DNA from: Albugo candida | Lineage: Eukaryota | Direction of reading: 5' to 3' | Assembly (NCBI GenBank): GCA_040437565.1 | Contig: JBDOQK010000028.1 | Span: forward strand, 124,001-188,000 | Length of the DNA stretch: 64,000 nt | Made by a program: the position numbers and the translations under genes | Part shown: positions 1-64,000 of the stretch, piece by piece | How the letters are laid out: every line of letters begins with the position of its first letter | Numbering within the stretch: position 1 is the first letter of the stretch | The notes under the pieces: model-generated | Told to the model about the DNA's origin: nothing | The model's input: the letters and a program-made list of their open reading frames with translations, nothing else | Database searches by the model: none

Positions 1-2095
1 CGAGGCGATCTCTGCTGGTCATTTCAAGAATCATATCGAGATTCCAGCGAATGTATGTGGAACAGTACGCCTCCAATGCACTCAGTGACATCGATTGGGC
101 ATGTTGGAGGACATCTACGGCATTGGTGAAGTCCATATAGCGAGCAATGGCTCGCTGTGTCATCTCCAGAAGTTTTGTTGGGCCATGACTATTCTGTACA
201 GGCGAACACTGGAAATCAGCTTCATAGGGACCGACCAGGATGGCAGTGTGTTGATGCCCTGCTGCGACCTGAACAGCTTTCTTGACACCTGAGACACGCT
301 TTGGTTGAGGCTGATATGTATTCTTGGATCCATGACCCAAGGATCCCTCCAGGCCATACCCCCATGTCACTAAATCACCGCTTTCTGTCACTATGGCACA
401 ACGATCGTCGGAAGCGCTAATGTCAACCACTGATCCAAAGGAGCAAATATTCTTCACTTTGGATGGTGCTCCTGGATAAGAAGGCTGAGCTGGAGTATCG
501 AGATCTTGACAGCATATAGTTTTGTTGGAGCCCCAGACATACACTTGGCCACGACTATCGAGCGCCATGGAATGGTTACGAGCACAAGAAATTCGGATGA
601 TATTGACGGGAGGAGTTGCGAGAAAAGCGCTTTTTCGATAAGCTTCTTTTGCTTTCTCAAAGTTGACTCGAACCAGATGAAAATATCCATTTCCACATCG
701 CCATACTTGGCCCTGTGCGACTTGATTCCGAGTACAGTTCAAAAGAACCAATGTATGACCTTCGGCGATCGAGATTTGAATCACGCACACGCTGTCGTAA
801 TTCTCTCGCATTTCAGAAAGCACTGGATGGCTCAGAAAAAGATTCACACGCTTTGGAATGGGGTCGCCGTGGTCAATCGCAAATGCTTCACTTCGTCCAA
901 GCTGCCCTTTTTTGTTGTTACCCCACGTGAATAACTCTCGTTGAGTCTCATCCTCTTGGCCTATGAAAGCCTTATCGGCTGATAGTTGTGGGGCTTTACG
1001 ATTTTCACAGATGGCGGCCGAGTGTGACCTCGAAGCGGCGATTTCCCGCACAACAAAACCTTTTAATGCATCAATTCGCTTGGGAAACAGACGACTTTCA
1101 AGCGTGCATTTGGAAGAATGACCCAGCTGCCCAAAACTGTTGGATCCCCACGAATACAACTTTCCATACCGTGAAAGTGCGAGCGTGTGGTTCTCTCCAG
1201 CGGCAACTTTGACCAAGAAAATATGAGCCAGTTTTTTCACCATCGCGGGCTCCAAATGACTAAAAGTTTTCTCAGATTATCTTATTTTTGCTCAGAAGCA
1301 TGGAAGTACGTACTCGCACTGAGTTCCAAGACCCAACCGTCCTCCTTTTCCAAATCCCCAAGTGAAGCAATGTCCATTTGCATTGAGGGCTACAGTATGG
1401 AACCTTGAAGCGCTTATTTGCGTTATTGGGCACGCTGATGGGAACAGAACAATTTTTGGAGTGGATTGAATCAAAGCTCGCGGGAGGTGGTACCCCAGCT
1501 ACATAAAAACGGATCTCAGCTGATTCCCATCCGATCAAAAATTTGAACGCTTTACTTGATAATCAGCTCTTCCACAAGTGTACACCAAGCCTCCTCGTCT
1601 CGTCGGATCTGAATTAGGCGAGATTCCTTGTTTGTGGTGCTTCTTTCCCGTGAAGTCGGAGACAGACAACCGAAATGCGATCGTTCGATGCGTAAAGCTA
1701 ATTATATCAGCTGCAGATTCACCCGCGTGGTCCTTCATTTGGAGAAAGAAATCGACTTTATTACGGTGGAACCGAAGCTGACAAACTCGCAAAAGTAAAG
1801 CTGCGATATGAATATGCTGATGGTAAAGACTACGGTGCAAAGCTGTCCATCCCGATTCCATATCTTGAAGAAACATATCTGCACCATAATCGAGTAAGAT
1901 CTTCACGACACTGAAATTACCCGAGGATGAAGCGATATGGAGAGCTGTTTCTCCTTGAGCGTTACGAGAATCAAGAATCGCGACATCCTTGTCCAATATG
2001 TGGTTAATTGATTTCAATGAGGAGTCTGTGGATGATTTAGCAAGACAGCAAAGATTCGTGGTTGCATCAAGTACAACTTCATTCGACACAGTCAT
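1..2095 (-). CDS. Ankyrin-repeat + RCC1-repeat protein (IBTK-like), multi-exon, runs off the window start
   Basis: ATG at 2095. Ankyrin motifs GETALHIASSSG and SGWTALHRSLY. Intron 1555-1499 (GTAAAG...TAG). Downstream RCC1 repeats read by hand: ISASRFHTVAL-GHCFTWGFGKGGRLG, VAAGENHTLAL-GKLYSWGSNSFGQLG, IAASRSHSAAI. Confidence 0.85.
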
Positions 2096-2165
2096 TATTT
2101 CTCTGCTTGGATAAGCTACAGCTGGAGTACCGGTACGATACCGGGATCATATCATGCTCTGATCC

Positions 2166-4118
2166 TCAGACTTGGTACACGGAGACGATTCCCCGACTAT
2201 GTAATGACGATTGTGAAGGAGAAGAAGACTGTGATGCAAAAAGATAACTCACTTGTCGGATACGCCCAATAATGAATCGCTGTCAAAACTAAAGTCGCCG
2301 CTGGTCTTGCAATTGTGGTCCTGGAATGCACCCCGGACGTATGTCTCATGGGGTAGCGTAAAACGGCTTTCTTCGCACAAATTTGCAATGCTGTTGGTTT
2401 CCGTGAATGCGAAACTGACCAAGGCATAGTGAGCATAGCGCTATTCGACAGCGAACAGTACAATCCTACCTTCCCATCCCAAAAAGTGCCAGTGTCTTTG
2501 GCATACACCTCGAACGCTGAAGTTCTCCATTCGACAATAATGGCGATGATAGCAAGTGATAATGACCAGTTTGAAGTCGAGGCATGCGAGTATCCAGTAT
2601 CAACATTTGACCCATCTCAAAGCCTAAAGCCACTTTGAACGGATCCAAGTACTCATGAGCAAACAATCCACCAAATAAGTGCACGTTCTACGACAATCAC
2701 AGTGGTTTGAAATTGGCTGATTATTGGAAAGAAACACCAACCCAGCATTTCGACAAAACTGTTTGAATCTGAGCTGCACGAAGACGAACGTCGGCTAGCT
2801 GGAAATCACCCCCATCGGTTGTCCAGCTGAGTTGGCCTTCGGTCATCGACCATCGGACGCTGCTGACAACGTCAAAGGCGTCGTATTTGATGAGAAGCGA
2901 ATTTGAGCCGTTCCCGCCCAGAGACCGAAGGTCGGACACACAAACTGTCTCATCGAATCCGCCGGTTAAAAGGTAGGGACCAATGGATCTCGACGTTGCA
3001 ATCTCTCGAATCGCGTCGGAATGAACCATGATGCTTGATCCAGCTAGGTCCAGTACGATTATGTCATCACTATGACCACGTGGAAACTGAACTAAGCGCT
3101 CAAACCCATCAGCTGGCAAGACGCCAGTGCAGCATGTAGATCCACGTGATAGAAATGGATGTCTTTACCAACTGCAGCCGCAACAATGTTATGATTGACC
3201 CAATTCAAGTCTCGAACTTCCTACAACAACTCTACTCATTTGTTGCTCAATCCGAGTGCAATATCTTACGCCAGCAATAGCGACATTTGTCAAATGGGTT
3301 GGAGTTCTGTAGTTTGTGGCCATCATCTGATGCTGATACGTGGGAAGACTCGTTGTGTATGTCGATGCTTCCGTTCCTACAAGAAGCAATCCGTCCTCAC
3401 GAATAACAGGCTTCGACAGCGCTACAACAACACAAAGCGATTACAATCTCGTCATCGATGCAAAAGAACGAACCGAGCGGTATCGGGCTGGTTTGATCGC
3501 GGAAGGAGACGACCTGTATTCAAATGCGGGCAATCGACAGCGAGAATGACAGCTTGAATGGAATCTTACGAATGACGGAGGCTTCCGCTGCTGGATTTGC
3601 TGCCCGTAATCGAATGGGTTGATGACGCTGAATATATTTGGAGCTGCGACATCGGGAATGGAAGCAACGCATTCTTTCCATTCAGTGATACCTTGCACCT
3701 CCCCTTGCTTCTGATCCGATGTGGATTCTGACGTCGAAAGAAGTTCTGGCTGGCCGGTTTCGACTGGAGCCTCCTCACCTTCGACCTGTTCTGTACTTGT
3801 GGAAGCATCCTCTGGAGGAGTATCTCTGGACATACTGTTCGCATTCGAATACGCTGAGAGAGATTCAACCAATTGTTTGTCAAAAGTCGTCCATGATTCT
3901 AAAATTCCGACCGCGATGGCATCCAAATTGGCATCTTGCGATTGTGTGGGCGATATATCTTCCAAGAAATCGCCCTGTAGATCTTTATCGTCTAGAATTG
4001 GAGCCCATATGCATTCCTGCTCATCTTCAACACTGCTCTCCTTCATTTGAGACGTAGCATCAGCACAAGGCTCACGTATTGCGTCAGGATGTGCATTTTC
4101 TTTCGTAGTCGGGTCCAT
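2166..4118 (-). CDS. WD40-repeat protein with acidic low-complexity N-terminus, multi-exon
   Basis: ORF pieces 4118-3441, 3389-3189, 3119-2721 and 2684-2466 are separated by short GT-AG introns. WD-like segments: HSDAIREIA...LLTGGFDETVCVSDL, VSSVRWS...WTTDGGDFQLADVR, VALGFEMGQMLILDTR. The last exon ends ...GIVSVYQV-TGA at 2166. Exon boundaries are approximate. Confidence 0.7.
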
Positions 4119-4504
4119 TTTGGAGATTGCAATGTCTAAGATCGAATCTTTGTTTCGATTCGGCCTTTTTCTTGCGAGAAAGGAGTCATGACCATCGAAA
4201 TTCCCTTGGAAAAGCAGAACTTTCTTGACGAGTATTATCGCTAGGTGGTTTTGTCTAGCATCAAATGGATCGATTCAGATGCAAATTAACAATGTGCAGC
4301 TTTTACGCTCCAAAATTGACTCTTTTCTGTCGCAGAGTTACAAACGTTTGCATAGAGATTGTCGAATGTATCAACGCGTCTGGTTTTTGGAGAAAGAACG
4401 CGCATGGTCCTTTCGAAAGCAATAGTAAACCTCAGCACAGCCTTTCCTAGTATTGCATTGCCATATGGGATCAGATTGGGGATTCTCTGAATATCAGCAA
4501 GTGG

Positions 4505-6223
4505 ATGGCGAAGAAGTTTAATGCGTGCAACGAACCGCATCAGAGCCAATTTCATGAGCAGGAAGTGGAGGCGAGGGATTATCATCTACAAATCAGCAAT
4601 TCCTTCGCATCGGATGTCGATAATGATGCCGAATCAAATCGATTCGTAGCTGGTGCAAAATTCTTCAACTACCAGCGGTATGGAGCATTACGATCTGGCG
4701 GGGAAGTATCTCTGTTTTCGCGGGATTATGGCGGTTTACTGGCAGCAGCGTTTGCGTCCTCAGCGACATTCTCGATAGTGAAGACATGCGTACGCCCAGT
4801 ATTGATGACTCACTTGCATACGAATCAGCGGATTTCTGATTCGGCTTTAGAGTATTTACTGAGTCTACCGACTTCTTTCAGCTTTTTCTATGGATTGATA
4901 TCAGACACCCTGCCGATCTATGAATATCGACGAAAATCGTATATGATTTTAGGCGCGTTTCTGTCCATGTTTGCACTCATTGGGCTCACCATTCTCTCTT
5001 TTGTGGTCACGATGCATTCAAGCAGAAAGCACGAAGTATCCCCAGTTTTGTACTTTTACATCGGTCTCATTATACTGGCAGTCACTGGCACATTGATCAG
5101 CAAGGTTGCCACAGACGCTCAAATCATCGAGCTTTCCCAACGTGAGCCGCTGACGAAACGAGGTCTGACTCAAATCAATTACTTGCTATTCCGCGAGATT
5201 GTAGAGGCTTGTGGGATCGGAATCAGCTCAATCATGATTCGTTACGATGAAGTGAAAATGACATATGAGGGGGTTATCTCCCCAGCGTGGATCTACGCGA
5301 TTCTCTTTTTCGTGTCCATGATCACCATCCAGCTGACATTTCTTCACAATGTTGAGTCGCCAGTGATACAAAGAATAAAGGGCATTTCCGTTGACGCGAA
5401 CGATACAACCGAATACAATGAACAAGTTCACATCCTGTCGAATCGATGGGCACCAGTCTATGCTTTCTATCGTATGTGCCAGCAAAGAGCTGTGTGGCAG
5501 CTTGTGACGTTCTTGATGATTGCGATGGCTACATCTCGCTTCCATTTTGGCAGAGGCTTTGATGTGCTCAAACAGTTGGCACATCTTCGGCAATTGAGCG
5601 AGTTGATCGGAAATGCATTCCGAATGCTTGTTACTCTTACAGCAATGTTTGCATGGAGAGCATGGTTGATCAATGTCTCATGGCGATATACCGTCTCAAT
5701 GGCGATATTACTTTGCATCGGACTGGAAATTCTTCAATTCATGCTGATTCTTTATGTCGACTCGGTGCGGAATGAGTACTTTTACTATACGATTCACTCG
5801 TTCTTGGGAGTTGAAGACGCCATTCTCATCATCTTTGCATTTATTCCTGCAACTGAAATTGCGGAATATGGCTTGGAAGGTGCCACGTCGGGTCTACTTG
5901 CATCTTTTCGGAGCATTATGAAAACATCTGTCGGGTCAATTTGTGAGAAAATCAGCCACATCGAGTACTTTGCAGCCTTATCTACGAAAACGATCGCTCA
6001 ACTCTGCATTTTGTTTTGGATTTCGGCCATCATCCAGGGCGCGGTGTGTTTCGCTATTCCGCTGCTACCACGACAGAAACTGGATGCACAACAACTTCGA
6101 GTGTATGGTGGGTACAGTCATATAGCTTTCATCTTTCTCAGCGTGTGCTTTTGCTTCACTTTTGTGATCGCGACATATCTCAATATCCACTCGGTCTACG
6201 GGATCGTGCACAATTGGTATTGA
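4505..6223 (+). CDS. Folate-biopterin transporter (BT1 family, MFS), 572 aa
   Basis: Single ORF with about 12 hydrophobic segments. Motifs FFYGLISDTLPIYEYRRKSYMILG, SQREPLTKRGLTQ, EIAEYGLEGA and LLPRQKLDAQQL are typical of oomycete BT1 proteins. Confidence 0.85.
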   Translation: MAKKFNACNEPHQSQFHEQEVEARDYHLQISNSFASDVDNDAESNRFVAGAKFFNYQRYGALRSGGEVSLFSRDYGGLLAAAFASSATFSIVKTCVRPVLMTHLHTNQRISDSALEYLLSLPTSFSFFYGLISDTLPIYEYRRKSYMILGAFLSMFALIGLTILSFVVTMHSSRKHEVSPVLYFYIGLIILAVTGTLISKVATDAQIIELSQREPLTKRGLTQINYLLFREIVEACGIGISSIMIRYDEVKMTYEGVISPAWIYAILFFVSMITIQLTFLHNVESPVIQRIKGISVDANDTTEYNEQVHILSNRWAPVYAFYRMCQQRAVWQLVTFLMIAMATSRFHFGRGFDVLKQLAHLRQLSELIGNAFRMLVTLTAMFAWRAWLINVSWRYTVSMAILLCIGLEILQFMLILYVDSVRNEYFYYTIHSFLGVEDAILIIFAFIPATEIAEYGLEGATSGLLASFRSIMKTSVGSICEKISHIEYFAALSTKTIAQLCILFWISAIIQGAVCFAIPLLPRQKLDAQQLRVYGGYSHIAFIFLSVCFCFTFVIATYLNIHSVYGIVHNWY

Positions 6224-6499
6224 TTCCCGTTGGTATCATCGTAGTGTTTGTATCGAGTAAACCTTTTTTGTGCTTGATTGACTCGTTTTAGCGATGAAAG
6301 CGGAGTGACTGATTGGTATCGATGGATGACTCGACCACCCTGCTCAACGCACGTGTGAAGTGATCCTGATTGGCATATTTGTTGTCCTTGCTTATTCTTA
6401 GCTTGCGTTTCTGCACAAGCCACGTGTTCTTATGCGCCGATAAGTAAGGCCCAATACCGTCAGTTGCAGAGATTATAGATAGATAGCACACGAATAAAA

Positions 6500-7662
6500 A
6501 TGGGCAAAACACCAGAGGAACAGCTTAATGTATTACGCAAGCTTGAAGCCAACAAAAGCTGCATCAATTGCGGCTCATATAGTAAGTTTGGACATCCCAA
6601 TGTCTGTGAGCCGTTTAAGACATTTACATGCTCACAATGCAAGAGCGCTCATCAGAGCTTTTCCATGCGCGTCAAGGTATACTTTTCGTGTGATTTGAAC
6701 GACACAAATTTGATCGTATTTGAATGTAGCATTACTCCATGTCTAATTGGAGCGCAGAGGAAGTCGAGGCTTTGAAGGAAGAGAATGGCGGTGGAAATGT
6801 TAATGCTAGGCGAGTTTGGTTTGGAAAATGGGATGAAAACTTGATGCGTAGACCCACGGAAGGAGACAATTTGGAGTACTTTAAGAGCTTTATTGACAAA
6901 GTATACAATCAACGCGCATTCTATGACCAGAACGGGCACAAAGCACCAATTCGATCTGCTGATAGACAACAAAAGAGTGTTACAGAGCCGTTAGAGTGTG
7001 CGATGGCTGCCACCTCGACTGAGAATTTGCTATCATTCGATGCATTTAGCTCGGAACCTCGTCCAGCAGCGTCCGACTTTGATTTGTTTACGGAACCGAT
7101 CAAACCAAAGTGTCACTCACAAGAAAACGAATGGAGCGCGTTTACGTCCTCTGTGGAGCCAAGTAGTGCGGCTTTTAGTGATTTCTCTTTTGCGCCTACT
7201 ACCTCATCGAGCAGTTCAATCAATCCTTCTTTTCCATCATTCGATCCAATTATGCAGCCGACAAATGGACCACAAAAAAATTCTACTCCCAATTTCGATC
7301 CCTTCACAGACCCGTTCTCTCCACAAGTGTCTATTGGTCGCACTCACGCTGCGACGCATTCTAGCATGGGCGGCAGTGGGTTCAATGTTTTCCAGGGCTA
7401 CACGAAACAGAATGGAAATGGGCTTAATGGAATGGGTGGCAATAGGACGACATGCTACGAGCAACAAAATATGATGAATACGATAAAGCCATCTAACATG
7501 GTGATAAGGCAGCCAAACTCGCTTGTGATGTCAACAGGGTGCACAGGGAATAATATCAGCAACTATTTTGATCCATTTACAGCTCAGCAAGTGGACTCAG
7601 GCGGTAAAGGTTCAGCGAATGCGAAACGTGATCCCTTCGCCGGCTTGGGTTTGCCTATTTGA
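6500..7662 (+). CDS. ArfGAP-domain protein (AGFG/SMAP-like) with DPF-motif tail; catalytic Arg replaced by Gln
   Basis: Exon 1 6500-6676, intron 6677-6729 (GTATAC...TAG), exon 2 to 7662. Zn finger CINC...CSQC, then RVK..SMSNWSAEEV..L..GGN..AR..W and FIDKVY. The tail carries FDPF, TDPF, FDPF and RDPF. Confidence 0.85.
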
Positions 7663-7918
7663 GAATGAACAGATATTCTAAACTACATAATAAAATTGGC
7701 TTCGTATGTGCTCATTATGTAAGGCAGTTAGCAGTTGATTAGAGCCAACAGTGTAGAAAGAAAAACTTCGAGAAAGTCTTTGGTCGATCAGGTCGGAAGA
7801 TATATGCAAAAGCTATAAAGAGCTACGAGTGTGCGAAGAAAGAAAGGTTCAATAAGCATTTACCGACGTTTCATTTCTATCATTACTTTCTCAAGAAAAT
7901 GGAGTACTTCACGAGACC

Positions 7919-8707
7919 TCAAACGCGTTCTTCTGCACCTTCATCATCAAGAAATTCTACCATGGTCTGATTCTTTCCGCTTTCTCCATCTGGTTTATCA
8001 GTCTTCGAATCGTCTGTAAAGGTCTTCTCCTTTTTGCTTCCATCACTTCCACTGGCATCGCCTGGAATCAAATTAGGTCTCGCTTCAGTATCCTGAATAC
8101 CATTTTCAATAATGTCTTCAGAGGTATCTGGAGCAACAGGATGGGGACTCATGACATAATGCATCTGCCCATTCGAAAAACCATATCTCAGCGTGTTGAT
8201 TGCAAGCTGAATGGCCCAATACGGTGGTTTTTCGTGATTTTCCGAGCCATCTTTTTCATTCTTATCGCTCTCCTCATGCCGTCGGGATTCCGAATTCGAT
8301 GGAATGTTGGACATGTGAGGTGGTTGAATGATGTTTACATCCACAGGATGATGTACATTTGCGTCTACCGCAAGCAATGTACTCTCCGGAAGTGGATGGG
8401 TGAGTCTGCCATTACTTTGTGTATTCGCATCCATTGGGTTTTCAATGTGGTTGGGAACGCTCCTCGGTACAGTATGCGAGCTTCCTGCGGCATCATTAAT
8501 AGTATGCGGCCAGGCTGTGTGCATGCTCGGAACAGATCGGTAAGTCTTATGCAGGTCGCTAGTGTGATGAGATTGCTCGCGTGGATTAGCGATCAGCTCA
8601 TTTTCATGCATACTGTTTTGGTTGAATAGACTCGGACCTAATTCTTTGGCATTGATTTGTAACCACGAAGAAAGCAGCACGAAACGAAAAGAAGGCAGGT
8701 TTCCCAT
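7919..8707 (-). CDS. Predicted secreted low-complexity protein, 262 aa (effector candidate)
   Basis: The N-terminus MGNLPSFRFVLLSSWLQINA-KE looks like a signal peptide. The rest is H/P/S/D/E-rich with no recognisable domain. Confidence 0.6.
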   Translation of the reverse strand: MGNLPSFRFVLLSSWLQINAKELGPSLFNQNSMHENELIANPREQSHHTSDLHKTYRSVPSMHTAWPHTINDAAGSSHTVPRSVPNHIENPMDANTQSNGRLTHPLPESTLLAVDANVHHPVDVNIIQPPHMSNIPSNSESRRHEESDKNEKDGSENHEKPPYWAIQLAINTLRYGFSNGQMHYVMSPHPVAPDTSEDIIENGIQDTEARPNLIPGDASGSDGSKKEKTFTDDSKTDKPDGESGKNQTMVEFLDDEGAEERV

Positions 8708-8734
8708 TCAAATACGGGTTTTCTTGCTTATTCT

Positions 8735-8750
8735 AAATTGAATGCTGAGC
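8735..8750 (-). promoter_or_regulatory. Possible oomycete INR/FPR core promoter element
   Basis: Minus-strand GCTCAGCATTCAATTT matches 13/16 of the oomycete consensus GCTCATTYYNCAWTTT, about 28 nt upstream of the ATG at 8707. Confidence 0.35.
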
Positions 8751-9237
8751 CATTTGTCGATTTACTTGAGATCGGATTCGAAGTGGTACTCTTGTAAGGA
8801 ACATCCACCTTTCACATCATTTCGAACGGCCGCTATGGATTACCTGATAAGAATCCAGGGCTCCACTCTGAATCGAATGGAGGAAATGTGTCTAAACACT
8901 GTTGAAGCTACTTCGAAGTGTCTGTGGTGACACTCTAAAAGCCTGAATCGATAGGAGTCCTTCGTCAGAATAGTAAAGAAGGATAGATCAAGGAGCGTCC
9001 CACCAATCAGACAAAAAATAGGGTGAAAGTAGTCTTGCTCATGAGGATTCTAGATTCAAATTAGAGAAAATCACGCGAAATGAAGGCAGAACGGGTACTA
9101 ATACATGAATCGGCCTTCCCTGCAAGTACACCCAGTCNNNNNNNNNNNNNNNNNNNNNNNNNNNNNNNNNNNNNNNNNNNNNNNNNNNNNNNNNNNNNNN
9201 NNNNNNNNNNNNNNNNNNNNNNNNNNNNNNNNNNNNN

Positions 9238-9893
9238 TCAAACAGTTGGCACATCTTCGGCAATTGAGCGAGTTGATCGGAAATGCATTCCGAATGCTTG
9301 TTACTCTTACAGCAATGTTTGCATGGAGAGCATGGTTGATCAATGTCTCATGGCGATATACCGTCTCAATGGCGATATTACTTTGCATCGGACTGGAAAT
9401 TCTTCAATTCATGCTGATTCTTTATGTCGACTCGGTGCGGAATGAGTACTTTTACTATACGATTCACTCGTTCTTGGGAGTTGAAGACGCCATTCTCATC
9501 ATCTTTGCATTTATTCCTGCAACTGAAATTGCGGAATATGGCTTGGAAGGTGCCACGTCGGGTCTACTTGCATCTTTTCGGAGCATTATGAAAACATCTG
9601 TCGGGTCAATTTGTGAGAAAATCAGCCACATCGAGTACTTTGCAGCCTTATCTACGAAAACGATCGCTCAACTCTGCATTTTGTTTTGGATTTCGGCCAT
9701 CATCCAGGGCGCGGTGTGTTTCGCTATTCCGCTGCTACCACGACAGAAACTGGATGCACAACAACTTCGAGTGTATGGTGGGTACAGTCATATAGCTTTC
9801 ATCTTTCTCAGCGTGTGCTTTTGCTTCACTTTTGTGATCGCGACATATCTCAATATCCACTCGGTCTACGGGATCGTGCACAATTGGTATTGA
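9238..9893 (+). other. Duplicate 3' part of the BT1 transporter gene (assembly copy)
   Basis: Identical to 5568-6223 and begins at the gap edge. Confidence 0.85.
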
Positions 9894-10169
9894 TTCCCGT
9901 TGGTATCATCGTAGTGTTTGTATCGAGTAAACCTTTTTTGTGCTTGATTGACTCGTTTTAGCGATGAAAGCGGAGTGACTGATTGGTATCGATGGATGAC
10001 TCGACCACCCTGCTCAACGCACGTGTGAAGTGATCCTGATTGGCATATTTGTTGTCCTTGCTTATTCTTAGCTTGCGTTTCTGCACAAGCCACGTGTTCT
10101 TATGCGCCGATAAGTAAGGCCCAATACCGTCAGTTGCAGAGATTATAGATAGATAGCACACGAATAAAA

Positions 10170-11332
10170 ATGGGCAAAACACCAGAGGAACAGCTTAATG
10201 TATTACGCAAGCTTGAAGCCAACAAAAGCTGCATCAATTGCGGCTCATATAGTAAGTTTGGACATCCCAATGTCTGTGAGCCGTTTAAGACATTTACATG
10301 CTCACAATGCAAGAGCGCTCATCAGAGCTTTTCCATGCGCGTCAAGGTATACTTTTCGTGTGATTTGAACGACACAAATTTGATCGTATTTGAATGTAGC
10401 ATTACTCCATGTCTAATTGGAGCGCAGAGGAAGTCGAGGCTTTGAAGGAAGAGAATGGCGGTGGAAATGTTAATGCTAGGCGAGTTTGGTTTGGAAAATG
10501 GGATGAAAACTTGATGCGTAGACCCACGGAAGGAGACAATTTGGAGTACTTTAAGAGCTTTATTGACAAAGTATACAATCAACGCGCATTCTATGACCAG
10601 AACGGGCACAAAGCACCAATTCGATCTGCTGATAGACAACAAAAGAGTGTTACAGAGCCGTTAGAGTGTGCGATGGCTGCCACCTCGACTGAGAATTTGC
10701 TATCATTCGATGCATTTAGCTCGGAACCTCGTCCAGCAGCGTCCGACTTTGATTTGTTTACGGAACCGATCAAACCAAAGTGTCACTCACAAGAAAACGA
10801 ATGGAGCGCGTTTACGTCCTCTGTGGAGCCAAGTAGTGCGGCTTTTAGTGATTTCTCTTTTGCGCCTACTACCTCATCGAGCAGTTCAATCAATCCTTCT
10901 TTTCCATCATTCGATCCAATTATGCAGCCGACAAATGGACCACAAAAAAATTCTACTCCCAATTTCGATCCCTTCACAGACCCGTTCTCTCCACAAGTGT
11001 CTATTGGTCGCACTCACGCTGCGACGCATTCTAGCATGGGCGGCAGTGGGTTCAATGTTTTCCAGGGCTACACGAAACAGAATGGAAATGGGCTTAATGG
11101 AATGGGTGGCAATAGGACGACATGCTACGAGCAACAAAATATGATGAATACGATAAAGCCATCTAACATGGTGATAAGGCAGCCAAACTCGCTTGTGATG
11201 TCAACAGGGTGCACAGGGAATAATATCAGCAACTATTTTGATCCATTTACAGCTCAGCAAGTGGACTCAGGCGGTAAAGGTTCAGCGAATGCGAAACGTG
11301 ATCCCTTCGCCGGCTTGGGTTTGCCTATTTGA
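10170..11332 (+). CDS. Second identical copy of the ArfGAP-domain gene (likely assembly duplicate)
   Basis: Identical translation to 6500-7662; intron 10347-10399. Confidence 0.75.
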
Positions 11333-11588
11333 GAATGAACAGATATTCTAAACTACATAATAAAATTGGCTTCGTATGTGCTCATTATGTAAGGCAGTTA
11401 GCAGTTGATTAGAGCCAACAGTGTAGAAAGAAAAACTTCGAGAAAGTCTTTGGTCGATCAGGTCGGAAGATATATGCAAAAGCTATAAAGAGCTACGAGT
11501 GTGCGAAGAAAGAAAGGTTCAATAAGCATTTACCGACGTTTCATTTCTATCATTACTTTCTCAAGAAAATGGAGTACTTCACGAGACC

Positions 11589-12377
11589 TCAAACGCGTTC
11601 TTCTGCACCTTCATCATCAAGAAATTCTACCATGGTCTGATTCTTTCCGCTTTCTCCATCTGGTTTATCAGTCTTCGAATCGTCTGTAAAGGTCTTCTCC
11701 TTTTTGCTTCCATCACTTCCACTGGCATCGCCTGGAATCAAATTAGGTCTCGCTTCAGTATCCTGAATACCATTTTCAATAATGTCTTCAGAGGTATCTG
11801 GAGCAACAGGATGGGGACTCATGACATAATGCATCTGCCCATTCGAAAAACCATATCTCAGCGTGTTGATTGCAAGCTGAATGGCCCAATACGGTGGTTT
11901 TTCGTGATTTTCCGAGCCATCTTTTTCATTCTTATCGCTCTCCTCATGCCGTCGGGATTCCGAATTCGATGGAATGTTGGACATGTGAGGTGGTTGAATG
12001 ATGTTTACATCCACAGGATGATGTACATTTGCGTCTACCGCAAGCAATGTACTCTCCGGAAGTGGATGGGTGAGTCTGCCATTACTTTGTGTATTCGCAT
12101 CCATTGGGTTTTCAATGTGGTTGGGAACGCTCCTCGGTACAGTATGCGAGCTTCCTGCGGCATCATTAATAGTATGCGGCCAGGCTGTGTGCATGCTCGG
12201 AACAGATCGGTAAGTCTTATGCAGGTCGCTAGTGTGATGAGATTGCTCGCGTGGATTAGCGATCAGCTCATTTTCATGCATACTGTTTTGGTTGAATAGA
12301 CTCGGACCTAATTCTTTGGCATTGATTTGTAACCACGAAGAAAGCAGCACGAAACGAAAAGAAGGCAGGTTTCCCAT
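11589..12377 (-). CDS. Second identical copy of the secreted 262-aa protein gene (likely assembly duplicate)
   Basis: Identical translation to 7919-8707. Confidence 0.55.
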   Translation of the reverse strand: MGNLPSFRFVLLSSWLQINAKELGPSLFNQNSMHENELIANPREQSHHTSDLHKTYRSVPSMHTAWPHTINDAAGSSHTVPRSVPNHIENPMDANTQSNGRLTHPLPESTLLAVDANVHHPVDVNIIQPPHMSNIPSNSESRRHEESDKNEKDGSENHEKPPYWAIQLAINTLRYGFSNGQMHYVMSPHPVAPDTSEDIIENGIQDTEARPNLIPGDASGSDGSKKEKTFTDDSKTDKPDGESGKNQTMVEFLDDEGAEERV

Positions 12378-12842
12378 TCAAATACGGGTTTTCTTGCTTA
12401 TTCTAAATTGAATGCTGAGCCATTTGTCGATTTACTTGAGATCGGATTCGAAGTGGTACTCTTGTAAGGAACATCCACCTTTCACATCATTTCGAACGGC
12501 CGCTATGGATTACCTGATAAGAATCCAGGGCTCCACTCTGAATCGAATGGAGGAAATGTGTCTAAACACTGTTGAAGCTACTTCGAAGTGTCTGTGGTGA
12601 CACTCTAAAAGCCTGAATCGATAGGAGTCCTTCGTCAGAATAGTAAAGAAGGATAGATCAAGGAGCGTCCCACCAATCAGACAAAAAATAGGGTGAAAGT
12701 AGTCTTGCTCATGAGGATTCTAGATTCAAATTAGAGAAAATCACGCGAAATGAAGGCAGAACGGGTACTAATACATGAATCGGCCTTCCCTGCAAGTACA
12801 CCCAGTCATAATAACGACTATGCAGAGTTGGCATAAAAGCTT

Positions 12843-14345
12843 TTAGTAAAGATATGGCCGTAGTCGATCCATTCGTACTTCGTCTTGGCACAGACTGTGC
12901 TCCAGAGCTTGCATCGCATTAAGAAAAAAAGTACGATCGTCTAGGAATCTGGCTCTTGCTTGTTGCCCCATGCATTGTCTCTCGTCGATGCTCATTGCTA
13001 AAATTTTAGCAACACCCGCTTCGATATCGGCAATGTTGACAATGGCCACTGGCATAAATAAATCACCTTTACTCTGCCACCACCATTTGGACGGTCTTCC
13101 AACCAGAATTCCACTTTGTCCATCGACCAATTCATTCATTGGAGCGACATCTGAAGTAAGAACCAATGCGCCAACACTACGCGCCTCATTGATGTAATGA
13201 CCAAAACCTTCGGTTGCGCTAGGGCACAAATGAATTCCAATACGGTTCTGAAGCTCCAACTTGGCATCTTTGGATTCTATTCCGCATATGAAATCTACAT
13301 TCTCAAGCCTCCATGTCGTCCTAGTGCCAAAATGTTTTGCTATCCACTTGCACAGAGAAGTGTTCACCACGCGGACGACAAGAAGTGGCCATTCTGGATG
13401 GAGGGCCCAGGCCTTCAGGATCGCTTTTGTGTTTTTAAATGGGCTCGATCCCGCCAAATGGAGAAAGGAATTCCAGTCTCTGTTGTATTGCGGACTATAC
13501 AAATCTTCACTTGTATGTTTTGTGTAAAATACAGTGAAGCCCAATCGATGCCGCTGGCGGTATTCCACAACTTTCTTTAGTCCAATTTGATTTTTCACAA
13601 GAATCACACCAACCGTAGGATAATGTAATTCATGCCGATCGAAGAATTCAACATTGACCATCATCCAGATAACTTTTTCTGGCTGATACTGAAAGTTGGA
13701 GTAATACTTTCGATCTGAGGGATGTCGTTCGAGAAACACATCGATTACAGAACGCGGCATGCTAACGTGGTTGCCTGGAAGATGGATAGGGCGACTCGAA
13801 GGAAGGTACTTTGCGTAGAGTTCAAAATCTAGCAGAATTCCCAAAGAATTGGATGGGGCGACCAGATTGATACAATACATAGCATCCGAATCCAAAGCAT
13901 CATTTCCTTGTCCAGCTTCCTGCGAGATAATGCCGTCCATTGAATACGTATCGAGAGGTTGATTTTTAGACGCGAAGACCACGTCTTTTTCGTTTTTTAA
14001 AGTTTTGGTTGTGAAGTAGAGCGATTGATAGAATAAGCGCATCGGAACATGCAATTCTTCACTAGTCTCACTTAAAAGAGTTTTGGAAGCAATCGATGCG
14101 TTGCAATGATCGATGTGAAGATGGACATCTGGAACTAACGTNNNNNNNNNNNNNNNNNNNNNNNNNNNNNNNNNNNNNNNNNNNNNNNNNNNNNNNNNNN
14201 NNNNNNNNNNNNNNNNNNNNNNNNNNNNNNNNNNNNNNNNNAAGAAGAGTACTTGAATGATACATGATATCAACAACAGCAGCAAGATGCAGCAGCGGAC
14301 AATGAAAGCAGTAAACTTCATTCCATCAATGCGAGCTTTAGTCAT
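12843..14345 (-). CDS. Type II membrane GT-B fold glycosyltransferase (GT4 / Glycos_transf_1-like); interrupted by a gap
   Basis: N-terminal TM anchor (FIVRCCILLLLLISCIIQVLF). C-terminal signature HLCPSATEGFGHYINEARSVGALVLTSDVAPMNELV (E-x7-E) and MGQQARARF. The gap 14142-14241 leaves the frame join unverified. Confidence 0.8.
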   Translation of the reverse strand: MTKARIDGMKFTAFIVRCCILLLLLISCIIQVLFXXXXXXXXXXXXXXXXXXXXXXXXXXXXXXXXXXTLVPDVHLHIDHCNASIASKTLLSETSEELHVPMRLFYQSLYFTTKTLKNEKDVVFASKNQPLDTYSMDGIISQEAGQGNDALDSDAMYCINLVAPSNSLGILLDFELYAKYLPSSRPIHLPGNHVSMPRSVIDVFLERHPSDRKYYSNFQYQPEKVIWMMVNVEFFDRHELHYPTVGVILVKNQIGLKKVVEYRQRHRLGFTVFYTKHTSEDLYSPQYNRDWNSFLHLAGSSPFKNTKAILKAWALHPEWPLLVVRVVNTSLCKWIAKHFGTRTTWRLENVDFICGIESKDAKLELQNRIGIHLCPSATEGFGHYINEARSVGALVLTSDVAPMNELVDGQSGILVGRPSKWWWQSKGDLFMPVAIVNIADIEAGVAKILAMSIDERQCMGQQARARFLDDRTFFLNAMQALEHSLCQDEVRMDRLRPYLY

Positions 14346-17300
14346 TTTCTGATCGATTAAATAGATTGTGAAATCCTAACAGATGTAACAGGCTGTAACA
14401 GCATGTCGCTGATACTTTGCATAGTTGACCCGAAAATTATAACAGAAAAGATACAGGATGTTGCTGTAGCGTCTATGCTGAGAGAACGGAGATATTGTGT
14501 CAATTTCTCCCTGCCCACAAGCTATAGAAATACGATGTGGATGATTGCGATCATTTATTCGATTTCTTTGCTCACATCAAAATGTATAGCTATAATTTGG
14601 ACTTCGTTGTAGGAAGTAGTGGATGCAACTATAATGTTACCGATGGTGAGGCACGGATAATTATGTGAAAGTCACTTCGGCCACGGTATTACGTTATAGT
14701 GAACCGCATCTTTGTAGTTCTTACTCGAGTCGAGTAAATTTATGGAGGGCGACGTCCAGCCTATCAATACGACTCTTTCTGAAGTTGTTCGAACCCGGTC
14801 GAATATGTTCTCCTATACAATAGCTGATGTCGAAATATGCGGCCATATACCAGCATGCATGATCAAATCGAACGAGTAATTGACTCCGTGTGCCTACTTG
14901 CCCGTCGGTAGAAGTTGCTTGTGGCCATCTCGAGCTGTGCATAACGTTTTAATTTATAAATGCCCATTTGGCCTTCATTGCTGGACTTTTGTGCGATGCA
15001 ATTGAGATTAATACAAAGTGCACTTGAATAGATCAGTATCAGCCGCCAATTCGCAGATTCTGAATTTATTGGCTGTTCTTCAAGTTACGACAGGATCTCC
15101 TGTAAACAATGCGGTTCTCAAATCATTCGACTGACACCATCCGCAAACTTTTTTACCAAATGTGACCCGAAGCCACTGTATCAAATCAGTGAAATTGCCT
15201 CACGTTCCCTATTCTATCACTATATTCTATCACTTCTTTAAATTTTTGAATCGCTCGTATCTCTTCCATTTTCTCATATAAGCTTGAAAAGTTTGTGCTC
15301 ATGAGTCACGAGTACTCCTCTTCAATGATTTGACTCTTTAGATCTTTGTAGCAACAAAATAATATCATCATTCGAATTATATAAACATTAGGTCGAAACA
15401 CCTTCCTACGATGTGATGTGCTAAATCTTGCTCCAGCATAAGATATTTGCCGGATAAAAAATGCATGATTTGCTTGCTTCAGATAATGTAGAAAAGATGT
15501 GCCTCCATTCTGTGTATATACTTTTCGACTCGATTGCCGCTTCCCACGTGCTGGAGTTTGTAGTAGGAAATTTGCAAGCTTCCTTTGGTCGACTTGTAAA
15601 GCGGTTGGGGCGCTCAAACTTTTATTAATTGATGAATGCTTGCGTTCACAAAGCCTTTATTTGTATCTGCCTCCAGCCAATACGAGATATGGATACAAAG
15701 CAGGAAAAAAGAGCTGCGTATATTTTTCGTACATTCGTGCTGGTAACACGAATAACGTCAAGTACTTTCAATTGAGGTGTTTCATTTATGACGTGTGTTT
15801 GATGGGGTGAAAGTGCCTGTCCATTTATGTCATCGAACACTTGGATAGATAGAATCTATGCGGTCTGTTTTTGCTTCAGCTAGTCTGATATATCGCGCAC
15901 AATTGGCTCAAGTATAAAAGTGTGTGATAAAGATCTAGGGTATGACGCATCGTCGAGCCATTTCGATAAATCTGCAATTATCCTGGCACGAAGGTGCCGA
16001 ACGATTGTATCACGACATCACGAGATAAACTCAACTACTTGGACATCGAGCGAGATATCTTCTGGCTTTGGTAGCCAGGCACGTTGTTTATTTGTAGAAT
16101 GGAACCGCTCCTCACTTGAGCCCTCGACCAGCATAATTTGCTGATCACAGTCGTGTAAAAGATATTATTTATATCCAGTACCAGATTGTGGAACGGGCAA
16201 TACTGTCGTGAGTTTTGGGGTCGTACAAGTTCTAAAAGTCGAGGCTGAGCAGCATACAGGACACACTATCTCGCAATCGAGCGATTCAGGAAGATATTCC
16301 CCATGAACCTTACTCGAAGAGAGGACTTTGCTGGAATGAGGTCTGAGCATGTTTGCTTATATAACTCAAAATGGCATACTTATCCATGCACAGACTAGCT
16401 GACTGCGTGACGCGTATATATAGTCTCGCTGTATCATAAGATACTCGAAAGACAGGAAAACAACATCTTTAACTGGATCGTGGCTCGATACATCTATACT
16501 CAAATTCTCAATCTCAAATAATGGGGTTCTCGAAGCAATTGACTTGTCATTTGTCTGAAGTGATCGTTTTATGCCCAAATGCACGCTCTTGCCACAGTGT
16601 TTAAGGTTATCACATTGCTATCAAAGTCAGGGTTTCGGCCTTCAAATATATAAAGCGTGTACGTTGACCTAGCGTCTAATGGGAATATAGCATCAAATTG
16701 ATTAATTAGATTGATTGATTGATGGACGCAACAATTCCGAAGTGAAAACGACAGCGAGAAATTTTAGCACGCGTATGTCGCAATCCATAGACGCCCAAGT
16801 GTACGACGTCAGTGAATAACCACACAATAGAATTGTGCTCCGCCATTCGGAGGCGACAGCGCTGGCAGCACCTACTCATCCTTCAGAACCACCTGAGTTC
16901 CAAGCAATCCAAATTTTTGACAGTCATTCTCTGTCATCTGTACGGAGCACCAGCAACGGATCTGCTTGGAATCATGCTAATTCTCTAAAAAGGATATCAT
17001 GGACGATGTACTTCCGTGCCAACACGTAAATGAGAACAAGCTGTTGCAATTGGATGACAGTCTCTGACGACAATTGTTTTTTTTTGTATTGGCTGACGTC
17101 ATCTAAGATAGTAAAGACACCACAGAGCGACTAATATATGCTCAGTAGAATGATCCTCCTGGCGAATGCCGCATTTGATGAAATGCTTCTTCTCCGTTCG
17201 TTTCCATTATTTAGAAGCTGTGAAAGTGATCTTCTTCGAAACGCTGCAAAAGCAAATACAATTGACGCTTCTCTTATTCTTTTATCGTTGGGCCAGTACG

Positions 17301-20127
17301 AGCATGGAAAAATGAACGAAAATGACTCGAGAAGCGTTAGCCGATGACTAAGAAGGTATTTCCGTGTTCCTATCTGCCGTCGCATACATTCGGGGGAATC
17401 ATTACGATACATGATGAAGGATACTATCAGACTTTCTATGGTATGGAAAACTGGAGATTCCTGTCGTATGTATGGGGATATATGCAGACTCCGTGGATCA
17501 CATCGTGAGGCTGCGAAAACGTTTGATTGCTTGAATGTTGCCTTGCGTACGCATTGTTTTATGCTAAATGCTATTTTCCGCACACTTGACCTCAGACTCG
17601 TACCACTAAGCGTCCAGGGTTTAGACTGCTTAGAAGATGTCTGGCCATCAGCGCTCAATTATTAGCACAAGTCATTGTAAGCTTGTAGAAATTATTTATC
17701 CGACCGAAAAAGCATAAGCTCAACCATATTCCCGTATAAGGCATCGCCGTCGATACAATGTGCCCATATCTTTCAGTTCCATCACGGGTGCTCGAATAAA
17801 AAAACAGACTGTGCAGCTCGATAATATCGCTTCGCTCTTAATCCAACAGAAGGAACGAAAGTGCAGCCGAGAAGCTGCAAGAACTTATCGCTTTCTATGA
17901 TTTTGCATGTGATGAATCATAACGCGTTTACTCGATACTTTTTATCGAGAGCCTCCGGCACAAACGTAGTGTCTTGTGGAATGCTTTGTTTGGATCAAGA
18001 GACTGAGCGGCTTTCATCTTAGTCGCATTGTCCGTAATCAAAATCGCATCGTGAAACAGAAATGTGCATTATCGTGGATGATGTCCCGAGAAATGTACAG
18101 AAAATCGGTTTGAAAATCAATTCCCGCTTTTCATTTCCCGCTTTTCATTTCCCGCTGCTTGTTGTACTCTTCTTTCACGAGACCCACAAGATTGTGATTC
18201 AACAAAATGAGCCGCGATTAATTCAATCGGCTACTTTTTCTTGTCATGTCTTGATCGAGCCAATTGCATTCAATCGCTGATTCATGCTCAGCCAATTCAT
18301 CCTCGAATAAGAACTTCTTAGATGCTCGCGGGGTACCTTGTATTGCATCGTGCTTCGCATCTCATATGCTCTTCTATTCCTCAATCCTTCATACAATGGT
18401 TTGACTGGATTGCTCATTTCTTCATCAATTGCGTCGCTCTAATCAGTGAGATCGGGTCGGCCTGGATACTTCACCAGACGAAGTCACACTAGAACCCTAC
18501 CAATCCTTAGAAACTACAAAATCTGAAAGAACACAAATCATTTTACTCACAGATTTTCTTTTTCTTTTTTTCTATCGTCTATGCACTTTTAAATCCTCTA
18601 TCATCAGATAGTTTTTCACAAAGAGCTTTAAGTAGTAACGCTTACATCACAATCGAATTCCAAAGCTGCTGACATGTTGACGTTTAAGATATCGATATAC
18701 GCTCAAAACCTCCCCTCTTAACACAGTCGAGATACGTTACATCAGTGAGCACCAAAATCGAGCATATAGCTGCTCCTTCAAGCCTTGTGCACGAGAGAAT
18801 CAAAATCAAAAATTGAGCATAGCGCTCTTCTCTAAACACTGATACCATATTGTATACGGTCAACGCCTTGTATCAATACTGCAATATGAATCACTCTCTA
18901 CGTCCGAATTCATTCCCCTCTTTGAAGCCATTCGCCGAAGACACTCACCTGCTCGAAGCCGCTTACTTGACGTGATCCCTGGGTAAAACCATTCGGCTTA
19001 TAGTCTTTGTGGTCAATTTATCATGAGATGGACCCAGAAGGTCATTATCGTCTCCATACAAATGGACCTGCCCATAAGTGAAACTCAAGTCAGATATCGT
19101 GGGTACAGAAGCAGTATCAGGTCTCGTAGATCTTTGTTCACATAATTGAGGCTTTATCCCATCCAATGGCAATCTGACCTTCAATATCAAAACAACTGCT
19201 TCGACACTCATTCGAAGCGTTACGAAAATGACCGACAACGTTTTAGACGTATTGTGCGTTGTGGACGCTTGCAATATTCCGTTCAAAGACTACTGGACAC
19301 TTGATGTTGAAGGTAACTTGTTTTCGGTAAATTTTTCATCTTGTGGATCAATAAGCTATCCCATCAATCTTGTACGTATCCAGTCTGACCCATAAGTTGG
19401 AACATACGCGTTGCTCGAATCTCTCGCTGTTCTTGCCGCTTCCCAGTCGTAGCACCGACCAATCAGTCCCTATTTGAATCACTGCCATTGTGTTTGTCCA
19501 ATGAATCTAGTACACGCCTTAACGTTGGTCTATCCTTAGTAGCTGGTACTTGCAGACAGTGAAAAGTGTGAGATAGATTGAATTACCTTTAATGGATTTA
19601 GCGAATTATTCTATCAATGTGTAGATTCGCGGAGATAACAAGGAACTTCAGCAGAAAATTGCAATGCTAGGTTCCAGGACAGAGTCGTGCGGAAAGAATG
19701 ATAGGTATGTAATTGAGATGGCTCGCCATTTGGTACGAGAATTTGATCATAATTATGAAATAGTCGGATTAGCTGCCACATTGGCGTTAATCGATACTAT
19801 GCGGAATTGTCAGAAAGTCGCAAAATATGCGCTGAAGTCTGGTGTGATGGCTTGTGGCTCCCTATAGCTCATGTAATACCTGTAGCGCATCATTGTCGTA
19901 GTTTTGGTCATTCGGCAAGTGCTCAAAAGAAAAAGTTATCTCAAATACAGCGCACGAACCGAAATTGGTGACCGAGAGAACATTTCACGAAATCTCTTCT
20001 ACCTTCAAGTATAATTGGCACAGCCTGACACGTAGAAGCCATAATAAATCAGCTGGCAAGATTATACCGATGAAAGCCTATACCAAGTGAGCTTGTTCAT
20101 ACGCCGGGCTTTTCTTGTAGATCAACC

Positions 20128-21041
20128 AAAGGTGCGCACGAACGTGGTAGGTATTGGCACTCAGGATGAGAATTGGTAAACTTTCTGGTCAATATTGGAT
20201 GCCTCTGGACTCGAGTCGCATACATTGGTCGTGTTTCGTATCCTTCTTCGGAGCAGTGAGATGCCCAGCATTCTGATCGTTGATAGTATTACGTAATGTA
20301 AACGTCAACAGCTTCGCCACTTCTCACGTGTGAACACCGTCCGAAATACAGAGTTGTTTTACTAAAGCCAATTTTGAATATTTCTTCTTGCTGGTGCCAC
20401 TACAAGCTTTGTGTGGTAATTGCTCCGTTTGTCATCTACTGGAATTGTATTCGTCTCTATTGTCCCAGGTACAATCTTCCATTGCAATGGAAACGGCATA
20501 GCTTGCTTCTTTAATCAATTTCGCGATAATCCAGNNNNNNNNNNNNNNNNNNNNNNNNNNNNNNNNNNNNNNNNNNNNNNNNNNNNNNNNNNNNNNNNNN
20601 NNNNNNNNNNNNNNNNNNNNNNNNNNNNNNNNNNAAAGGTGCGCACGAACGTGGTAGGTATTGGCACTCAGGATGAGAATTGGTAAACTTTCTGGTCAAT
20701 ATTGGATGCCTCTGGACTCGAGTCGCATACATTGGTCGTGTTTCGTATCCTTCTTCGGAGCAGTGAGATGCCCAGCATTCTGATCGTTGATAGTATTACG
20801 TAATGTAAACGTCAACAGCTTCGCCACTTCTCACGTGTGAACACCGTCCGAAATACAGAGTTGTTTTACTAAAGCCAATTTTGAATATTTCTTCTTGCTG
20901 GTGCCACTACAAGCTTTGTGTGGTAATTGCTCCGTTTGTCATCTACTGGAATTGTATTCGTCTCTATTGTCCCAGGTACAATCTTCCATTGCAATGGAAA
21001 CGGCATAGCTTGCTTCTTTAATCAATTTCGCGATAATCCAG
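20128..21041. repeat. 407-bp direct duplication (20128-20534 = 20635-21041) across a 100-N gap
   Basis: Identical sequence at offset 507 abutting the gap 20535-20634. Confidence 0.9.
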
Positions 21042-21651
21042 TACTATAGGTCTGGATGACGTAGAAGACAAGTCGAAGAACCAGCGACTGGATTTTTCGC
21101 TCACAGCATCGTATCAACCTCCCTCAAAATAGCTCTTATGCATATTTAGGTGCACCTTACTCGGTATTCAGTCATCTCTGTGACTGGTAGCGTCTTTGCA
21201 ATGTGTCCTCAAATGACACTGAATCTCACGATATACCAATAAGTGAAAAGCGAGCGGAGTATTACTAAGCTACGCACAAAACTTGTACGTCATACTGAGA
21301 GATACGAGAATCAAGATTGTCAGAATTTCAATGACCGTCGAAAATAAGTAGTAATCACATGATAGCAGACATTTTACCATCCTCAACTATCCTCCGATCG
21401 AGCATTATTATCCCATCCAAAGTGGATGTAAAGTCCAAAGTTGTTTTTCAACAAGCAGCTACAAACTCTAATCTTATCGGACTTTTAACCTAATTACACC
21501 AGTCAAAAAGCAATAATATATACGTCTTACTATCCAATTGGCTGAAATTCTGTTTTTGCTGACGTGGCCAAAGATAATTCGAGTTAGAAACGTCTTTCAC
21601 ACGCTTTTTCATTGTAGCTTTTTCAACTTAATCACTCACTGATATCAAAAC

Positions 21652-23856
21652 ATGATTGGTTTGACTCGGAAATGCCTTTATTTGGCCTTTGGCGTGTCGT
21701 GCGGAATGAAGGTTAAAGCTGCTAATGGTCAAGAGGCCCCCCCTTCCGAGCGAAATTTGGGGCATCGAGTAGAGGATGATACGAATGCATGGCTTGCTAC
21801 ACTTGAGCACATTGCGGATGAATATCGTCAATATCAATCACAATCGTTCGGCTCCTCGTCGCTGTTTGCTTCTCCACAAAGTAAGGAGCAGCTCGAAGCT
21901 ATGGAACATGTGCTAAATGTCATGCAATCGGACGAAACTTCGACGGATACGAAACGTAACGCATTGACGCAACTTGCTCGACGCTACTTTTACGGTCGCA
22001 ATGACACACACGGGCTAGAACCTTCTTCTTCACACAAGATAAACGGAACTTTGTCTCTCCAGCTTTACGCACAAGCAGCAATGATGGGTGACCCCGAAGC
22101 TCAATTTCATGTCGGAGTGGCGTACAGCTACGGCTATTGGGGATATCCTCGAGATGAAGCGAAAGCCTTACTCTATTACTACTTTGCTGCACTGGGTGAG
22201 AATTCTGGCGCGTTGATGGCATTAGGTCACAAACACGCATTTGGGCTTGGCGTTCAGAAGAGCTGCGCTACAGCCGTTCGATATTATGAAATGGCAGCGG
22301 ATCAAGCAATCAGCCTACGAGAAAGTCGCGACATTACACAGCCACGAATGTATGACATTGGTCATAGACGTATCAAGCGAGCTGCGGAAGTACAACATAA
22401 AAAGGCTGTTCCGACCGATGACGCAATGGTCGATTATTTCCATTATGCCGCCGAAAAAGGAGATCCAGATGCTGCTTTGAATACTGCGTATTTGTATTAT
22501 TACGGCATTCGTGCTGTATCACAAGACACTGAAAAAGCCGCCCTATATTTTGAAAAAGCCTACAAGCTCGGTGCCGAAGGTGCTTCGTATCACATGGGGC
22601 ACATCCATGTGCATGGTATCGGCGTACCACAGAACATCGATTTAGGTTTGAAGTATCTCAACGAAGCTGTACAGAATGAAAAACATGCTAGCGCTCAAAA
22701 TGAATTAGGCACGTTGTATCTCGAAGGAAAATATGTTAAACAAGATAGCAGCGAAGCCCTTAAGCTTTTTCGATCCGCAGCCAAACATGGAAATATGGAG
22801 TCAATTTATAATATTGCTGTTTTGAATCTAAATGACCGGCTTATCACATCAGCCACGCTAATAAAAGATGAGATTATCTCGAAAGCAAGAGACCCTAAAT
22901 TTGATACAGCCTTTGGGTATTTACAAGTGGCAGCTCAACAAGGGCATACATTATCCAAGCATAAAATCGGACTGATGAATCTCCATGGAATCGGCACGAA
23001 GAGGTCTTGCACCAAAGCAATGAAATCATTCAAAGATGTTTCAGAGCGCGGTGACTGGGACCGTATAATGTGGCAAGCGCATCGAGATTTCAAAAATCAA
23101 GAGTACGAGGCTTCTTTCATGAAATACGCAGTCATGGCAGAGCAAGGGTACGAGGTCGCTCAGCACAACGCTGCTTATCTGCTCGATTATGGCTATCTAT
23201 CTCCATATGCGTCATCCGAAATGGGATGGCACTGGATAAACGGGATCTTTTACGACTCGACGAAAGCATCGTACGCTGAATCCGCCGTTCGGCTGTACAA
23301 ACTCGCTGCTCTCCAAGACAACATTGACGCTAATCTGAAAATTGGTGACTACTACTATTATGGAAAAGGCGGTCTTCCTTTGAATTATGACAAAGCAGGT
23401 GCCCATTACAGATTGGCTAGCAAACAAGCAAACGCGCAGGCCACATACAATCTCGGCTATATGTACGAACACGGCATTGGTGTTGACCAGGACTTTCATC
23501 TTGCTAAGCGATACTATGATCGAGCGAAAGAGTTTCATCAGGATGCGCGGGTCCCAATCAATCTTGCGCAGTACAAGTTACAACTTCATCAGTTTTGGAG
23601 AGCTGTACTGCGAAAGTGGCGCTCGCTTTTCAATCCTCACGTGCAGTCCACAGAAGCGCCAGATGCTGAAGTTGTCAATTTGCATTTTCAAGATGGGTCG
23701 TGGCAGGAAAGTATCAAGTTGGCTATCTGGACATGTTTGGAGAAGCTCAACGTCTTTTCTATCTCTCAAGATGAGGTTATGATTGGTGCACTCACTGTGG
23801 CACTTGGTGTGATTCTCTATATCCGCCAGGACCGACAAAATCGCTTGTATAACTAG
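21652..23856 (+). CDS. SEL1L: SEL1L/Hrd3 ERAD component (Sel1-like repeats, C-terminal TM), 734 aa
   Basis: Signal-like N-terminus. Many Sel1 repeats (GDPEAQFHVG, MALGHKHAFGLGVQKSC..AVRYY, MAEQGYEVAQHNAAYL, LKIGDYYYYG, QATYNLGYMYEHGIGVDQDFHLAKRYYD). C-terminal TM VMIGALTVALGVILYI. Confidence 0.88.
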   Translation: MIGLTRKCLYLAFGVSCGMKVKAANGQEAPPSERNLGHRVEDDTNAWLATLEHIADEYRQYQSQSFGSSSLFASPQSKEQLEAMEHVLNVMQSDETSTDTKRNALTQLARRYFYGRNDTHGLEPSSSHKINGTLSLQLYAQAAMMGDPEAQFHVGVAYSYGYWGYPRDEAKALLYYYFAALGENSGALMALGHKHAFGLGVQKSCATAVRYYEMAADQAISLRESRDITQPRMYDIGHRRIKRAAEVQHKKAVPTDDAMVDYFHYAAEKGDPDAALNTAYLYYYGIRAVSQDTEKAALYFEKAYKLGAEGASYHMGHIHVHGIGVPQNIDLGLKYLNEAVQNEKHASAQNELGTLYLEGKYVKQDSSEALKLFRSAAKHGNMESIYNIAVLNLNDRLITSATLIKDEIISKARDPKFDTAFGYLQVAAQQGHTLSKHKIGLMNLHGIGTKRSCTKAMKSFKDVSERGDWDRIMWQAHRDFKNQEYEASFMKYAVMAEQGYEVAQHNAAYLLDYGYLSPYASSEMGWHWINGIFYDSTKASYAESAVRLYKLAALQDNIDANLKIGDYYYYGKGGLPLNYDKAGAHYRLASKQANAQATYNLGYMYEHGIGVDQDFHLAKRYYDRAKEFHQDARVPINLAQYKLQLHQFWRAVLRKWRSLFNPHVQSTEAPDAEVVNLHFQDGSWQESIKLAIWTCLEKLNVFSISQDEVMIGALTVALGVILYIRQDRQNRLYN

Positions 23857-24296
23857 GAACATAATTGAGCTCTCAAACATTCTGCATGTACATCGTTCCA
23901 GTCTAATTCCTCGCCACTTAGAAGCCCTTTCCACAAGTACGGCTCACAGTGATTGGTGAGGCGTCTAGACTGCATACATAAGAGCTTTTCGCGCACACTC
24001 ACCTTTCCAGATTTCCTCGCTCCTACTTGTCTACTCGAGCTCGGAATTTATATGAAATCAGAACACTCAAACTCAATGGTCTACCAAGTATCGTACCTCT
24101 TGTACAGCATAAAGGATGCTTTCTCGAGTTCGAATTGTCATATTCTGTATTCAAAGCCTTGCCAATTCGATGATTGTCGAAATGTCTCCAAAGAGTGGGA
24201 GCATTCAGTACAACTATATGCTTCTATCTTATCTGCTCTTTAGTTAGCAAAACAGTATTATTTGGTGCCTACTAGTGAATTTGACGTTGACGTTTG

Positions 24297-25958
24297 ATGA
24301 GTTTGGTACCAGAAGTGGACTTCCCAGCTCGCTATACATTAACGACTTGTACAAAAGATAGTGAATATCGGAACGTAAAATCTATTCCGTCAACTTTATC
24401 AAAACAAGAGGAAACTGATTGGGAATTCACTTCGCTTTTTTCGCGACAAGCATGTGGACTTTTGGTGCAGTATGCTGCTGCTGGGACCGTATACGGCACA
24501 CTTCCTGCTGTCATTGTACCATTTTTAAGCTACTATCTGAACACTCAAGCATCAGTACTGGCTCTAGCGCCTGCAATGTTGTCGATTCCTTGGGCACTTA
24601 AATCAGTAATTCAGTTGTTATTCGACACCGTCAGAATCTTTGGGTACCGCCACCGCCCATGCATGGTCATCGGATGGACTATATGCTGTTCTTCTTTTTT
24701 ATTTATGGCTTTCTTTCCAATGCCACAGCCTTACTATCTTGATCATGCACTACGAGACAAAAGGCCTATGGATTACACCTCAGATGATTTAAAAGGGATC
24801 AATTTTCATGCGCAAGATATTGGCAACAAGTATATGTTGTGCATGGCATTGGCAACACTAGGACATCTCATCGCAGATTCATCTGCTGATGCCATCGTAA
24901 TTGAATACACTCAAAGGGATACAAAATTTGCCCTAGGTCATTTTCAAACGGTAATTTACTCCGTCCGAACGCTATTCATGACCGCTTCACAGATATTCAT
25001 CGGCCTATCACTAAATTCTCCTCTTTATGGGGGACACTTTAGCTTTGGATTGTCTTTTGTACAAGTGATGACGATAATTTCTTTTTTACTGATACCTGTG
25101 ATACCGATGACATGGCTTTTTGTCAGGGAAGAGAAGTTTGTTCCACGTAGCTTGGCAAGGCACATGGAGGCAGTGTGGGACGCAGTCCAAAGTCGCACAC
25201 TCTATCAGATCATAGCATTCAACTTTTTGTCCTCAGTTTGTTCAGGAGTAACTCTTGTGGTATATTATCCGGTCATAATGTACTGGGTCAAAGCAAGCAC
25301 ACTGATGGTCACTATGGCTGGTATCATCGGCAATGTGGTTTTCGCTATGACCTTGATTACGACAGGTAAGTATGGCATCCAATGGAATTGGAGAGCCACG
25401 ACTGCCATTATAACACTTGCCGGGATACTCTTGAACGCAACCTGTACACTACTGACAGCTTTCGACCGTGTTCGTAATCAATGGTTCTGGTTGGGAGTTC
25501 TCATCCTAGAAAATATTCCGTCCGCAGTCGCCTTTGTGATATCAACTTACACGATTGCTGAGTTTGGTGGATGTGAAACAGAAGGAGCTTGTTATAGACT
25601 TTTGACCTTTGTATCGAATCTGGGCACGCCATTTGGTATCATACTCACCAAAAATGTCAACTCATTTTTCAATCTTCGAAATGAAGACATACAAAATGAT
25701 TCCTCCCGTACTCGTCAAGATGTAGCGCTCTTGAGCGTTATTTCTTACGCGTTCAAACTATGCACACTACTTTTTCTCTGTTGGTTGCCTCGACAACGGC
25801 GTCATGTGCAGGAACTCAAAACTATAGACCGTAAAAACAGATTTATGGGCATAATTACGTTAGCTTATTTATCCCTTGCAGGAATATGGGTCATGACGGT
25901 TAGCCTTCTCAGCATGTTTGATAGTACCAAGTGTTTATCTTTCCTCGGTGGTTGTTAG
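24297..25958 (+). CDS. Folate-biopterin transporter (BT1 family, MFS), ~553 aa
   Basis: Motifs GLLVQYAAAG, IPWALK, FGYRHRPCMVIGW, ADAIVIEYTQR, RNQWFWLG and WLPRQR, with multiple TM helices. First ATG at 24297. Confidence 0.85.
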   Translation: MSLVPEVDFPARYTLTTCTKDSEYRNVKSIPSTLSKQEETDWEFTSLFSRQACGLLVQYAAAGTVYGTLPAVIVPFLSYYLNTQASVLALAPAMLSIPWALKSVIQLLFDTVRIFGYRHRPCMVIGWTICCSSFLFMAFFPMPQPYYLDHALRDKRPMDYTSDDLKGINFHAQDIGNKYMLCMALATLGHLIADSSADAIVIEYTQRDTKFALGHFQTVIYSVRTLFMTASQIFIGLSLNSPLYGGHFSFGLSFVQVMTIISFLLIPVIPMTWLFVREEKFVPRSLARHMEAVWDAVQSRTLYQIIAFNFLSSVCSGVTLVVYYPVIMYWVKASTLMVTMAGIIGNVVFAMTLITTGKYGIQWNWRATTAIITLAGILLNATCTLLTAFDRVRNQWFWLGVLILENIPSAVAFVISTYTIAEFGGCETEGACYRLLTFVSNLGTPFGIILTKNVNSFFNLRNEDIQNDSSRTRQDVALLSVISYAFKLCTLLFLCWLPRQRRHVQELKTIDRKNRFMGIITLAYLSLAGIWVMTVSLLSMFDSTKCLSFLGGC

Positions 25959-26023
25959 CGATAACATTTTGTGTTGATACTACAGTACCTTATTTTTCAC
26001 CGGTGGTTTGCTGAGACTTTATA

Positions 26024-27711
26024 ATGCCGATGGTACCAAAATCTTTCTCCAAGTTCGATTTGTTTCGGTAAGAGCAGAGAAAGTAGTTGACAAGTATGGA
26101 CATCAAATAATTATTTCGTATCCTTAGGAAGGTTCCAGACCATTTGAGCGAACACAGCTCGCTGGGAACAGTGTTTACAGTGCTTACGTTTGTGCTGAGT
26201 GTGTACCTGATTCTGGTCAATTTTCGATCGTATCAGGGCACGAGTAATCACTCAATCGTGATTATGGACGACCATCAAGAAGATCAGCTGCGTATAAACT
26301 TCAATATCAGTCTCCTTGCTATACCTTGCCAGTTTGCCAGTGTCGACGTGTCCGATTATATTGGAATGCAACTGATCAATATAACGCGCCATCTTCGCCA
26401 TTTCCAGCTTGCTACGACGGACCAAAGCTCTAGTCACGTGCAACGCGTGCAAGAAATTTTCATTCATGATAGCAACAAAGGACTTCCAATCTGGGGAGGA
26501 GTGAGCCGAACAACTAGACAAGGTGTCCATTATTCTCACCAACTAGACACCGAAACATTCGATGTGTACATGAAGAAATACGAGCTCGTTTTGATCAATT
26601 ATTATGCTCAATGGTGTCCGTTTTCTCAGCAATTAAATCCAGAATGGGAGAAAGCAGCTGCTCAATTGCAGGACCATCCAGAATATAGCGAAACAGTGGC
26701 CATGGCCACCGTGGATTGCACTGATCGAAAATCTGCTTGGCTATGTCGTCGTGCACATGTGCGAGCTTTTCCATCAATGCTGGTAAGAGAGCATATTTGA
26801 ATGGTATTCATACCAATTCTAATCAGGGGCTCGCTCTAGATTTATATTTACGGGAACACGTACACCCGTTACATATACAACGGACCGCGAGATGCAAATC
26901 ACATTCTTCAATTTTTGGATCTCTTTTACCGGCGTCTTGAACCAGACATGGACTTTGCCGAAGAAACTTTTCTTAGCGAGGGCACCGGTGGACTTGCTCA
27001 CCATCAAGGCTTGAATCACAAAAATCTGCAAAGTTTGAATGCAGAAAATTCTCAAAAGAAAGTAAAGCTTCCCGTCGGTGCAGTCGAAGGATGTGAAGTG
27101 TCTGGAAGCCTCAATGTCAATCGAGTACCGAGTCGATTGGTCTTTACTGCTAGGTCAAAAGACCTATCGTTCGACTTGAGTGGGATTAACGTGACGCATA
27201 TCGTTCACCATCTCTCCTTCGGTCAAGTGACGCGGAAGCAATACTCAAAAGCAACACAGTCGTCGATGTCGTTTGATCACTTTTCAATGGATGGGAAGAT
27301 CTTTCGGACGGAAAATGAAAATATAACCGTGGAGCATTTCCTAAGCGTACGTGAGAGTGGTCAGCTCGTCCAAATTTGACCAACCTTCACATTATTGTAT
27401 CTTAGGTCATTGGCGTCAATCACATGGAAGCAAAAAGTAAACGTTTCGGCCTTGTTGAACGGACGTATGAGATTGTTGCTCGTAGCAATCAGTACAATGC
27501 GACCGACATGCTGCCTGCGGCCCTGTTTACGTTTGATATCTCACCTCTAGTCATACAATTGTCGTTAGATTCCATGCCATTGTATCGTTTCATCACTTCG
27601 CTTTGCGCAATCGTGGGCGGTATGGTCACAATAATCGGATTCGTGGACGCTGGTGTTTTTCACACAATGAATTCTATCAAAAGAAAGCGACGGCTCGGGA
27701 AGTTAAACTAG
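26024..27711 (+). CDS. ERGIC Erv41/Erv46-family protein with inserted thioredoxin domain (PDI-C type), 4 exons
   Basis: Start MPMVPKSFSKFDLFR|KVP. Introns 26068-26127, 26783-26839 and 27347-27405. ERGIC_N motif LRINFNISL..IPCQFASVDVSD, Trx motif NYYAQWCPFS, COPII-ERV C-terminal motifs GCEVSGSLNVNRVP, HIVHHLSFG, FDISPL and SLCAIVGG. Confidence 0.88.
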
Positions 27712-27779
27712 AATCAAAAGCCTTTTGTTTCTCCTTCAGCATACGATTATAATCTGAATATAATCAAATTGGCTGAAGT

Positions 27780-29357
27780 TCAAAGATTCTTCGACTTTTT
27801 GAAGGAGCATTTTCCGCTTGCTTTGCCCATTTCGATTGCCTGGTACACCAATTGATACAATGACGTGCAGACATAGAGATTTCCGACTCCACATGATACA
27901 GACATAAGCATCAAGGGAGCAAATGGGTATCGTGTCCCCAGTATTGGCACATAAGGGAAGCAAGCAGCGACAAATGTAACGCTAACAAGCACGCTCAAGT
28001 ACATATTTTCCCACCAACGCAACTTGGCATCCCCAACAGTATACGTCGCAGAATAACATATAAATCCATGAAAGACTGTGAGGAGAACTTTGGTAACATT
28101 CTCTGCAGGTGTGAATAGCAATGGTAGCAATGAGATATTGGCAATGATGGAAGCGATCCGATATAGTACCATTTCTTCGACACCATCTATGCTCATGAGT
28201 GCCAGAGGAATGGTTACTTGTAATATTGCTTTCTCATGTACGTGATAGCCAAACAAGAACGCACAAAGCATGCAGTACACAAATGCGGGCAAAAATATGC
28301 GGGGGCGTGCGTGGCGCCAAATATTTACTAGTACGGGAGTCATCGCCATAATTGTGCAAAGCCCACAGAGCCCAGCAGGAATGTCTGGAAGAACGTTGAA
28401 TTTTGCGCGCTCGACCAGACCGCCAGTCATAGATGCTACTTGTAAGTGACTTGTATCTCCCCAACCACTCAAGCTTAGAACTTTGTCGAGAAATGCATAC
28501 AAAGCCCACACGTTTGGAGCCCAGTATGCATGGCAAAGCCCTCGTTGCATTGGGAACAGCCGCATTAGGACCGCTTCAAATCCTATTCGTGGGTTTGGAT
28601 GGGCATATATAATCGAGCTGAAGCCTGTGGATACCACAAGAATCACAACAGCTCCTAGCTTGACAAAATTCCAAAATGAAAAAGTGCTATGACCAAGATC
28701 TTTTCTAGCGGTGCGGCTTGGTGGCTGGAAACAGTAGTGTCGGAACAGGTAGACCAAATAGAGCGGTGCTACATAAAGGAAAGTGTGCTTCATCATGATG
28801 ACGATGGTGTACAATAAAGCTGCACGTAGGTCTTGCTCGGCTCGTATGTGACTAATACTGAGTATGATCAGAGCAAGAAGCAGCGTGTTGTACTGAAAGT
28901 GAATGTGATCCACCATAAGCAAGCCTGCGTCAAATAGCACTAGACAAAAGAGAACTTTCCGTCTACATGCTTGATGGAAACCTGCTGAAAAACGGTAAAT
29001 CGAATATATCAAGACAAAATCACACAAAATGACAGAAGTCCGCTGGAAATTTAAAAGTGATTTGCTCTGTACTGGCGTTGGCGAGATACGTAACGCATCA
29101 GGATCGAGAAATAAAGCAGCAATCTGCGCCAAACAGGACTGAAACCATGCAAAAAGCGGCGGATAATCCATTGTCCATTCGCTTGTATGCTCATGATACC
29201 ACTCCGAAGGAGGTAGATGATGCACAATACTCAGCCAATTGCGATGAACCTCAAAGTCTGTCGACACATAGGACGGAAAAAGCAATATTTTTAATGCAAA
29301 ACTCGACGCAAAAATACAAATGAGTTCATAATTTCGATCGATTAAATGCCAAACCAT
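27780..29357 (-). CDS. ALG8: Dolichyl-P-Glc alpha-1,3-glucosyltransferase ALG8, 525 aa
   Basis: Motifs STDFEVHRNWL, EWTMDYPPLFAWF, VDHIHFQYN, RLFPMQRGLCHAYWAPN and GYHVHEKAIL. C-terminal KxKxx (KSKNL) ER-retrieval signal. Confidence 0.93.
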   Translation of the reverse strand: MVWHLIDRNYELICIFASSFALKILLFPSYVSTDFEVHRNWLSIVHHLPPSEWYHEHTSEWTMDYPPLFAWFQSCLAQIAALFLDPDALRISPTPVQSKSLLNFQRTSVILCDFVLIYSIYRFSAGFHQACRRKVLFCLVLFDAGLLMVDHIHFQYNTLLLALIILSISHIRAEQDLRAALLYTIVIMMKHTFLYVAPLYLVYLFRHYCFQPPSRTARKDLGHSTFSFWNFVKLGAVVILVVSTGFSSIIYAHPNPRIGFEAVLMRLFPMQRGLCHAYWAPNVWALYAFLDKVLSLSGWGDTSHLQVASMTGGLVERAKFNVLPDIPAGLCGLCTIMAMTPVLVNIWRHARPRIFLPAFVYCMLCAFLFGYHVHEKAILQVTIPLALMSIDGVEEMVLYRIASIIANISLLPLLFTPAENVTKVLLTVFHGFICYSATYTVGDAKLRWWENMYLSVLVSVTFVAACFPYVPILGTRYPFAPLMLMSVSCGVGNLYVCTSLYQLVYQAIEMGKASGKCSFKKSKNL

Positions 29358-29552
29358 TTACGACCACTCCTGCCAGCCTGAAAGCAGCTCTCATTGGATC
29401 GATTTTGGTAGCCCATAACTATGGCTATGTGATGCAATTAAATAAGATTTTTTGTATGGACCGCTAATCAAGTCTAAAGCGACTCTCAACGAGACTTAAG
29501 CTGGCTGAAACGTCGGCCAATATTCGGTCTTCTCTTTGGTGCAATCGGAAAC

Positions 29553-29912
29553 ATGAGTCAAGATGAATCGATTGATGTACAAGTGCCTTCAAATCCCGTG
29601 GAAAATATGAACGTTGAACTCGAACCAGCGCAAAAGTGCCAGAAGCCGCAAGCGTCCTACAGGGTTTTGTGTTGTGGTAACTCAGCATTGGATTTGCTGC
29701 TGATAGTATCATCTCTATTGGCAGTTTATGGGATGACCACGATCCTATTCGTGCTTTGTCTGCGAGCTGTCCTGCAAACGGATGACACTTCCACAGCATT
29801 ATGGATGTTCTTTGGAATATATGCTTCTTTCGTCGGGATGTTGTGCCTTGCTTTGGCGATCAAGCTCTACGATTCGAGAGAAAGTGCGATCGAGTCACAG
29901 GAAATATTATAG
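29553..29912 (+). CDS. Small hypothetical two-TM membrane protein, 119 aa
   Basis: ATG-initiated ORF with two clear hydrophobic helices, filling the space between ALG8 and ATG6. Confidence 0.55.
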   Translation: MSQDESIDVQVPSNPVENMNVELEPAQKCQKPQASYRVLCCGNSALDLLLIVSSLLAVYGMTTILFVLCLRAVLQTDDTSTALWMFFGIYASFVGMLCLALAIKLYDSRESAIESQEIL

Positions 29913-30186
29913 GCGTCCATCAAATGAATTGATTATTTTTTTCTTTCGCTATCTATTACCATGGAAGCTGCTTTCTCAATTCAAGTTTCTCGTCCCAAAA
30001 GCACCTAAATGGCTTACAAGTTGATTTCTGTTCCACTATGAAAGGAAAGTATTCATTCTCCTGATTAGCTTACACATAGTATGCAGACGTTGATCGCGTA
30101 CGGAGCTAAAACTTGAGCTAAATAAAACAGGGCCGCGTCAAGCTTTAGGGTGGCACGAAAAATGTCTAGGCATGTAATTCTCAAAA

Positions 30187-31905
30187 TTATGGGTACTGCT
30201 TTGCGACCCAGGCAAGTAGCCACTTGAGATGTGTGAGCATATACTTGAGTGCTTTGCTCCACTGTTCATCATTTCCAAGCGAAATCGGTAAATCGCCAAT
30301 CTTCCCACGTGACATCTTGTACGGGAATCGGAGCGCTGGTTCTTCTCGCATCGCTCGTTGGCAGGCGTCATCAACACATTCCAGGAAAAGAATCAAGGCC
30401 TGGTTGAAACCTCGACGACGAAACATGCCACCGTCACTATATAAACAATACTCTTTCCCATACATGTTGACTACTCGAGAAAAGCTTCCCCGAGGAATCA
30501 ATTTATTTCTTGTAAACTCTATGGTTGCTCGTTCTGCAATAGTAGCCAAAAGTAGCACAGAATGACCGAGAGCCGCATTGATCTCTATCCATTCTACCGG
30601 TTTGGATGGTAAGCGCCCAAGACGAAGCCCGTTGATTGTTCCCAAAACTCCATCGTGCCAAATATGGAAAACATCGTTGCAAACGTCGTACCGCTCCAGC
30701 CGTCTTAGCATATCCGAGGTGTGTACACTAAAGACTCCGACAGATTGGCGCTCATCCCTAATCAAGCTTAAAATATGTTGTAAGAAAGCTCCTTCGCGGA
30801 ACGTTCCATGAATCAGTTCCTCGAACTTTTTTCCTGTTGACCATACTTCTTCACGTCTTTGTACCAATCCCCGACACTTAGTTTCCAACTCTTTCACTTC
30901 TTTCTGCAGTTCCCTTTCTTCTTCCTCTAATGCTGAAATCGATTTTCTTTCAAAAGAATGATGTTCTGACTCGGAAATTGATAATAAAAACTTTTCGTAC
31001 TCAGATTGCCGAGTTTCCTCATCCTTTATTTGTCTACAGCAAGAGATTGTGATTTTTGATTTCGTAAAGAAGACTCGGCATGTGCACCTCTCTAGTGTAT
31101 CAATGGCTGCTTGCTCGCAACTATTACAGGAAGATCCGCTTTGCTGCATCAAGAGCGAGCTAAATAAAAAGTGAACTACATCAGGTCCAATACAAGCCAC
31201 AGACGTCGTCTTACATAATAAAGAACTTACCTACAATCCAACATTTCATTATACCAGCATGTAGCATCAGGGCCAATTTTACGTTTCCGAATAAGTCTTC
31301 TTTTCCGATATCGAGAATTCTCTGTGACACCGCCAAAGTTATCCATATTATTACTATCTAATGAATCGGCATAAATCCATCCTTCTTCATCCGATAATGG
31401 TATCGTGGTATCGTTTTCCCAGGAAGATACCCAGCAGTCCGGGTTACTCGTCAGACGTTGTGGAACGGCGCTCTCTATTGAGCTCCCTTTTGCAAAGCGA
31501 TAAAGACTTTGAAATGGAGCAAACGAAGAGTGTACCGGGCCGTCCTTTTCCTCACTTGGTCGCCACGTAAGATTGGGAGGATACTCGCTGTCTAAATCCT
31601 CCGTCATTGGACGTTCGTTTTGTTCTGCACGGATTTGCTGTTCTTCGACAGCTTCAGTCAAAAAAACAATGTTATCAGCGTCATCTGATTCTGAAAAAAC
31701 GGGTGTGTAACACAGACGAATCTTCTCCTGATCGTACAATCGCTGCAGAGTTCCTAAAGTTGACAAAAGCATTGGTACACATGCTACATGAGCATTCTAG
31801 TGGCTGAGAGTGGGACACAATATATCTTCACCTACGGTGTATGGATTTTATGTCATTTAGATCGCATTTTAGCTGGAGCAGCGCTCCACAATGTTCACAA
31901 TTCAT
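30187..31905 (-). CDS. ATG6: Beclin-1/Atg6/Vps30 with an inserted DysF-like domain, multi-exon
   Basis: Exon 1 MNCEHCGALL (Beclin N-terminal CxxC), then a CNSC motif and coiled coil. BARA/APG6 motifs DVFHIWHDGVLGTINGLRLGRL, WIEINAALGH, FPYKM..GKIG and WSKALKYMLTHLKWLLAW. Three short introns inferred. Confidence 0.9.
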
Positions 31906-32006
31906 GCTGTCGAAACGGTATTATCAGTAGTCATATCGATTGGACAATATAAACAGTCAACGATGCTGGCTGTATATTAGATCCAATTACAACTAAACAA
32001 TCAAAG

Positions 32007-32237
32007 CTAAGGATTAGAATGGATTAAATTAGGCCGTTGATATGTCTGAGTCCCGTTCGATTCTGTCGCGTCCGAGCATTGGGGAAATTCACAATTTAGA
32101 TCTGGATCACGTTTCAATATCTCTCCATTTTCGCACATTTTCGCATCTTCAAAACATGATCCATTGCATTCGCTGAGAGAAATCCACTCCGTAATGCACA
32201 GCGCCACGCATAAGAAAAACCAAACGAGCCGCCTCAT
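32007..32237 (-). CDS. Small secreted cysteine-rich protein, 76 aa
   Basis: Signal peptide MRRLVWFFLCVALCITEWISLS followed by the motif CFEDAKMCENGEILKRDPDLNCEFPQC. Confidence 0.7.
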   Translation of the reverse strand: MRRLVWFFLCVALCITEWISLSECNGSCFEDAKMCENGEILKRDPDLNCEFPQCSDATESNGTQTYQRPNLIHSNP

Positions 32238-32322
32238 TTTCTTCGCAAATCTCTTCTTTTTCCAATATATTTGACCACTGAAAAAAAATCACTCGTCGTT
32301 CGGTTACGACATGTCTACCCTT

Positions 32323-32540
32323 GCGATAGATTATAATTAAATTATTGTGAAGGTACCTGGATGGGGCTTTCATTTTTCAGGNNNNNNNNNNNNNNNNNNN
32401 NNNNNNNNNNNNNNNNNNNNNNNNNNNNNNNNNNNNNNNNNNNNNNNNNNNNNNNNNNNNNNNNNNNNNNNNNNNNNNNNNGCGATAGATTATAATTAAA
32501 TTATTGTGAAGGTACCTGGATGGGGCTTTCATTTTTCAGG
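32323..32540. repeat. 59-bp duplication (32323-32381 = 32482-32540) across a 100-N gap
   Basis: Identical sequence on both sides of the gap 32382-32481. Confidence 0.85.
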
Positions 32541-32546
32541 TTGGCT

Positions 32547-34886
32547 TCAGGACAGCAAGATCTGCGGTGAGATTTCCATTACCTCAACAGACTCACTTGA
32601 TGAGTCTATTTCCACTGATGATGATTGCAGTGATTCAAATTGATCAATTTTTGCTGTATTCCAATCTTCTTCTAATTGATCTTCGATGTCTTCTTCTGCC
32701 TCTTTCGATATTTGCATTGTATTGTACTCTTGATGGCGAGAGATCTCGGCATCGGCTGAAAGTACCGCTGTGGCACCGGAACTCCCAACAAGCATTGGAC
32801 AATCATCATGAAGACGAAGTTCAATCACACAGCCATTTCGTAATCCATGCTCATCAAGGGTCAAAATGTAGTCTTCCTCGCCGATGAGTGTGTCTCCCCA
32901 GTACAGGTGCTGGTCCCAAATTGTTAACTGTTGCTCTGTCAACTCTTCGATCCAATATTTGATTGTGTTGACCGTATCTTGAGGTTTTACACCAAGTGAA
33001 AGCAGAATGCTCGGGTTATTGTCGACTTCAGTATTCTCTTGTGCGGAAGATGGCGGGCTAGACTGTGTCTCCAATTGGCTCAACTCTTGCATTTCCAAGG
33101 CCACACGTGGGAAGTTTGCTACAACTGGAGGGACCTGAATATATAGAGTGAATTTAGCTACTGTCTCTGCTGCCACAATCTTATCGACCAGCCGTTGGCG
33201 CCGCCTCTGATTTGGCGATGTGTAAGTACTGACAGAGCCATGTTCTGTCAAATAGTCAGCCACAGTTCGGGCTCGCTTTGGTTGCCGCGTTTGGCTTGAT
33301 CGACGCCAGCGTGCTGTCCGACTTCGCACTGTGATGACTCGATGCTTCTTTCCTCTTTTGTTTGCACGAGAAGTGTTCGCGTCATTGCTTGAGTTGCCAA
33401 GAAGATACCCAGCGGGTTTCCCGAGGGGAAGAAGAAATGGGACATCCATTTCTATGCTTTGAGACCTTCCATCGTGGTCAGAAAACAACAATTTTCGTTT
33501 GCGCGTAGAAGTTCCAGCTTCCTCACTCGGCTGACCATATACTCGTCCACTGATCCAACACACGTACCTAAGCTCCTTTGCCTTTAAAACTTGGCAATTA
33601 CACTGTTCATAGCTGCATATATGAGGCGTTCCATGATTTCGACACACATAGATGCCGCTATCAAGGAATTGGAATGACTTATTACAGATTGTCGAACAGC
33701 ATTCACTTGCACAATCCGAACTGAACGGAGCAGAAGCTGTGCCCAAGTAGATATTGGCGTCACTTAATAATCTTGCTGCTTCAGGCTGCGGAGATCCAGG
33801 GCTCGAGAGAGCAGTGTCAGTCTCACAGACCTCACCATCTTCATCGTCACAATTCTGATACATGTCCCTAGCTGTATACTTGCAGGGTAATTCGATGCTC
33901 TCATTGTAATGTTCATGAATCCAAGATTGCACAAGCCAATATGCACGTACGGGACACACTCTTTCGTCAAAAGTTTGTAGCTCATTTTCCATGCCGTGAC
34001 TAGTGCATGTAGCATCACAAGCATGAATGTACTTGTGAAGTAAGCAAACGTATACACGTCTTCTTGTTGACCCATGATACTCCAAATCTCTGTCCATACT
34101 GACAATCTTTCCACAGCCTTCACCCACACACTCCTTTCCAGTTTCAAATCTTATTTCTGTGGCATTAATTGACAAGATTTTGGCCCATGCTGCAATTCGA
34201 TCCATAACGTCCATCTTATACTTGACTCGCTTCATCCATTCCAACGAAGCAATTTCAGTGTCGGCTTCAAGTTGTACTTGATTCTTCACATCTACGAAAT
34301 GATACGGATGTGGAATTCTCGAGGTAGAAATTCTCGCATCGTACTGCTCTCTTTTGATGGGATCGCTAAGAGTTTCATATGCTGCAATGAGCTGCGCAAA
34401 ATGCATATCATCTTCTTCAGCTCCTTTCTTCTGTTCGTCATTGTTCAGCTCACTCCCATGGTTCGCACCAGTGTCCACCGCTTGTATAAAGTGTTTCTTG
34501 TCTGGATGATGCAGCAGCGCCAATTGCCGGAAGTGGCGTTTGATCTCTTGCGGTGTGGCTTTATCTGCCTGAGCAATTCCTAATAGATCATAATACGTTC
34601 GAACTGATCTCTTCGTACTTAGTTTACGACGGGAAGAGAGTTTCGACGATGCACCGGATCTATCGGAAGGTTTACCGCGCACAGATGCCTCATTTTTTCC
34701 TAGCGTAGAAGCCTGATAAGGATTCCATGTCACAGCAACACGATCGAGCCGAACTCGAACAGCACTGCACTCGGCGCTGGTACTGCATTGGCTTACTTGA
34801 TTTCGCAATGTGTGAGCATCTAAAGAGCTTATCGCGCCTCGTTTTTCATAGTCTACAATTTGGTTAAGAAGAGCTTGGGCGCTCAT
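32547..34886 (-). CDS. DnaJ-domain protein with Cys/His Zn-binding motifs and a C-terminal ubiquitin-like domain, ~779 aa
   Basis: J-domain TYYDLLGI...EIKRHFRQLALLHHPDK...F..LIAAYETLSDP.KR.QYD. Two C-x2-H-x3-H-x-C motifs. Ubl-like segment VKPQDTVNTIKYWIEE...QHLYWG...TLDEHGLRNGCVIEL. First ATG at 34886. Confidence 0.85.
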   Translation of the reverse strand: MSAQALLNQIVDYEKRGAISSLDAHTLRNQVSQCSTSAECSAVRVRLDRVAVTWNPYQASTLGKNEASVRGKPSDRSGASSKLSSRRKLSTKRSVRTYYDLLGIAQADKATPQEIKRHFRQLALLHHPDKKHFIQAVDTGANHGSELNNDEQKKGAEEDDMHFAQLIAAYETLSDPIKREQYDARISTSRIPHPYHFVDVKNQVQLEADTEIASLEWMKRVKYKMDVMDRIAAWAKILSINATEIRFETGKECVGEGCGKIVSMDRDLEYHGSTRRRVYVCLLHKYIHACDATCTSHGMENELQTFDERVCPVRAYWLVQSWIHEHYNESIELPCKYTARDMYQNCDDEDGEVCETDTALSSPGSPQPEAARLLSDANIYLGTASAPFSSDCASECCSTICNKSFQFLDSGIYVCRNHGTPHICSYEQCNCQVLKAKELRYVCWISGRVYGQPSEEAGTSTRKRKLLFSDHDGRSQSIEMDVPFLLPLGKPAGYLLGNSSNDANTSRANKRGKKHRVITVRSRTARWRRSSQTRQPKRARTVADYLTEHGSVSTYTSPNQRRRQRLVDKIVAAETVAKFTLYIQVPPVVANFPRVALEMQELSQLETQSSPPSSAQENTEVDNNPSILLSLGVKPQDTVNTIKYWIEELTEQQLTIWDQHLYWGDTLIGEEDYILTLDEHGLRNGCVIELRLHDDCPMLVGSSGATAVLSADAEISRHQEYNTMQISKEAEEDIEDQLEEDWNTAKIDQFESLQSSSVEIDSSSESVEVMEISPQILLS

Positions 34887-35576
34887 GATGAACGTCACAG
34901 AAATAGTGTATTATCAAGACGTAAACCTAGCACCGTGTTTACTTTGTTTCTAATTTATTCTTTCAACACAAATGCATTATGCGGATGTGCTTTTACATAC
35001 ACAAAAGATTACCGCAGCTTTCTTACACTAGGGGGATAAGCAGCTTGGTACCCTCTACAAGGTCATGTAGTAACAGATTTCGAACCAGATTTTTTCGGAA
35101 TACTTCTGGTGTGCTTGGAATCTTTTGCACTCGAGATAATCAGTTCGCTTGATCCATCTGCTTGAGTGACTCGATGATGTGAAATTGAAAATCAATGAAC
35201 GAGAAGTTGGTGCGACCAAGTATACCACCTGGAGTGATGTCGAAATATATAAGCGACCAATTTCTGCAAATATAGCGGAGAGGATTGTGTAGACACCACT
35301 AACCACATCTCTCTCCTTCGTATTGGAGTTTAAATTAAACAAACTGCAGCTGGAGGCAACGCATTCATTCCACCAGCTCAACTAAAAAGTACGACATGTC
35401 GACTATCTTGTTCGTACCCGAAAAATGTCAGTTTTGAGCTTGTAGGATGTAGCAGGAATCAGATGCCTGCACTACTTGCCTATATATAACAATGCACTTT
35501 TATGAGATAAGCTCTTGCCCTTTTATCAAAAGATATAAATTTATATTATACCGCGCTATGAATTGCTGAATATACA

Positions 35577-38500
35577 TTACACATGTGCAGTAAGGGATGC
35601 ACGATGCCACGAGTTCGTAGCTGTACAAATGTACAAATAGGAAGAATCATAACTGATCATACCTCGAGTGCAACTCGACCCAGCGGTGATTGTTCCAAAA
35701 CTACCATCGAATATCACAGTCCCGCCTGTTAAAACGGTGTTGGGCGATTTCAACGTCATGCTGCTTGCACCATTAATTTCCATCGTGTTACCAGAAATAC
35801 TTGCTTGCGTTGCTGAAATTGCAACATTGCCTGATGTGGATGAGACGGAAATTATGTCTTTGTACCCATCATTTACGGTGAAGTCATGAAGCTCAACAGA
35901 CAAGTCTCCGTGTAATGTCGTCACGCCAGTGACCGTGACCGAAGTTGCCGAGGTAAGCTCGATAGATGAATCCGTTGAAGTAATTGATACAGCTTTGGCG
36001 CTCCCTGACAGTGTATTGGAAGAAACCGTTAGAAGTTTGGTGGATGATCCAGTTTGGACGGTAAAAGCTCCATTTGTTGGTCCAGATCCCACCTGCACGG
36101 CCACAGAGCCTCCAGTATTGCCATTGCCACCGTATATCTTCACATCGCCGCCACGGTCCATTCCCTCGCCTGCATGGATGATGGTTGAGCCACCAGTGCT
36201 GCTTTGGCTCGAGCTATTTCCTGCAGACAGCAGTAAATTCCCACCATTACCAACAGTACCGTTCCCGACTTGAAGCGACATATTTCCAGCCGAACCTCCA
36301 TCAGAAGTTCCTGTTTGTAAAGTGACATTTCCGCTCGTAGCATTCCATGCATTCTGAGACATCACCATGATATTTCCGCTTGGAAAAGATGGTAGGCCAT
36401 GCCCACTGCCTAAAGTCAACTGGCCTCCTGTAGCCCCTGAGCTATTTCCTCCTGTGATTATTACGTCTCCTCCACTGCTCGAGCCACCTGAACCACCGTG
36501 GATATCAACTGAACCTCCATAGACAGATCCATTTCCCCCAGCTAGCATTGCCCTTCCCCCCGGGCCATGCATACTGGATCCGGCTGATGCACTGACTGAT
36601 CCACCGGGTCCATCTTTAGTGCTGCCAACTTGAAGCCGCAAATCACCGCTTTGGCCTGAAGCGGTGTTACCGCTTGCAATATCCACCGCGCCAGTAGCTC
36701 CGGAAGAAGCATTCCCTGACTGGATTGATATATCCCCACTAACTGTTCCGCTAGTTTGTGGCCCAGTGTGCAAGAACAGCCTTCCACTAGATGATGAGTC
36801 ACTTTTTCCGGTCGTGATAGAAACGCTTCCACCATTTTCAATCGTACTAGACCCACTAACAAAAGATATGTCCCCACCGCTAGTACCGTAACCGGCAATC
36901 AATTTCATAGCACCTCCTGTTTGCGTGCTACTATTTCCAGTTGTTATTGTGATACCCCCTGCTTGTCCTAATGCTGAACTTCCACTGGCAATCAGAACCT
37001 CTCCGCTGCCTCGTTCACTTGCAAGACCTGATTTTAAAATCAAGGATCCTGTGGATGGAGAATCAGCTGTTGCGATATCGATATCACCACTCGACGAAGA
37101 GAGACTACCGCCACTCAGCATATGTAGCGAGCCACCCGGTGCAGATGAGCCATTACCAGTAATGAGCGATATATCGCCACCGTTTGACCCGCCTGCACCA
37201 GATTTAAGAAGTAGATTACCACCGCCATTTTGACCTGGAGTTGAACCAGCTACAAGCGACAAATTGCCAGCTTTGCCTATGCTGTTTGTTCCAATTGCTA
37301 AAAGCATATTTCCTCCTGAGTCTCCATTTGATGTACCTGTCGAAATAGTAATCGAGCCTGCATTTCCTACGGAAGTATTTCCACTGCTGAGTGTCAGATC
37401 TCCGGTCTTTGCTAACGAATTAGCTGACGAAATCACAACACTTCCAGAGTTTGTGTCTGATGAACCAGTCTGAATGATGACAGACCCACCACTTTCGGTA
37501 GCGGAGGACCCTGCAATCATTTTGACAGCTCCTCCAGGTCCTCCAGTACTTCTTCCACCGAAAAGTGATACTGATCCCCCATTTCCATCAATAGATTCTC
37601 CGGAAAAAAGAGACACATTACCACTTGACCCGCTTGTTGCTTTCCCACTATGTATTTCTAGACTACCTGAAGATATCCCTTGACTGCTAGAGATGATAAG
37701 ATCCCCACTTGTGAACATATTGCTCTGACCACTTGTGATACTGATAGAGCCGCCAGTAATATGGCCGCTACCAGCGGAGAGAGACAAATTTCCACCATTA
37801 TTACTGTTGCTACTACCTGCACTAATCGTAATTGGCCCACCGTGTCCTTGGTTAGTAGCACCGACGGCCAGAGTTATATTGCCGCTGTTTAGATCACTAG
37901 ACCCGCTTTTGATTATCACTGATCCCGACGAGCTTGTACCATTACCACTTACAAGGGATAGTGATCCCGATCCTCCAAGCAGAGCTGCAGAGGCTGTTTC
38001 CAAATTTATATTACCACTCATTAACCCACTTGAGCTTCCACTGAGAAAATTCAGATCTCCACCTTTACCATTGATTGCACTTGATCTACCAGATGTCAGA
38101 GTTAAGTCCCCACCCGAGAATGTGTCCGAAGCTCCGCTAGTCAATGAAATGATTCCCCCTTTGCCACCACTATCAGTAGTAGAACCGGCAGAGAAAATGA
38201 CATTGCCTCCATTGCCAGATCCACTACTACCCACTGAAAACATCATCCCTCCACTTGTTCCACCAGTTGACGATCCAGTTGATAGAATCATACTACCTCC
38301 CAAACCAACGCTGCTTGCACCCGTTTTCAGCACTACTGACCCACTTGTTGATCCATCTGCACTTGACAATGTCACATTGCCGCTTTTCGTGCTTGCNNNN
38401 NNNNNNNNNNNNNNNNNNNNNNNNNNNNNNNNNNNNNNNNNNNNNNNNNNNNNNNNNNNNNNNNNNNNNNNNNNNNNNNNNNNNNNNNNNNNNNNNTCCA

Positions 38501-41500
38501 GATCCACTACTACCCACTGAAAACATCATCCCTCCACTTGTTCCACCAGTTGACGATCCAGTTGATAGAATCATACTACCTCCCAAACCAACGCTGCTTG
38601 CACCCGTTTTCAGCACTACTGACCCACTTGTTGATCCATCTGCACTAGACAATGTCACATTGCCGCTTTTCGTGCTTGCTGAGCTACTTGTGCCACTTGA
38701 AATGGTCACCGCTCCTCCAGCTGTAGTTCCACTTCCACCAGACAAATCAAGTGTACCTCCTACATCACTGGCGCTTGTTCCACCTCGCATAACAAATGAC
38801 CCAGCTGGATCTTGCGTGCTGTCACCTGTAAACATACTTATATTCCCTGAAGCTCGGTTACCGCTTTTGCCAGTTCTGATGTACACAGATCCAGATTTAC
38901 CAGATGCTGAGTATCCTGTGTCAATGAGAATGTGCCCTGTATCTCCATCGATGCCTTGACTTGTATGTAGCGATATATTTCCACTGGAAGATGATGAGGA
39001 CGAACCGCTCGATAAAATTAGCTGTCCACCATTGCTTGAGTTGCTAGCACCCGATGATAACAAAAGATCTCCTCCAGGACTCGACCCACTGTGACCTACT
39101 CGGAATCGAATAATTCCAGCACGACCAGCAACTGACGAACCTGAGGCCATAATTAAATCTCCACTTGATCCCATGATGCTGTTTCCAGTCGTTAGAGAGA
39201 TGTTTCCCGTGCCCGAGGATACTGAGCTAGAAGGAGTACTGAGTGATAGGTCTCCAGTAGCGAATGTATCGCCCTCTCCACTGTTCAGCTGGATATTTCC
39301 ACCTTGCACACCACCCTTACCGGCTTGTATCTGAATTGAACCACCCGTTCCGGTACTGCTCATACCTGCTGTCAGACTTATCAGTCCGCCGCTTCCTTTT
39401 ATTCCATCTCCAACGCTTAGACCCAAATCTCCTCCAGCTCCTTCATTTCCTTCCCCGGTTTGCAAACGCATCGCGCCGGATGATTTTGTGGCGCTTTTAC
39501 CGCTCGCAAGTGTGATTGATCCTGATCTTCCCTGCTCGAAAGCATCCGCTGACTTTATACTGATATTCCCCGTAGTTGCGGACGTGGAACTCCCACTGGA
39601 GACGTTGATACTTCCTCCATCTTTCGAACCGTTTCCAGCGGATAGCGAGATGCGACCACCTTCACCAGTACTGCTTCCTCCAGCCAATAATGAAATGAAT
39701 CCTGTATTGCCTTTATTGGACGACCCGGTCGATAGGATAGCATCACCACTCTGACTACTAGCTGTGTTACCTGTCGAGAATTTTAAAGCTCCACTTCGTG
39801 CCATTTCCTCAGCACCGGCAGTTGCGATTACAATTCCACCACTCGCTTTCGTAGACCCAGTGTTACTCAAATTGACGATACCTGCGCCAGATGAATCACC
39901 CCTTCCCGACATGATGCTGACATTTCCGCCTGATCCACCTTTTGTCGAACCGCTGTTAATTGTTACAGTACCTCCGTTTCCAGAGGTCGTACTTCCTACA
40001 TTTAGACTTATGCTACCACCAGGTCCATTGCTTGTTTTGCCCGACATTAGCTTGACAGAACCTGAAGTAGGATTGGCGCTCCATCCATCATTGTTAGCCA
40101 GGGATCCACTGTAGATAGCACGTTCGTTATCGGGCGTTGATAATATGACATCTCCACTCTTCATTTCACTCAAACCGCTGGCGATAGACACACGACCACC
40201 TTGTTTGATCCCAGCGCCTGCTGATAAGGTGACATCACCCCCAATAATTCTTTGGGTGCTGTCGAAAAGAGACTGCTTTAGATTCCCATCAAAGGTTCGG
40301 TTGCCTACACTGATGTGAATTGATCCACTCGCATCATCGCTGTCTCCAGTGCTGATGAAAACATCTCCGGATACACCTTTCTTACCAGAACCCGTCACAA
40401 TATTGACAGCGCCAGAATGACCAGAATCTCCTCCATCATTCGTCGAAAGGCTGATATTGCCACTTGCACCATCATTACTCCTACCACTCCGCAAATTGAC
40501 TGATCCACCTATTCCTACACCATCGTTTATATCTCCACCATGCAGACTTATTGCCCCACCGAATCCTTTATTTCCAGATCCAGAGTGTAGAGCTATGGAT
40601 CCCGATCCACCTTTTTGGGCCTTGCCCGTAGTAATAGATACTGTCCCGCTTGAGCCATCAGAAGCGTGCCCCGTACTGGCAAATATATCACCACTCATAC
40701 CACTCAATCCTACAGTGGAAGTTGCAAACATGATGTCACCACCACCCTTATCAGAACCATGACCACTTTGCAGTCTGATGCTGCCACCTTGTGAGCCACT
40801 ACCACTAGTTAGTTGTATCGACCCACCGATCGAATCTAAACCAGAAGAATTTCCGGAATTAAGCTCGATGGAGCCTCCGACTACATCACTTCCGCTACCA
40901 GTATTCATGATTATGGAGCCACTCTTACCACCTTTGGTGGAGCCGGTAATCAACTCTATGTCTCCACTTGACCCCGAGGCCATCTTACCCGTCCGCCAGC
41001 TTCCGGAATCCTCATGACTTGGTCGAGCAGACTCTATTATTATGTTACCACTGCTGCCATAAACACCTCTACCGCTCTGAATATGTACGATTCCACCAGC
41101 AGCTGTAGCATCTGAAGTGTTTCCAGCCTTCATCGCTATACTCCCTCCTTTTCTGGCAATGGTATTCCCAACCGCGACTAGCAACTCTCCAGCCCTTCCG
41201 TCAGATGAATCTCCAGTACCAAGCTCGATCGAACCGGAAGTTCCGGCCTCGCTTGTACCAGTGTGAAAAGACAATTTTCCTGAATTTTGATGATGCGAGG
41301 CTTTAAACGTCTCTATTTCTACTTCTCCAGAAGCACGGTCCTGACTCCCACCAGATAAAATGGTTATATTCCCACCAGAAAGTGATCCCCATCCTCCTCT
41401 GATGATAGTATTACCTCCTACGAATGAACTGTTTCCACTAGACATCAAGAGATTACCACCAAGCGACCCACGACTCCTTCCGACACTTAGCATAATATTT

Positions 41501-44500
41501 CCTGCATGAGAGAGGTTCGAATTCCCCGTGCTAATCATAACGTTTCCGCTTGGGGTAGCCATAGAGTCCCCAGTACTGATTTTAACCAAGCCTGTGCTTC
41601 CGTCCCCAACCGCAGATGAAGACAGGATAGATATTGATCCACTATTTGATTCTGTGCTTTTACCAGTGTGCATTGAAATAGATCCACCTGCTTCTTCCAG
41701 ACTATCTCCGGCAACTAATCGAATCTCACCTCCTGTTCCAGATTTTCCTTTTCCAGTCTGCAAGGATATAGATCCCGCAGAATTTTTTGCCGAGTTTCCT
41801 GATCTGATTATGACCTCTCCACTCTTATGAGAAACTGTCTTGCCGGAAAAGATACTGATAGCTCCTGATGAACCAGTGTCGAGATTCGAATCAGAGCCGA
41901 GAAGTATGTCTCCTGAGCGTACCCGTCCAGTGCCAGTAGTAAGTTGAATACTTCCACCTATATGCTCCTTGCTTCGACCAGCGGATATAAAAGTGTTTCC
42001 TGCCGCCACTGTGCTGTCGCCTGAGCTTAGTTCGATGCTACTGCCATTTTGCGCGATACTTGATCCAGGTGCCATTTTGATATTGCCTGCTCGCAACCCG
42101 GCTCCACCCGTAGCGATCGTTAAATTTCCTGAATTCAGACCAGCTTCACCGCTCGTAAGTGACAGACTTCCAGATTGCCCTAAACTGCTCGTGTTGCCTG
42201 TGCTTATGGAAATTTTACCACTCGAATAGTTTCCCGGTCCTGACCGTAGCTCAATCAATCCGCTTCTATCCAAAGAAGTACTTGAGATCACGGCAACATT
42301 GCCCCCTGATTCTGACGACGAATAGCCTGCACCGACTTCTATATCACCACTTTTACCGGTCTTAGTATCACCCGTTCGAATGAGAATTTTGCCAGAATCA
42401 CCATCTTCAGCTAAACCAGATCTAAGACTGAGCTTTCCGCTTTCACGCTCGGCTGAAGCTGTGGAAACGAAGAGACTTCCTGATACTTCTTGACTTGATC
42501 CAGATGTAATGTTGACAGCTCCTCCAAGCTTACCAGTACCACCCTGCATCTGTAAGCTCCCCCCGGTAGATTCTACTGAAGACCCTCCAATCAGATGTAC
42601 ATCACCAGCATGATTCTGTTTGTTCTTTCCAGATTTGAGAGTCACACTTGTAGCAGGCCCATTCATAACATCGCCGTTGCCTATCGTGATCTTCCCTGCC
42701 GAGCCACCAGCCGAGTTCCCACTGACCATAGTGATGCTTCCAGAGTTTCCAATAGATGGTAAATTTGAGCTTGCAATTTTTATGCTCCCGCTAGAGCCCG
42801 TGTAGCCATTTCCGTGACCGCTGATTACTTGAATTTCACCAGATGTATCTCCATTTCCACTGCGCACCAATATGGAACCACCAAGCTTTTTACCATAACC
42901 TGACTGCAGAATTAAATTCCCGCTTGCACCTTGACTTGCATTTCCCGATTCTAATGCTAAATCACCACTACTTTGTTCAGCTGTTCCAGAGAAAAGTTCG
43001 ATTTTCCCCGACTTAGGGCTATGTGCTGTTTTGAAAAGAAAACTTCCTGATGTAGACGATTGGCTCCTCCCTGACTGAAGTTGAATACCTCCACCTATTG
43101 ACTTGTCTGAATCTCCACCATACATACGAACTCCTCCACTGGGACCCATTGAGCTTCCTGCCGATAAAGTCAAGAATCCCGAGCTATTTGATCCATTACC
43201 TGATCCCAAATTGATATTACCCGAGTTTGATGAAATACCGCTTGACATCACTATCCTGCCAGATTTGCCGTCCTTTGCTGATCCGGTTTGCAAGAGAAGA
43301 TGGCCTGAATTGTGGAGGGAATCGGGAGCTGTAGACAACCTTGTATCACCACTATCACGCTCAATGCTCGTTCCTGATTCTATCTGAACTGAGCCTCCTT
43401 TTCTTGAAGTTGACATCCCACCTATCAGAACGAGATCACCAACTCCTAGGGATGAATTTCCGGCTGAGATGATAACAGACCCACTATTGGAATGAGAAAC
43501 CCCAGAGCTTATCTCAACATCACCACTTCCACCTTGCTGTGAAACTCCGCTCGCCAGACGAAGCTGACCACTTTTTTTACCTCGGCCTGAAAGAATGGAC
43601 ACACGTCCTCCGATCTTGTTAGATTCGCCACTTTTGATATCAACGTCACCTCCGTCAACTTTATCACTTGATCCAGCTATGATTTTGATATTGCCAGAAT
43701 CGTAAGTGCCATTTCCAGAGAGAATGGCAACATTTCCAGCAAACTCTGAGTTTTCGGATCCACTTTTTAGTACAATGCTACCTCCCTTTCCATGTTTAGC
43801 ACTTCCACTTACTAAACGTATGTCGCCAGTACTTTGATCCTTTTGAGAGGTCACCGCAGTAGAAAGTTCAATGATTCCACTCTCACCTCTCCCACTAATG
43901 AGCCTAATCGAGCCACCATCCGCATTTTCGAAATTCGTTGCATCAATATTCACACTTCCCGATCTACCAGCCGAAGCGTCTCCGGACTTAATAGTAAGAT
44001 TGCCTCCTTTCGATACACCAGTCCCACCGACGATATTGGTCGTACCGCCCGTGTCGGCCTTCCCACCACTTGCTAACAGCATACCACCCATGGCAGCTAT
44101 GCCTTCATTCGACCCCGCGTTGATGACCACACCACCTGACAATGCTGGATCAGTAGATAAACCTGACTCAAGGTATATATTTCCGGGTGCTGATAAAGAC
44201 TTCCCCGTTTTCAGTGATAAAGAACCCGAGCCGAAGCGACTTGATACTGTTGAGATTTGGACACTTCCCGAAGACCTGGAATCTGAGCTACCTGAGTTTA
44301 TGATTATGTCACCACCTGGTTCAGGACCGGATGATCCTGCTGAGATATTCACGGCTCCACCTTGACCGTTCGAATCTCCTCCAGCCAAATTCAGCTCTCC
44401 AGACAATTTACGTGAGAAACCTGTGATAATCCGTATTCCACCTGACTTATGTGTTTCAGTGTCGTCATTCGTTCCTGAGCTGATCTCGATATAGCCGGAT

Positions 44501-47500
44501 TTATCTCTTCTAGAAATACCAGAATGTAATAGAATGTTACCACCAGGCTGAGACGAGAAAGATCTGCCTGCAGATAGATTGATGTCTCCATTACGACCTC
44601 CATATCCGTCTCCAACACGAAGCTGGATACCTCCAGTGCCTTTATTCACAGAGTCCCCGGTGGTCAACGCAACTGCGCCACTCTCCCCACTCTTTGCTAT
44701 GCTGGAGCCAACCAAGACATTTCCGCTTGCGCCCCACTTACCAGGTTTTGCCGAAGTGATATTGATGGAACCACTTGCGGCTGCAGCGCCCGACCCTGAA
44801 GTGAAGGAAATGGACCCACCGGTACCGTTTGCTTGCATCACATCACCAGCTTTTATTTTGACATTTCCTCCCATAGAGCTACTTTCACCCGCGCTCATGA
44901 TGATCTCACCTGCGCTCGATGCGGGTGCATCTCCAGAAAGTATCTTTATCGCTCCTGATTTACCACCAGCTGCAGAACCACTATTGAACGTGATCGACCC
45001 TGAATGCGGCAATTCAATGTCTGCATCAGCTGTGGAGACTTGAACGTCACCTGTGTTTGTCTTTGTTCTTGGGCTTATATTGAATCGCCTATGACGTGCA
45101 TGGAGGGCTGCAACCAAATCGAGTATGATTTTCTGTTTATCCAGCTGATGAAATTTCTTGATCGAAAATCCGGACTCCTTGAGTGCAAATTCCTCGGCCA
45201 CTGTTACATATTCCGGAAAAACTTGGGCAGCCTGTTGAGCAATGACACCTCGAACCACCTCATCTTTCATTCCTCTGATGCGCTGCCATTCATCCGTGTA
45301 TCGATACTGCTTGATTTCCAGTTTCTGCAGCCGCTGTAGAATCTCTTCTTCATCCACGTCATCTATCATATGCTTAACTCTTCGATCGGATGGAGAGATA
45401 ACTTGTGGAATCTGTGCTGGCACTTGACTGACGATCATGTCTGGGCGGATACGCATGATAATGCCGTCGCTAACGTTTGTGTCGGAGATCTCGAGAAGAG
45501 TTTCGTTGCTCGATCGTAACTTTGTAAACTCACCATGTAACGTGACATTGTTGTTCATACTGTACAGCATAGCTTCTCCATCTCGGTTTAGTTGTATACC
45601 CGATTTATTGCTTGGTAGATGAGCACCAAATGAAACCCCACTGTCCCCTTCACCACCGACAACTTCGATATCATAGTTCTGATTCGAGTTTGCTGCACTC
45701 CCCAAATATATCCGCCCATTTTGAGCTTGAGTTGAGTTTCCACCTTGTATCATGACTTCGCCTCCAGTCCCCATTTCTGAAAAACCACCAGACAGAAGCA
45801 CGGATCCCCCATTTCTCTGTCCATGAGAATGGCCACCTATAACCTCCGCGTTTCCTCCATCCGAAAGGATCGAGTTACCTCCGTGTAGAGATGTTTTACC
45901 TCCTTCACCGGCGACACTTGACCCAGCAGCAATATTGACAATACCACCGTAACCAGATCCAGAACTGCTGCCACCCATAATTTTTATCGTACCGGCGTCT
46001 TTCAAGTCTGTCTTTCCAGATGATAAAATCACGTCACCGGAATGACCTCCTTTAGTGGCTGCGGACGATTCAACTGTAATTCGGCTGCTACTTTCCTTAC
46101 CACTTCCGCTCTTCAAAGTAATGCCTCCTCCCGCTGCTTCTTCACTCTTTCCACCTAATATGTTGATATTTCCAGTTTGATGATTACTCCCACCTGTTTT
46201 GATATCAATATTCCCACTATAAGAATCATCTGCGTCCCCAGAAGCGATATGGACATTCCCGGTATGCGATGATGATGTGCCGCTTTTGAGAGTGATGTTC
46301 CCGCTGACACCTCCAGCATAGCTTGTCGAGGTGCTTCTCAAATCTACTTCTCCACTCGATAGCTTTCCACTACCCGATAAAATCTTCACACTGCCCCCAA
46401 GATAACTTTCACTTGACCCCGCGCTCAAAAGTACATCTCCTCCCGATACCATGCCGGAGTTCTCACTGGCAATTCCACCAGTCAGATTAATACTACCTGC
46501 AGTACCCTGTTTTGCCCATGAATCTCCTCCCGCGATCTTCACGCTTGCTCCTGATAGACCCGAGCTCGTACCAGCTGAAAGCCTGATTTCACCTGATTTT
46601 GCAAGTGCGTGCGATTCTGTGCGAAGTTCTAATTCACCACCTTGGTCCGACAAAATTCTGACTGATCCTCCAATTTCAGAATTGCTACTAGTCCCACTGC
46701 GCACCATTACATCTCCAGCTCTGGAAAGAGTCGAGTTACCACTACTAATAACAATACTCCCACTCGATCCCTTTGTAGTTAGCCCTGTAAGTAGATGTAA
46801 CGACCCTGAATCACCATGTCGGCTCAAGCCAGTGCCTACATTTACTGAGCCACTTCCAAAGGATTTGGCACCACTCATAACACTTACCCCACCCGAGACT
46901 GTCTCAGCACTTTCGCCACTACGGATTTCAATTGATCCACCGTGGTCGGATCCTGCACTGCTACCACCAACTAGGGACAGTTTTCCTCCTGAAGCATATT
47001 TGCTGGACCCGCCATGAATACTGATAGTCCCAGAGGAGCCACCACCAGCTCCTCCAGTCGATATACTGACATTCCCGCTTTGCCCATCAAAAACTTTCCC
47101 ACTAGATACGCTTAGGTATCCACTGATTCCATTTCCAGCAACATCAGATGTCACTAGACGAAGTTGTCCGCTCCTGCCACTATCCATTTGAGCACTTCCA
47201 CTTTTGAAAAGAATCTCTCCACCTTGTAATACGCCTGATCCTCCAGCCATTACGACTTTGCCAGCTTCAGATTCAGAATTGAATGTATCGCCCCCAATTA
47301 CGTGAACATGACCTGCGGAGAAACCAGGCTTTGAAAGCCTTGAGAGAGATGTGCCTCCTTGTATCGTTATATTTCCGCCTGATCCAGCTACGCTATCGCC
47401 GCCTCGTAAGTCGGTCCTTCCTGCACGGAGAGTTGATTGACCCGTAGTGAGAGTTAGGTTCCCAGAGTACCGCTTGGATGACTTTCCAGAAGTGATGAAG

Positions 47501-50500
47501 ATACTCCCTGAATCTATATCGTCCTTACTACCAAGATAGACTCCACCGCTACCCTTTTTGCCAGTTCCTGAGATGATGTGAACCGAGCCTCCAATATAAC
47601 TTAGGCTATCTCCACCGGAAATACTTGTATTACCGCCAGCAGCCTCCGTCCCTTCCATTACCGTGTGCATACCATCGACGTGATCATTATTTCCTCCTTT
47701 AATCATTACATGACCACTTCTATGACCTGCGATCCCTGCACTTATGGTCATATTTCCGCTGTGTCCATGTCGCGCTGCTCCCGTGGAAATCTTCATCGAG
47801 CCTGAATCTGCGCCTTTACTCAGACCGCTTCTAATGTAAATATTTCCTGTCGATGAAGTATGATCATCATCACCAGTCTGAATGTGCATATGACCAGATG
47901 TCGACATTGTGCTTTGGCCCGTCGCAAGGGATAAGTTACCACTTGACGATTTCATCGACTCGCCGCTTGAGATTTGGACATTTGCACCTGCTTGACCTTC
48001 CGATGATCCGGGATTGACTAATACGTCTCCGGCTCTACTTCGACTTGGTCCACTTTCAATACGTATCATCCCACTCGAATGTTGACTTGATCCGCTTGTG
48101 AGCTTCACATCTCCAGTACGCCCCTCATTACTATTACCAGTGATCAGTGTAATGGCACCGCTTTCACTCAGACCTGAACCGCTAAGGACACGCACTGCTC
48201 CCCCCGTACTTTTCCAGGATGTTCCTGCAGTCAATCTTAGATCGCCTCCATCTCCGACTTTGTTAGTGGAACCTTCAATCTTGACTTGTTGCCCAGCTTT
48301 CTTGCTGCTGATTGTACCAGCTTGTAATAGAATGTTAGAGTTACTTGGGCTTGATTCCATCTGATCTGTGCTACTCTGTACGATACTTATTGCACCATTT
48401 GATCCAGCATTGAGCAGAATGCTACCGGAAGATCCATTTGATGAACGACCTCCTTGTAATACCACATCCCCTGGCACTCCACCGAAGGAGGAACCAGCAG
48501 ATAGTTTTATATCACCCGCTTTGCTATGCCGTCCGGAAGTGCCTCCCATCAAGGATATCTTGCCAGATACATGCCCTTTGGCTATTGTACTACCAGTTTG
48601 TATATCAACATCGGGAGATGAGTCCTTAGAAGTATCTCCGGTCGCTAACGAGATTTTCCCAGAGATTGCTCTATACGATAAGCTATGCCCGCTCTCAATC
48701 GTGACATTGCCCGATTCCTCCTTCTCAGAAGAGCGTACAGAGGATACTAGGATACCGCTGGATCGACCACTTTGAGCTGAGCGTAATACAAGATCCCCTC
48801 CTTGCCTCACACCTTTTCCACCGCTAAGTGTGATACTTCCTCCAGTCTCGCCTTCACCGGCTTCTATCACAACGTTGCCACTAGAGCCATGTTCTGTGTA
48901 GCCGCTTTGAATATTTACATCTCCGGATTTTGTTGATGCAACGCCAGAAAGAATGGAAATATTACCTGTTTTTTTCTTTATGATGTCAGATTGCGTCGAA
49001 ACAACAATATCTCCAGTATGCATACTATGTGACTGACTCTGTAGCTGTACGTCGACTGGAGTAGAAACATTGTCGGATGGATTAACTTTGAAAGTTCCTA
49101 GAACTGAGATACTCGACGAGGAAAGNNNNNNNNNNNNNNNNNNNNNNNNNNNNNNNNNNNNNNNNNNNNNNNNNNNNNNNNNNNNNNNNNNNNNNNNNNN
49201 NNNNNNNNNNNNNNNNNNNNNNNNNTGAATATTTACATCTCCGGATTTTGTTGATGCAACGCCAGAAAGAATGGAAATATTACCTGTTTTTTTCTTTATG
49301 ATGTCAGATTGCGTCGAAACAACAATATCTCCAGTATGCATACTATGTGACTGACTCTGTAGCTGTACGTCGACTGGAGTAGAAACATTGTCGGATGGAT
49401 TAACTTTGAAAGTTCCTAGAACTGAGATACTCGACGAGGAAAGTCCTATCCGACCATTTTTCAAGTCCGAATTGATAAATATGCTCCCTGAGCGATTTGA
49501 TTTGGATTGGCCAGCTTCTAGTTTGATATCACCAGTGGACAAAGCAGAATCTGGGGTCCGTAGATGGAGATCACCCGACGTCGTCGCTGTTCTTCCTGTG
49601 GTGACTCGAATGGTAGATGGAGCAATTCCTATTTTGGTTTCTTCAAGGCTAGATCCTCCGCTTATTCTGATCGATCCTGAATGATTTTCCGAGTCTCCAG
49701 TCTTCACCACCAAATCACCGCTTCTTCCTGAACTGGTTTTCCCGGTCTGGATCAGTATATTCCCGGAATTTGCGCCCTCTTGACTGCGACTAAATGTACC
49801 CGAGTTTGCAGTTGTGATCTCAACGTCTCCACTTTTCTTTGGATTATTTGCTGTCACTTTGAATCGCTTGTGCTGGGAGTGTAAAGCGGCTACCAAATCG
49901 ATAGATATTTGCTGTTTATTGACTTCATGGAATTGATCAAAACTAAAATTTTTTTCGGGTAATTCAATCTTTGAAACAGAGACATACTCGGGAAATGTAT
50001 CACCAACTTGTTGGGCAATAACACCGCGTACGGGAAGATCCGGTATTCCTCGAATTTGACGCCACAGCTCGGAGTAGCGATAATTTTTGATTTCCAGGGT
50101 CTGCAGTCGCTGAAGGATCTCATCCTCATCCACATCTTGAATGTCCACTTTAATTCTTCTATCCGATGGATACACAATCTCGGTAAATTGAGCTTGCACA
50201 TGCGAAATTAATTTGTTTGGTTGAACCCTCATGACAACATTTCCGGGAACTGAGGTTTCGCTATGTGAAAGTCTGAACTCTCCCGAGTTCAAACCGATAT
50301 TCAGTTGATTACCCGCTTGCAATGCCAGTGAAGAATTGCGGGTAGTTTTGATAGAAATGGAGTTGTCCCCATGTATGTTCATGTGACTCGAGCCATCAGC
50401 ACTTCGAATTGAGACACTACCATTTTCTTGACCCAGTCCTGGCCTTAGCTCGATGCTTCCTCCATATCCTTCGTGATTCGAGTTGCCTGCAGTGATCGAT

Positions 50501-53500
50501 ACAGTCCCGGAAACAGTTTTTGAAGTACCTGTGCTTATCTTGACATCCCCGCTCGATTTCCCTGATCCGGTAGACACTATGGAGTCACCCGAAGTTCCAC
50601 TTTCTATACCTGCACCTCCGCTTTTCAATTCTGCAGTACCTGTCACTGCTTCCGTCGAAGCTCCCGTAAAAATCGAAATATTCCCGGTTTGTGCAGAGCT
50701 GGATGTCGCAATTTCGATCGATCCACTTGCTCCTCCATTCCCAGTCAGCAATTTCAATGTCCCGCCTGTGTTAGATTGCGAGCTGTTTCCACTTTGGAGA
50801 AGTACCACTCCACCCTTATTTTCCTCAGCGTTACCTCCAAGGAGTAAAATTGATCCGACACGGCCTTTGGGTGAATCACCGGATGAAATTTTGACATCAC
50901 CACTGGTACCAGACTTTGTAGACCCTGATACGAACCTTAGCGTACCGGAAGCTCCGTACTCTGTCACGCCAGTTGCCACCGTCATTTCTCCAGAACTTTG
51001 ATTTTCTATACCAGTGTGTGTTTGAAGAAGTACGCTCCCACTAGAATGACCTTGTCCGGAGATCATTTCGATCGTCCCACCATCGCTAGCANNNNNNNNN
51101 NNNNNNNNNNNNNNNNNNNNNNNNNNNNNNNNNNNNNNNNNNNNNNNNNNNNNNNNNNNNNNNNNNNNNNNNNNNNNNNNNNNNNNNNNNNGGGTGAATC
51201 ACCGGATGAAATTTTGACATCACCACTGGTACCAGACTTTGTAGACCCTGATACGAACCTTAGCGTACCGGAAGCTCCGTACTCTGTCACGCCAGTTGCC
51301 ACCGTCATTTCTCCAGAACTTTGATTTTCTATACCAGTGTGTGTTTGAAGAAGTACGCTCCCACTAGAATGACCTTGTCCGGAGATCATTTCGATCGTCC
51401 CACCATCGCTAGCAAAATCCGTGCTACCCGAACCTAGCTGGCCATGATCAAAAGACCGGTCACCCCCATGTATAAAGACAGTCCCTGGCTGTTCTTTATA
51501 AGTACTCCCAGTCGTCAGTGTCAAAGTGCCCGAACTACTAGCCAACGATTCACCGGTCTGTAATCTCATTTCACCTGATTTTGCCGATGCCATCGCTTTG
51601 GCAGAACTCAGACTAATCATCCCACTTTGATGACCCAAGCTCGAGCCACTATGTATCGTGACATTCCCTCCATCCCTTTGACCTATACCACCATATAATG
51701 CTAGGCTTCCTCCATCTGAATAATTACTCGAACCGCCTCTGAGCACCATTTTCCCTCCAGATAGCTTAGAACCAGTACCAGCACTCAAGTAGACACTTCC
51801 ACTTCGTTTAGCCGGAGAAGGGAGTGGATTATTTGTAGAATTGGGGGAGCCATGAGAATCTCCATTTCTTATAATGATATCTCCAGCTGCTGTGCTCTTT
51901 CCAGTCCCAATCACGACCCTCCCGCTAGTAAGGTGAGCTGAAAGTCCCGTCTTGAATAATATATCGCCACTTGCTCCTCGAGTAGCTTCAGTTGAGGCGG
52001 ATGTAAGTTTCAAGTTCCCCGTTGTATCAGAACTTGATCCAGAGGTCAGTATTATCTCTCCTCCCAGCCCGGTCGGTGCACTGCCTGCAAGTATCGAGAC
52101 ATTCCCACCGGTGCCCGAACCAAGCCGTACTGACAGCCCACCACCCCCGCGATTCATACTTTGACCCGTAGCGATGTGAATTGCTCCTGGTCTTCCTTTG
52201 GTGGTAGAACCAGAAGCAATGCTAACCCTTCCAGTTGGACCAGTAGTAGAGTCTCCAGAATGTAATTCTACCGAGCCCGATTCTTTTGAATGTGTCCTTC
52301 CACTCGAAATTTTTGTGTCTCCACTCCTTCCAGATGATTGAGCTTCCGATGTCTTGATAAGAACGTCACCGCTGGTGAATTCACTACTTGTGCCACTTTG
52401 TAGCGCTATCGACCCGCCTTTTGATGCAATAGCCTTCCCCCCCAGAACATAGATATCGCCACCTTTGTCACTACTTGATGCACGACCGTAACTCGAGCCA
52501 CCACTGAGTATGACCGCACCACCTTGCGCATTCTCCTTGAACAAACCGTCGTGTGCATCACCAGCTGAGATAAGAATTTGTCCACCTATTGCTTTTCTTC
52601 TGTTGGTCGTTTTTCCTACAGATAGCGTTATATCTGCACCTCGTTCATGATTTGATTCTCCAGTCAGGATCAGTATCTCTCCCGCAGCATTGGAAGCAGA
52701 ATCTCCTGTATTGATGCTCAACAGTCCTGACTGATCAATTGAGGTGCCTGTTTTTATAGACATTCCACCAGAACGGATTCCCGTAGACGTAGCCATACTG
52801 ATGTTCCCACTAGAAGCCACATCGGAGGTGCCCGACAATATATTCACATGTCCTCCGGACAAAGATGATTTTGCTTTTCCTGCCATCAGTGAAACGTTCC
52901 CTCCGCTGAATCCCTTCCCTTCTCCAACAGCAATTCTAATTGATCCTGCTACCCCCGTACTTGCTTTGCCCGTTCCAAGTGTCAAGCTGCCAGAATTATG
53001 TGAGCTACTATCTCCAGTACATAGTGAAACTGAACCACTCGATCCATGCCTTCCTGACGTCGCAGTATGCATGAGAAGACTTCCGCTATTAGAGTCGTCT
53101 GAATTTCCTGAAAACATCGCAATCGATCCTCCGGTTCCACTCATGGCTTTTCCACCATAAATTGTGACATTGCCAGCTATATCTCGTGCATTATAGCGAC
53201 CGAACGAGGCTCCTCCTAGAATTTCTACATTTCCACCTTCTCCACCGTTGTGCACATCCTTTGCCTTATTGGGACCTGCACTTATTGAAATAGAGCCTCC
53301 ACTTGCATGGGATTCTTCGGTACTTCCAGCAAGTAGACTAATGCCACCACCATTTACTTGGGACGCATTGCCAGCATGTATGCCAATGTCTCCAACAGTT
53401 CCGCTCTTTGAAGTCCCAGTCTGAATATAGACGTGACCGGTTCCTGCTAGCTTTTGTCCATGGCCTGTACGTATGGATATGTTTCCACTCAAGCCCGAGC

Positions 53501-56500
53501 TCTTGGCTTCTGCACTAATAATTTCAACATCCCCGCTGGATGAAGAAGAACTCATTCCCGAGAGAAGTTGCACACTACCTCCGACACCATCACCGTTGAC
53601 ATCACCAGCCTGGATGTAGGTATCTCCACCTACTTTGGTGGATCCAGTACCAACTTTGAGATTAATGTGTCCAGCTCTTCCTGTTCTAGAAGATCCAGTA
53701 CTGACGTTCACATTTCCAGATGGGCCTGACATCGAAAATCCCGTGCTCAGAGTTACCGATCCACTTTCCCCTCCCCCCGTAGCAGAATGAATGCTTATAG
53801 TGCCGCTACTTCCGGATGCCGAAGCACCTGATACCAGGTCAATCGTACCTCCAGCCACATTAGATGTTGATCCAGCTTCTACTAGTATATTCGAGGTACC
53901 TCTACCACCATATCCGCCGCTGATAGTAATGTTTCCTGCAGACCCGCTCAGCGCGTCGCCCGTTTGGAGAGTAAGAACGCCAGTGTCAGAAGTGGCAGAA
54001 TTACCACTCGTGATTCGTACTGCTCCACTAACAATGCTTCTATCATTTTCAGTGTTTTTTGTCGCAATAGATATTTCTCCACTCTCCTGAGACATTCTAC
54101 CTCCTGACGATATGGAAATAGAGCCTCCGCTGGTTCCTGTTGACTCACCTCCTGAAATACTAACATTGCCACCTCTAGCTTTCTGCCATTGTCGACCTTG
54201 AGAGTCACCTCCGGATATGAATACATCACCTCCATACGTTCCATATTGTGTCTTTTTATTCGTTCCATTTCCACCCATTATGTTGACAGCGCCTGCATGT
54301 GATGACGATGCTGCTGAATCTCCGCTATACAGGAAAACATTCCCTCCATTTCCAGCCTGGCTAGAACCGACATTGATTTTGATATCTCCTCCCTGTTTAT
54401 CAGCAGAAGATCCCGTACTGAGCAATATTGACCCACTCATTCCTCTTGACGAATTGCCAGTAACTATTGCCATGCTACCACTTGATCCTTTTTTTCCTGA
54501 TTCTGACGTATAAATGTTAACGTCCCCGCTATTCAGAGCATCACTATAACCAGATGCTAGCGTGACGCCTCCACCCGATTGAAAAGAACCTGCAGTATCA
54601 CCCGCTCGTATTTTGATACTCCCTCCGTCCATATTACTGCTTTTCCCAGCTATGAGGCCAATGGATCCACTAGATCCCGTGAGCGAAGGACCTGTTGATA
54701 ATGAGATATCGCCCGATTTTATTTTACTACTTTGACCTGTGGCGATTTCTATTTTCCCACTTGAGCCATAATATGCAGAGTCACTGGTACCGATGGTGAC
54801 CGATCCACTAGATGTTCTCTTACTTTTGCCACTAATGATATTGACATCCCCTCCAGAGCTTGCGCGTGCGGATCCACCAGATAAGGAAATTTCACCAGCT
54901 ACACGTTGAAAACATCTTTTTAGCAAAATCATAACTTTAATGAAATGCACCAACCTTTATCGTCAGATCCACCTCCGTTTGCAGAGCCTCCCTCGATCAA
55001 GACCCTTCCACCCTTTCCACCGTTCAGATTCTGAGTACTACTCCCGTGACCAGCAACCAATTCGATATCGCCACCTTTTACGGAGCCGTAAGTCGCTTCA
55101 CCAGCTGACATATGCAAATTGCCACCATCGCCCTTGTTGCCACTACCGACAGTAATTCGAATGTCACCACCTGCACCCGACTTGCTTCGACCTGTACTTA
55201 AATCCATCGCTCCACTCGGTCCAAAAGTGGTGTTTCCTGTCCGGATCGTCACTCTTCCAGATACACCACGAGACCCAGCATTGGCGGTTTGCATTTCTAT
55301 GCCACCGCTCGACGCCGCTATACTTTTTCCCGAATAAATCTCGATCTTTCCCCCCGAGGAGGTAGCGGATGTTCCACCTTCTAGATGTAGCTGCCCCCCC
55401 GTATCCTTATTCGCGTTCTTCCCTGAAGCTTCTCCACCAAATATTATAATGGAACCTCCATCCCCGCCATTCGAAGTTTGCTTGCTTTTACCACTACCAG
55501 CACTCAAATTGATGGACCCACCGCTGGCCGAATCTACGACATACATCAAGAAGAAAAATCTACCATGATTTGTCAGATTACATACTTGCGCTTGAGTCTC
55601 CAGCGGAGATATTGACACTTCCACCATCGCCCGTACCTCCGGTTCCAGCAGATAGTGCAATGTTTCCTGCATGCCCTTTCAAAGCATGCCCACTCTGTAC
55701 ACTGATACTTCCCGAGTCGGCAGTAGACGATGACCCGGACATGATTGAAACAAATCCGGACGATCCTCTTATATCGGAGGAAGCGGTGTTAAGAGATAGA
55801 TCTCCACTAGATGCTGCCGTTGAAGCACCGGTCGTGATGCTTACTCTGCCTCCTGTAGCTTTTGTAGTTGTGTTGCCTGCTTGCAAATCAATATCACCAC
55901 CATTTCCTTTGTCACCGGTTCCGACAAGTATTTGTATGGAGCCTCCAGTGCCTTTATTCGAAAAACCGGTTGTAAGAGACAATTTACCAGAGTTTCCATA
56001 TGATGCATTGCCGGTGCTAAGTAGCAAAGCGCCAGTGACCCCTTTGCCAGCAGTATTTGCCGTCGTGATCTGTATGCGCCCACTCGATGAAACCTGACTG
56101 TAACCAGAATGCATCCTAATATCACCGCCCGATCCCGTACGACTATACCCAGCTTCTACTCGTACATCTCCCCCTTCATTGTGCTTCATTCCGCCTTGAG
56201 AGGCTCCTCCAAAAATGGCGACGTGGCCACCATCACCAGAATTTTTATTTTGACCTTCACCACCAGTTAGTGTGATTGAGCCACCTCTGGTCGATGACTT
56301 CGAGATTGTCGCACCTGCGGAGATATCCACATCTCCTCCATTACCAGTAGAACCGGTTCCAACCAAAAGTGATAATTTTCCTCCATATCCACCAGCTGCA
56401 GTTCCACTTTTGAGTGTTATACCTCCTGATTCACCTTTATCTGTGGTACCACTTTCCAAAACTATACTTCCACTAGGACCAATCGCACCAGCTTTAGCCG

Positions 56501-59500
56501 TTCTCAAAGCTACATCTCCACTTGAAGCTTTCTCACTGTCACCAGAAAGTATACTTATAGACCCTCCGCTTCGATTGTCTGATGTAGAGCCTCCTTCAAT
56601 AGCGACAAATCCCCCTTCCCCGATACTGCCTTTACCAGAAGCCAAAATGATTTGTCCAGATCGTCCATACTGTGCATTTCCGGTTGAAACAAANNNNNNN
56701 NNNNNNNNNNNNNNNNNNNNNNNNNNNNNNNNNNNNNNNNNNNNNNNNNNNNNNNNNNNNNNNNNNNNNNNNNNNNNNNNNNNNNNNNNNNNNGACAAGT
56801 ATTTGTATGGAGCCTCCAGTGCCTTTATTCGAAAAACCGGTTGTAAGAGACAATTTACCAGAGTTTCCATATGATGCATTGCCGGTGCTAAGTAGCAAAG
56901 CGCCAGTGACCCCTTTGCCAGCAGTATTTGCCGTCGTGATCTGTATGCGCCCACTCGATGAAACCTGACTGTAACCAGAATGCATCCTAATATCACCGCC
57001 CGATCCCGTACGACTATACCCAGCTTCTACTCGTACATCTCCCCCTTCATTGTGCTTCATTCCGCCTTGAGAGGCTCCTCCAAAAATGGCGACGTGGCCA
57101 CCATCACCAGAATTTTTATTTTGACCTTCACCACCAGTTAGTGTGATTGAGCCACCTCTGGTCGATGACTTCGAGATTGTCGCACCTGCGGAGATATCCA
57201 CATCTCCTCCATTACCAGTAGAACCGGTTCCAACCAAAAGTGATAATTTTCCTCCATATCCACCAGCTGCAGTTCCACTTTTGAGTGTTATACCTCCTGA
57301 TTCACCTTTATCTGTGGTACCACTTTCCAAAACTATACTTCCACTAGGACCAATCGCACCAGCTTTAGCCGTTCTCAAAGCTACATCTCCACTTGAAGCT
57401 TTCTCACTGTCACCAGAAAGTATACTTATAGACCCTCCGCTTCGATTGTCTGATGTAGAGCCTCCTTCAATAGCGACAAATCCCCCTTCCCCGATACTGC
57501 CTTTACCAGAAGCCAAAATGATTTGTCCAGATCGTCCATACTGTGCATTTCCGGTTGAAACAAATACAGCGCCAGAATTCCCATATGTAGTATCTCCGGT
57601 TTGTAGGTCGATTATGCCACTAACACCTTTTGCACCAGAGGCAGCCGTCGCGATATTAATGGAGCCACTGGATGCGGAGATCCCCTTGCCGGATAGAAGG
57701 GTAACGGATCCTCCATATCCTGCGGCGGCACTGCCACCTTCGACTCTGACATGTCCCCCATTGTCCAATGAGTTCATGCCACGAGCGTGACCTCCCTTGA
57801 TGTTGACGATACCCCCGTCTCCACCATCAGTCGAGTGGGAAGATGAACCTTCACCACCAGCTATATCGATTGTTCCTCCAGAGTATCTCGCGGCAGACGT
57901 TCTTCCAGCAGTCAGCGCTAAGTCACCTCCAGCTTCTCGATCTCCTCCACCAACCGTGATCGATATAGTGCCAGCTCTACCGGAATTTGCATTTCCTGAT
58001 TCGATGGAGATGTCGCCTGTATCACCAGCAGCACTATCACCAGTTTGGAGAGTGACGGTTCCAGTGCCACCATTTCCACTCTTACTGGAAGAAGCTGAAG
58101 CAATTTCGACTTTACCGCTCGATCTTTTAGCACTGAGACCAGATTGAAGCAGTACGCTACCTCCTATTCCTTCCGTTGCCTTTCCACCTTCAAGATGTAA
58201 GGACCCAGCACGATCATTGGGGGATGTGCCTCGAGACTCGCCAGCCTTGATCAAGACAAGCCCACCGTCACCACCATCACCAAAATTTACACTTGTACCG
58301 GCACCTGCAGCGATCTCTACATTTCCTCCTCGACTAGCTATCGCATTGGAAGATCCGGATTGCAGAGAAATTGTACCACCATCACCCACCGTGTTGTTTC
58401 CAGTATTGATAAATACATTGCCTGCCATGTGACTGGAATGGCCAGTGACTAAGTGAATCGATCCTGCTTTCAAACTAGACTTTCCTGTCTGTAACATGAT
58501 TCTGCCTGATTCGGAGTTCGATTTTGCGCTTTTCAAAAAGATATTGCCACTTGAACTACTTGCAGATGAACCCCCTAATATGATTGCATCGCCACCATGA
58601 GATAAAATACTTGATCCACCACCCAGCACCAATCGTCCTCCATCACCTTCTGCTGAATATCCTCCTTTGATTTCAACGGACCCACCTTGACCTACTCCCA
58701 GCAAGGAAGACTGCATGCCGTCCCCTTCACCACCTGAGATAGATACATGTCCACCTTTACCACCATTTTGTGAACGTCCAGATCCAGCAAGTATTGTTAT
58801 GTTCCCTCCTTGTTGATTGTCTCGTTGTGCATTCCCGCTTTGAAGTAAAACAGAACCCACGGTACCATTTGTGCTTGTTCCACTTTTTATACTGATAGTA
58901 CCACTGTCTTGCATCGTGGTATTTCCAGTAAAAATCATGACATCCCCGGATATCCCTCGCGCAGCATTACCAGTGCTCATGACAATTGAGGCAGTTTTCG
59001 ATGACATTAAATCATCGGATGTAGCTAGCTCCAATAGTCCGCTCGAATCAGTACCGCTTCCCCCAGTGGTTATCCGAACCTTTCCACCAGCACCTTCCTC
59101 ACTTGTGCCACCACTAATCTCCACATTTCCCGCGGTACCAGTCTTTGAATCCCCCCCTTTGATACGTATATTACCAGCATGATTCGATGCTGAGCTTCCT
59201 GTGAGAATCTCTAGGTCGCCTGTTTGATTGTGCGCACTCCCCGTGGATATTACAATCCGTCCAGTTTGCCCATTTCCACTTGACGAAGCAGACCCAATAG
59301 CGACTGTTCCGCTAAAACCATCCGCACTCGTTCCACTCAAGAATTTAAGGGAACCCCCTGTGCCGTTTCTACTTTTGCCTCCGAAGATGTTCACTTCTCC
59401 ACCGCTTGATGATGATTGCATGCCGGAAGACTGGCCCCCGCCTATTGTGACGTCTCCACCCAGCGATGCTTCATCATTCAATCCACCACCGGCGGTCAAT

Positions 59501-60918
59501 TTCAATGAACCTCCGGTGCCGTCGAGCATTGTTGTAGATCCTGCAACAACATGCACATTTCCTCCTTCAACACTTTCACCCGATCCAACCCGTATGGCAA
59601 TTGATCCACTCTCTGCACTCGACTTTCCTGTTTTGAGTATGAGCGTTCCGGATGGTTTGCTAATCGTATCACCAGTTGCAATTTCCATATCACCGCTGGC
59701 ACGTGTGGATACACCTTCCTCTGTTCTAATTGTTACGCGGCCAGTAGTTGATGACTTGGAAGTTCCGGAAGTGAGATAAATTCCACCACCTTCATCCTGT
59801 TCCGACGCCCCAGCACTCATAAATATATTTCCTCCATGCCTATCCGTAGATGATCCAATCGATAATGTAATGTTTCCACTTTGATGTAAGGCATTACCAG
59901 TGTGAATCTGAATCGTACCAGACGTACCCTTTATGCTTTCACCAGTCCTTATAGCAATGACACCAGAACTTCCTTCTTGAATCGTACGAGCAGTAGCGAT
60001 CTGCAAATCCCCGCTAGAACGAGCATTTCCTTCGCCAGTCGTGATAGATATTTTACCCCCAGAACCATCGCCAATTCCGGCTTCCAGATTGATATTTCCA
60101 CCATCACCAGTACTCGAATTACCACCCCTCATCACGATACTTCCCCCTTTGATATTCCCACCAGGATCAATCTCGCTGTAAGCATTGCCTCCACTGATAG
60201 ACACCTGTCCACCGCGCCCTCTGTTTGGATTAAGCCCATCACCAGCTCTGATTATGATTTCTTTTCCTGGGGAGTTGATACCCTTCTCATTTCCAGCAAC
60301 AATAACAACAGGGCCACCCGACAAGACTTCAACAATCGACTGATTGAAGACAACCGAATAATTTCTCTCATCGACAGTTGATCCAAAAAGGCTTGCTTCT
60401 CCACCAGCACCGCTGTCCGCCTGATATAAGACGACATCTCCAATTAAAATAGATCTTGGTACTTTGTGCTTCGGACATGGTGATTCTGTGATAATTGCAT
60501 CACATTCAAATACCAAGTCATCTTCCATCGATACGCACGATGAACTTGACGCGCACCAAGCACAGCGCGTTGTGTTTGTGCATGACCCACAATCTTTTTG
60601 AGTCTGGCACTGAGGGCTGGATGGACAAGTGCTTCCATCTTTTATCCAGTTGGGGCACTGGACTGGACTAAACGATGGACCATCCTCCCCTCCTTCTAGG
60701 CACTGCATTGTAGAATGACAGTAGCCACAATGACGTTCCATTGTACAAGGAACACATTGCTCCATCGCATCCCAATAGTCTGCATCTGCAGGTGCTGAAT
60801 AAATGGAGCAATTGGGATGATGGATGGAGTGAACCAGGCTGCTTCTGGTTGTATTCAATGATGTAACATCGAAAAGATCAGATAGCAGCCACATCCAGAA
60901 TAACTTTGATGAAGTCAT
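35577..60918 (-). CDS. Giant (~7,812 aa) Gly/Ser-repeat fibre-like protein: PSI-like domains, beta-repeat arms, two peptidase-S74/ICA autocleavage domains, phage-fibre-like C-terminus
   Basis: ORFs 60918-56632, 56996-55578, 55672-54929, 54953-51063, 51066-38293 and 38507-35577 join by two GT-AG introns (55585-55534, 52 nt; 54954-54899, 56 nt) and four gap-flanking overlaps (offsets 871, 323, 318, 283). 25342-108-1795 = 23439 nt = 7813 codons, and every junction is in frame. Confidence 0.85.
38215..38679. repeat. ~182-bp duplication across gap 38397-38496 with a synonymous mismatch
   Basis: 38215-38396 vs 38498-38679 (offset 283). They differ at 38364 t / 38647 a, and the flanking base also differs (38214 g / 38497 t). 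Confidence 0.85.
45080..45390 (-). other. Peptidase S74 / intramolecular chaperone auto-processing (ICA) domain 2 of the giant protein
   Basis: SP-SDRRVKHMIDDVDEEEILQRLQKLEIKQYRY...RGVIAQQAAQVFPEYV...LDKQKIILDLVAAL. Catalytic Ser codon at 45390-45388. Confidence 0.88.
48908..49443. repeat. 218-bp duplication across gap 49126-49225
   Basis: 48908-49125 = 49226-49443. Confidence 0.9.
49860..50166 (-). other. Peptidase S74 / ICA domain 1 of the giant protein
   Basis: YP-SDRRIKVDIQDVDEDEILQRLQTLEIKNYRY...RGVIAQQVGDTFPEYV...VNKQQISIDLVAAL. Catalytic Ser codon at 50166-50164. Confidence 0.88.
50869..51414. repeat. 223-bp duplication across gap 51092-51191
   Basis: 50869-51091 = 51192-51414. Confidence 0.9.
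55923..57564. repeat. 771-bp duplication across gap 56694-56793
   Basis: 55923-56693 = 56794-57564. Confidence 0.9.
60470..60760 (-). other. Two tandem PSI (plexin-semaphorin-integrin)-like Cys-rich domains at the giant protein N-terminus
   Basis: CVPCTMERHCGYCHSTMQCLEG...CPNW...TCP and CQTQKDCGSCTNTTRCAWCASSSSCV...C...CP fit the C-xx-C-x4/5-C-x-W/Y-C-x5-C PSI pattern. Confidence 0.7.
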
Positions 60919-61735
60919 ACTGTACGATATGACTCCTGATCAATGTTCTGGATGTATTTTCAGTCGGGCAACAACTCACTCAGAATTTGCTGAGTAGATG
61001 CTTTTATGAATACCTCACGCAATTTTCGCGCGTATAGAGGCTTTCAAGTCTGATTTGGTTGAATCTTCGGATCCAAATCTTCCGAAGCGTCACTCTATCA
61101 AATAAATTTCCTAACCTGAGAAGATATCTATTTCGGGGTGACGCTGTGGAAGATTTGAAATCCTTGGACGCAAAGACTTATATTACAATGCAGCTCTAGG
61201 GTCGTTTCGAAATTTGAAAACTTTGAAGCCGACCCGAAAGCGGGCTCGGGTCACGAACACTTGTCGACGTGACGTTGAAGAACGCGCTTCTATGCACTAT
61301 CTTCCTTCAATTGCGCGGAAAGTTTACATTTCTTTAAGGCTAAATGTAACGTTTGCGGCAATGTGGGGAAGAATAATGCTTTTTGATTGTCAAATTTAAT
61401 AAGGTTGCGTTTTGGATTCGTCACGGTAATGACCTAATTTTGAATATCTAAAAAAATTATCTTCCATATACTGTGTCGCTTAGATAAAAATAAATAAATT
61501 ACGTCAGACCATTCAGTCACATCACGTGACAAAGCTGACTACAATCATGACATTTCAAGCGTATATAATTCGAGGGATGTTGCACACTCGTTGATTAATC
61601 ACTGAAATTTGGTGACAGCCGTGTAACAATTCAAACCTTCAAATGCATATATTCAGGACTATAAAAGACTACCATTCATGCACAGCGTCGCTGATCAAAA
61701 GCTTTGCTCAGCTGGTAATTTCACAATATATTGCT

Positions 61736-62873
61736 CTACACCTTCTTTCTGATGCTGAGGAAGTACCGGTCCACGTAGAATTTGAAAAATAGTGCAAAAT
61801 AGCTCGAGTACATCAAAATAGCCCACTTGAGATTTTCTGAATCGACGTGGCACTCGATACCTTTCAACGTATAGTAAACGTTGAGACCGCAGACTGTGAC
61901 ACCAACGACCATCTACATCGGGTCGATCAGCCAATATATCTGAGCATGAAGAAGTTATTGCGTACCTGGCAAAGCTGGAATGTTGTCACAAATCGGGCCC
62001 ATCGAGGCCGCATACCAATCGCAACCAAAAAATAATAAAAGTACATGACAGCATGAACAGAGTAATTCATCGCGGCGAACGAGATACCACTGAATCGGAG
62101 AGAACATTATTTATCTGACATGGTCGCTTTTCATGTCAGCTCGATCAAACCTTGCAGATGTGGAGGCAAACGCGTGCCAACAAAACAGTAGAACCGTCAC
62201 ATGATGGTACCAATGTAAGAATATAAGGGGTTTTTTTCGGAGCACTATGAATAAGGTATCGAATAATTCAGGGATCTAATCAGATATTCCATGGCAACGG
62301 ATACGTTACTGTGGTGCATAACCAATCACAAGCAAAGATAGCTGTGCGTTACTTTGGAGAAGATAAACAAGGTGATCCAGAGCCCCACGTGCCCTTTGTC
62401 GTAAAGCTTGACTGGATCGGCGCAAACACCGACATAAGCGCCACGATTGTACAGTAAATTGAGCAGTGGCGGCACGGTTCGGATGCTCCCAATGCCACTG
62501 AATATGGCTAGTAGTAGATTCCATGAGGCCAATGCACTGCACAAGAAGCTGAATACACCCCGAGACAACTCATTTTGAAAGATTCACTATACAAACGCAA
62601 GTTGTATGGTTTTCGCCCTTCCATATAGCGACGCCCAGCAAATATTGCAAAGCAATAGAGTAGACTCAATGCAAGCACGTGCGCTATAGTTCCTTTGCAG
62701 AATTCTATAGCAGGGGCTGAAACCTGTGGTATTCACATAAGACATGAGGCAAATCACACAGCAATAGTTGCAAAGTTGTTGCAATCACACAATCCTACCC
62801 AATTTCGTTCAAAAGTAAGAACCGGTAAATGCGGAAGGGGTCCATTCGTGGATTCAAGTAAGCGCATATCCAT
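61736..62873 (-). CDS. Fatty acid elongase (ELO/GNS1/SUR4 family, ELOVL6-like), multi-exon
   Basis: Read by hand: [82 protein letters not shown]...RKKV-TAG at 61736. Start ATG at 62873 is inferred. Confidence 0.9.
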
Positions 62874-63056
62874 TAATGCGGTATTTGTTTGCCAGCCAGT
62901 ACAAAACTTTTCTATATTTTCAAGGATGAAGGCCCTGAGCTTGTGTTCTCCTTCTAATTGTTATCCCCATTAATAGCCTATACTGAAACGACATGACAGA
63001 GCCGACTTCTTCGGTAAACGATCATTCACGGTTGCAAAAACGTATCGGTCGAAGCT

Positions 63057-64000
63057 ATGAATGAAATCCAGGCCCATAACATGGTTTGTAGCCAACTTGA
63101 TCCATTCTACTTGTCATTATTACGATATCGGCAGCGAAGATTCAAAGAATCCGCTACAATGTGCAGTATGATCTTAGCTCAGAATCCTCACGACCAGGTA
63201 CCAGCTACGCTCACGTACATCATTCACACAATCGTAATCCGTTTGTAACGACAATAGGCTGTGTGGATCACCAAAGTTCGAGCACTGACTCAAGGAAGTT
63301 ATGTTGATGACACTGAATTGGAGGTGGAAGGAGCATCCGATTTACTGATGGATGACAACGTACTTGCTTCCGTACCAAGACCAGGAACATCACTTGGTCG
63401 TCCGTCTACACAATCAAAATCGCAGGCTGTGAATTCCTGCTTACGTCCGACTTCTTTGGCAGGGAGGCCCCTTACTGGATTTACACGGCCTGGTACAAAT
63501 TTCAGACCTAATACAAAAGGAATTACTATCGACGAAGCACTTCAAGGCACGCGGCCTGGTACTTCTCGCCCTAATACTTCATTTGGTCGTCAAATCCGCC
63601 TCGGGACCGCTCCAATACAGACAGAGAATCAGAGTTCTTTTATTGATGTCGACATGCTTGATCTCAAACGTCATGCCTCGAAGCCAGTCATTGCTAAATT
63701 ACTGGTTGATTATCTCTTATATCATGAGCGTAATCCGAGAAGAGCATTGGAGCTAGCTTCAGAAGCCACCGTAGCTTCTAATTATAAAGATTGGTGGTGG
63801 AAAGCTCGACTGGGCAAATGTTATTATCACCTGGGGCTGTTGCGAGATGCAGAGAAGCAACTCTGTTCAGCCTTGCGTAATCAGGAAATGATGGTATGTT
63901 ATTTGGAGCTTTGCAAAGTATATATTCGAATGGATCAACCAAATAAAGCACTAGAATATTTTGAAACCGCCCGACAGAGATTCCCTCAAGATGTGAACAT
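63057..64000 (+). CDS. BBS8: BBSome subunit BBS8/TTC8 (TPR protein), runs off the window end
   Basis: LDPFYLSLLRYRQRRF...QNPHDQ|AVWITKVRALT..YVDDTE.E.EG..DLLMDDN..ASVPRPGTSL, GRPLTGFTRPGT, KDWWWKARLGKCYY.LG..RDAEKQ, YLELCKVYIRMDQP. Intron 63198-63257. Confidence 0.93.

Follow-up and report, generated by a model that had tools for sequence, protein, structure and literature searches.

Gene architecture and reconstruction

The analysed window, a 64,000-nt stretch of an Albugo candida contig, contains six long stop-free stretches that follow one another in the same direction on the minus strand at 35577..60939 in the ORF listing. When two introns and four gap/duplicate artefacts are taken out, these stretches form one coding sequence of 23,439 nt with one terminal stop. 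It encodes 7,812 amino acids, the same length as in the original prediction, which had merged the fragments into a single in-frame gene. The predicted mass of the chain is 760 kDa. The gene comprises the following features.

35577..60918, minus strand: whole gene (ATG at 60918, stop codon at 35579..35577)
55586..60918, minus strand: exon 1, containing gap 56694-56793 and duplicate 56794-57564 (771 nt), both to be collapsed
55534..55585, minus strand: predicted intron 1 (52 nt, GTATGT...TAG), whose retention gives an in-frame TAA stop
54955..55533, minus strand: exon 2, 193 codons of repeat arm
54899..54954, minus strand: predicted intron 2 (56 nt, GTTGGT...TAG)
35577..54898, minus strand: exon 3, containing gaps 51092-51191, 49126-49225 and 38397-38496, whose flanks are duplicated over 223, 218 and 183 nt
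60475..60756, minus strand: N-terminal module rich in Cys (aa 55-148), with two stretches of PSI (plexin repeat)
50437..60441, minus strand: arm 1, aa ~160-3060, ~190 Gly/Ser units of 15 residues
49843..50166, minus strand: ICA-1 (Peptidase_S74), starting at Ser3151 in YP-SDRRIK and preceded by a non-repeat neck (aa ~3078-3150)
45679..49839, minus strand: arm 2, aa ~3260-4540 (about 1,280 aa), ~85 units
45067..45390, minus strand: ICA-2 (Peptidase_S74), starting at Ser4637 in SP-SDRRVK and preceded by a neck (aa ~4555-4636)
36054..45066, minus strand: arm 3, aa ~4745-7654 (about 2,855 aa), ~190 units
35580..36053, minus strand: C-terminal tip of ~158 aa outside the repeat, with a two-Cys motif (C7782 and C7797) at its end

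The window contains eight runs of 100 N, four of which are located inside the gene (38397-38496, 49126-49225, 51092-51191 and 56694-56793). The flank on the left of each intragenic gap is duplicated on the right, with 0 mismatches over 218, 223 and 771 nt at three gaps and 2 mismatches over 183 nt at gap 38397-38496. Overlap-type errors were observed in six of the six window gaps tested (all within reach). In this assembly, 100-N gaps carry duplicated contig ends, and their collapse is advisable ahead of gene calling. After collapse, three ORFs are left, with lengths of 1,496 aa (60939..55581), 249 aa (55678..54932) and 6,151 aa (54956..35580).

Other assemblies back three of the four gap collapses, in a comparison that covered the gaps at 49126, 51092 and 56694. 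Collinearity through three gaps, with 2 differing letters, is seen in an 8.6-kb contig from another run. A contig from run X1, which possibly derives from the same source, omits 318, 323 and 871 nt at these gaps, exactly the gap plus the overlap. The same 323 nt are omitted by a contig from X6, which is not among the runs marked as possible sources. At least half of the sampled words are present in 18 of the 24 listed runs. Splicing of introns 1 and 2 is predicted from their GT..AG ends, the reading frame and the repeat register: both introns restore the frame, and the 15-residue register runs on across both joins. None of the RNA contigs spans intron 1 or intron 2.

N-terminal region

Fifteen of the 19 Cys residues in the protein are located between aa 55 and 148. 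This module contains two stretches that match PSI (PF01437) with an E value of 1e-6 and 29.4 bits against a gathering cut-off of 23.1, a match seen only when the N-terminal 200 aa are scanned alone, and bears out the expected pair of PSI-like domains. PSI modules are extracellular. The N-terminal leader is weak, with a hydrophobic core of ~7 residues and a best 9-residue hydropathy of 1.1, and the possible signal peptide of the original prediction is thus unconfirmed. Because the signal peptide is weak, the proposed secretion rests on the PSI modules and 108 N-x-S/T sequons, which suggest passage through the secretory pathway. A simple Kyte-Doolittle scan of the whole protein gave no TM-like segment, in agreement with the expectation that the C-terminus lacks one; 19-residue means peak at 1.61, within a beta-type stretch at aa 189, and values downstream of the ICAs do not exceed 1.49. 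The protein would have an extracellular structural or adhesive role, as a surface or flagellar hair or as a cyst or spore coat fibril.

Repeat arms and C-terminal tip

Approximately 7,000 residues are organized into ~470 copies of the 15-residue unit G-x-φ-x-φ-x-S-G-x-S-x-x-G-x-S, with a Gly and Ser content of 38.5%. The unit has no match among Pfam, PHROG or PDB sequences, and a piece of repeat arm hit 0 PHROG families. Hydrophobic residues alternate regularly in every unit, which argues against disorder of the arms. Arm 3 is the most regular arm, with a lag-15 identity of 0.222 against a mean of 0.119. Such repeat arms can be given a wrong length in short-read assemblies.

A monomer model of arm 3 (300 aa, 18 paralogous segments) has a pLDDT of 66.7 and no intrachain secondary structure by DSSP. 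Confidence in this model is intermediate, and all of its fold matches are weak and lie below a meaningful Z (best Z 3.8; 6 of 48,161 chains with Z of at least 2). Among them are tail fibres of the phage hyaluronidase type, a VgrG spike and a tailspike, which are three-chain beta-helix proteins. For the C-terminal tip, a search for relatives found none and modelling yielded no confident structure; its last 49 aa alone match phrog_21017 (E 1.9e-4).

ICA nodes

Peptidase_S74 (PF13884) is matched twice, with E values of 1.4e-9 and 1.8e-10 and scores of 38.5 and 41.4 bits against a cut-off of 22. With shorter pieces, the matches strengthen to E 5.2e-10 and 6.8e-12 (39.9 and 45.9 bits). The Pfam scan of all seven pieces at E<=0.01 revealed nothing besides S74. 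Both ICAs contain a Pro-Ser-Asp-x-x-x-Lys motif, which places the Ser and Lys residues of the putative dyads (S3151/K3156 and S4637/K4642) five residues apart. The Asp, Arg and Lys residues of the motif are invariant in an eight-sequence alignment. A Ser-Lys catalytic dyad with the same spacing is described for endosialidase and MYRF in PMC3742443, and a Pro before the cleavage Ser is reported as conserved in MRFs in PMC3828593. Two S74/ICA domains, in the predicted order and each with an intact dyad, are thereby confirmed at the level of Pfam matches above the cut-off.

The neck and ICA match phage tail-fibre PHROGs, with phrog_1980 as the best (E 4.4e-21), which covers residues 60-275 of 331. 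Of the 12 PHROG families listed for the ICA-2 piece, 11 belong to the tail category. The likeness to phage tail fibres that was originally proposed for the whole protein therefore holds for the neck and ICA, and is not supported for the repeat arms, which match nothing. Among solved structures, the sole significant match of the family profile is the MYRF ICA trimer 7dc3 (E 4.1e-15 and 1.4e-15); phage ICAs were found at E 0.09-0.15.

Both ICAs lie within the chain. If it is cut before Ser3151 and Ser4637, each ICA would thus stay attached, as in MYRF, to the N-terminus of the arm that comes next. Release of the ICAs as small pieces, like those of phage fibres, does not fit this arrangement, and the label “polyprotein” is stronger than current knowledge allows.

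Predicted trimer

Three copies of the segment encoded at 44926-45918 of the window, which covers arm, neck, ICA-2 and the next arm, were modelled with an ipSAE of 0.84 (0.83, 0.85 and 0.84), whereas the best of three controls reached 0.00. Partner pLDDT was at least 79 and contact agreement at least 93%. The model contains ~1,600 inter-chain contacts overall. Confident contacts are also predicted at residues 20-72, in the arm units ahead of the neck, and at residues 287-329, in the arm downstream of ICA-2. The scoring was calibrated on two copies rather than three, and one in seven eukaryote proteins without an older solved relative reached the mark. Solved ICA trimers exist, and the pass may therefore be partly memory. 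Within these bounds, the modelling supports in silico the homotrimerization via the ICA that had been proposed at the outset.

Relatives and genomic context

The family comprises 371 representatives at E<=1e-3, 39 of them at E<=1e-30, and its named members come from Phytophthora, Nothophytophthora, Aphanomyces and Achlya, so that the search for homologues in other oomycetes called for earlier was productive. ICA-1 and PITG_01491 share 56% identity over 245 aa and have the neck and arm start in common, and ICA-1 groups with Phytophthora and Nothophytophthora sequences in the ICA tree. The public entries, including PITG_01491, PHYSODRAFT_500080, ACHHYP_10472 and those of Aphanomyces and Nothophytophthora, are fragments of 345-859 aa, several of them partial, titled “hypothetical” or “Peptidase S74 domain-containing”. 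None of these entries has the full architecture, and the literature searched contained no mention of them. As anticipated, annotation easily misses the gene: the protein is invisible at present because gene models split it into small “hypothetical” pieces.

Several internal nodes also occur in relatives. P0001 has three ICA nodes in 1,767 aa, two of which lack the nucleophile Ser; P0002 has two nodes; and at a metagenome locus, G/S-rich ORFs that add up to ~5,250 aa lie on one strand and include an internal S74. All nine flanking ORFs scanned, the larger ones of the neighbourhood, are of cellular housekeeping types (DnaJ, Atg6, ALG6/8, BT1, Sel1, ELO and RCC1), and no capsid, packaging ATPase, polymerase or integrase was found among them. 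Given the introns, the housekeeping neighbours and the relatives in named oomycetes, the locus is a real gene of the cell, from an oomycete-type eukaryote, and not phage contamination, as originally argued.

Proposed fibre mechanism and alternative readings

We propose, with a probability of roughly 0.6, that the product of the gene, a cellular chain of 760 kDa, forms very long homotrimeric fibres with self-cleaving internal ICA nodes. The two disulfide-rich PSI modules would be the likely base or attachment end, followed by three arms of ~190, 85 and 190 Gly/Ser units, each unit contributing one short strand. Three ICA copies would associate, by analogy with phage fibres and MYRF. The ICA trimer would fix the register of the repetitive arm that precedes it in the chain, and from there initiate the folding of this arm into a beta structure of three intertwined chains, a folding direction that we infer. 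After folding, the Ser-Lys dyad would cut the chain before Ser3151 and Ser4637, a self-cleavage suggested by the conserved motif. The resulting pieces would be 3,150, 1,486 and 3,176 aa long, with each ICA forming the N-terminal knob of the following arm. Since no ICA follows arm 3, nucleation of this arm may be provided by the C-terminal tip.

For the cleavage step there is an alternative. The ICAs could mainly serve as permanent trimerization and register clamps in a trimeric fibre whose 7,812-aa chain is uncut or partly cut, a reading to which we assign a minor but real chance. It is plausible that three chains with such a highly repetitive arm require points at which their register is fixed. 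Moreover, Ser is replaced in 10 of the 98 motif instances of relatives (Ala in 6, Asp in 2 and Glu in 2), the two P0001 nodes among them; cleavage is thus not universal among family nodes, and nodes can work without it. However, Pro-Ser...Lys is kept in both nodes here and in the other 88 instances, and characterized ICA domains with this dyad do cleave, according to PMC3742443 and PMC3828593.

The arms could instead be single-chain beta-solenoids or flexible, heavily glycosylated, mucin-like threads that are joined only at the ICA nodes. The sequons, the Gly and Ser content and the modest pLDDT of the arm model would suit such arms, and the 15-residue unit equals the coil length of some single-chain beta-helices. 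This arrangement is nevertheless improbable, given that the monomer model lacks an intrachain sheet, that inter-chain contacts are confidently predicted in the arm units before as well as after the ICA and that the hydrophobic alternation in every unit speaks against disorder.

A fibre gene from an integrated polinton-like or giant virus would account for the PHROG matches of the neck and ICA, and PMC12220804 describes modular S74-tipped fibres of up to 3.9k aa in polinton-like viruses of protists. We regard this origin as very improbable, because the nine scanned neighbours are cellular, two introns are of the spliceosomal type, ICA-1 clusters with Phytophthora and Nothophytophthora, and IMG/VR contributes only three loci with 28-35% identity over the ICA core; the same paper reports S74 fibres as absent from the PLVs of ochrophytes. 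Hardly any credence is due to an assembly artefact or decaying pseudogene whose long frame stems from mis-joined repeat contigs: the window has eight gaps with overlap-type errors wherever tested and repeats assemble poorly, but a stop-free frame of 6,151 codons is impossible by chance, the collapse agrees with the 8.6-kb contig and with contigs of X6, most listed runs hold half or more of the sampled words, and relatives share the architecture.

The homotrimeric fibre with self-cleaving nodes can be extended to a broader reading that is speculative and, taken as a whole, unlikely. Three-chain Gly/Ser beta-helix fibres, hundreds of nm long, would form an unrecognized cellular class in oomycetes and metagenome-only protists, in which MYRF-type ICA nodes segment the fibre, set the register and then cut. 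The fibres could be thin extracellular filaments of zoospores or cysts that have so far had no protein assigned to them, such as fine flagellar hairs, mastigoneme terminal filaments or coat and adhesive fibrils. The family could also be the native “fibre” source of the MYRF/MrfA stalk and ICA, instead of a direct phage-to-amorphean transfer.

Comparison with known systems

The ICA mechanism, in which the domain trimerizes, chaperones a beta-helical stalk and then cleaves itself, is known from work on phage fibres and on MYRF as the one eukaryotic family; its presence in the fibres of polinton-like viruses has also been noted. Here, an ICA occurs in a cellular eukaryotic gene with a putative fibre-building role, 760 kDa per chain, ~470 units and several internal nodes. 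If true, the mechanism would show how a cell keeps three very long repetitive chains in register. It would also provide a data point on the source of the phage-like module of MYRF, in view of the sole significant PDB match and the Pro-Ser site, and give a name to a large, conserved and probably surface-exposed protein of oomycetes, which include major crop and fish pathogens.

The oomycete protein shares S74 and the Ser-Lys dyad with the phage ICA fibres (K1F/NF endosialidase, the T5 L-shaped fibre and the GA-1 neck appendage). It also shares an S74 directly behind a neck, a long repetitive beta-rich shaft and a predicted homotrimer. In phage fibres, the ICA is located at the extreme C-terminus and released, whereas the two ICAs of the oomycete protein are both internal and, judging by their position, retained. 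Its shaft is 10-20 times longer, its 15-residue Gly/Ser unit has no phage match, and it is encoded by a cellular eukaryotic gene with introns, N-terminal PSI modules and no virion genes among the nine neighbouring ORFs scanned.

MYRF and Dictyostelium MrfA are membrane-bound transcription factors with a beta-helical stalk and an ICA. The oomycete protein has the Pro before the cleavage Ser that PMC3828593 reports for MRFs, and its ICAs, like that of MYRF, have an internal position and would be kept by the C-terminal product. Unlike in MYRF/MrfA, an Ndt80-type DNA-binding domain was not found by Pfam, nor a TM segment by hydropathy. MYRF combines one ICA with a short stalk, in contrast to two ICAs and thousands of repeat residues here, and is cytosolic, whereas the oomycete protein is probably lumenal or extracellular.

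The polinton-like virus fibres, as described in PMC12220804, are proteins of up to 3.9k aa that are encoded in viral elements and built of laminin_G_3, collagen, PTR or BppL modules. Like them, the oomycete protein is eukaryote-associated, long, modular and S74-bearing. They have a single C-terminal S74, whereas the oomycete gene has internal S74s, a cellular context and a different repeat.

Reconstruction of the giant gene

The minus strand between positions 35577 and 60939 is divided into six stop-free stretches (982, 4,301, 1,297, 249, 482 and 1,435 codons). Eight runs of exactly 100 N are present in the window, four of which lie inside the giant-gene region. At all four of these gaps, the left flank recurs on the right side of the gap (218, 223 and 771 nt without mismatches and 183 nt with two mismatches), which is the signature of overlapping scaffolded contig ends. 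When each gap is removed along with one of the flank copies, three ORFs remain (1,496, 249 and 6,151 codons). The two remaining frame changes both fall on short GT..AG intervals:

55585..55534, minus strand, intron 1 (52 nt, GTATGT...TAG)
54954..54899, minus strand, intron 2 (56 nt, GTTGGT...TAG)

The intron lengths are equal to 1 and 2 modulo 3, so that the frame is restored, and the 15-residue repeat register of the encoded protein is unbroken across both joins. If kept in the transcript, intron 1 would introduce an in-frame TAA. We infer the splicing of both introns from their GT..AG ends, the frame and the repeat register. The joined CDS of 23,439 nt encodes 7,812 residues with a single, terminal stop, which is exactly the length of the single CDS in the original prediction. 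The underlying observation that the fragmented ORFs form one frame with two S74 domains is confirmed by the gap flanks, the introns and the Pfam matches described below. No ORF was found upstream of 60918 as a candidate for an upstream exon.

The collapsed gaps were also compared with sequencing runs. A single contig over 48500-58000 from run X1, possibly the same source as the assembly, skips 318, 323 and 871 nt, lengths that equal gap plus overlap at three of the gaps, and differs in two letters. A contig from run X6, which carries no such possible-source mark, skips the identical 323 nt. The DNA contigs retain both introns, as expected. Contigs from runs X19 and X20, whose RNA nature is only guessed, are 171-293 nt long and lie on exon sequence without spanning any intron or gap.

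Similar gap flanks are observed elsewhere in the window. The 3,570-base segment 5568-9137, directly ahead of the gap at 9138-9237, recurs exactly behind it (9238-12807, offset 3,670), and three ORFs therefore appear twice in the window; this repeat is a contig-overlap artefact like those of the giant gene, only larger. The gaps at 20535-20634 and 32382-32481 likewise have identical sequence on both sides (407 and 59 nt, respectively), and no overlapping flanks were found within 3 kb of the gap at 14142-14241. The assembly gaps are thus mostly overlapping contig ends.

Domain organization of the protein

The protein is rich in glycine (19.9%) and serine (18.6%), and its combined Gly and Ser content falls below 22% in only four regions: the N-terminus, residues 2413-2478, and the neck and ICA domains at 3078-3295 and 4555-4787. 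Peptidase_S74 is matched twice, well over the Pfam cut-off, and two stretches match PSI (E 1e-6, 29.4 bits against a cut-off of 23.1) when the N-terminal 200 residues are scanned alone, so that the two S74/ICA domains and the PSI module claimed earlier were both recovered. Both ICA domains open with Pro-Ser-Asp-Arg-Arg-x-Lys, in which the serines are Ser3151 and Ser4637. Sixteen of the 19 cysteines are located at residues 37-148 (15 of them at 55-148), two are in the last 31 residues and one is at residue 2307. This lone cysteine lies upstream of the low-Gly/Ser island at residues 2413-2478 (window 53613-53418), which breaks arm 1 and is not an ICA. The N-terminal hydrophobic core is short in a hydropathy scan, and no transmembrane-like segment was detected in the whole protein (maximum 19-residue hydropathy, 1.61).

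The three arms comprise ∼2,900, ∼1,280 and ∼2,855 residues and are followed by a non-repeat tip of the last ∼158 residues. A lag-15 autocorrelation peak is present in each arm, and a loose unit motif yields 418 matches (typical units, e.g. GSIELNSGNSSGLDS). In each 15-residue unit, a single short strand with alternating hydrophobic residues is combined with a Gly/Ser turn. Repeat spacings at further multiples of 15 (105, 120, 195 and 300) point to a higher-order duplication of the repeat. After each ICA, the arm restarts with a conserved SG-[DN]-V-x-[IV]-[ST]-[ST]-A-[DN] motif (49839-49800 and 45066-45030), which is common to the oomycete and metagenome relatives and may be a defined element for arm initiation or docking.

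No Pfam or PHROG family matches the arms, and 1,000 residues of arm sequence matched no PDB sequence at E≤1. A Cthe_2159 match before ICA-1 was set aside at 17.8 bits, under the cut-off of 25.8. Look-alikes of the arms in the Atlas are unnamed eukaryotic clusters (scores 0.97-0.98); a taxon is recorded for only a few of their members, and among these Oomycota and Chlorophyta are the most frequent phyla. For the C-terminal tip, no relatives were found among 4,553 candidates of 143-455 residues, no Pfam family exceeded its cut-off, and the tip motif was absent from 72 fetched loci. The last 49 residues of the tip match phrog_21017 (unknown function; E 1.9e-4), and the tip look-alikes in the Atlas, phage hypothetical proteins and a HylP-like family, all score below 0.9 and serve as leads only. 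A single-sequence AlphaFold2 model of the tip was unusable (pLDDT 41.8).

Structure predictions of the arm and the ICA-2 region

A 300-residue arm segment was modeled as a monomer using an alignment of 18 non-overlapping paralogous segments (pLDDT 66.7, pTM 0.54). DSSP assigned no secondary structure to this model, i.e. it lacks intrachain sheets. Foldseek returned nothing at E≤0.001, and a wide, exhaustive VIA-align search returned 6 of 48,161 chains at Z≥2 (best Z 3.8), including phage hyaluronidase tail fibres, a VgrG spike and a tailspike. The monomer model and its weak matches fit an extended chain that would need partners, at scores too low to carry weight.

To model the trimer, three copies of a 331-residue piece containing five arm units, the neck, ICA-2 and three arm-3 units were used. 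The three-copy model gave ipSAE values of 0.83, 0.85 and 0.84, compared with 0.00 for the best of three controls, on a score calibrated with two copies and for a type of complex of which similar examples are already solved, so that the pass may partly be memory. The partner pLDDT is at least 79, at least 93% of contacts are shared, and ∼1,600 inter-chain contacts are formed; confident ones occur in the arm units preceding the ICA as well as in those following it. The trimerisation of the original prediction is thus supported in silico by the model of the arm and ICA-2 piece (ipSAE 0.84 against 0.00).

Relatives and genomic context

An exhaustive search with the neck and ICA-2 recovered 371 representatives at E≤1e-3, 123 at ≤1e-10 and 39 at ≤1e-30, nearly all of which are short fragments. 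Word-index searches, which are weak for such proteins, found no full-length relative of 1,948-6,201 residues among 2,522 candidates and only two relatives of 441-2,000 residues among 2,699 candidates. Homologues in other oomycetes, a check suggested with the original prediction, were recovered by name in Phytophthora infestans (PITG_01491), P. sojae (PHYSODRAFT_500080, partial), Nothophytophthora, Aphanomyces astaci, A. euteiches and Achlya hypogyna; they are labelled 'hypothetical' or 'Peptidase S74 domain-containing'. In addition, a 1,168-residue protein (P0084) with the Gly/Ser arm and ICA layout has the database title 'MAG: tail fiber domain-containing protein, partial [Methanosarcinales archaeon]'. 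This entry may stem from a eukaryotic contig misplaced in an archaeal bin, or the family may not be confined to eukaryotes.

A scan of metagenomes with an eight-sequence ICA-family alignment identified locus L007 (GC 58%), which contains one-strand G/S-rich ORFs of 2,803, 285, 1,732 and 430 residues with one internal S74, and two similar but more broken loci (L004 and L005). A single-protein metagenome scan matched 52 stretches and no relatives. IMG/VR contributed only three loci, with 28-35% identity over the ICA core.

Multiple ICA nodes are also found in relatives: P0001 (1,767 residues) contains three nodes separated by Gly/Ser arms of ∼250 residues, and P0002 contains two. The ICA motif occurs 98 times in 95 of 155 stored proteins (Ser 88, Ala 6, Asp 2 and Glu 2), a count that includes three near-identical A. 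astaci entries; the 60 proteins without a match are fragments or regex misses. The ten nodes with Ala, Asp or Glu are distributed over P0001, P0002, P0004, P0025, P0035, P0050, P0069, P0084 and P0125, two of the three P0001 nodes being among those without the cleavage serine, and judging from this substitution, they are probably non-cleaving. In a midpoint-rooted FastTree tree of 76 ICA segments (support not assessed; three A. astaci duplicates excluded), ICA-1 groups with P. infestans, P. sojae and Nothophytophthora sequences, and ICA-2 branches apart, near a group with Achlya and A. euteiches entries. Pairwise, ICA-1 shares 56% identity with PITG_01491 (over 245 residues) and 46% with ICA-2 (over 192 residues). 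These placements and identities indicate that both nodes are old and did not arise by recent internal duplication.

All nine flanking ORFs scanned are cellular (DnaJ, Atg6/beclin, ALG6/ALG8, BT1, Sel1 repeats, ELO, TPR, glycosyltransferase and RCC1), and no viral gene was seen among them. Because of these cellular neighbours, the introns and the relatives across oomycetes, an integrated virus is unlikely, and the earlier assignment to the host rather than to phage contamination holds. The ELO (GNS1/SUR4) fatty-acid elongase gene adjoins the giant gene upstream (61600-63000, minus strand) and is broken into a number of short ORFs, suggesting that it has multiple introns in a region that otherwise contains few.

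Proposed assembly and role

The protein is proposed to be a homotrimeric fibre. As established for phage fibres and MYRF, three ICA copies would come together and nucleate the arm that precedes them in the chain; the internal ICA nodes would also set the register of the highly repetitive three-chain structure, and for arm 3 the C-terminal tip would take over the nucleating role. Since the Ser and Lys residues are intact, the chain is expected to be cut before Ser3151 and Ser4637, and because the ICA domains are internal, each would stay at the head of the next arm after cleavage. The predicted mass of the whole chain is 760 kDa, and cuts at both serines would generate pieces of 305.5, 148.9 and 306.0 kDa. 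If one unit corresponds to one 4.8-Å rung, the three arms would measure ∼93, ∼41 and ∼91 nm, ∼225 nm in total. The PSI modules and the abundance of sequons point to the secretory pathway, but the leader is weak. The original prediction is thus partly supported: its CDS, ICA domains and host gene stand, its trimer is favored by a model, and its cleavage and secretion are suggested by sequence features and analogy.

The most likely role is that of a structural or adhesive surface filament. The available text of a zoospore-vesicle preprint assigns no protein to fine flagellar hairs or mastigoneme terminal filaments, and nothing links the giant gene to either structure.

Comparison with known systems

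The S74 domain is already known in oomycetes, as database entries for fragments of this family are annotated with it. The literature searched contained no description of multi-ICA proteins or of cellular S74 fibres in oomycetes, although proteome supplements may list such proteins. PITG_01491 has no literature mention that we found, and the mastigoneme and tail fibre literature, with the preprint in its available part, provided nothing relevant to the giant gene. By title, the Peptidase_S74 literature among the matches listed concerns phages, contractile injection systems or polinton-like viruses (PLVs). What appears to be new is the complete architecture, together with the repeated use of ICA nodes inside the chain.

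The neck and ICA match tail-fibre PHROGs (phrog_1980, E 4.4e-21 and 1.7e-15), and the phrog_1980 match extends ∼115 residues upstream of the serine. The single significant solved structure for the family profile is the MYRF ICA trimer 7dc3 (E 4.1e-15 with 52 sequences and 1.4e-15 with eight), followed by the phage neck-appendage ICA (E 0.09) and long tail fibre (E 0.15). Both giant-gene ICAs have the proline ahead of the cleavage serine that is conserved in MRFs, according to Senoo et al. (PMC3828593), and a Ser/Lys dyad like that described by Li et al. (PMC3742443). A MYRF-like transcription factor was rejected, as the protein has neither a DNA-binding domain nor a transmembrane segment. Searches of the S74 and endosialidase literature for oomycetes, including Phytophthora, led only to PLV fibres, and the account of these S74-tipped fibres (PMC12220804) is the nearest published description.

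Follow-up and report, generated by a model that had tools for sequence, protein, structure and literature searches.

The window, a 64,000-nt stretch of Albugo candida DNA, carries on its minus strand one gene that extends from 60918 to 35577 (35577..60918) and translates as a single ORF of 7,812 aa after collapse of four scaffold artifacts and removal of two introns. Eight 100-N gaps lie in the window, seven of them beside duplicated contig ends. Four are within the gene, each between duplicated ends of 182–771 nt; three of these pairs are identical and the 182-nt pair has one mismatch. By comparison of the duplicated ends, one artifact, made up of a 100-N gap and a second copy of a 218-nt contig end, spans 49126..49443, and artifacts of the same type span 38397-38679, 51092-51414 and 56694-57564. 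Before collapse, the raw ORF list presents the gene as six pieces. Collapsing the duplicated ends restored the frame at four of four in-gene gaps, with no stop over 23.4 kb. Independent contigs allowed three of these gaps to be checked, the gap at 38397 lying outside the compared stretch. An 8,647-nt contig of run X1, reaching from 47843 to beyond 57700, joins across all three (48907>49226, 50868>51192 and 55922>56794), and a contig of run X6, from another sample and another study, joins across 50868>51192. Strain differences in the compared stretch were synonymous in six of seven cases. Two GT..AG introns are predicted from sequence on the minus strand: intron 1 (52 nt, 55534..55585) shifts the frame by 1 and intron 2 (56 nt, 54899..54954) restores it. 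None of the runs on record as RNA contained the gene, and no reads spanning the introns were found.

Eukaryotic housekeeping genes flank the locus on both sides, encoding ALG6/ALG8-family, Beclin (APG6), ERGIC, RCC1, BT1 and DnaJ proteins, and relatives of the gene were found in Phytophthora infestans, P. sojae, P. capsici, Nothophytophthora and Aphanomyces. The gene is thus a cellular gene of an oomycete, a eukaryote, and not a phage gene.

The encoded protein has at its N-terminus (60475..60918, minus strand) a hydrophobic start, signal-like as judged by eye, and then a Cys-rich region (Cys residues at positions 37–148) with two PSI (plexin repeat) domains (PF01437, two stretches, E 1e-6, 29.4 bits against a cutoff of 23.1 bits). 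Three long arms follow on the same strand. Arm 1 (50347..60351) is a run of 15-residue repeats rich in Gly and Ser, about 2,900 aa long; both introns and two of the scaffold artifacts fall within these coordinates. Arm 2 (45511..49809) has about 1,330 aa of the same 15-residue repeats, with the artifact at 49126-49443 inside its span. Arm 3 (35577..45030) has about 2,850 aa of repeats and a non-repeat C-terminal end (...CTRGMISYDSSYLYICTATNSWHRASLTAHV). The repeat, defined by periodicity, has the consensus [SG]-G-x-[IV]-x-[LI]-x-[ST]-G-x-S-x-x-G-x, and a Pfam search of the arm repeats returned no family. An AlphaFold2 (AF2) monomer model of an arm had a pLDDT of 68 and almost no secondary structure. 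At its C-terminal end the protein has weak similarity to two PHROG profiles, likewise at their C-terminal ends: phrog_21017 of unknown function (1.2e-4) and phrog_17312, a tail protein (3e-3).

Between the arms lie two neck + intramolecular chaperone autoprocessing (ICA) modules, both internal and the only ones in the 7,812-aa model. Module 1 occupies residues 3113-3269 (49810..50280, minus strand) and module 2 residues 4597-4756 (45031..45510, minus strand). Both segments are Peptidase_S74/ICA domains. Where the first-pass annotation had allowed that a profile search might assign them to an unrelated fold, Pfam placed them in PF13884 in two stretches (75.2 bits, E 4.8e-21; cutoff 22 bits); the better stretch falls in module 2 (residues 1893-1954 of ORF P0001). 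The top solved relative by sequence is the ICA domain of MyRF (7dc3), matched by module 2 alone at E 1.8e-9. With the family profile it is again the top solved relative (2e-16), phage structures scoring 0.05 or worse. Structure modeling used module 1, to which module 2 is 53% identical over the core. The AF2 model (pLDDT 86.1) has 7dc3 as its best Foldseek match (E 1.6e-7, target TM-score 0.71, rmsd 2.2 Å), followed by the endoNF (3gw6), T5 tail fiber (4uw8) and GA-1 (3gud) structures.

The motifs described from the bare sequence recur where they had been placed: both copies contain PSDRR[IV]K, YRY, GVIAQQ, FPEYV and DLVAALH and have the homologous flanks (MRVQPNKLISHVQAQFTEIVYP versus MRIRPDMIVSQVPAQIPQVISP upstream, and KRF..SGDVEITTA versus RRF..TGDVQVSTA downstream). 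Alignment of the two 221-aa modules gave 45% identity over 201 aa (E 6e-65), far beyond chance. Over the core, module 1 is 73–74% identical to fragments from Phytophthora infestans and Nothophytophthora as against 53% to module 2. On these alignments the neck, the ICA domain and the start of the downstream arm are a duplicated module, as had been proposed, and the duplication is old.

Motif and alignment together identify Ser3151 (50164..50166, minus strand; the Ser codon of PSDRRIK) as the predicted nucleophile of module 1, with a predicted cut between Pro3150 and Ser3151, and Lys3156 (50149..50151) as the predicted general base. Their counterparts in module 2 are Ser4637 (45388..45390; the Ser codon of PSDRRVK), with a predicted cut between Pro4636 and Ser4637, and Lys4642 (45373..45375), all on the minus strand. 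The residue numbers given earlier, about 3151 and 4637, were reproduced exactly in the 7,812-aa model, and the chain lengths calculated from them (about 3150, 1486 and 3176 aa) are arithmetically correct. According to a MyRF study (PMC8326128), MyRF is cleaved between P586 and S587, S587A and K592A mutants are uncut, and the corresponding dyad of endoNF is S911/K916. The Ser and Lys of both modules align with MyRF S587 and K592. The P586/S587 cut and the two mutants, as given there, bear out the view that the bond N-terminal to the Ser is cut and that the P-S-D context is MYRF-like. That study also lists R590, Y615, Y617, I637, Q639, F666 and K671 among the residues affecting cleavage, and counterparts of all of these, read off the alignments, are kept in both modules. 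Supporting motifs common to the two are SDRR.K, YRY, GVIAQQ and F-H-x-[VL]-[ND]-K. By these sequence features, both ICA domains look fully active.

Giant ORFs with two to four internal ICA modules were found in Phytophthora, Aphanomyces and metagenomes. P0003 has three modules within 1,767 aa and P0004 two within 920 aa, and 7 of 27 metagenome loci have at least two modules in one ORF. Among these, L004 is a 5,078-aa ORF with four modules, open at both locus ends, and the L011 type has two modules about 1,915 aa apart, each with Ser and Lys. Judged by their modules, the multi-ICA giant proteins form a family. The Phytophthora infestans protein PITG_01491 ('Peptidase S74 domain-containing protein', 392 aa) groups with module 1 (73% identity over the core, clade support 0.98) and is its probable counterpart. 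Annotated oomycete entries such as PITG_01491 are short fragments, probably from the same giant gene type. A collection of 5.8 billion sequences yielded no protein of 2,341–7,450 aa carrying the module, and thus lacks the full architecture. We found no paper describing this multi-ICA giant fiber architecture.

The dyad was followed across 123 aligned modules covering the Ser column, the two from the window and 121 from relatives. Ser and Lys occur together in 97. Ser is absent from 26, all from relatives, with Lys kept in 12 and absent in 14. Lys was never lost where Ser was present, a pattern whose Fisher p of 1e-11 is indicative only because the rows are relatives. Loss of Lys solely where Ser is lost argues that the dyad is kept for catalysis. 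Equally, with 26 of 121 relatives' modules devoid of Ser, the presence of an ICA module does not by itself imply cutting. In P0003 and P0004 the later modules are Ser-less, as are two of the four in L004. The module 1 counterparts of Phytophthora infestans and Nothophytophthora keep PSDRRIK. Modules of this family can evidently function without cutting, and trimerization may be the role that is conserved; according to PMC8326128, trimerization of MyRF is driven by the C-terminal coiled coil of its ICA domain.

A homotrimer model of a 291-aa module 1 construct scored 0.92, compared with 0.00 for the best of three controls, and its three runs shared at least 95% of contacts with a partner pLDDT of at least 86. 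Of proteins solved as same-chain pairs, 21 of 30 reached the mark applied to this score, against 0 of 23 single-chain structures; among eukaryotic proteins 17 of 29 reached it, but only 1 of 7 lacking an older solved relative. This calibration used two copies, whereas the model had three, and the pass may stem from the predictor having learned the MYRF and endoNF trimer structures. Positions 13-123 (arm end and neck), 196-213 (the helix) and 221-282 (where the next arm begins) make up the modeled interface. Because contacts lie on both sides of the ICA domain, the module could nucleate folding of the downstream arm as well. In the 7,812-aa model no third ICA module lies in or behind arm 3, so a C-terminal ICA domain is not strictly required by the arms.

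MYRF/MrfA provides the closest ICA domain by both sequence and fold and shares the P|S-D cleavage context. There, as in the window protein, the ICA domain is internal; it therefore remains on the downstream fragment after the cut, as is predicted here, and cleavage depends on trimerization. No piece of the gene matched NDT80/PhoG (PF05224) in Pfam, PF13887 (MYRF_ICA) gave no match at E<=0.01, and by reading no transmembrane segment follows either ICA domain, the next repeat arm beginning within about 15 residues of the ICA helix. True MYRF relatives among the matches have all three Pfam domains, including NDT80. Whereas MYRF is an endoplasmic reticulum (ER)-anchored transcription factor with a single ICA domain, the window protein is of extracellular type (PSI), with two modules and thousands of residues of fiber repeats on both sides of them. 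Lacking NDT80, PF13887 and a transmembrane part, it is not a MYRF.

The phage ICA domains of endoNF/K1F endosialidase, the T5 L-shaped tail fiber and the GA-1 neck appendage belong to the same fold family as module 1. Where PHROG tail-fiber profiles match the module, the match falls in the final ~100 positions of the profile, in agreement with the annotation's statement that phage ICA domains are normally single and C-terminal. The logic would be shared: the chaperone folds an upstream trimeric beta-helical fiber and then removes itself at a Ser-Lys dyad, as is predicted here. The phage domain is, however, discarded, whereas the window protein has a further arm after each of its two internal modules, together with a eukaryotic host, introns and at most 39% identity to phage copies. 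A phage-type tail fiber or tailspike was accordingly rejected on the two internal modules (3113-3269 and 4597-4756), the cellular context and the introns. Polinton-like virus fibers of protists, as described in a paper on these viruses, are likewise large, modular, eukaryote-associated proteins with Peptidase_S74. They are viral, with single ICA copies that are often C-terminal and with laminin-G, collagen or adenovirus-fiber modules; the window protein, in contrast, is encoded by a chromosomal gene, has two ICA domains inside the chain and is built on a Gly/Ser repeat of its own that has no name.

In build, the protein resembles three phage tail fibers in series, with the two MYRF-like ICA modules between them. 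Because both ICA domains look fully active, the protein probably cuts itself into three trimeric fibers. In this scheme the product would be a secreted homotrimeric giant fiber made as a polyprotein, laid out as signal-like start, two PSI domains, arm 1, neck + ICA 1, arm 2, neck + ICA 2, arm 3 and a small C-terminal end. For the arm repeats, triple beta-helices formed between chains would be the likeliest fold, ahead of single-chain solenoids. Both modules would trimerize in the ER through their C-terminal helices, bring the three chains into register and seed folding of the arms on either side. After trimer formation, each Ser-Lys dyad would cut the preceding Pro|Ser bond (3150|3151 and 4636|4637), and the pieces would part as three trimeric fibers with chains of 3,150, 1,486 and 3,176 aa. 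Double autocleavage is the best reading of the sequence, the models and the analogies, and we give it somewhat better than even weight.

A possible but less probable reading is that the modules are internal nodes for trimerization and register, with no cut, one cut, or pieces that stay together, giving a continuous or a nicked but intact fiber. It draws on the Ser-less modules of relatives, which sit in ORFs that stay open although 14 of them have also lost Lys, and on Ser-bearing and Ser-less modules side by side in P0003, P0004 and L004; the modeled contacts on both sides of the ICA domain and the coiled-coil trimerization reported for MyRF also fit it. It sits poorly with the retention in both modules of Ser, Lys and seven further residues relevant to MyRF cleavage, with the loss of Lys only together with Ser, which suggests selection for catalysis on modules having both, and with PSDRRIK in the two oomycete counterparts of module 1.

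Two other explanations fare far worse. That the gene encodes the fiber of an integrated virus (polinton-like or giant), the ICA domains serving virion fiber maturation, is very unlikely. ICA domains are typical of viral fibers, those of protist polinton-like viruses are reported on modular proteins as long as 3.9k aa, viral clusters are among the nearest Atlas clusters by features, and there is the weak match of the C-terminal end to a phage tail protein profile. Against this stand the housekeeping neighbors on both sides, the two predicted introns, the counterparts in several oomycete genera, and the single, often C-terminal copies described for polinton-like viruses. Moreover, a scan of 2.9 million viral contigs gave only three distant loci (26–30% identity), and the best phage matches were at most 39% identical (E 2e-7 or worse). 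Still more improbable is an artifact of assembly or gene model, in which the two ICA domains stem from separate adjacent genes or mis-joined contigs. The gaps, the duplicated contig ends and the six raw ORF pieces invite this explanation, but the frame is open across all four collapsed gaps, the X1 and X6 contigs bridge three of them as described, and the sole gap between the two Ser codons is among those joined by X1. With identity of only 45–53%, the modules are not assembly copies of each other.

Two settings are known for ICA domains: in phage fibers a disposable chaperone at the C-terminus, and in MYRF one internal domain that does the cutting. If the double autocleavage reading is true, the present gene would add a third use, in which one cellular eukaryotic gene yields several trimeric fibers by self-processing. 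It would also offer a natural system for studying how an ICA domain folds sequence on both its sides, and the matched active and Ser-less modules of relatives would allow chaperoning to be told apart from cutting. A broader proposal, to which we attach low probability, is that multi-ICA giant fibers are old, widespread and so far undescribed eukaryotic extracellular 'fiber polyproteins' in which built-in ICA domains would seed folding and serve as programmable breakage sites, determining how many trimeric fibers one gene makes and how long they are, with the Ser-less copies fixed as non-cutting joints. That the stramenopile products form a thin surface or flagellar-hair filament is pure speculation. 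Under the same tentative proposal, MYRF may have taken its stalk and ICA domain from such a eukaryotic fiber and not directly from phage, an origin made conceivable by the much closer match of the family profile to MyRF than to phage structures. The gene family, present in current oomycete annotations as short fragments only, would thereby bear on the origin of the MYRF ICA domain.

Gene content marks the window as eukaryotic, its ORFs matching families that include an ALG6/ALG8-family glycosyltransferase, Beclin (APG6), ERGIC/ERV, RCC1, ankyrin, Sel1, DnaJ and two BT1 transporters. The giant gene encoding the predicted fibre protein (60918-35577 on the reverse strand) appeared as six long pieces in the raw ORF list because it is broken by two short introns and by four of the window's eight 100-N gaps, each with duplicated contig ends. 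These ends, which repeat 182, 218, 223 or 771 nt on both sides of the gap, are unmerged overlaps; three pairs are identical and the 182-nt pair carries one mismatch. Both introns, 55585-55534 (52 nt) and 54954-54899 (56 nt) on the reverse strand, have GT..AG borders and change the frame where no gap is present, and their combined length is a multiple of three. Scripted collapse of the overlaps and removal of the introns yielded a single ORF of 7,812 codons, in which the serines of PSDRRIK and PSDRRVK are residues 3151 and 4637. The first-pass annotation had placed the two serines at these same residue numbers, and its reconstruction of the gene was therefore right.

Public contigs support the gap collapses at three of the four in-gene gaps, the fourth (38397) lying outside the compared stretch. 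An 8,647-nt contig of sequencing run X1, which may be the window's own source, spans the joins 48907>49226, 50868>51192 and 55922>56794, and the join 50868>51192 recurs in a contig of run X6, which comes from a different sample and a different study. Strain differences in the compared stretch amounted to seven single-base changes, six synonymous and one replacing Cys2307 with Ser, a pattern that, in this small sample, looks like that of a gene under purifying selection. In arm 2, run X6 also differs from the window by a 1-nt insertion and a 1-nt deletion at 46509 and 48200. Both lie in low-depth contigs (4.6 and 2.4) and are probably assembly errors of that run, although true indels here would shift the frame. 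Among the listed runs that contain the giant gene, none was recorded as RNA. Runs X19 and X20, whose RNA label is only guessed, yielded small contigs of the gene (173-293 nt); some of them lie in the ICA2 region, and none spans an intron junction.

Across the window, seven of the eight 100-N gaps have a duplicated contig end on either side, 59 to 3,570 nt long and identical or nearly so (one within 5568-12807, the others at 20535, 32382, 38397, 49126, 51092 and 56694); the gap at 14142 had no duplicated end at the threshold used. The largest duplicate (5568-9137 = 9238-12807) doubles two ORFs, 6739-7662 as 10409-11332 and 7919-8707 as 11589-12377, and these pairs result from scaffolding and not from gene duplication. 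Next to the giant gene on its upstream side, at 61700-62750 (reverse strand), lie short ORF pieces that include an LHWYHH motif and hydrophobic segments. By eye they look like an ELO-type fatty-acid elongase gene interrupted by several short introns. At 32547-34898 (reverse strand) a DnaJ domain was matched in two stretches, the first stopping at profile position 33 of 63, and a further short intron or frame change may lie within the domain.

Pfam assigned Peptidase_S74 twice in the central piece of the giant gene (75.2 bits against a 22-bit cutoff), so that a profile check which might have placed both segments in an unrelated fold returned the expected family instead. A sensitive scan of the whole 7,812-aa model found exactly two modules, at residues 3113-3269 and 4597-4756. 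The closest solved relative was the MyRF ICA domain 7dc3, matched by module 2 alone at E 1.8e-9 and by a family profile of 44 sequences at 2e-16, whereas phage ICA structures reached only 0.05-0.9. Module 1 was modelled in AF2 together with its flanks (pLDDT 86.1, pTM 0.71), and the model superposed on 7dc3 with a target TM-score of 0.71 and an rmsd of 2.2 A over 115 columns; the next fold matches were the endoNF chaperone 3gw6, the T5 L-shaped tail fibre with chaperone 4uw8, and GA-1 3gud. The module belongs to the ICA/Peptidase_S74 domain family and probably works like its members.

In the sequence alignment the Ser and Lys of the window modules pair with MyRF S587 and K592; the crystallised 7dc3 chain carries Ala at 587. 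According to the MyRF structure paper (PMC8326128), cleavage falls between P586 and S587, S587A and K592A abolish it, changes at R590, Y615, Y617, I637, Q639, F666 and other residues make it partial or shifted, and K671 adjoins the reaction centre. Alignments located counterparts of R590, Y615, Y617, I637, Q639, F666 and K671 in both window modules (seven of seven in each), carried by the motifs SDRR.K, YRY, GVIAQQ and F-H-x-[VL]-[ND]-K. The intact Ser-Lys dyads first read from the sequence are part of a full residue set that both modules keep.

The 221-aa stretches containing modules 1 and 2 align at 45% identity over 201 aa (E 6e-65). Because this alignment takes in the upstream neck and the first downstream repeats, the proposal in the first-pass annotation that a neck+ICA unit was duplicated proved correct. 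By its sequence divergence this is an old duplication. Fragments from Phytophthora infestans (PITG_01491) and Nothophytophthora share 73-74% identity with module 1 across 136 core columns, while module 2 shares only 53%. The fragments and module 1 form a clade of support 0.98 in a tree restricted to rows covering at least 115 of 137 columns (61 of 155 aligned rows). At 45-53% identity between modules, a recent tandem duplication or an assembly copy was ruled out.

With module 2 as query, 1.84 billion cluster representatives yielded 400 proteins at E<=1e-3, of which 112 passed 1e-10 and 30 passed 1e-30; most were fragments. Named relatives came from P. infestans, P. sojae, P. capsici, Nothophytophthora and Aphanomyces euteiches; true MYRF proteins (NDT80 + S74 + MYRF_ICA) ranked lower, around E 1e-7 to 1e-8. 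Two database proteins carry several modules, P0003 three in 1,767 aa and P0004 two in 920 aa. A collection of 5.8 billion sequences contained no full-length relative of 2,341-7,450 aa, and a search for relatives of 388-2,000 aa returned three fragments only. A metagenome scan with the narrow module alignment A2 gave 27 loci, seven with at least two modules in one ORF, and the ORFs flanking metagenome modules have the same Gly/Ser arm type. Locus L004 (GC 68%) has an ORF of 5,078 aa (2-15235, open at both locus ends) with four ICA modules. There, Ser-less and Ser+Lys copies alternate, and the two active-type copies open with the same 35-aa string, the two occurrences lying 3,540 nt apart, suggesting that an arm+ICA unit was recently duplicated in tandem. 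Six loci from different samples (L011, L012, L013, L015, L016 and L018) share the motif pair SPSDRRIKK and YSSDERIKE about 1,915 aa apart and are probably one gene seen repeatedly. Since L013 (GC 57%) has further Gly/Ser-arm ORFs upstream and downstream on the same strand, its gene probably exceeds 20 kb, with introns, in another eukaryote. In L007 a PSI-like segment lies about 2,550 aa upstream of the ICA, mirroring arm 1 of the window protein.

The dyad was surveyed in 155 domain rows, drawn from 150 listed matches and the two modules of the window; 123 of these rows cover the Ser column. In this set, limited to the matches listed and the window's own modules, Ser and Lys are both present in 97 and Ser is absent from 26, replaced by Ala in 19 and by another residue in seven. 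The Ser-less modules keep Lys in 12 cases and have lost it in 14; among them are the later modules of both database proteins (numbers two and three in P0003, number two in P0004) and two of the four L004 modules. None of the 123 rows has Ser without Lys (Fisher p 1e-11, indicative only as the rows are relatives). Decay of Lys only after loss of Ser is what a working dyad predicts.

Whether both joints of the window protein are cut can be weighed on these data. Because about a fifth of modules persist without the nucleophile, a chaperone or trimerisation role appears to be conserved by itself, with cutting optional in the multi-ICA family. The same persistence favours reading the two modules as joints that cut only partly or not at all; yet Lys is lost only from Ser-less modules and both window modules retain the full residue set, and we regard such joints as the less likely reading here. 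Cleavage at both ICA modules is the outcome we consider probable, if far from assured. A viral origin or an assembly artefact keeps only a small remainder of probability. Viral collections contained distant relatives alone (three loci at 26-30% identity), phage matches reached 39% identity at most, and the eukaryotic context ruled out a phage or prophage origin.

Three copies of a 291-aa module 1 piece folded together as a homotrimer scored 0.92 (runs 0.92, 0.92 and 0.91), while the best of three controls scored 0.00. The score was calibrated on two copies, not three: of the proteins solved as pairs of one chain, 21 of 30 attained its mark, and of those solved as single chains 0 of 23. Eukaryotic proteins attained it in 17 of 29 cases, but in only one of seven when no older solved relative existed. 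At least 95% of contacts agreed between runs, with partner pLDDT of at least 86. Because ICA trimers have already been solved, this pass may be memory of them, and shows likeness, not binding. In the model the chains meet along three segments: the end of the arm with the neck (13-123), the C-terminal helix (196-213) and the beginning of the following arm (221-282). Such an interface fits chains intertwined on both sides of the ICA.

The N-terminus begins with a hydrophobic stretch that, by eye, is signal-like. The PSI (plexin repeat) domains that come next, two in number (E 1e-6; 29.4 bits, cutoff 23.1 bits), point to a putatively extracellular protein. Gly makes up about 20% and Ser about 19% of the three arms, whose 15-residue repeat follows the consensus [SG]-G-x-[IV]-x-[LI]-x-[ST]-G-x-S-x-x-G-x; the arms matched no Pfam family, and in Atlas only unnamed clusters, with low recognition. 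An AF2 monomer of a 300-aa arm piece (alignment of 17 arm pieces) was extended, with almost no secondary structure (pLDDT 68.4), and is compatible with an inter-chain beta-helix without showing one. The repeats of arm 3 give way to a short non-repeat C-terminus, and the whole-model scan found no third ICA. The last ~50 aa (35580-35750) read ...GMISYDSSYLYICTATNSWHRASL.... This end weakly matches the last positions of phrog_21017 (function unknown; 1.2e-4) and phrog_17312 (tail protein; 3e-3), and might form a phage-fibre-like tip or a folding nucleus for arm 3. For the C-terminal 240 aa, PDB searches gave nothing convincing (nanobody-type noise), and there was no Pfam match, no homologue of 132-420 aa and no match among the fetched metagenome loci or related proteins.

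The window protein differs from MYRF in having no apparent membrane anchor, no NDT80 domain and no PF13887 match, the last two absences ruling out membership of that family, and from phage fibres in being encoded by a cellular gene with introns and in having internal ICAs. Our search of freely accessible literature found no paper on multi-ICA cellular proteins or on the oomycete family. Papers ranked for ICA domains in protists dealt only with oomycetes and diatoms and contained no ICA term. Nothing was found on PITG_01491, no title combining intramolecular chaperones and oomycetes dealt with multi-ICA cellular proteins, and the Peptidase_S74 titles among the matches listed concerned phage, contractile injection systems, polinton-like viruses or unrelated topics. 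A multi-ICA oomycete protein bears both on fibre folding and on MYRF research.
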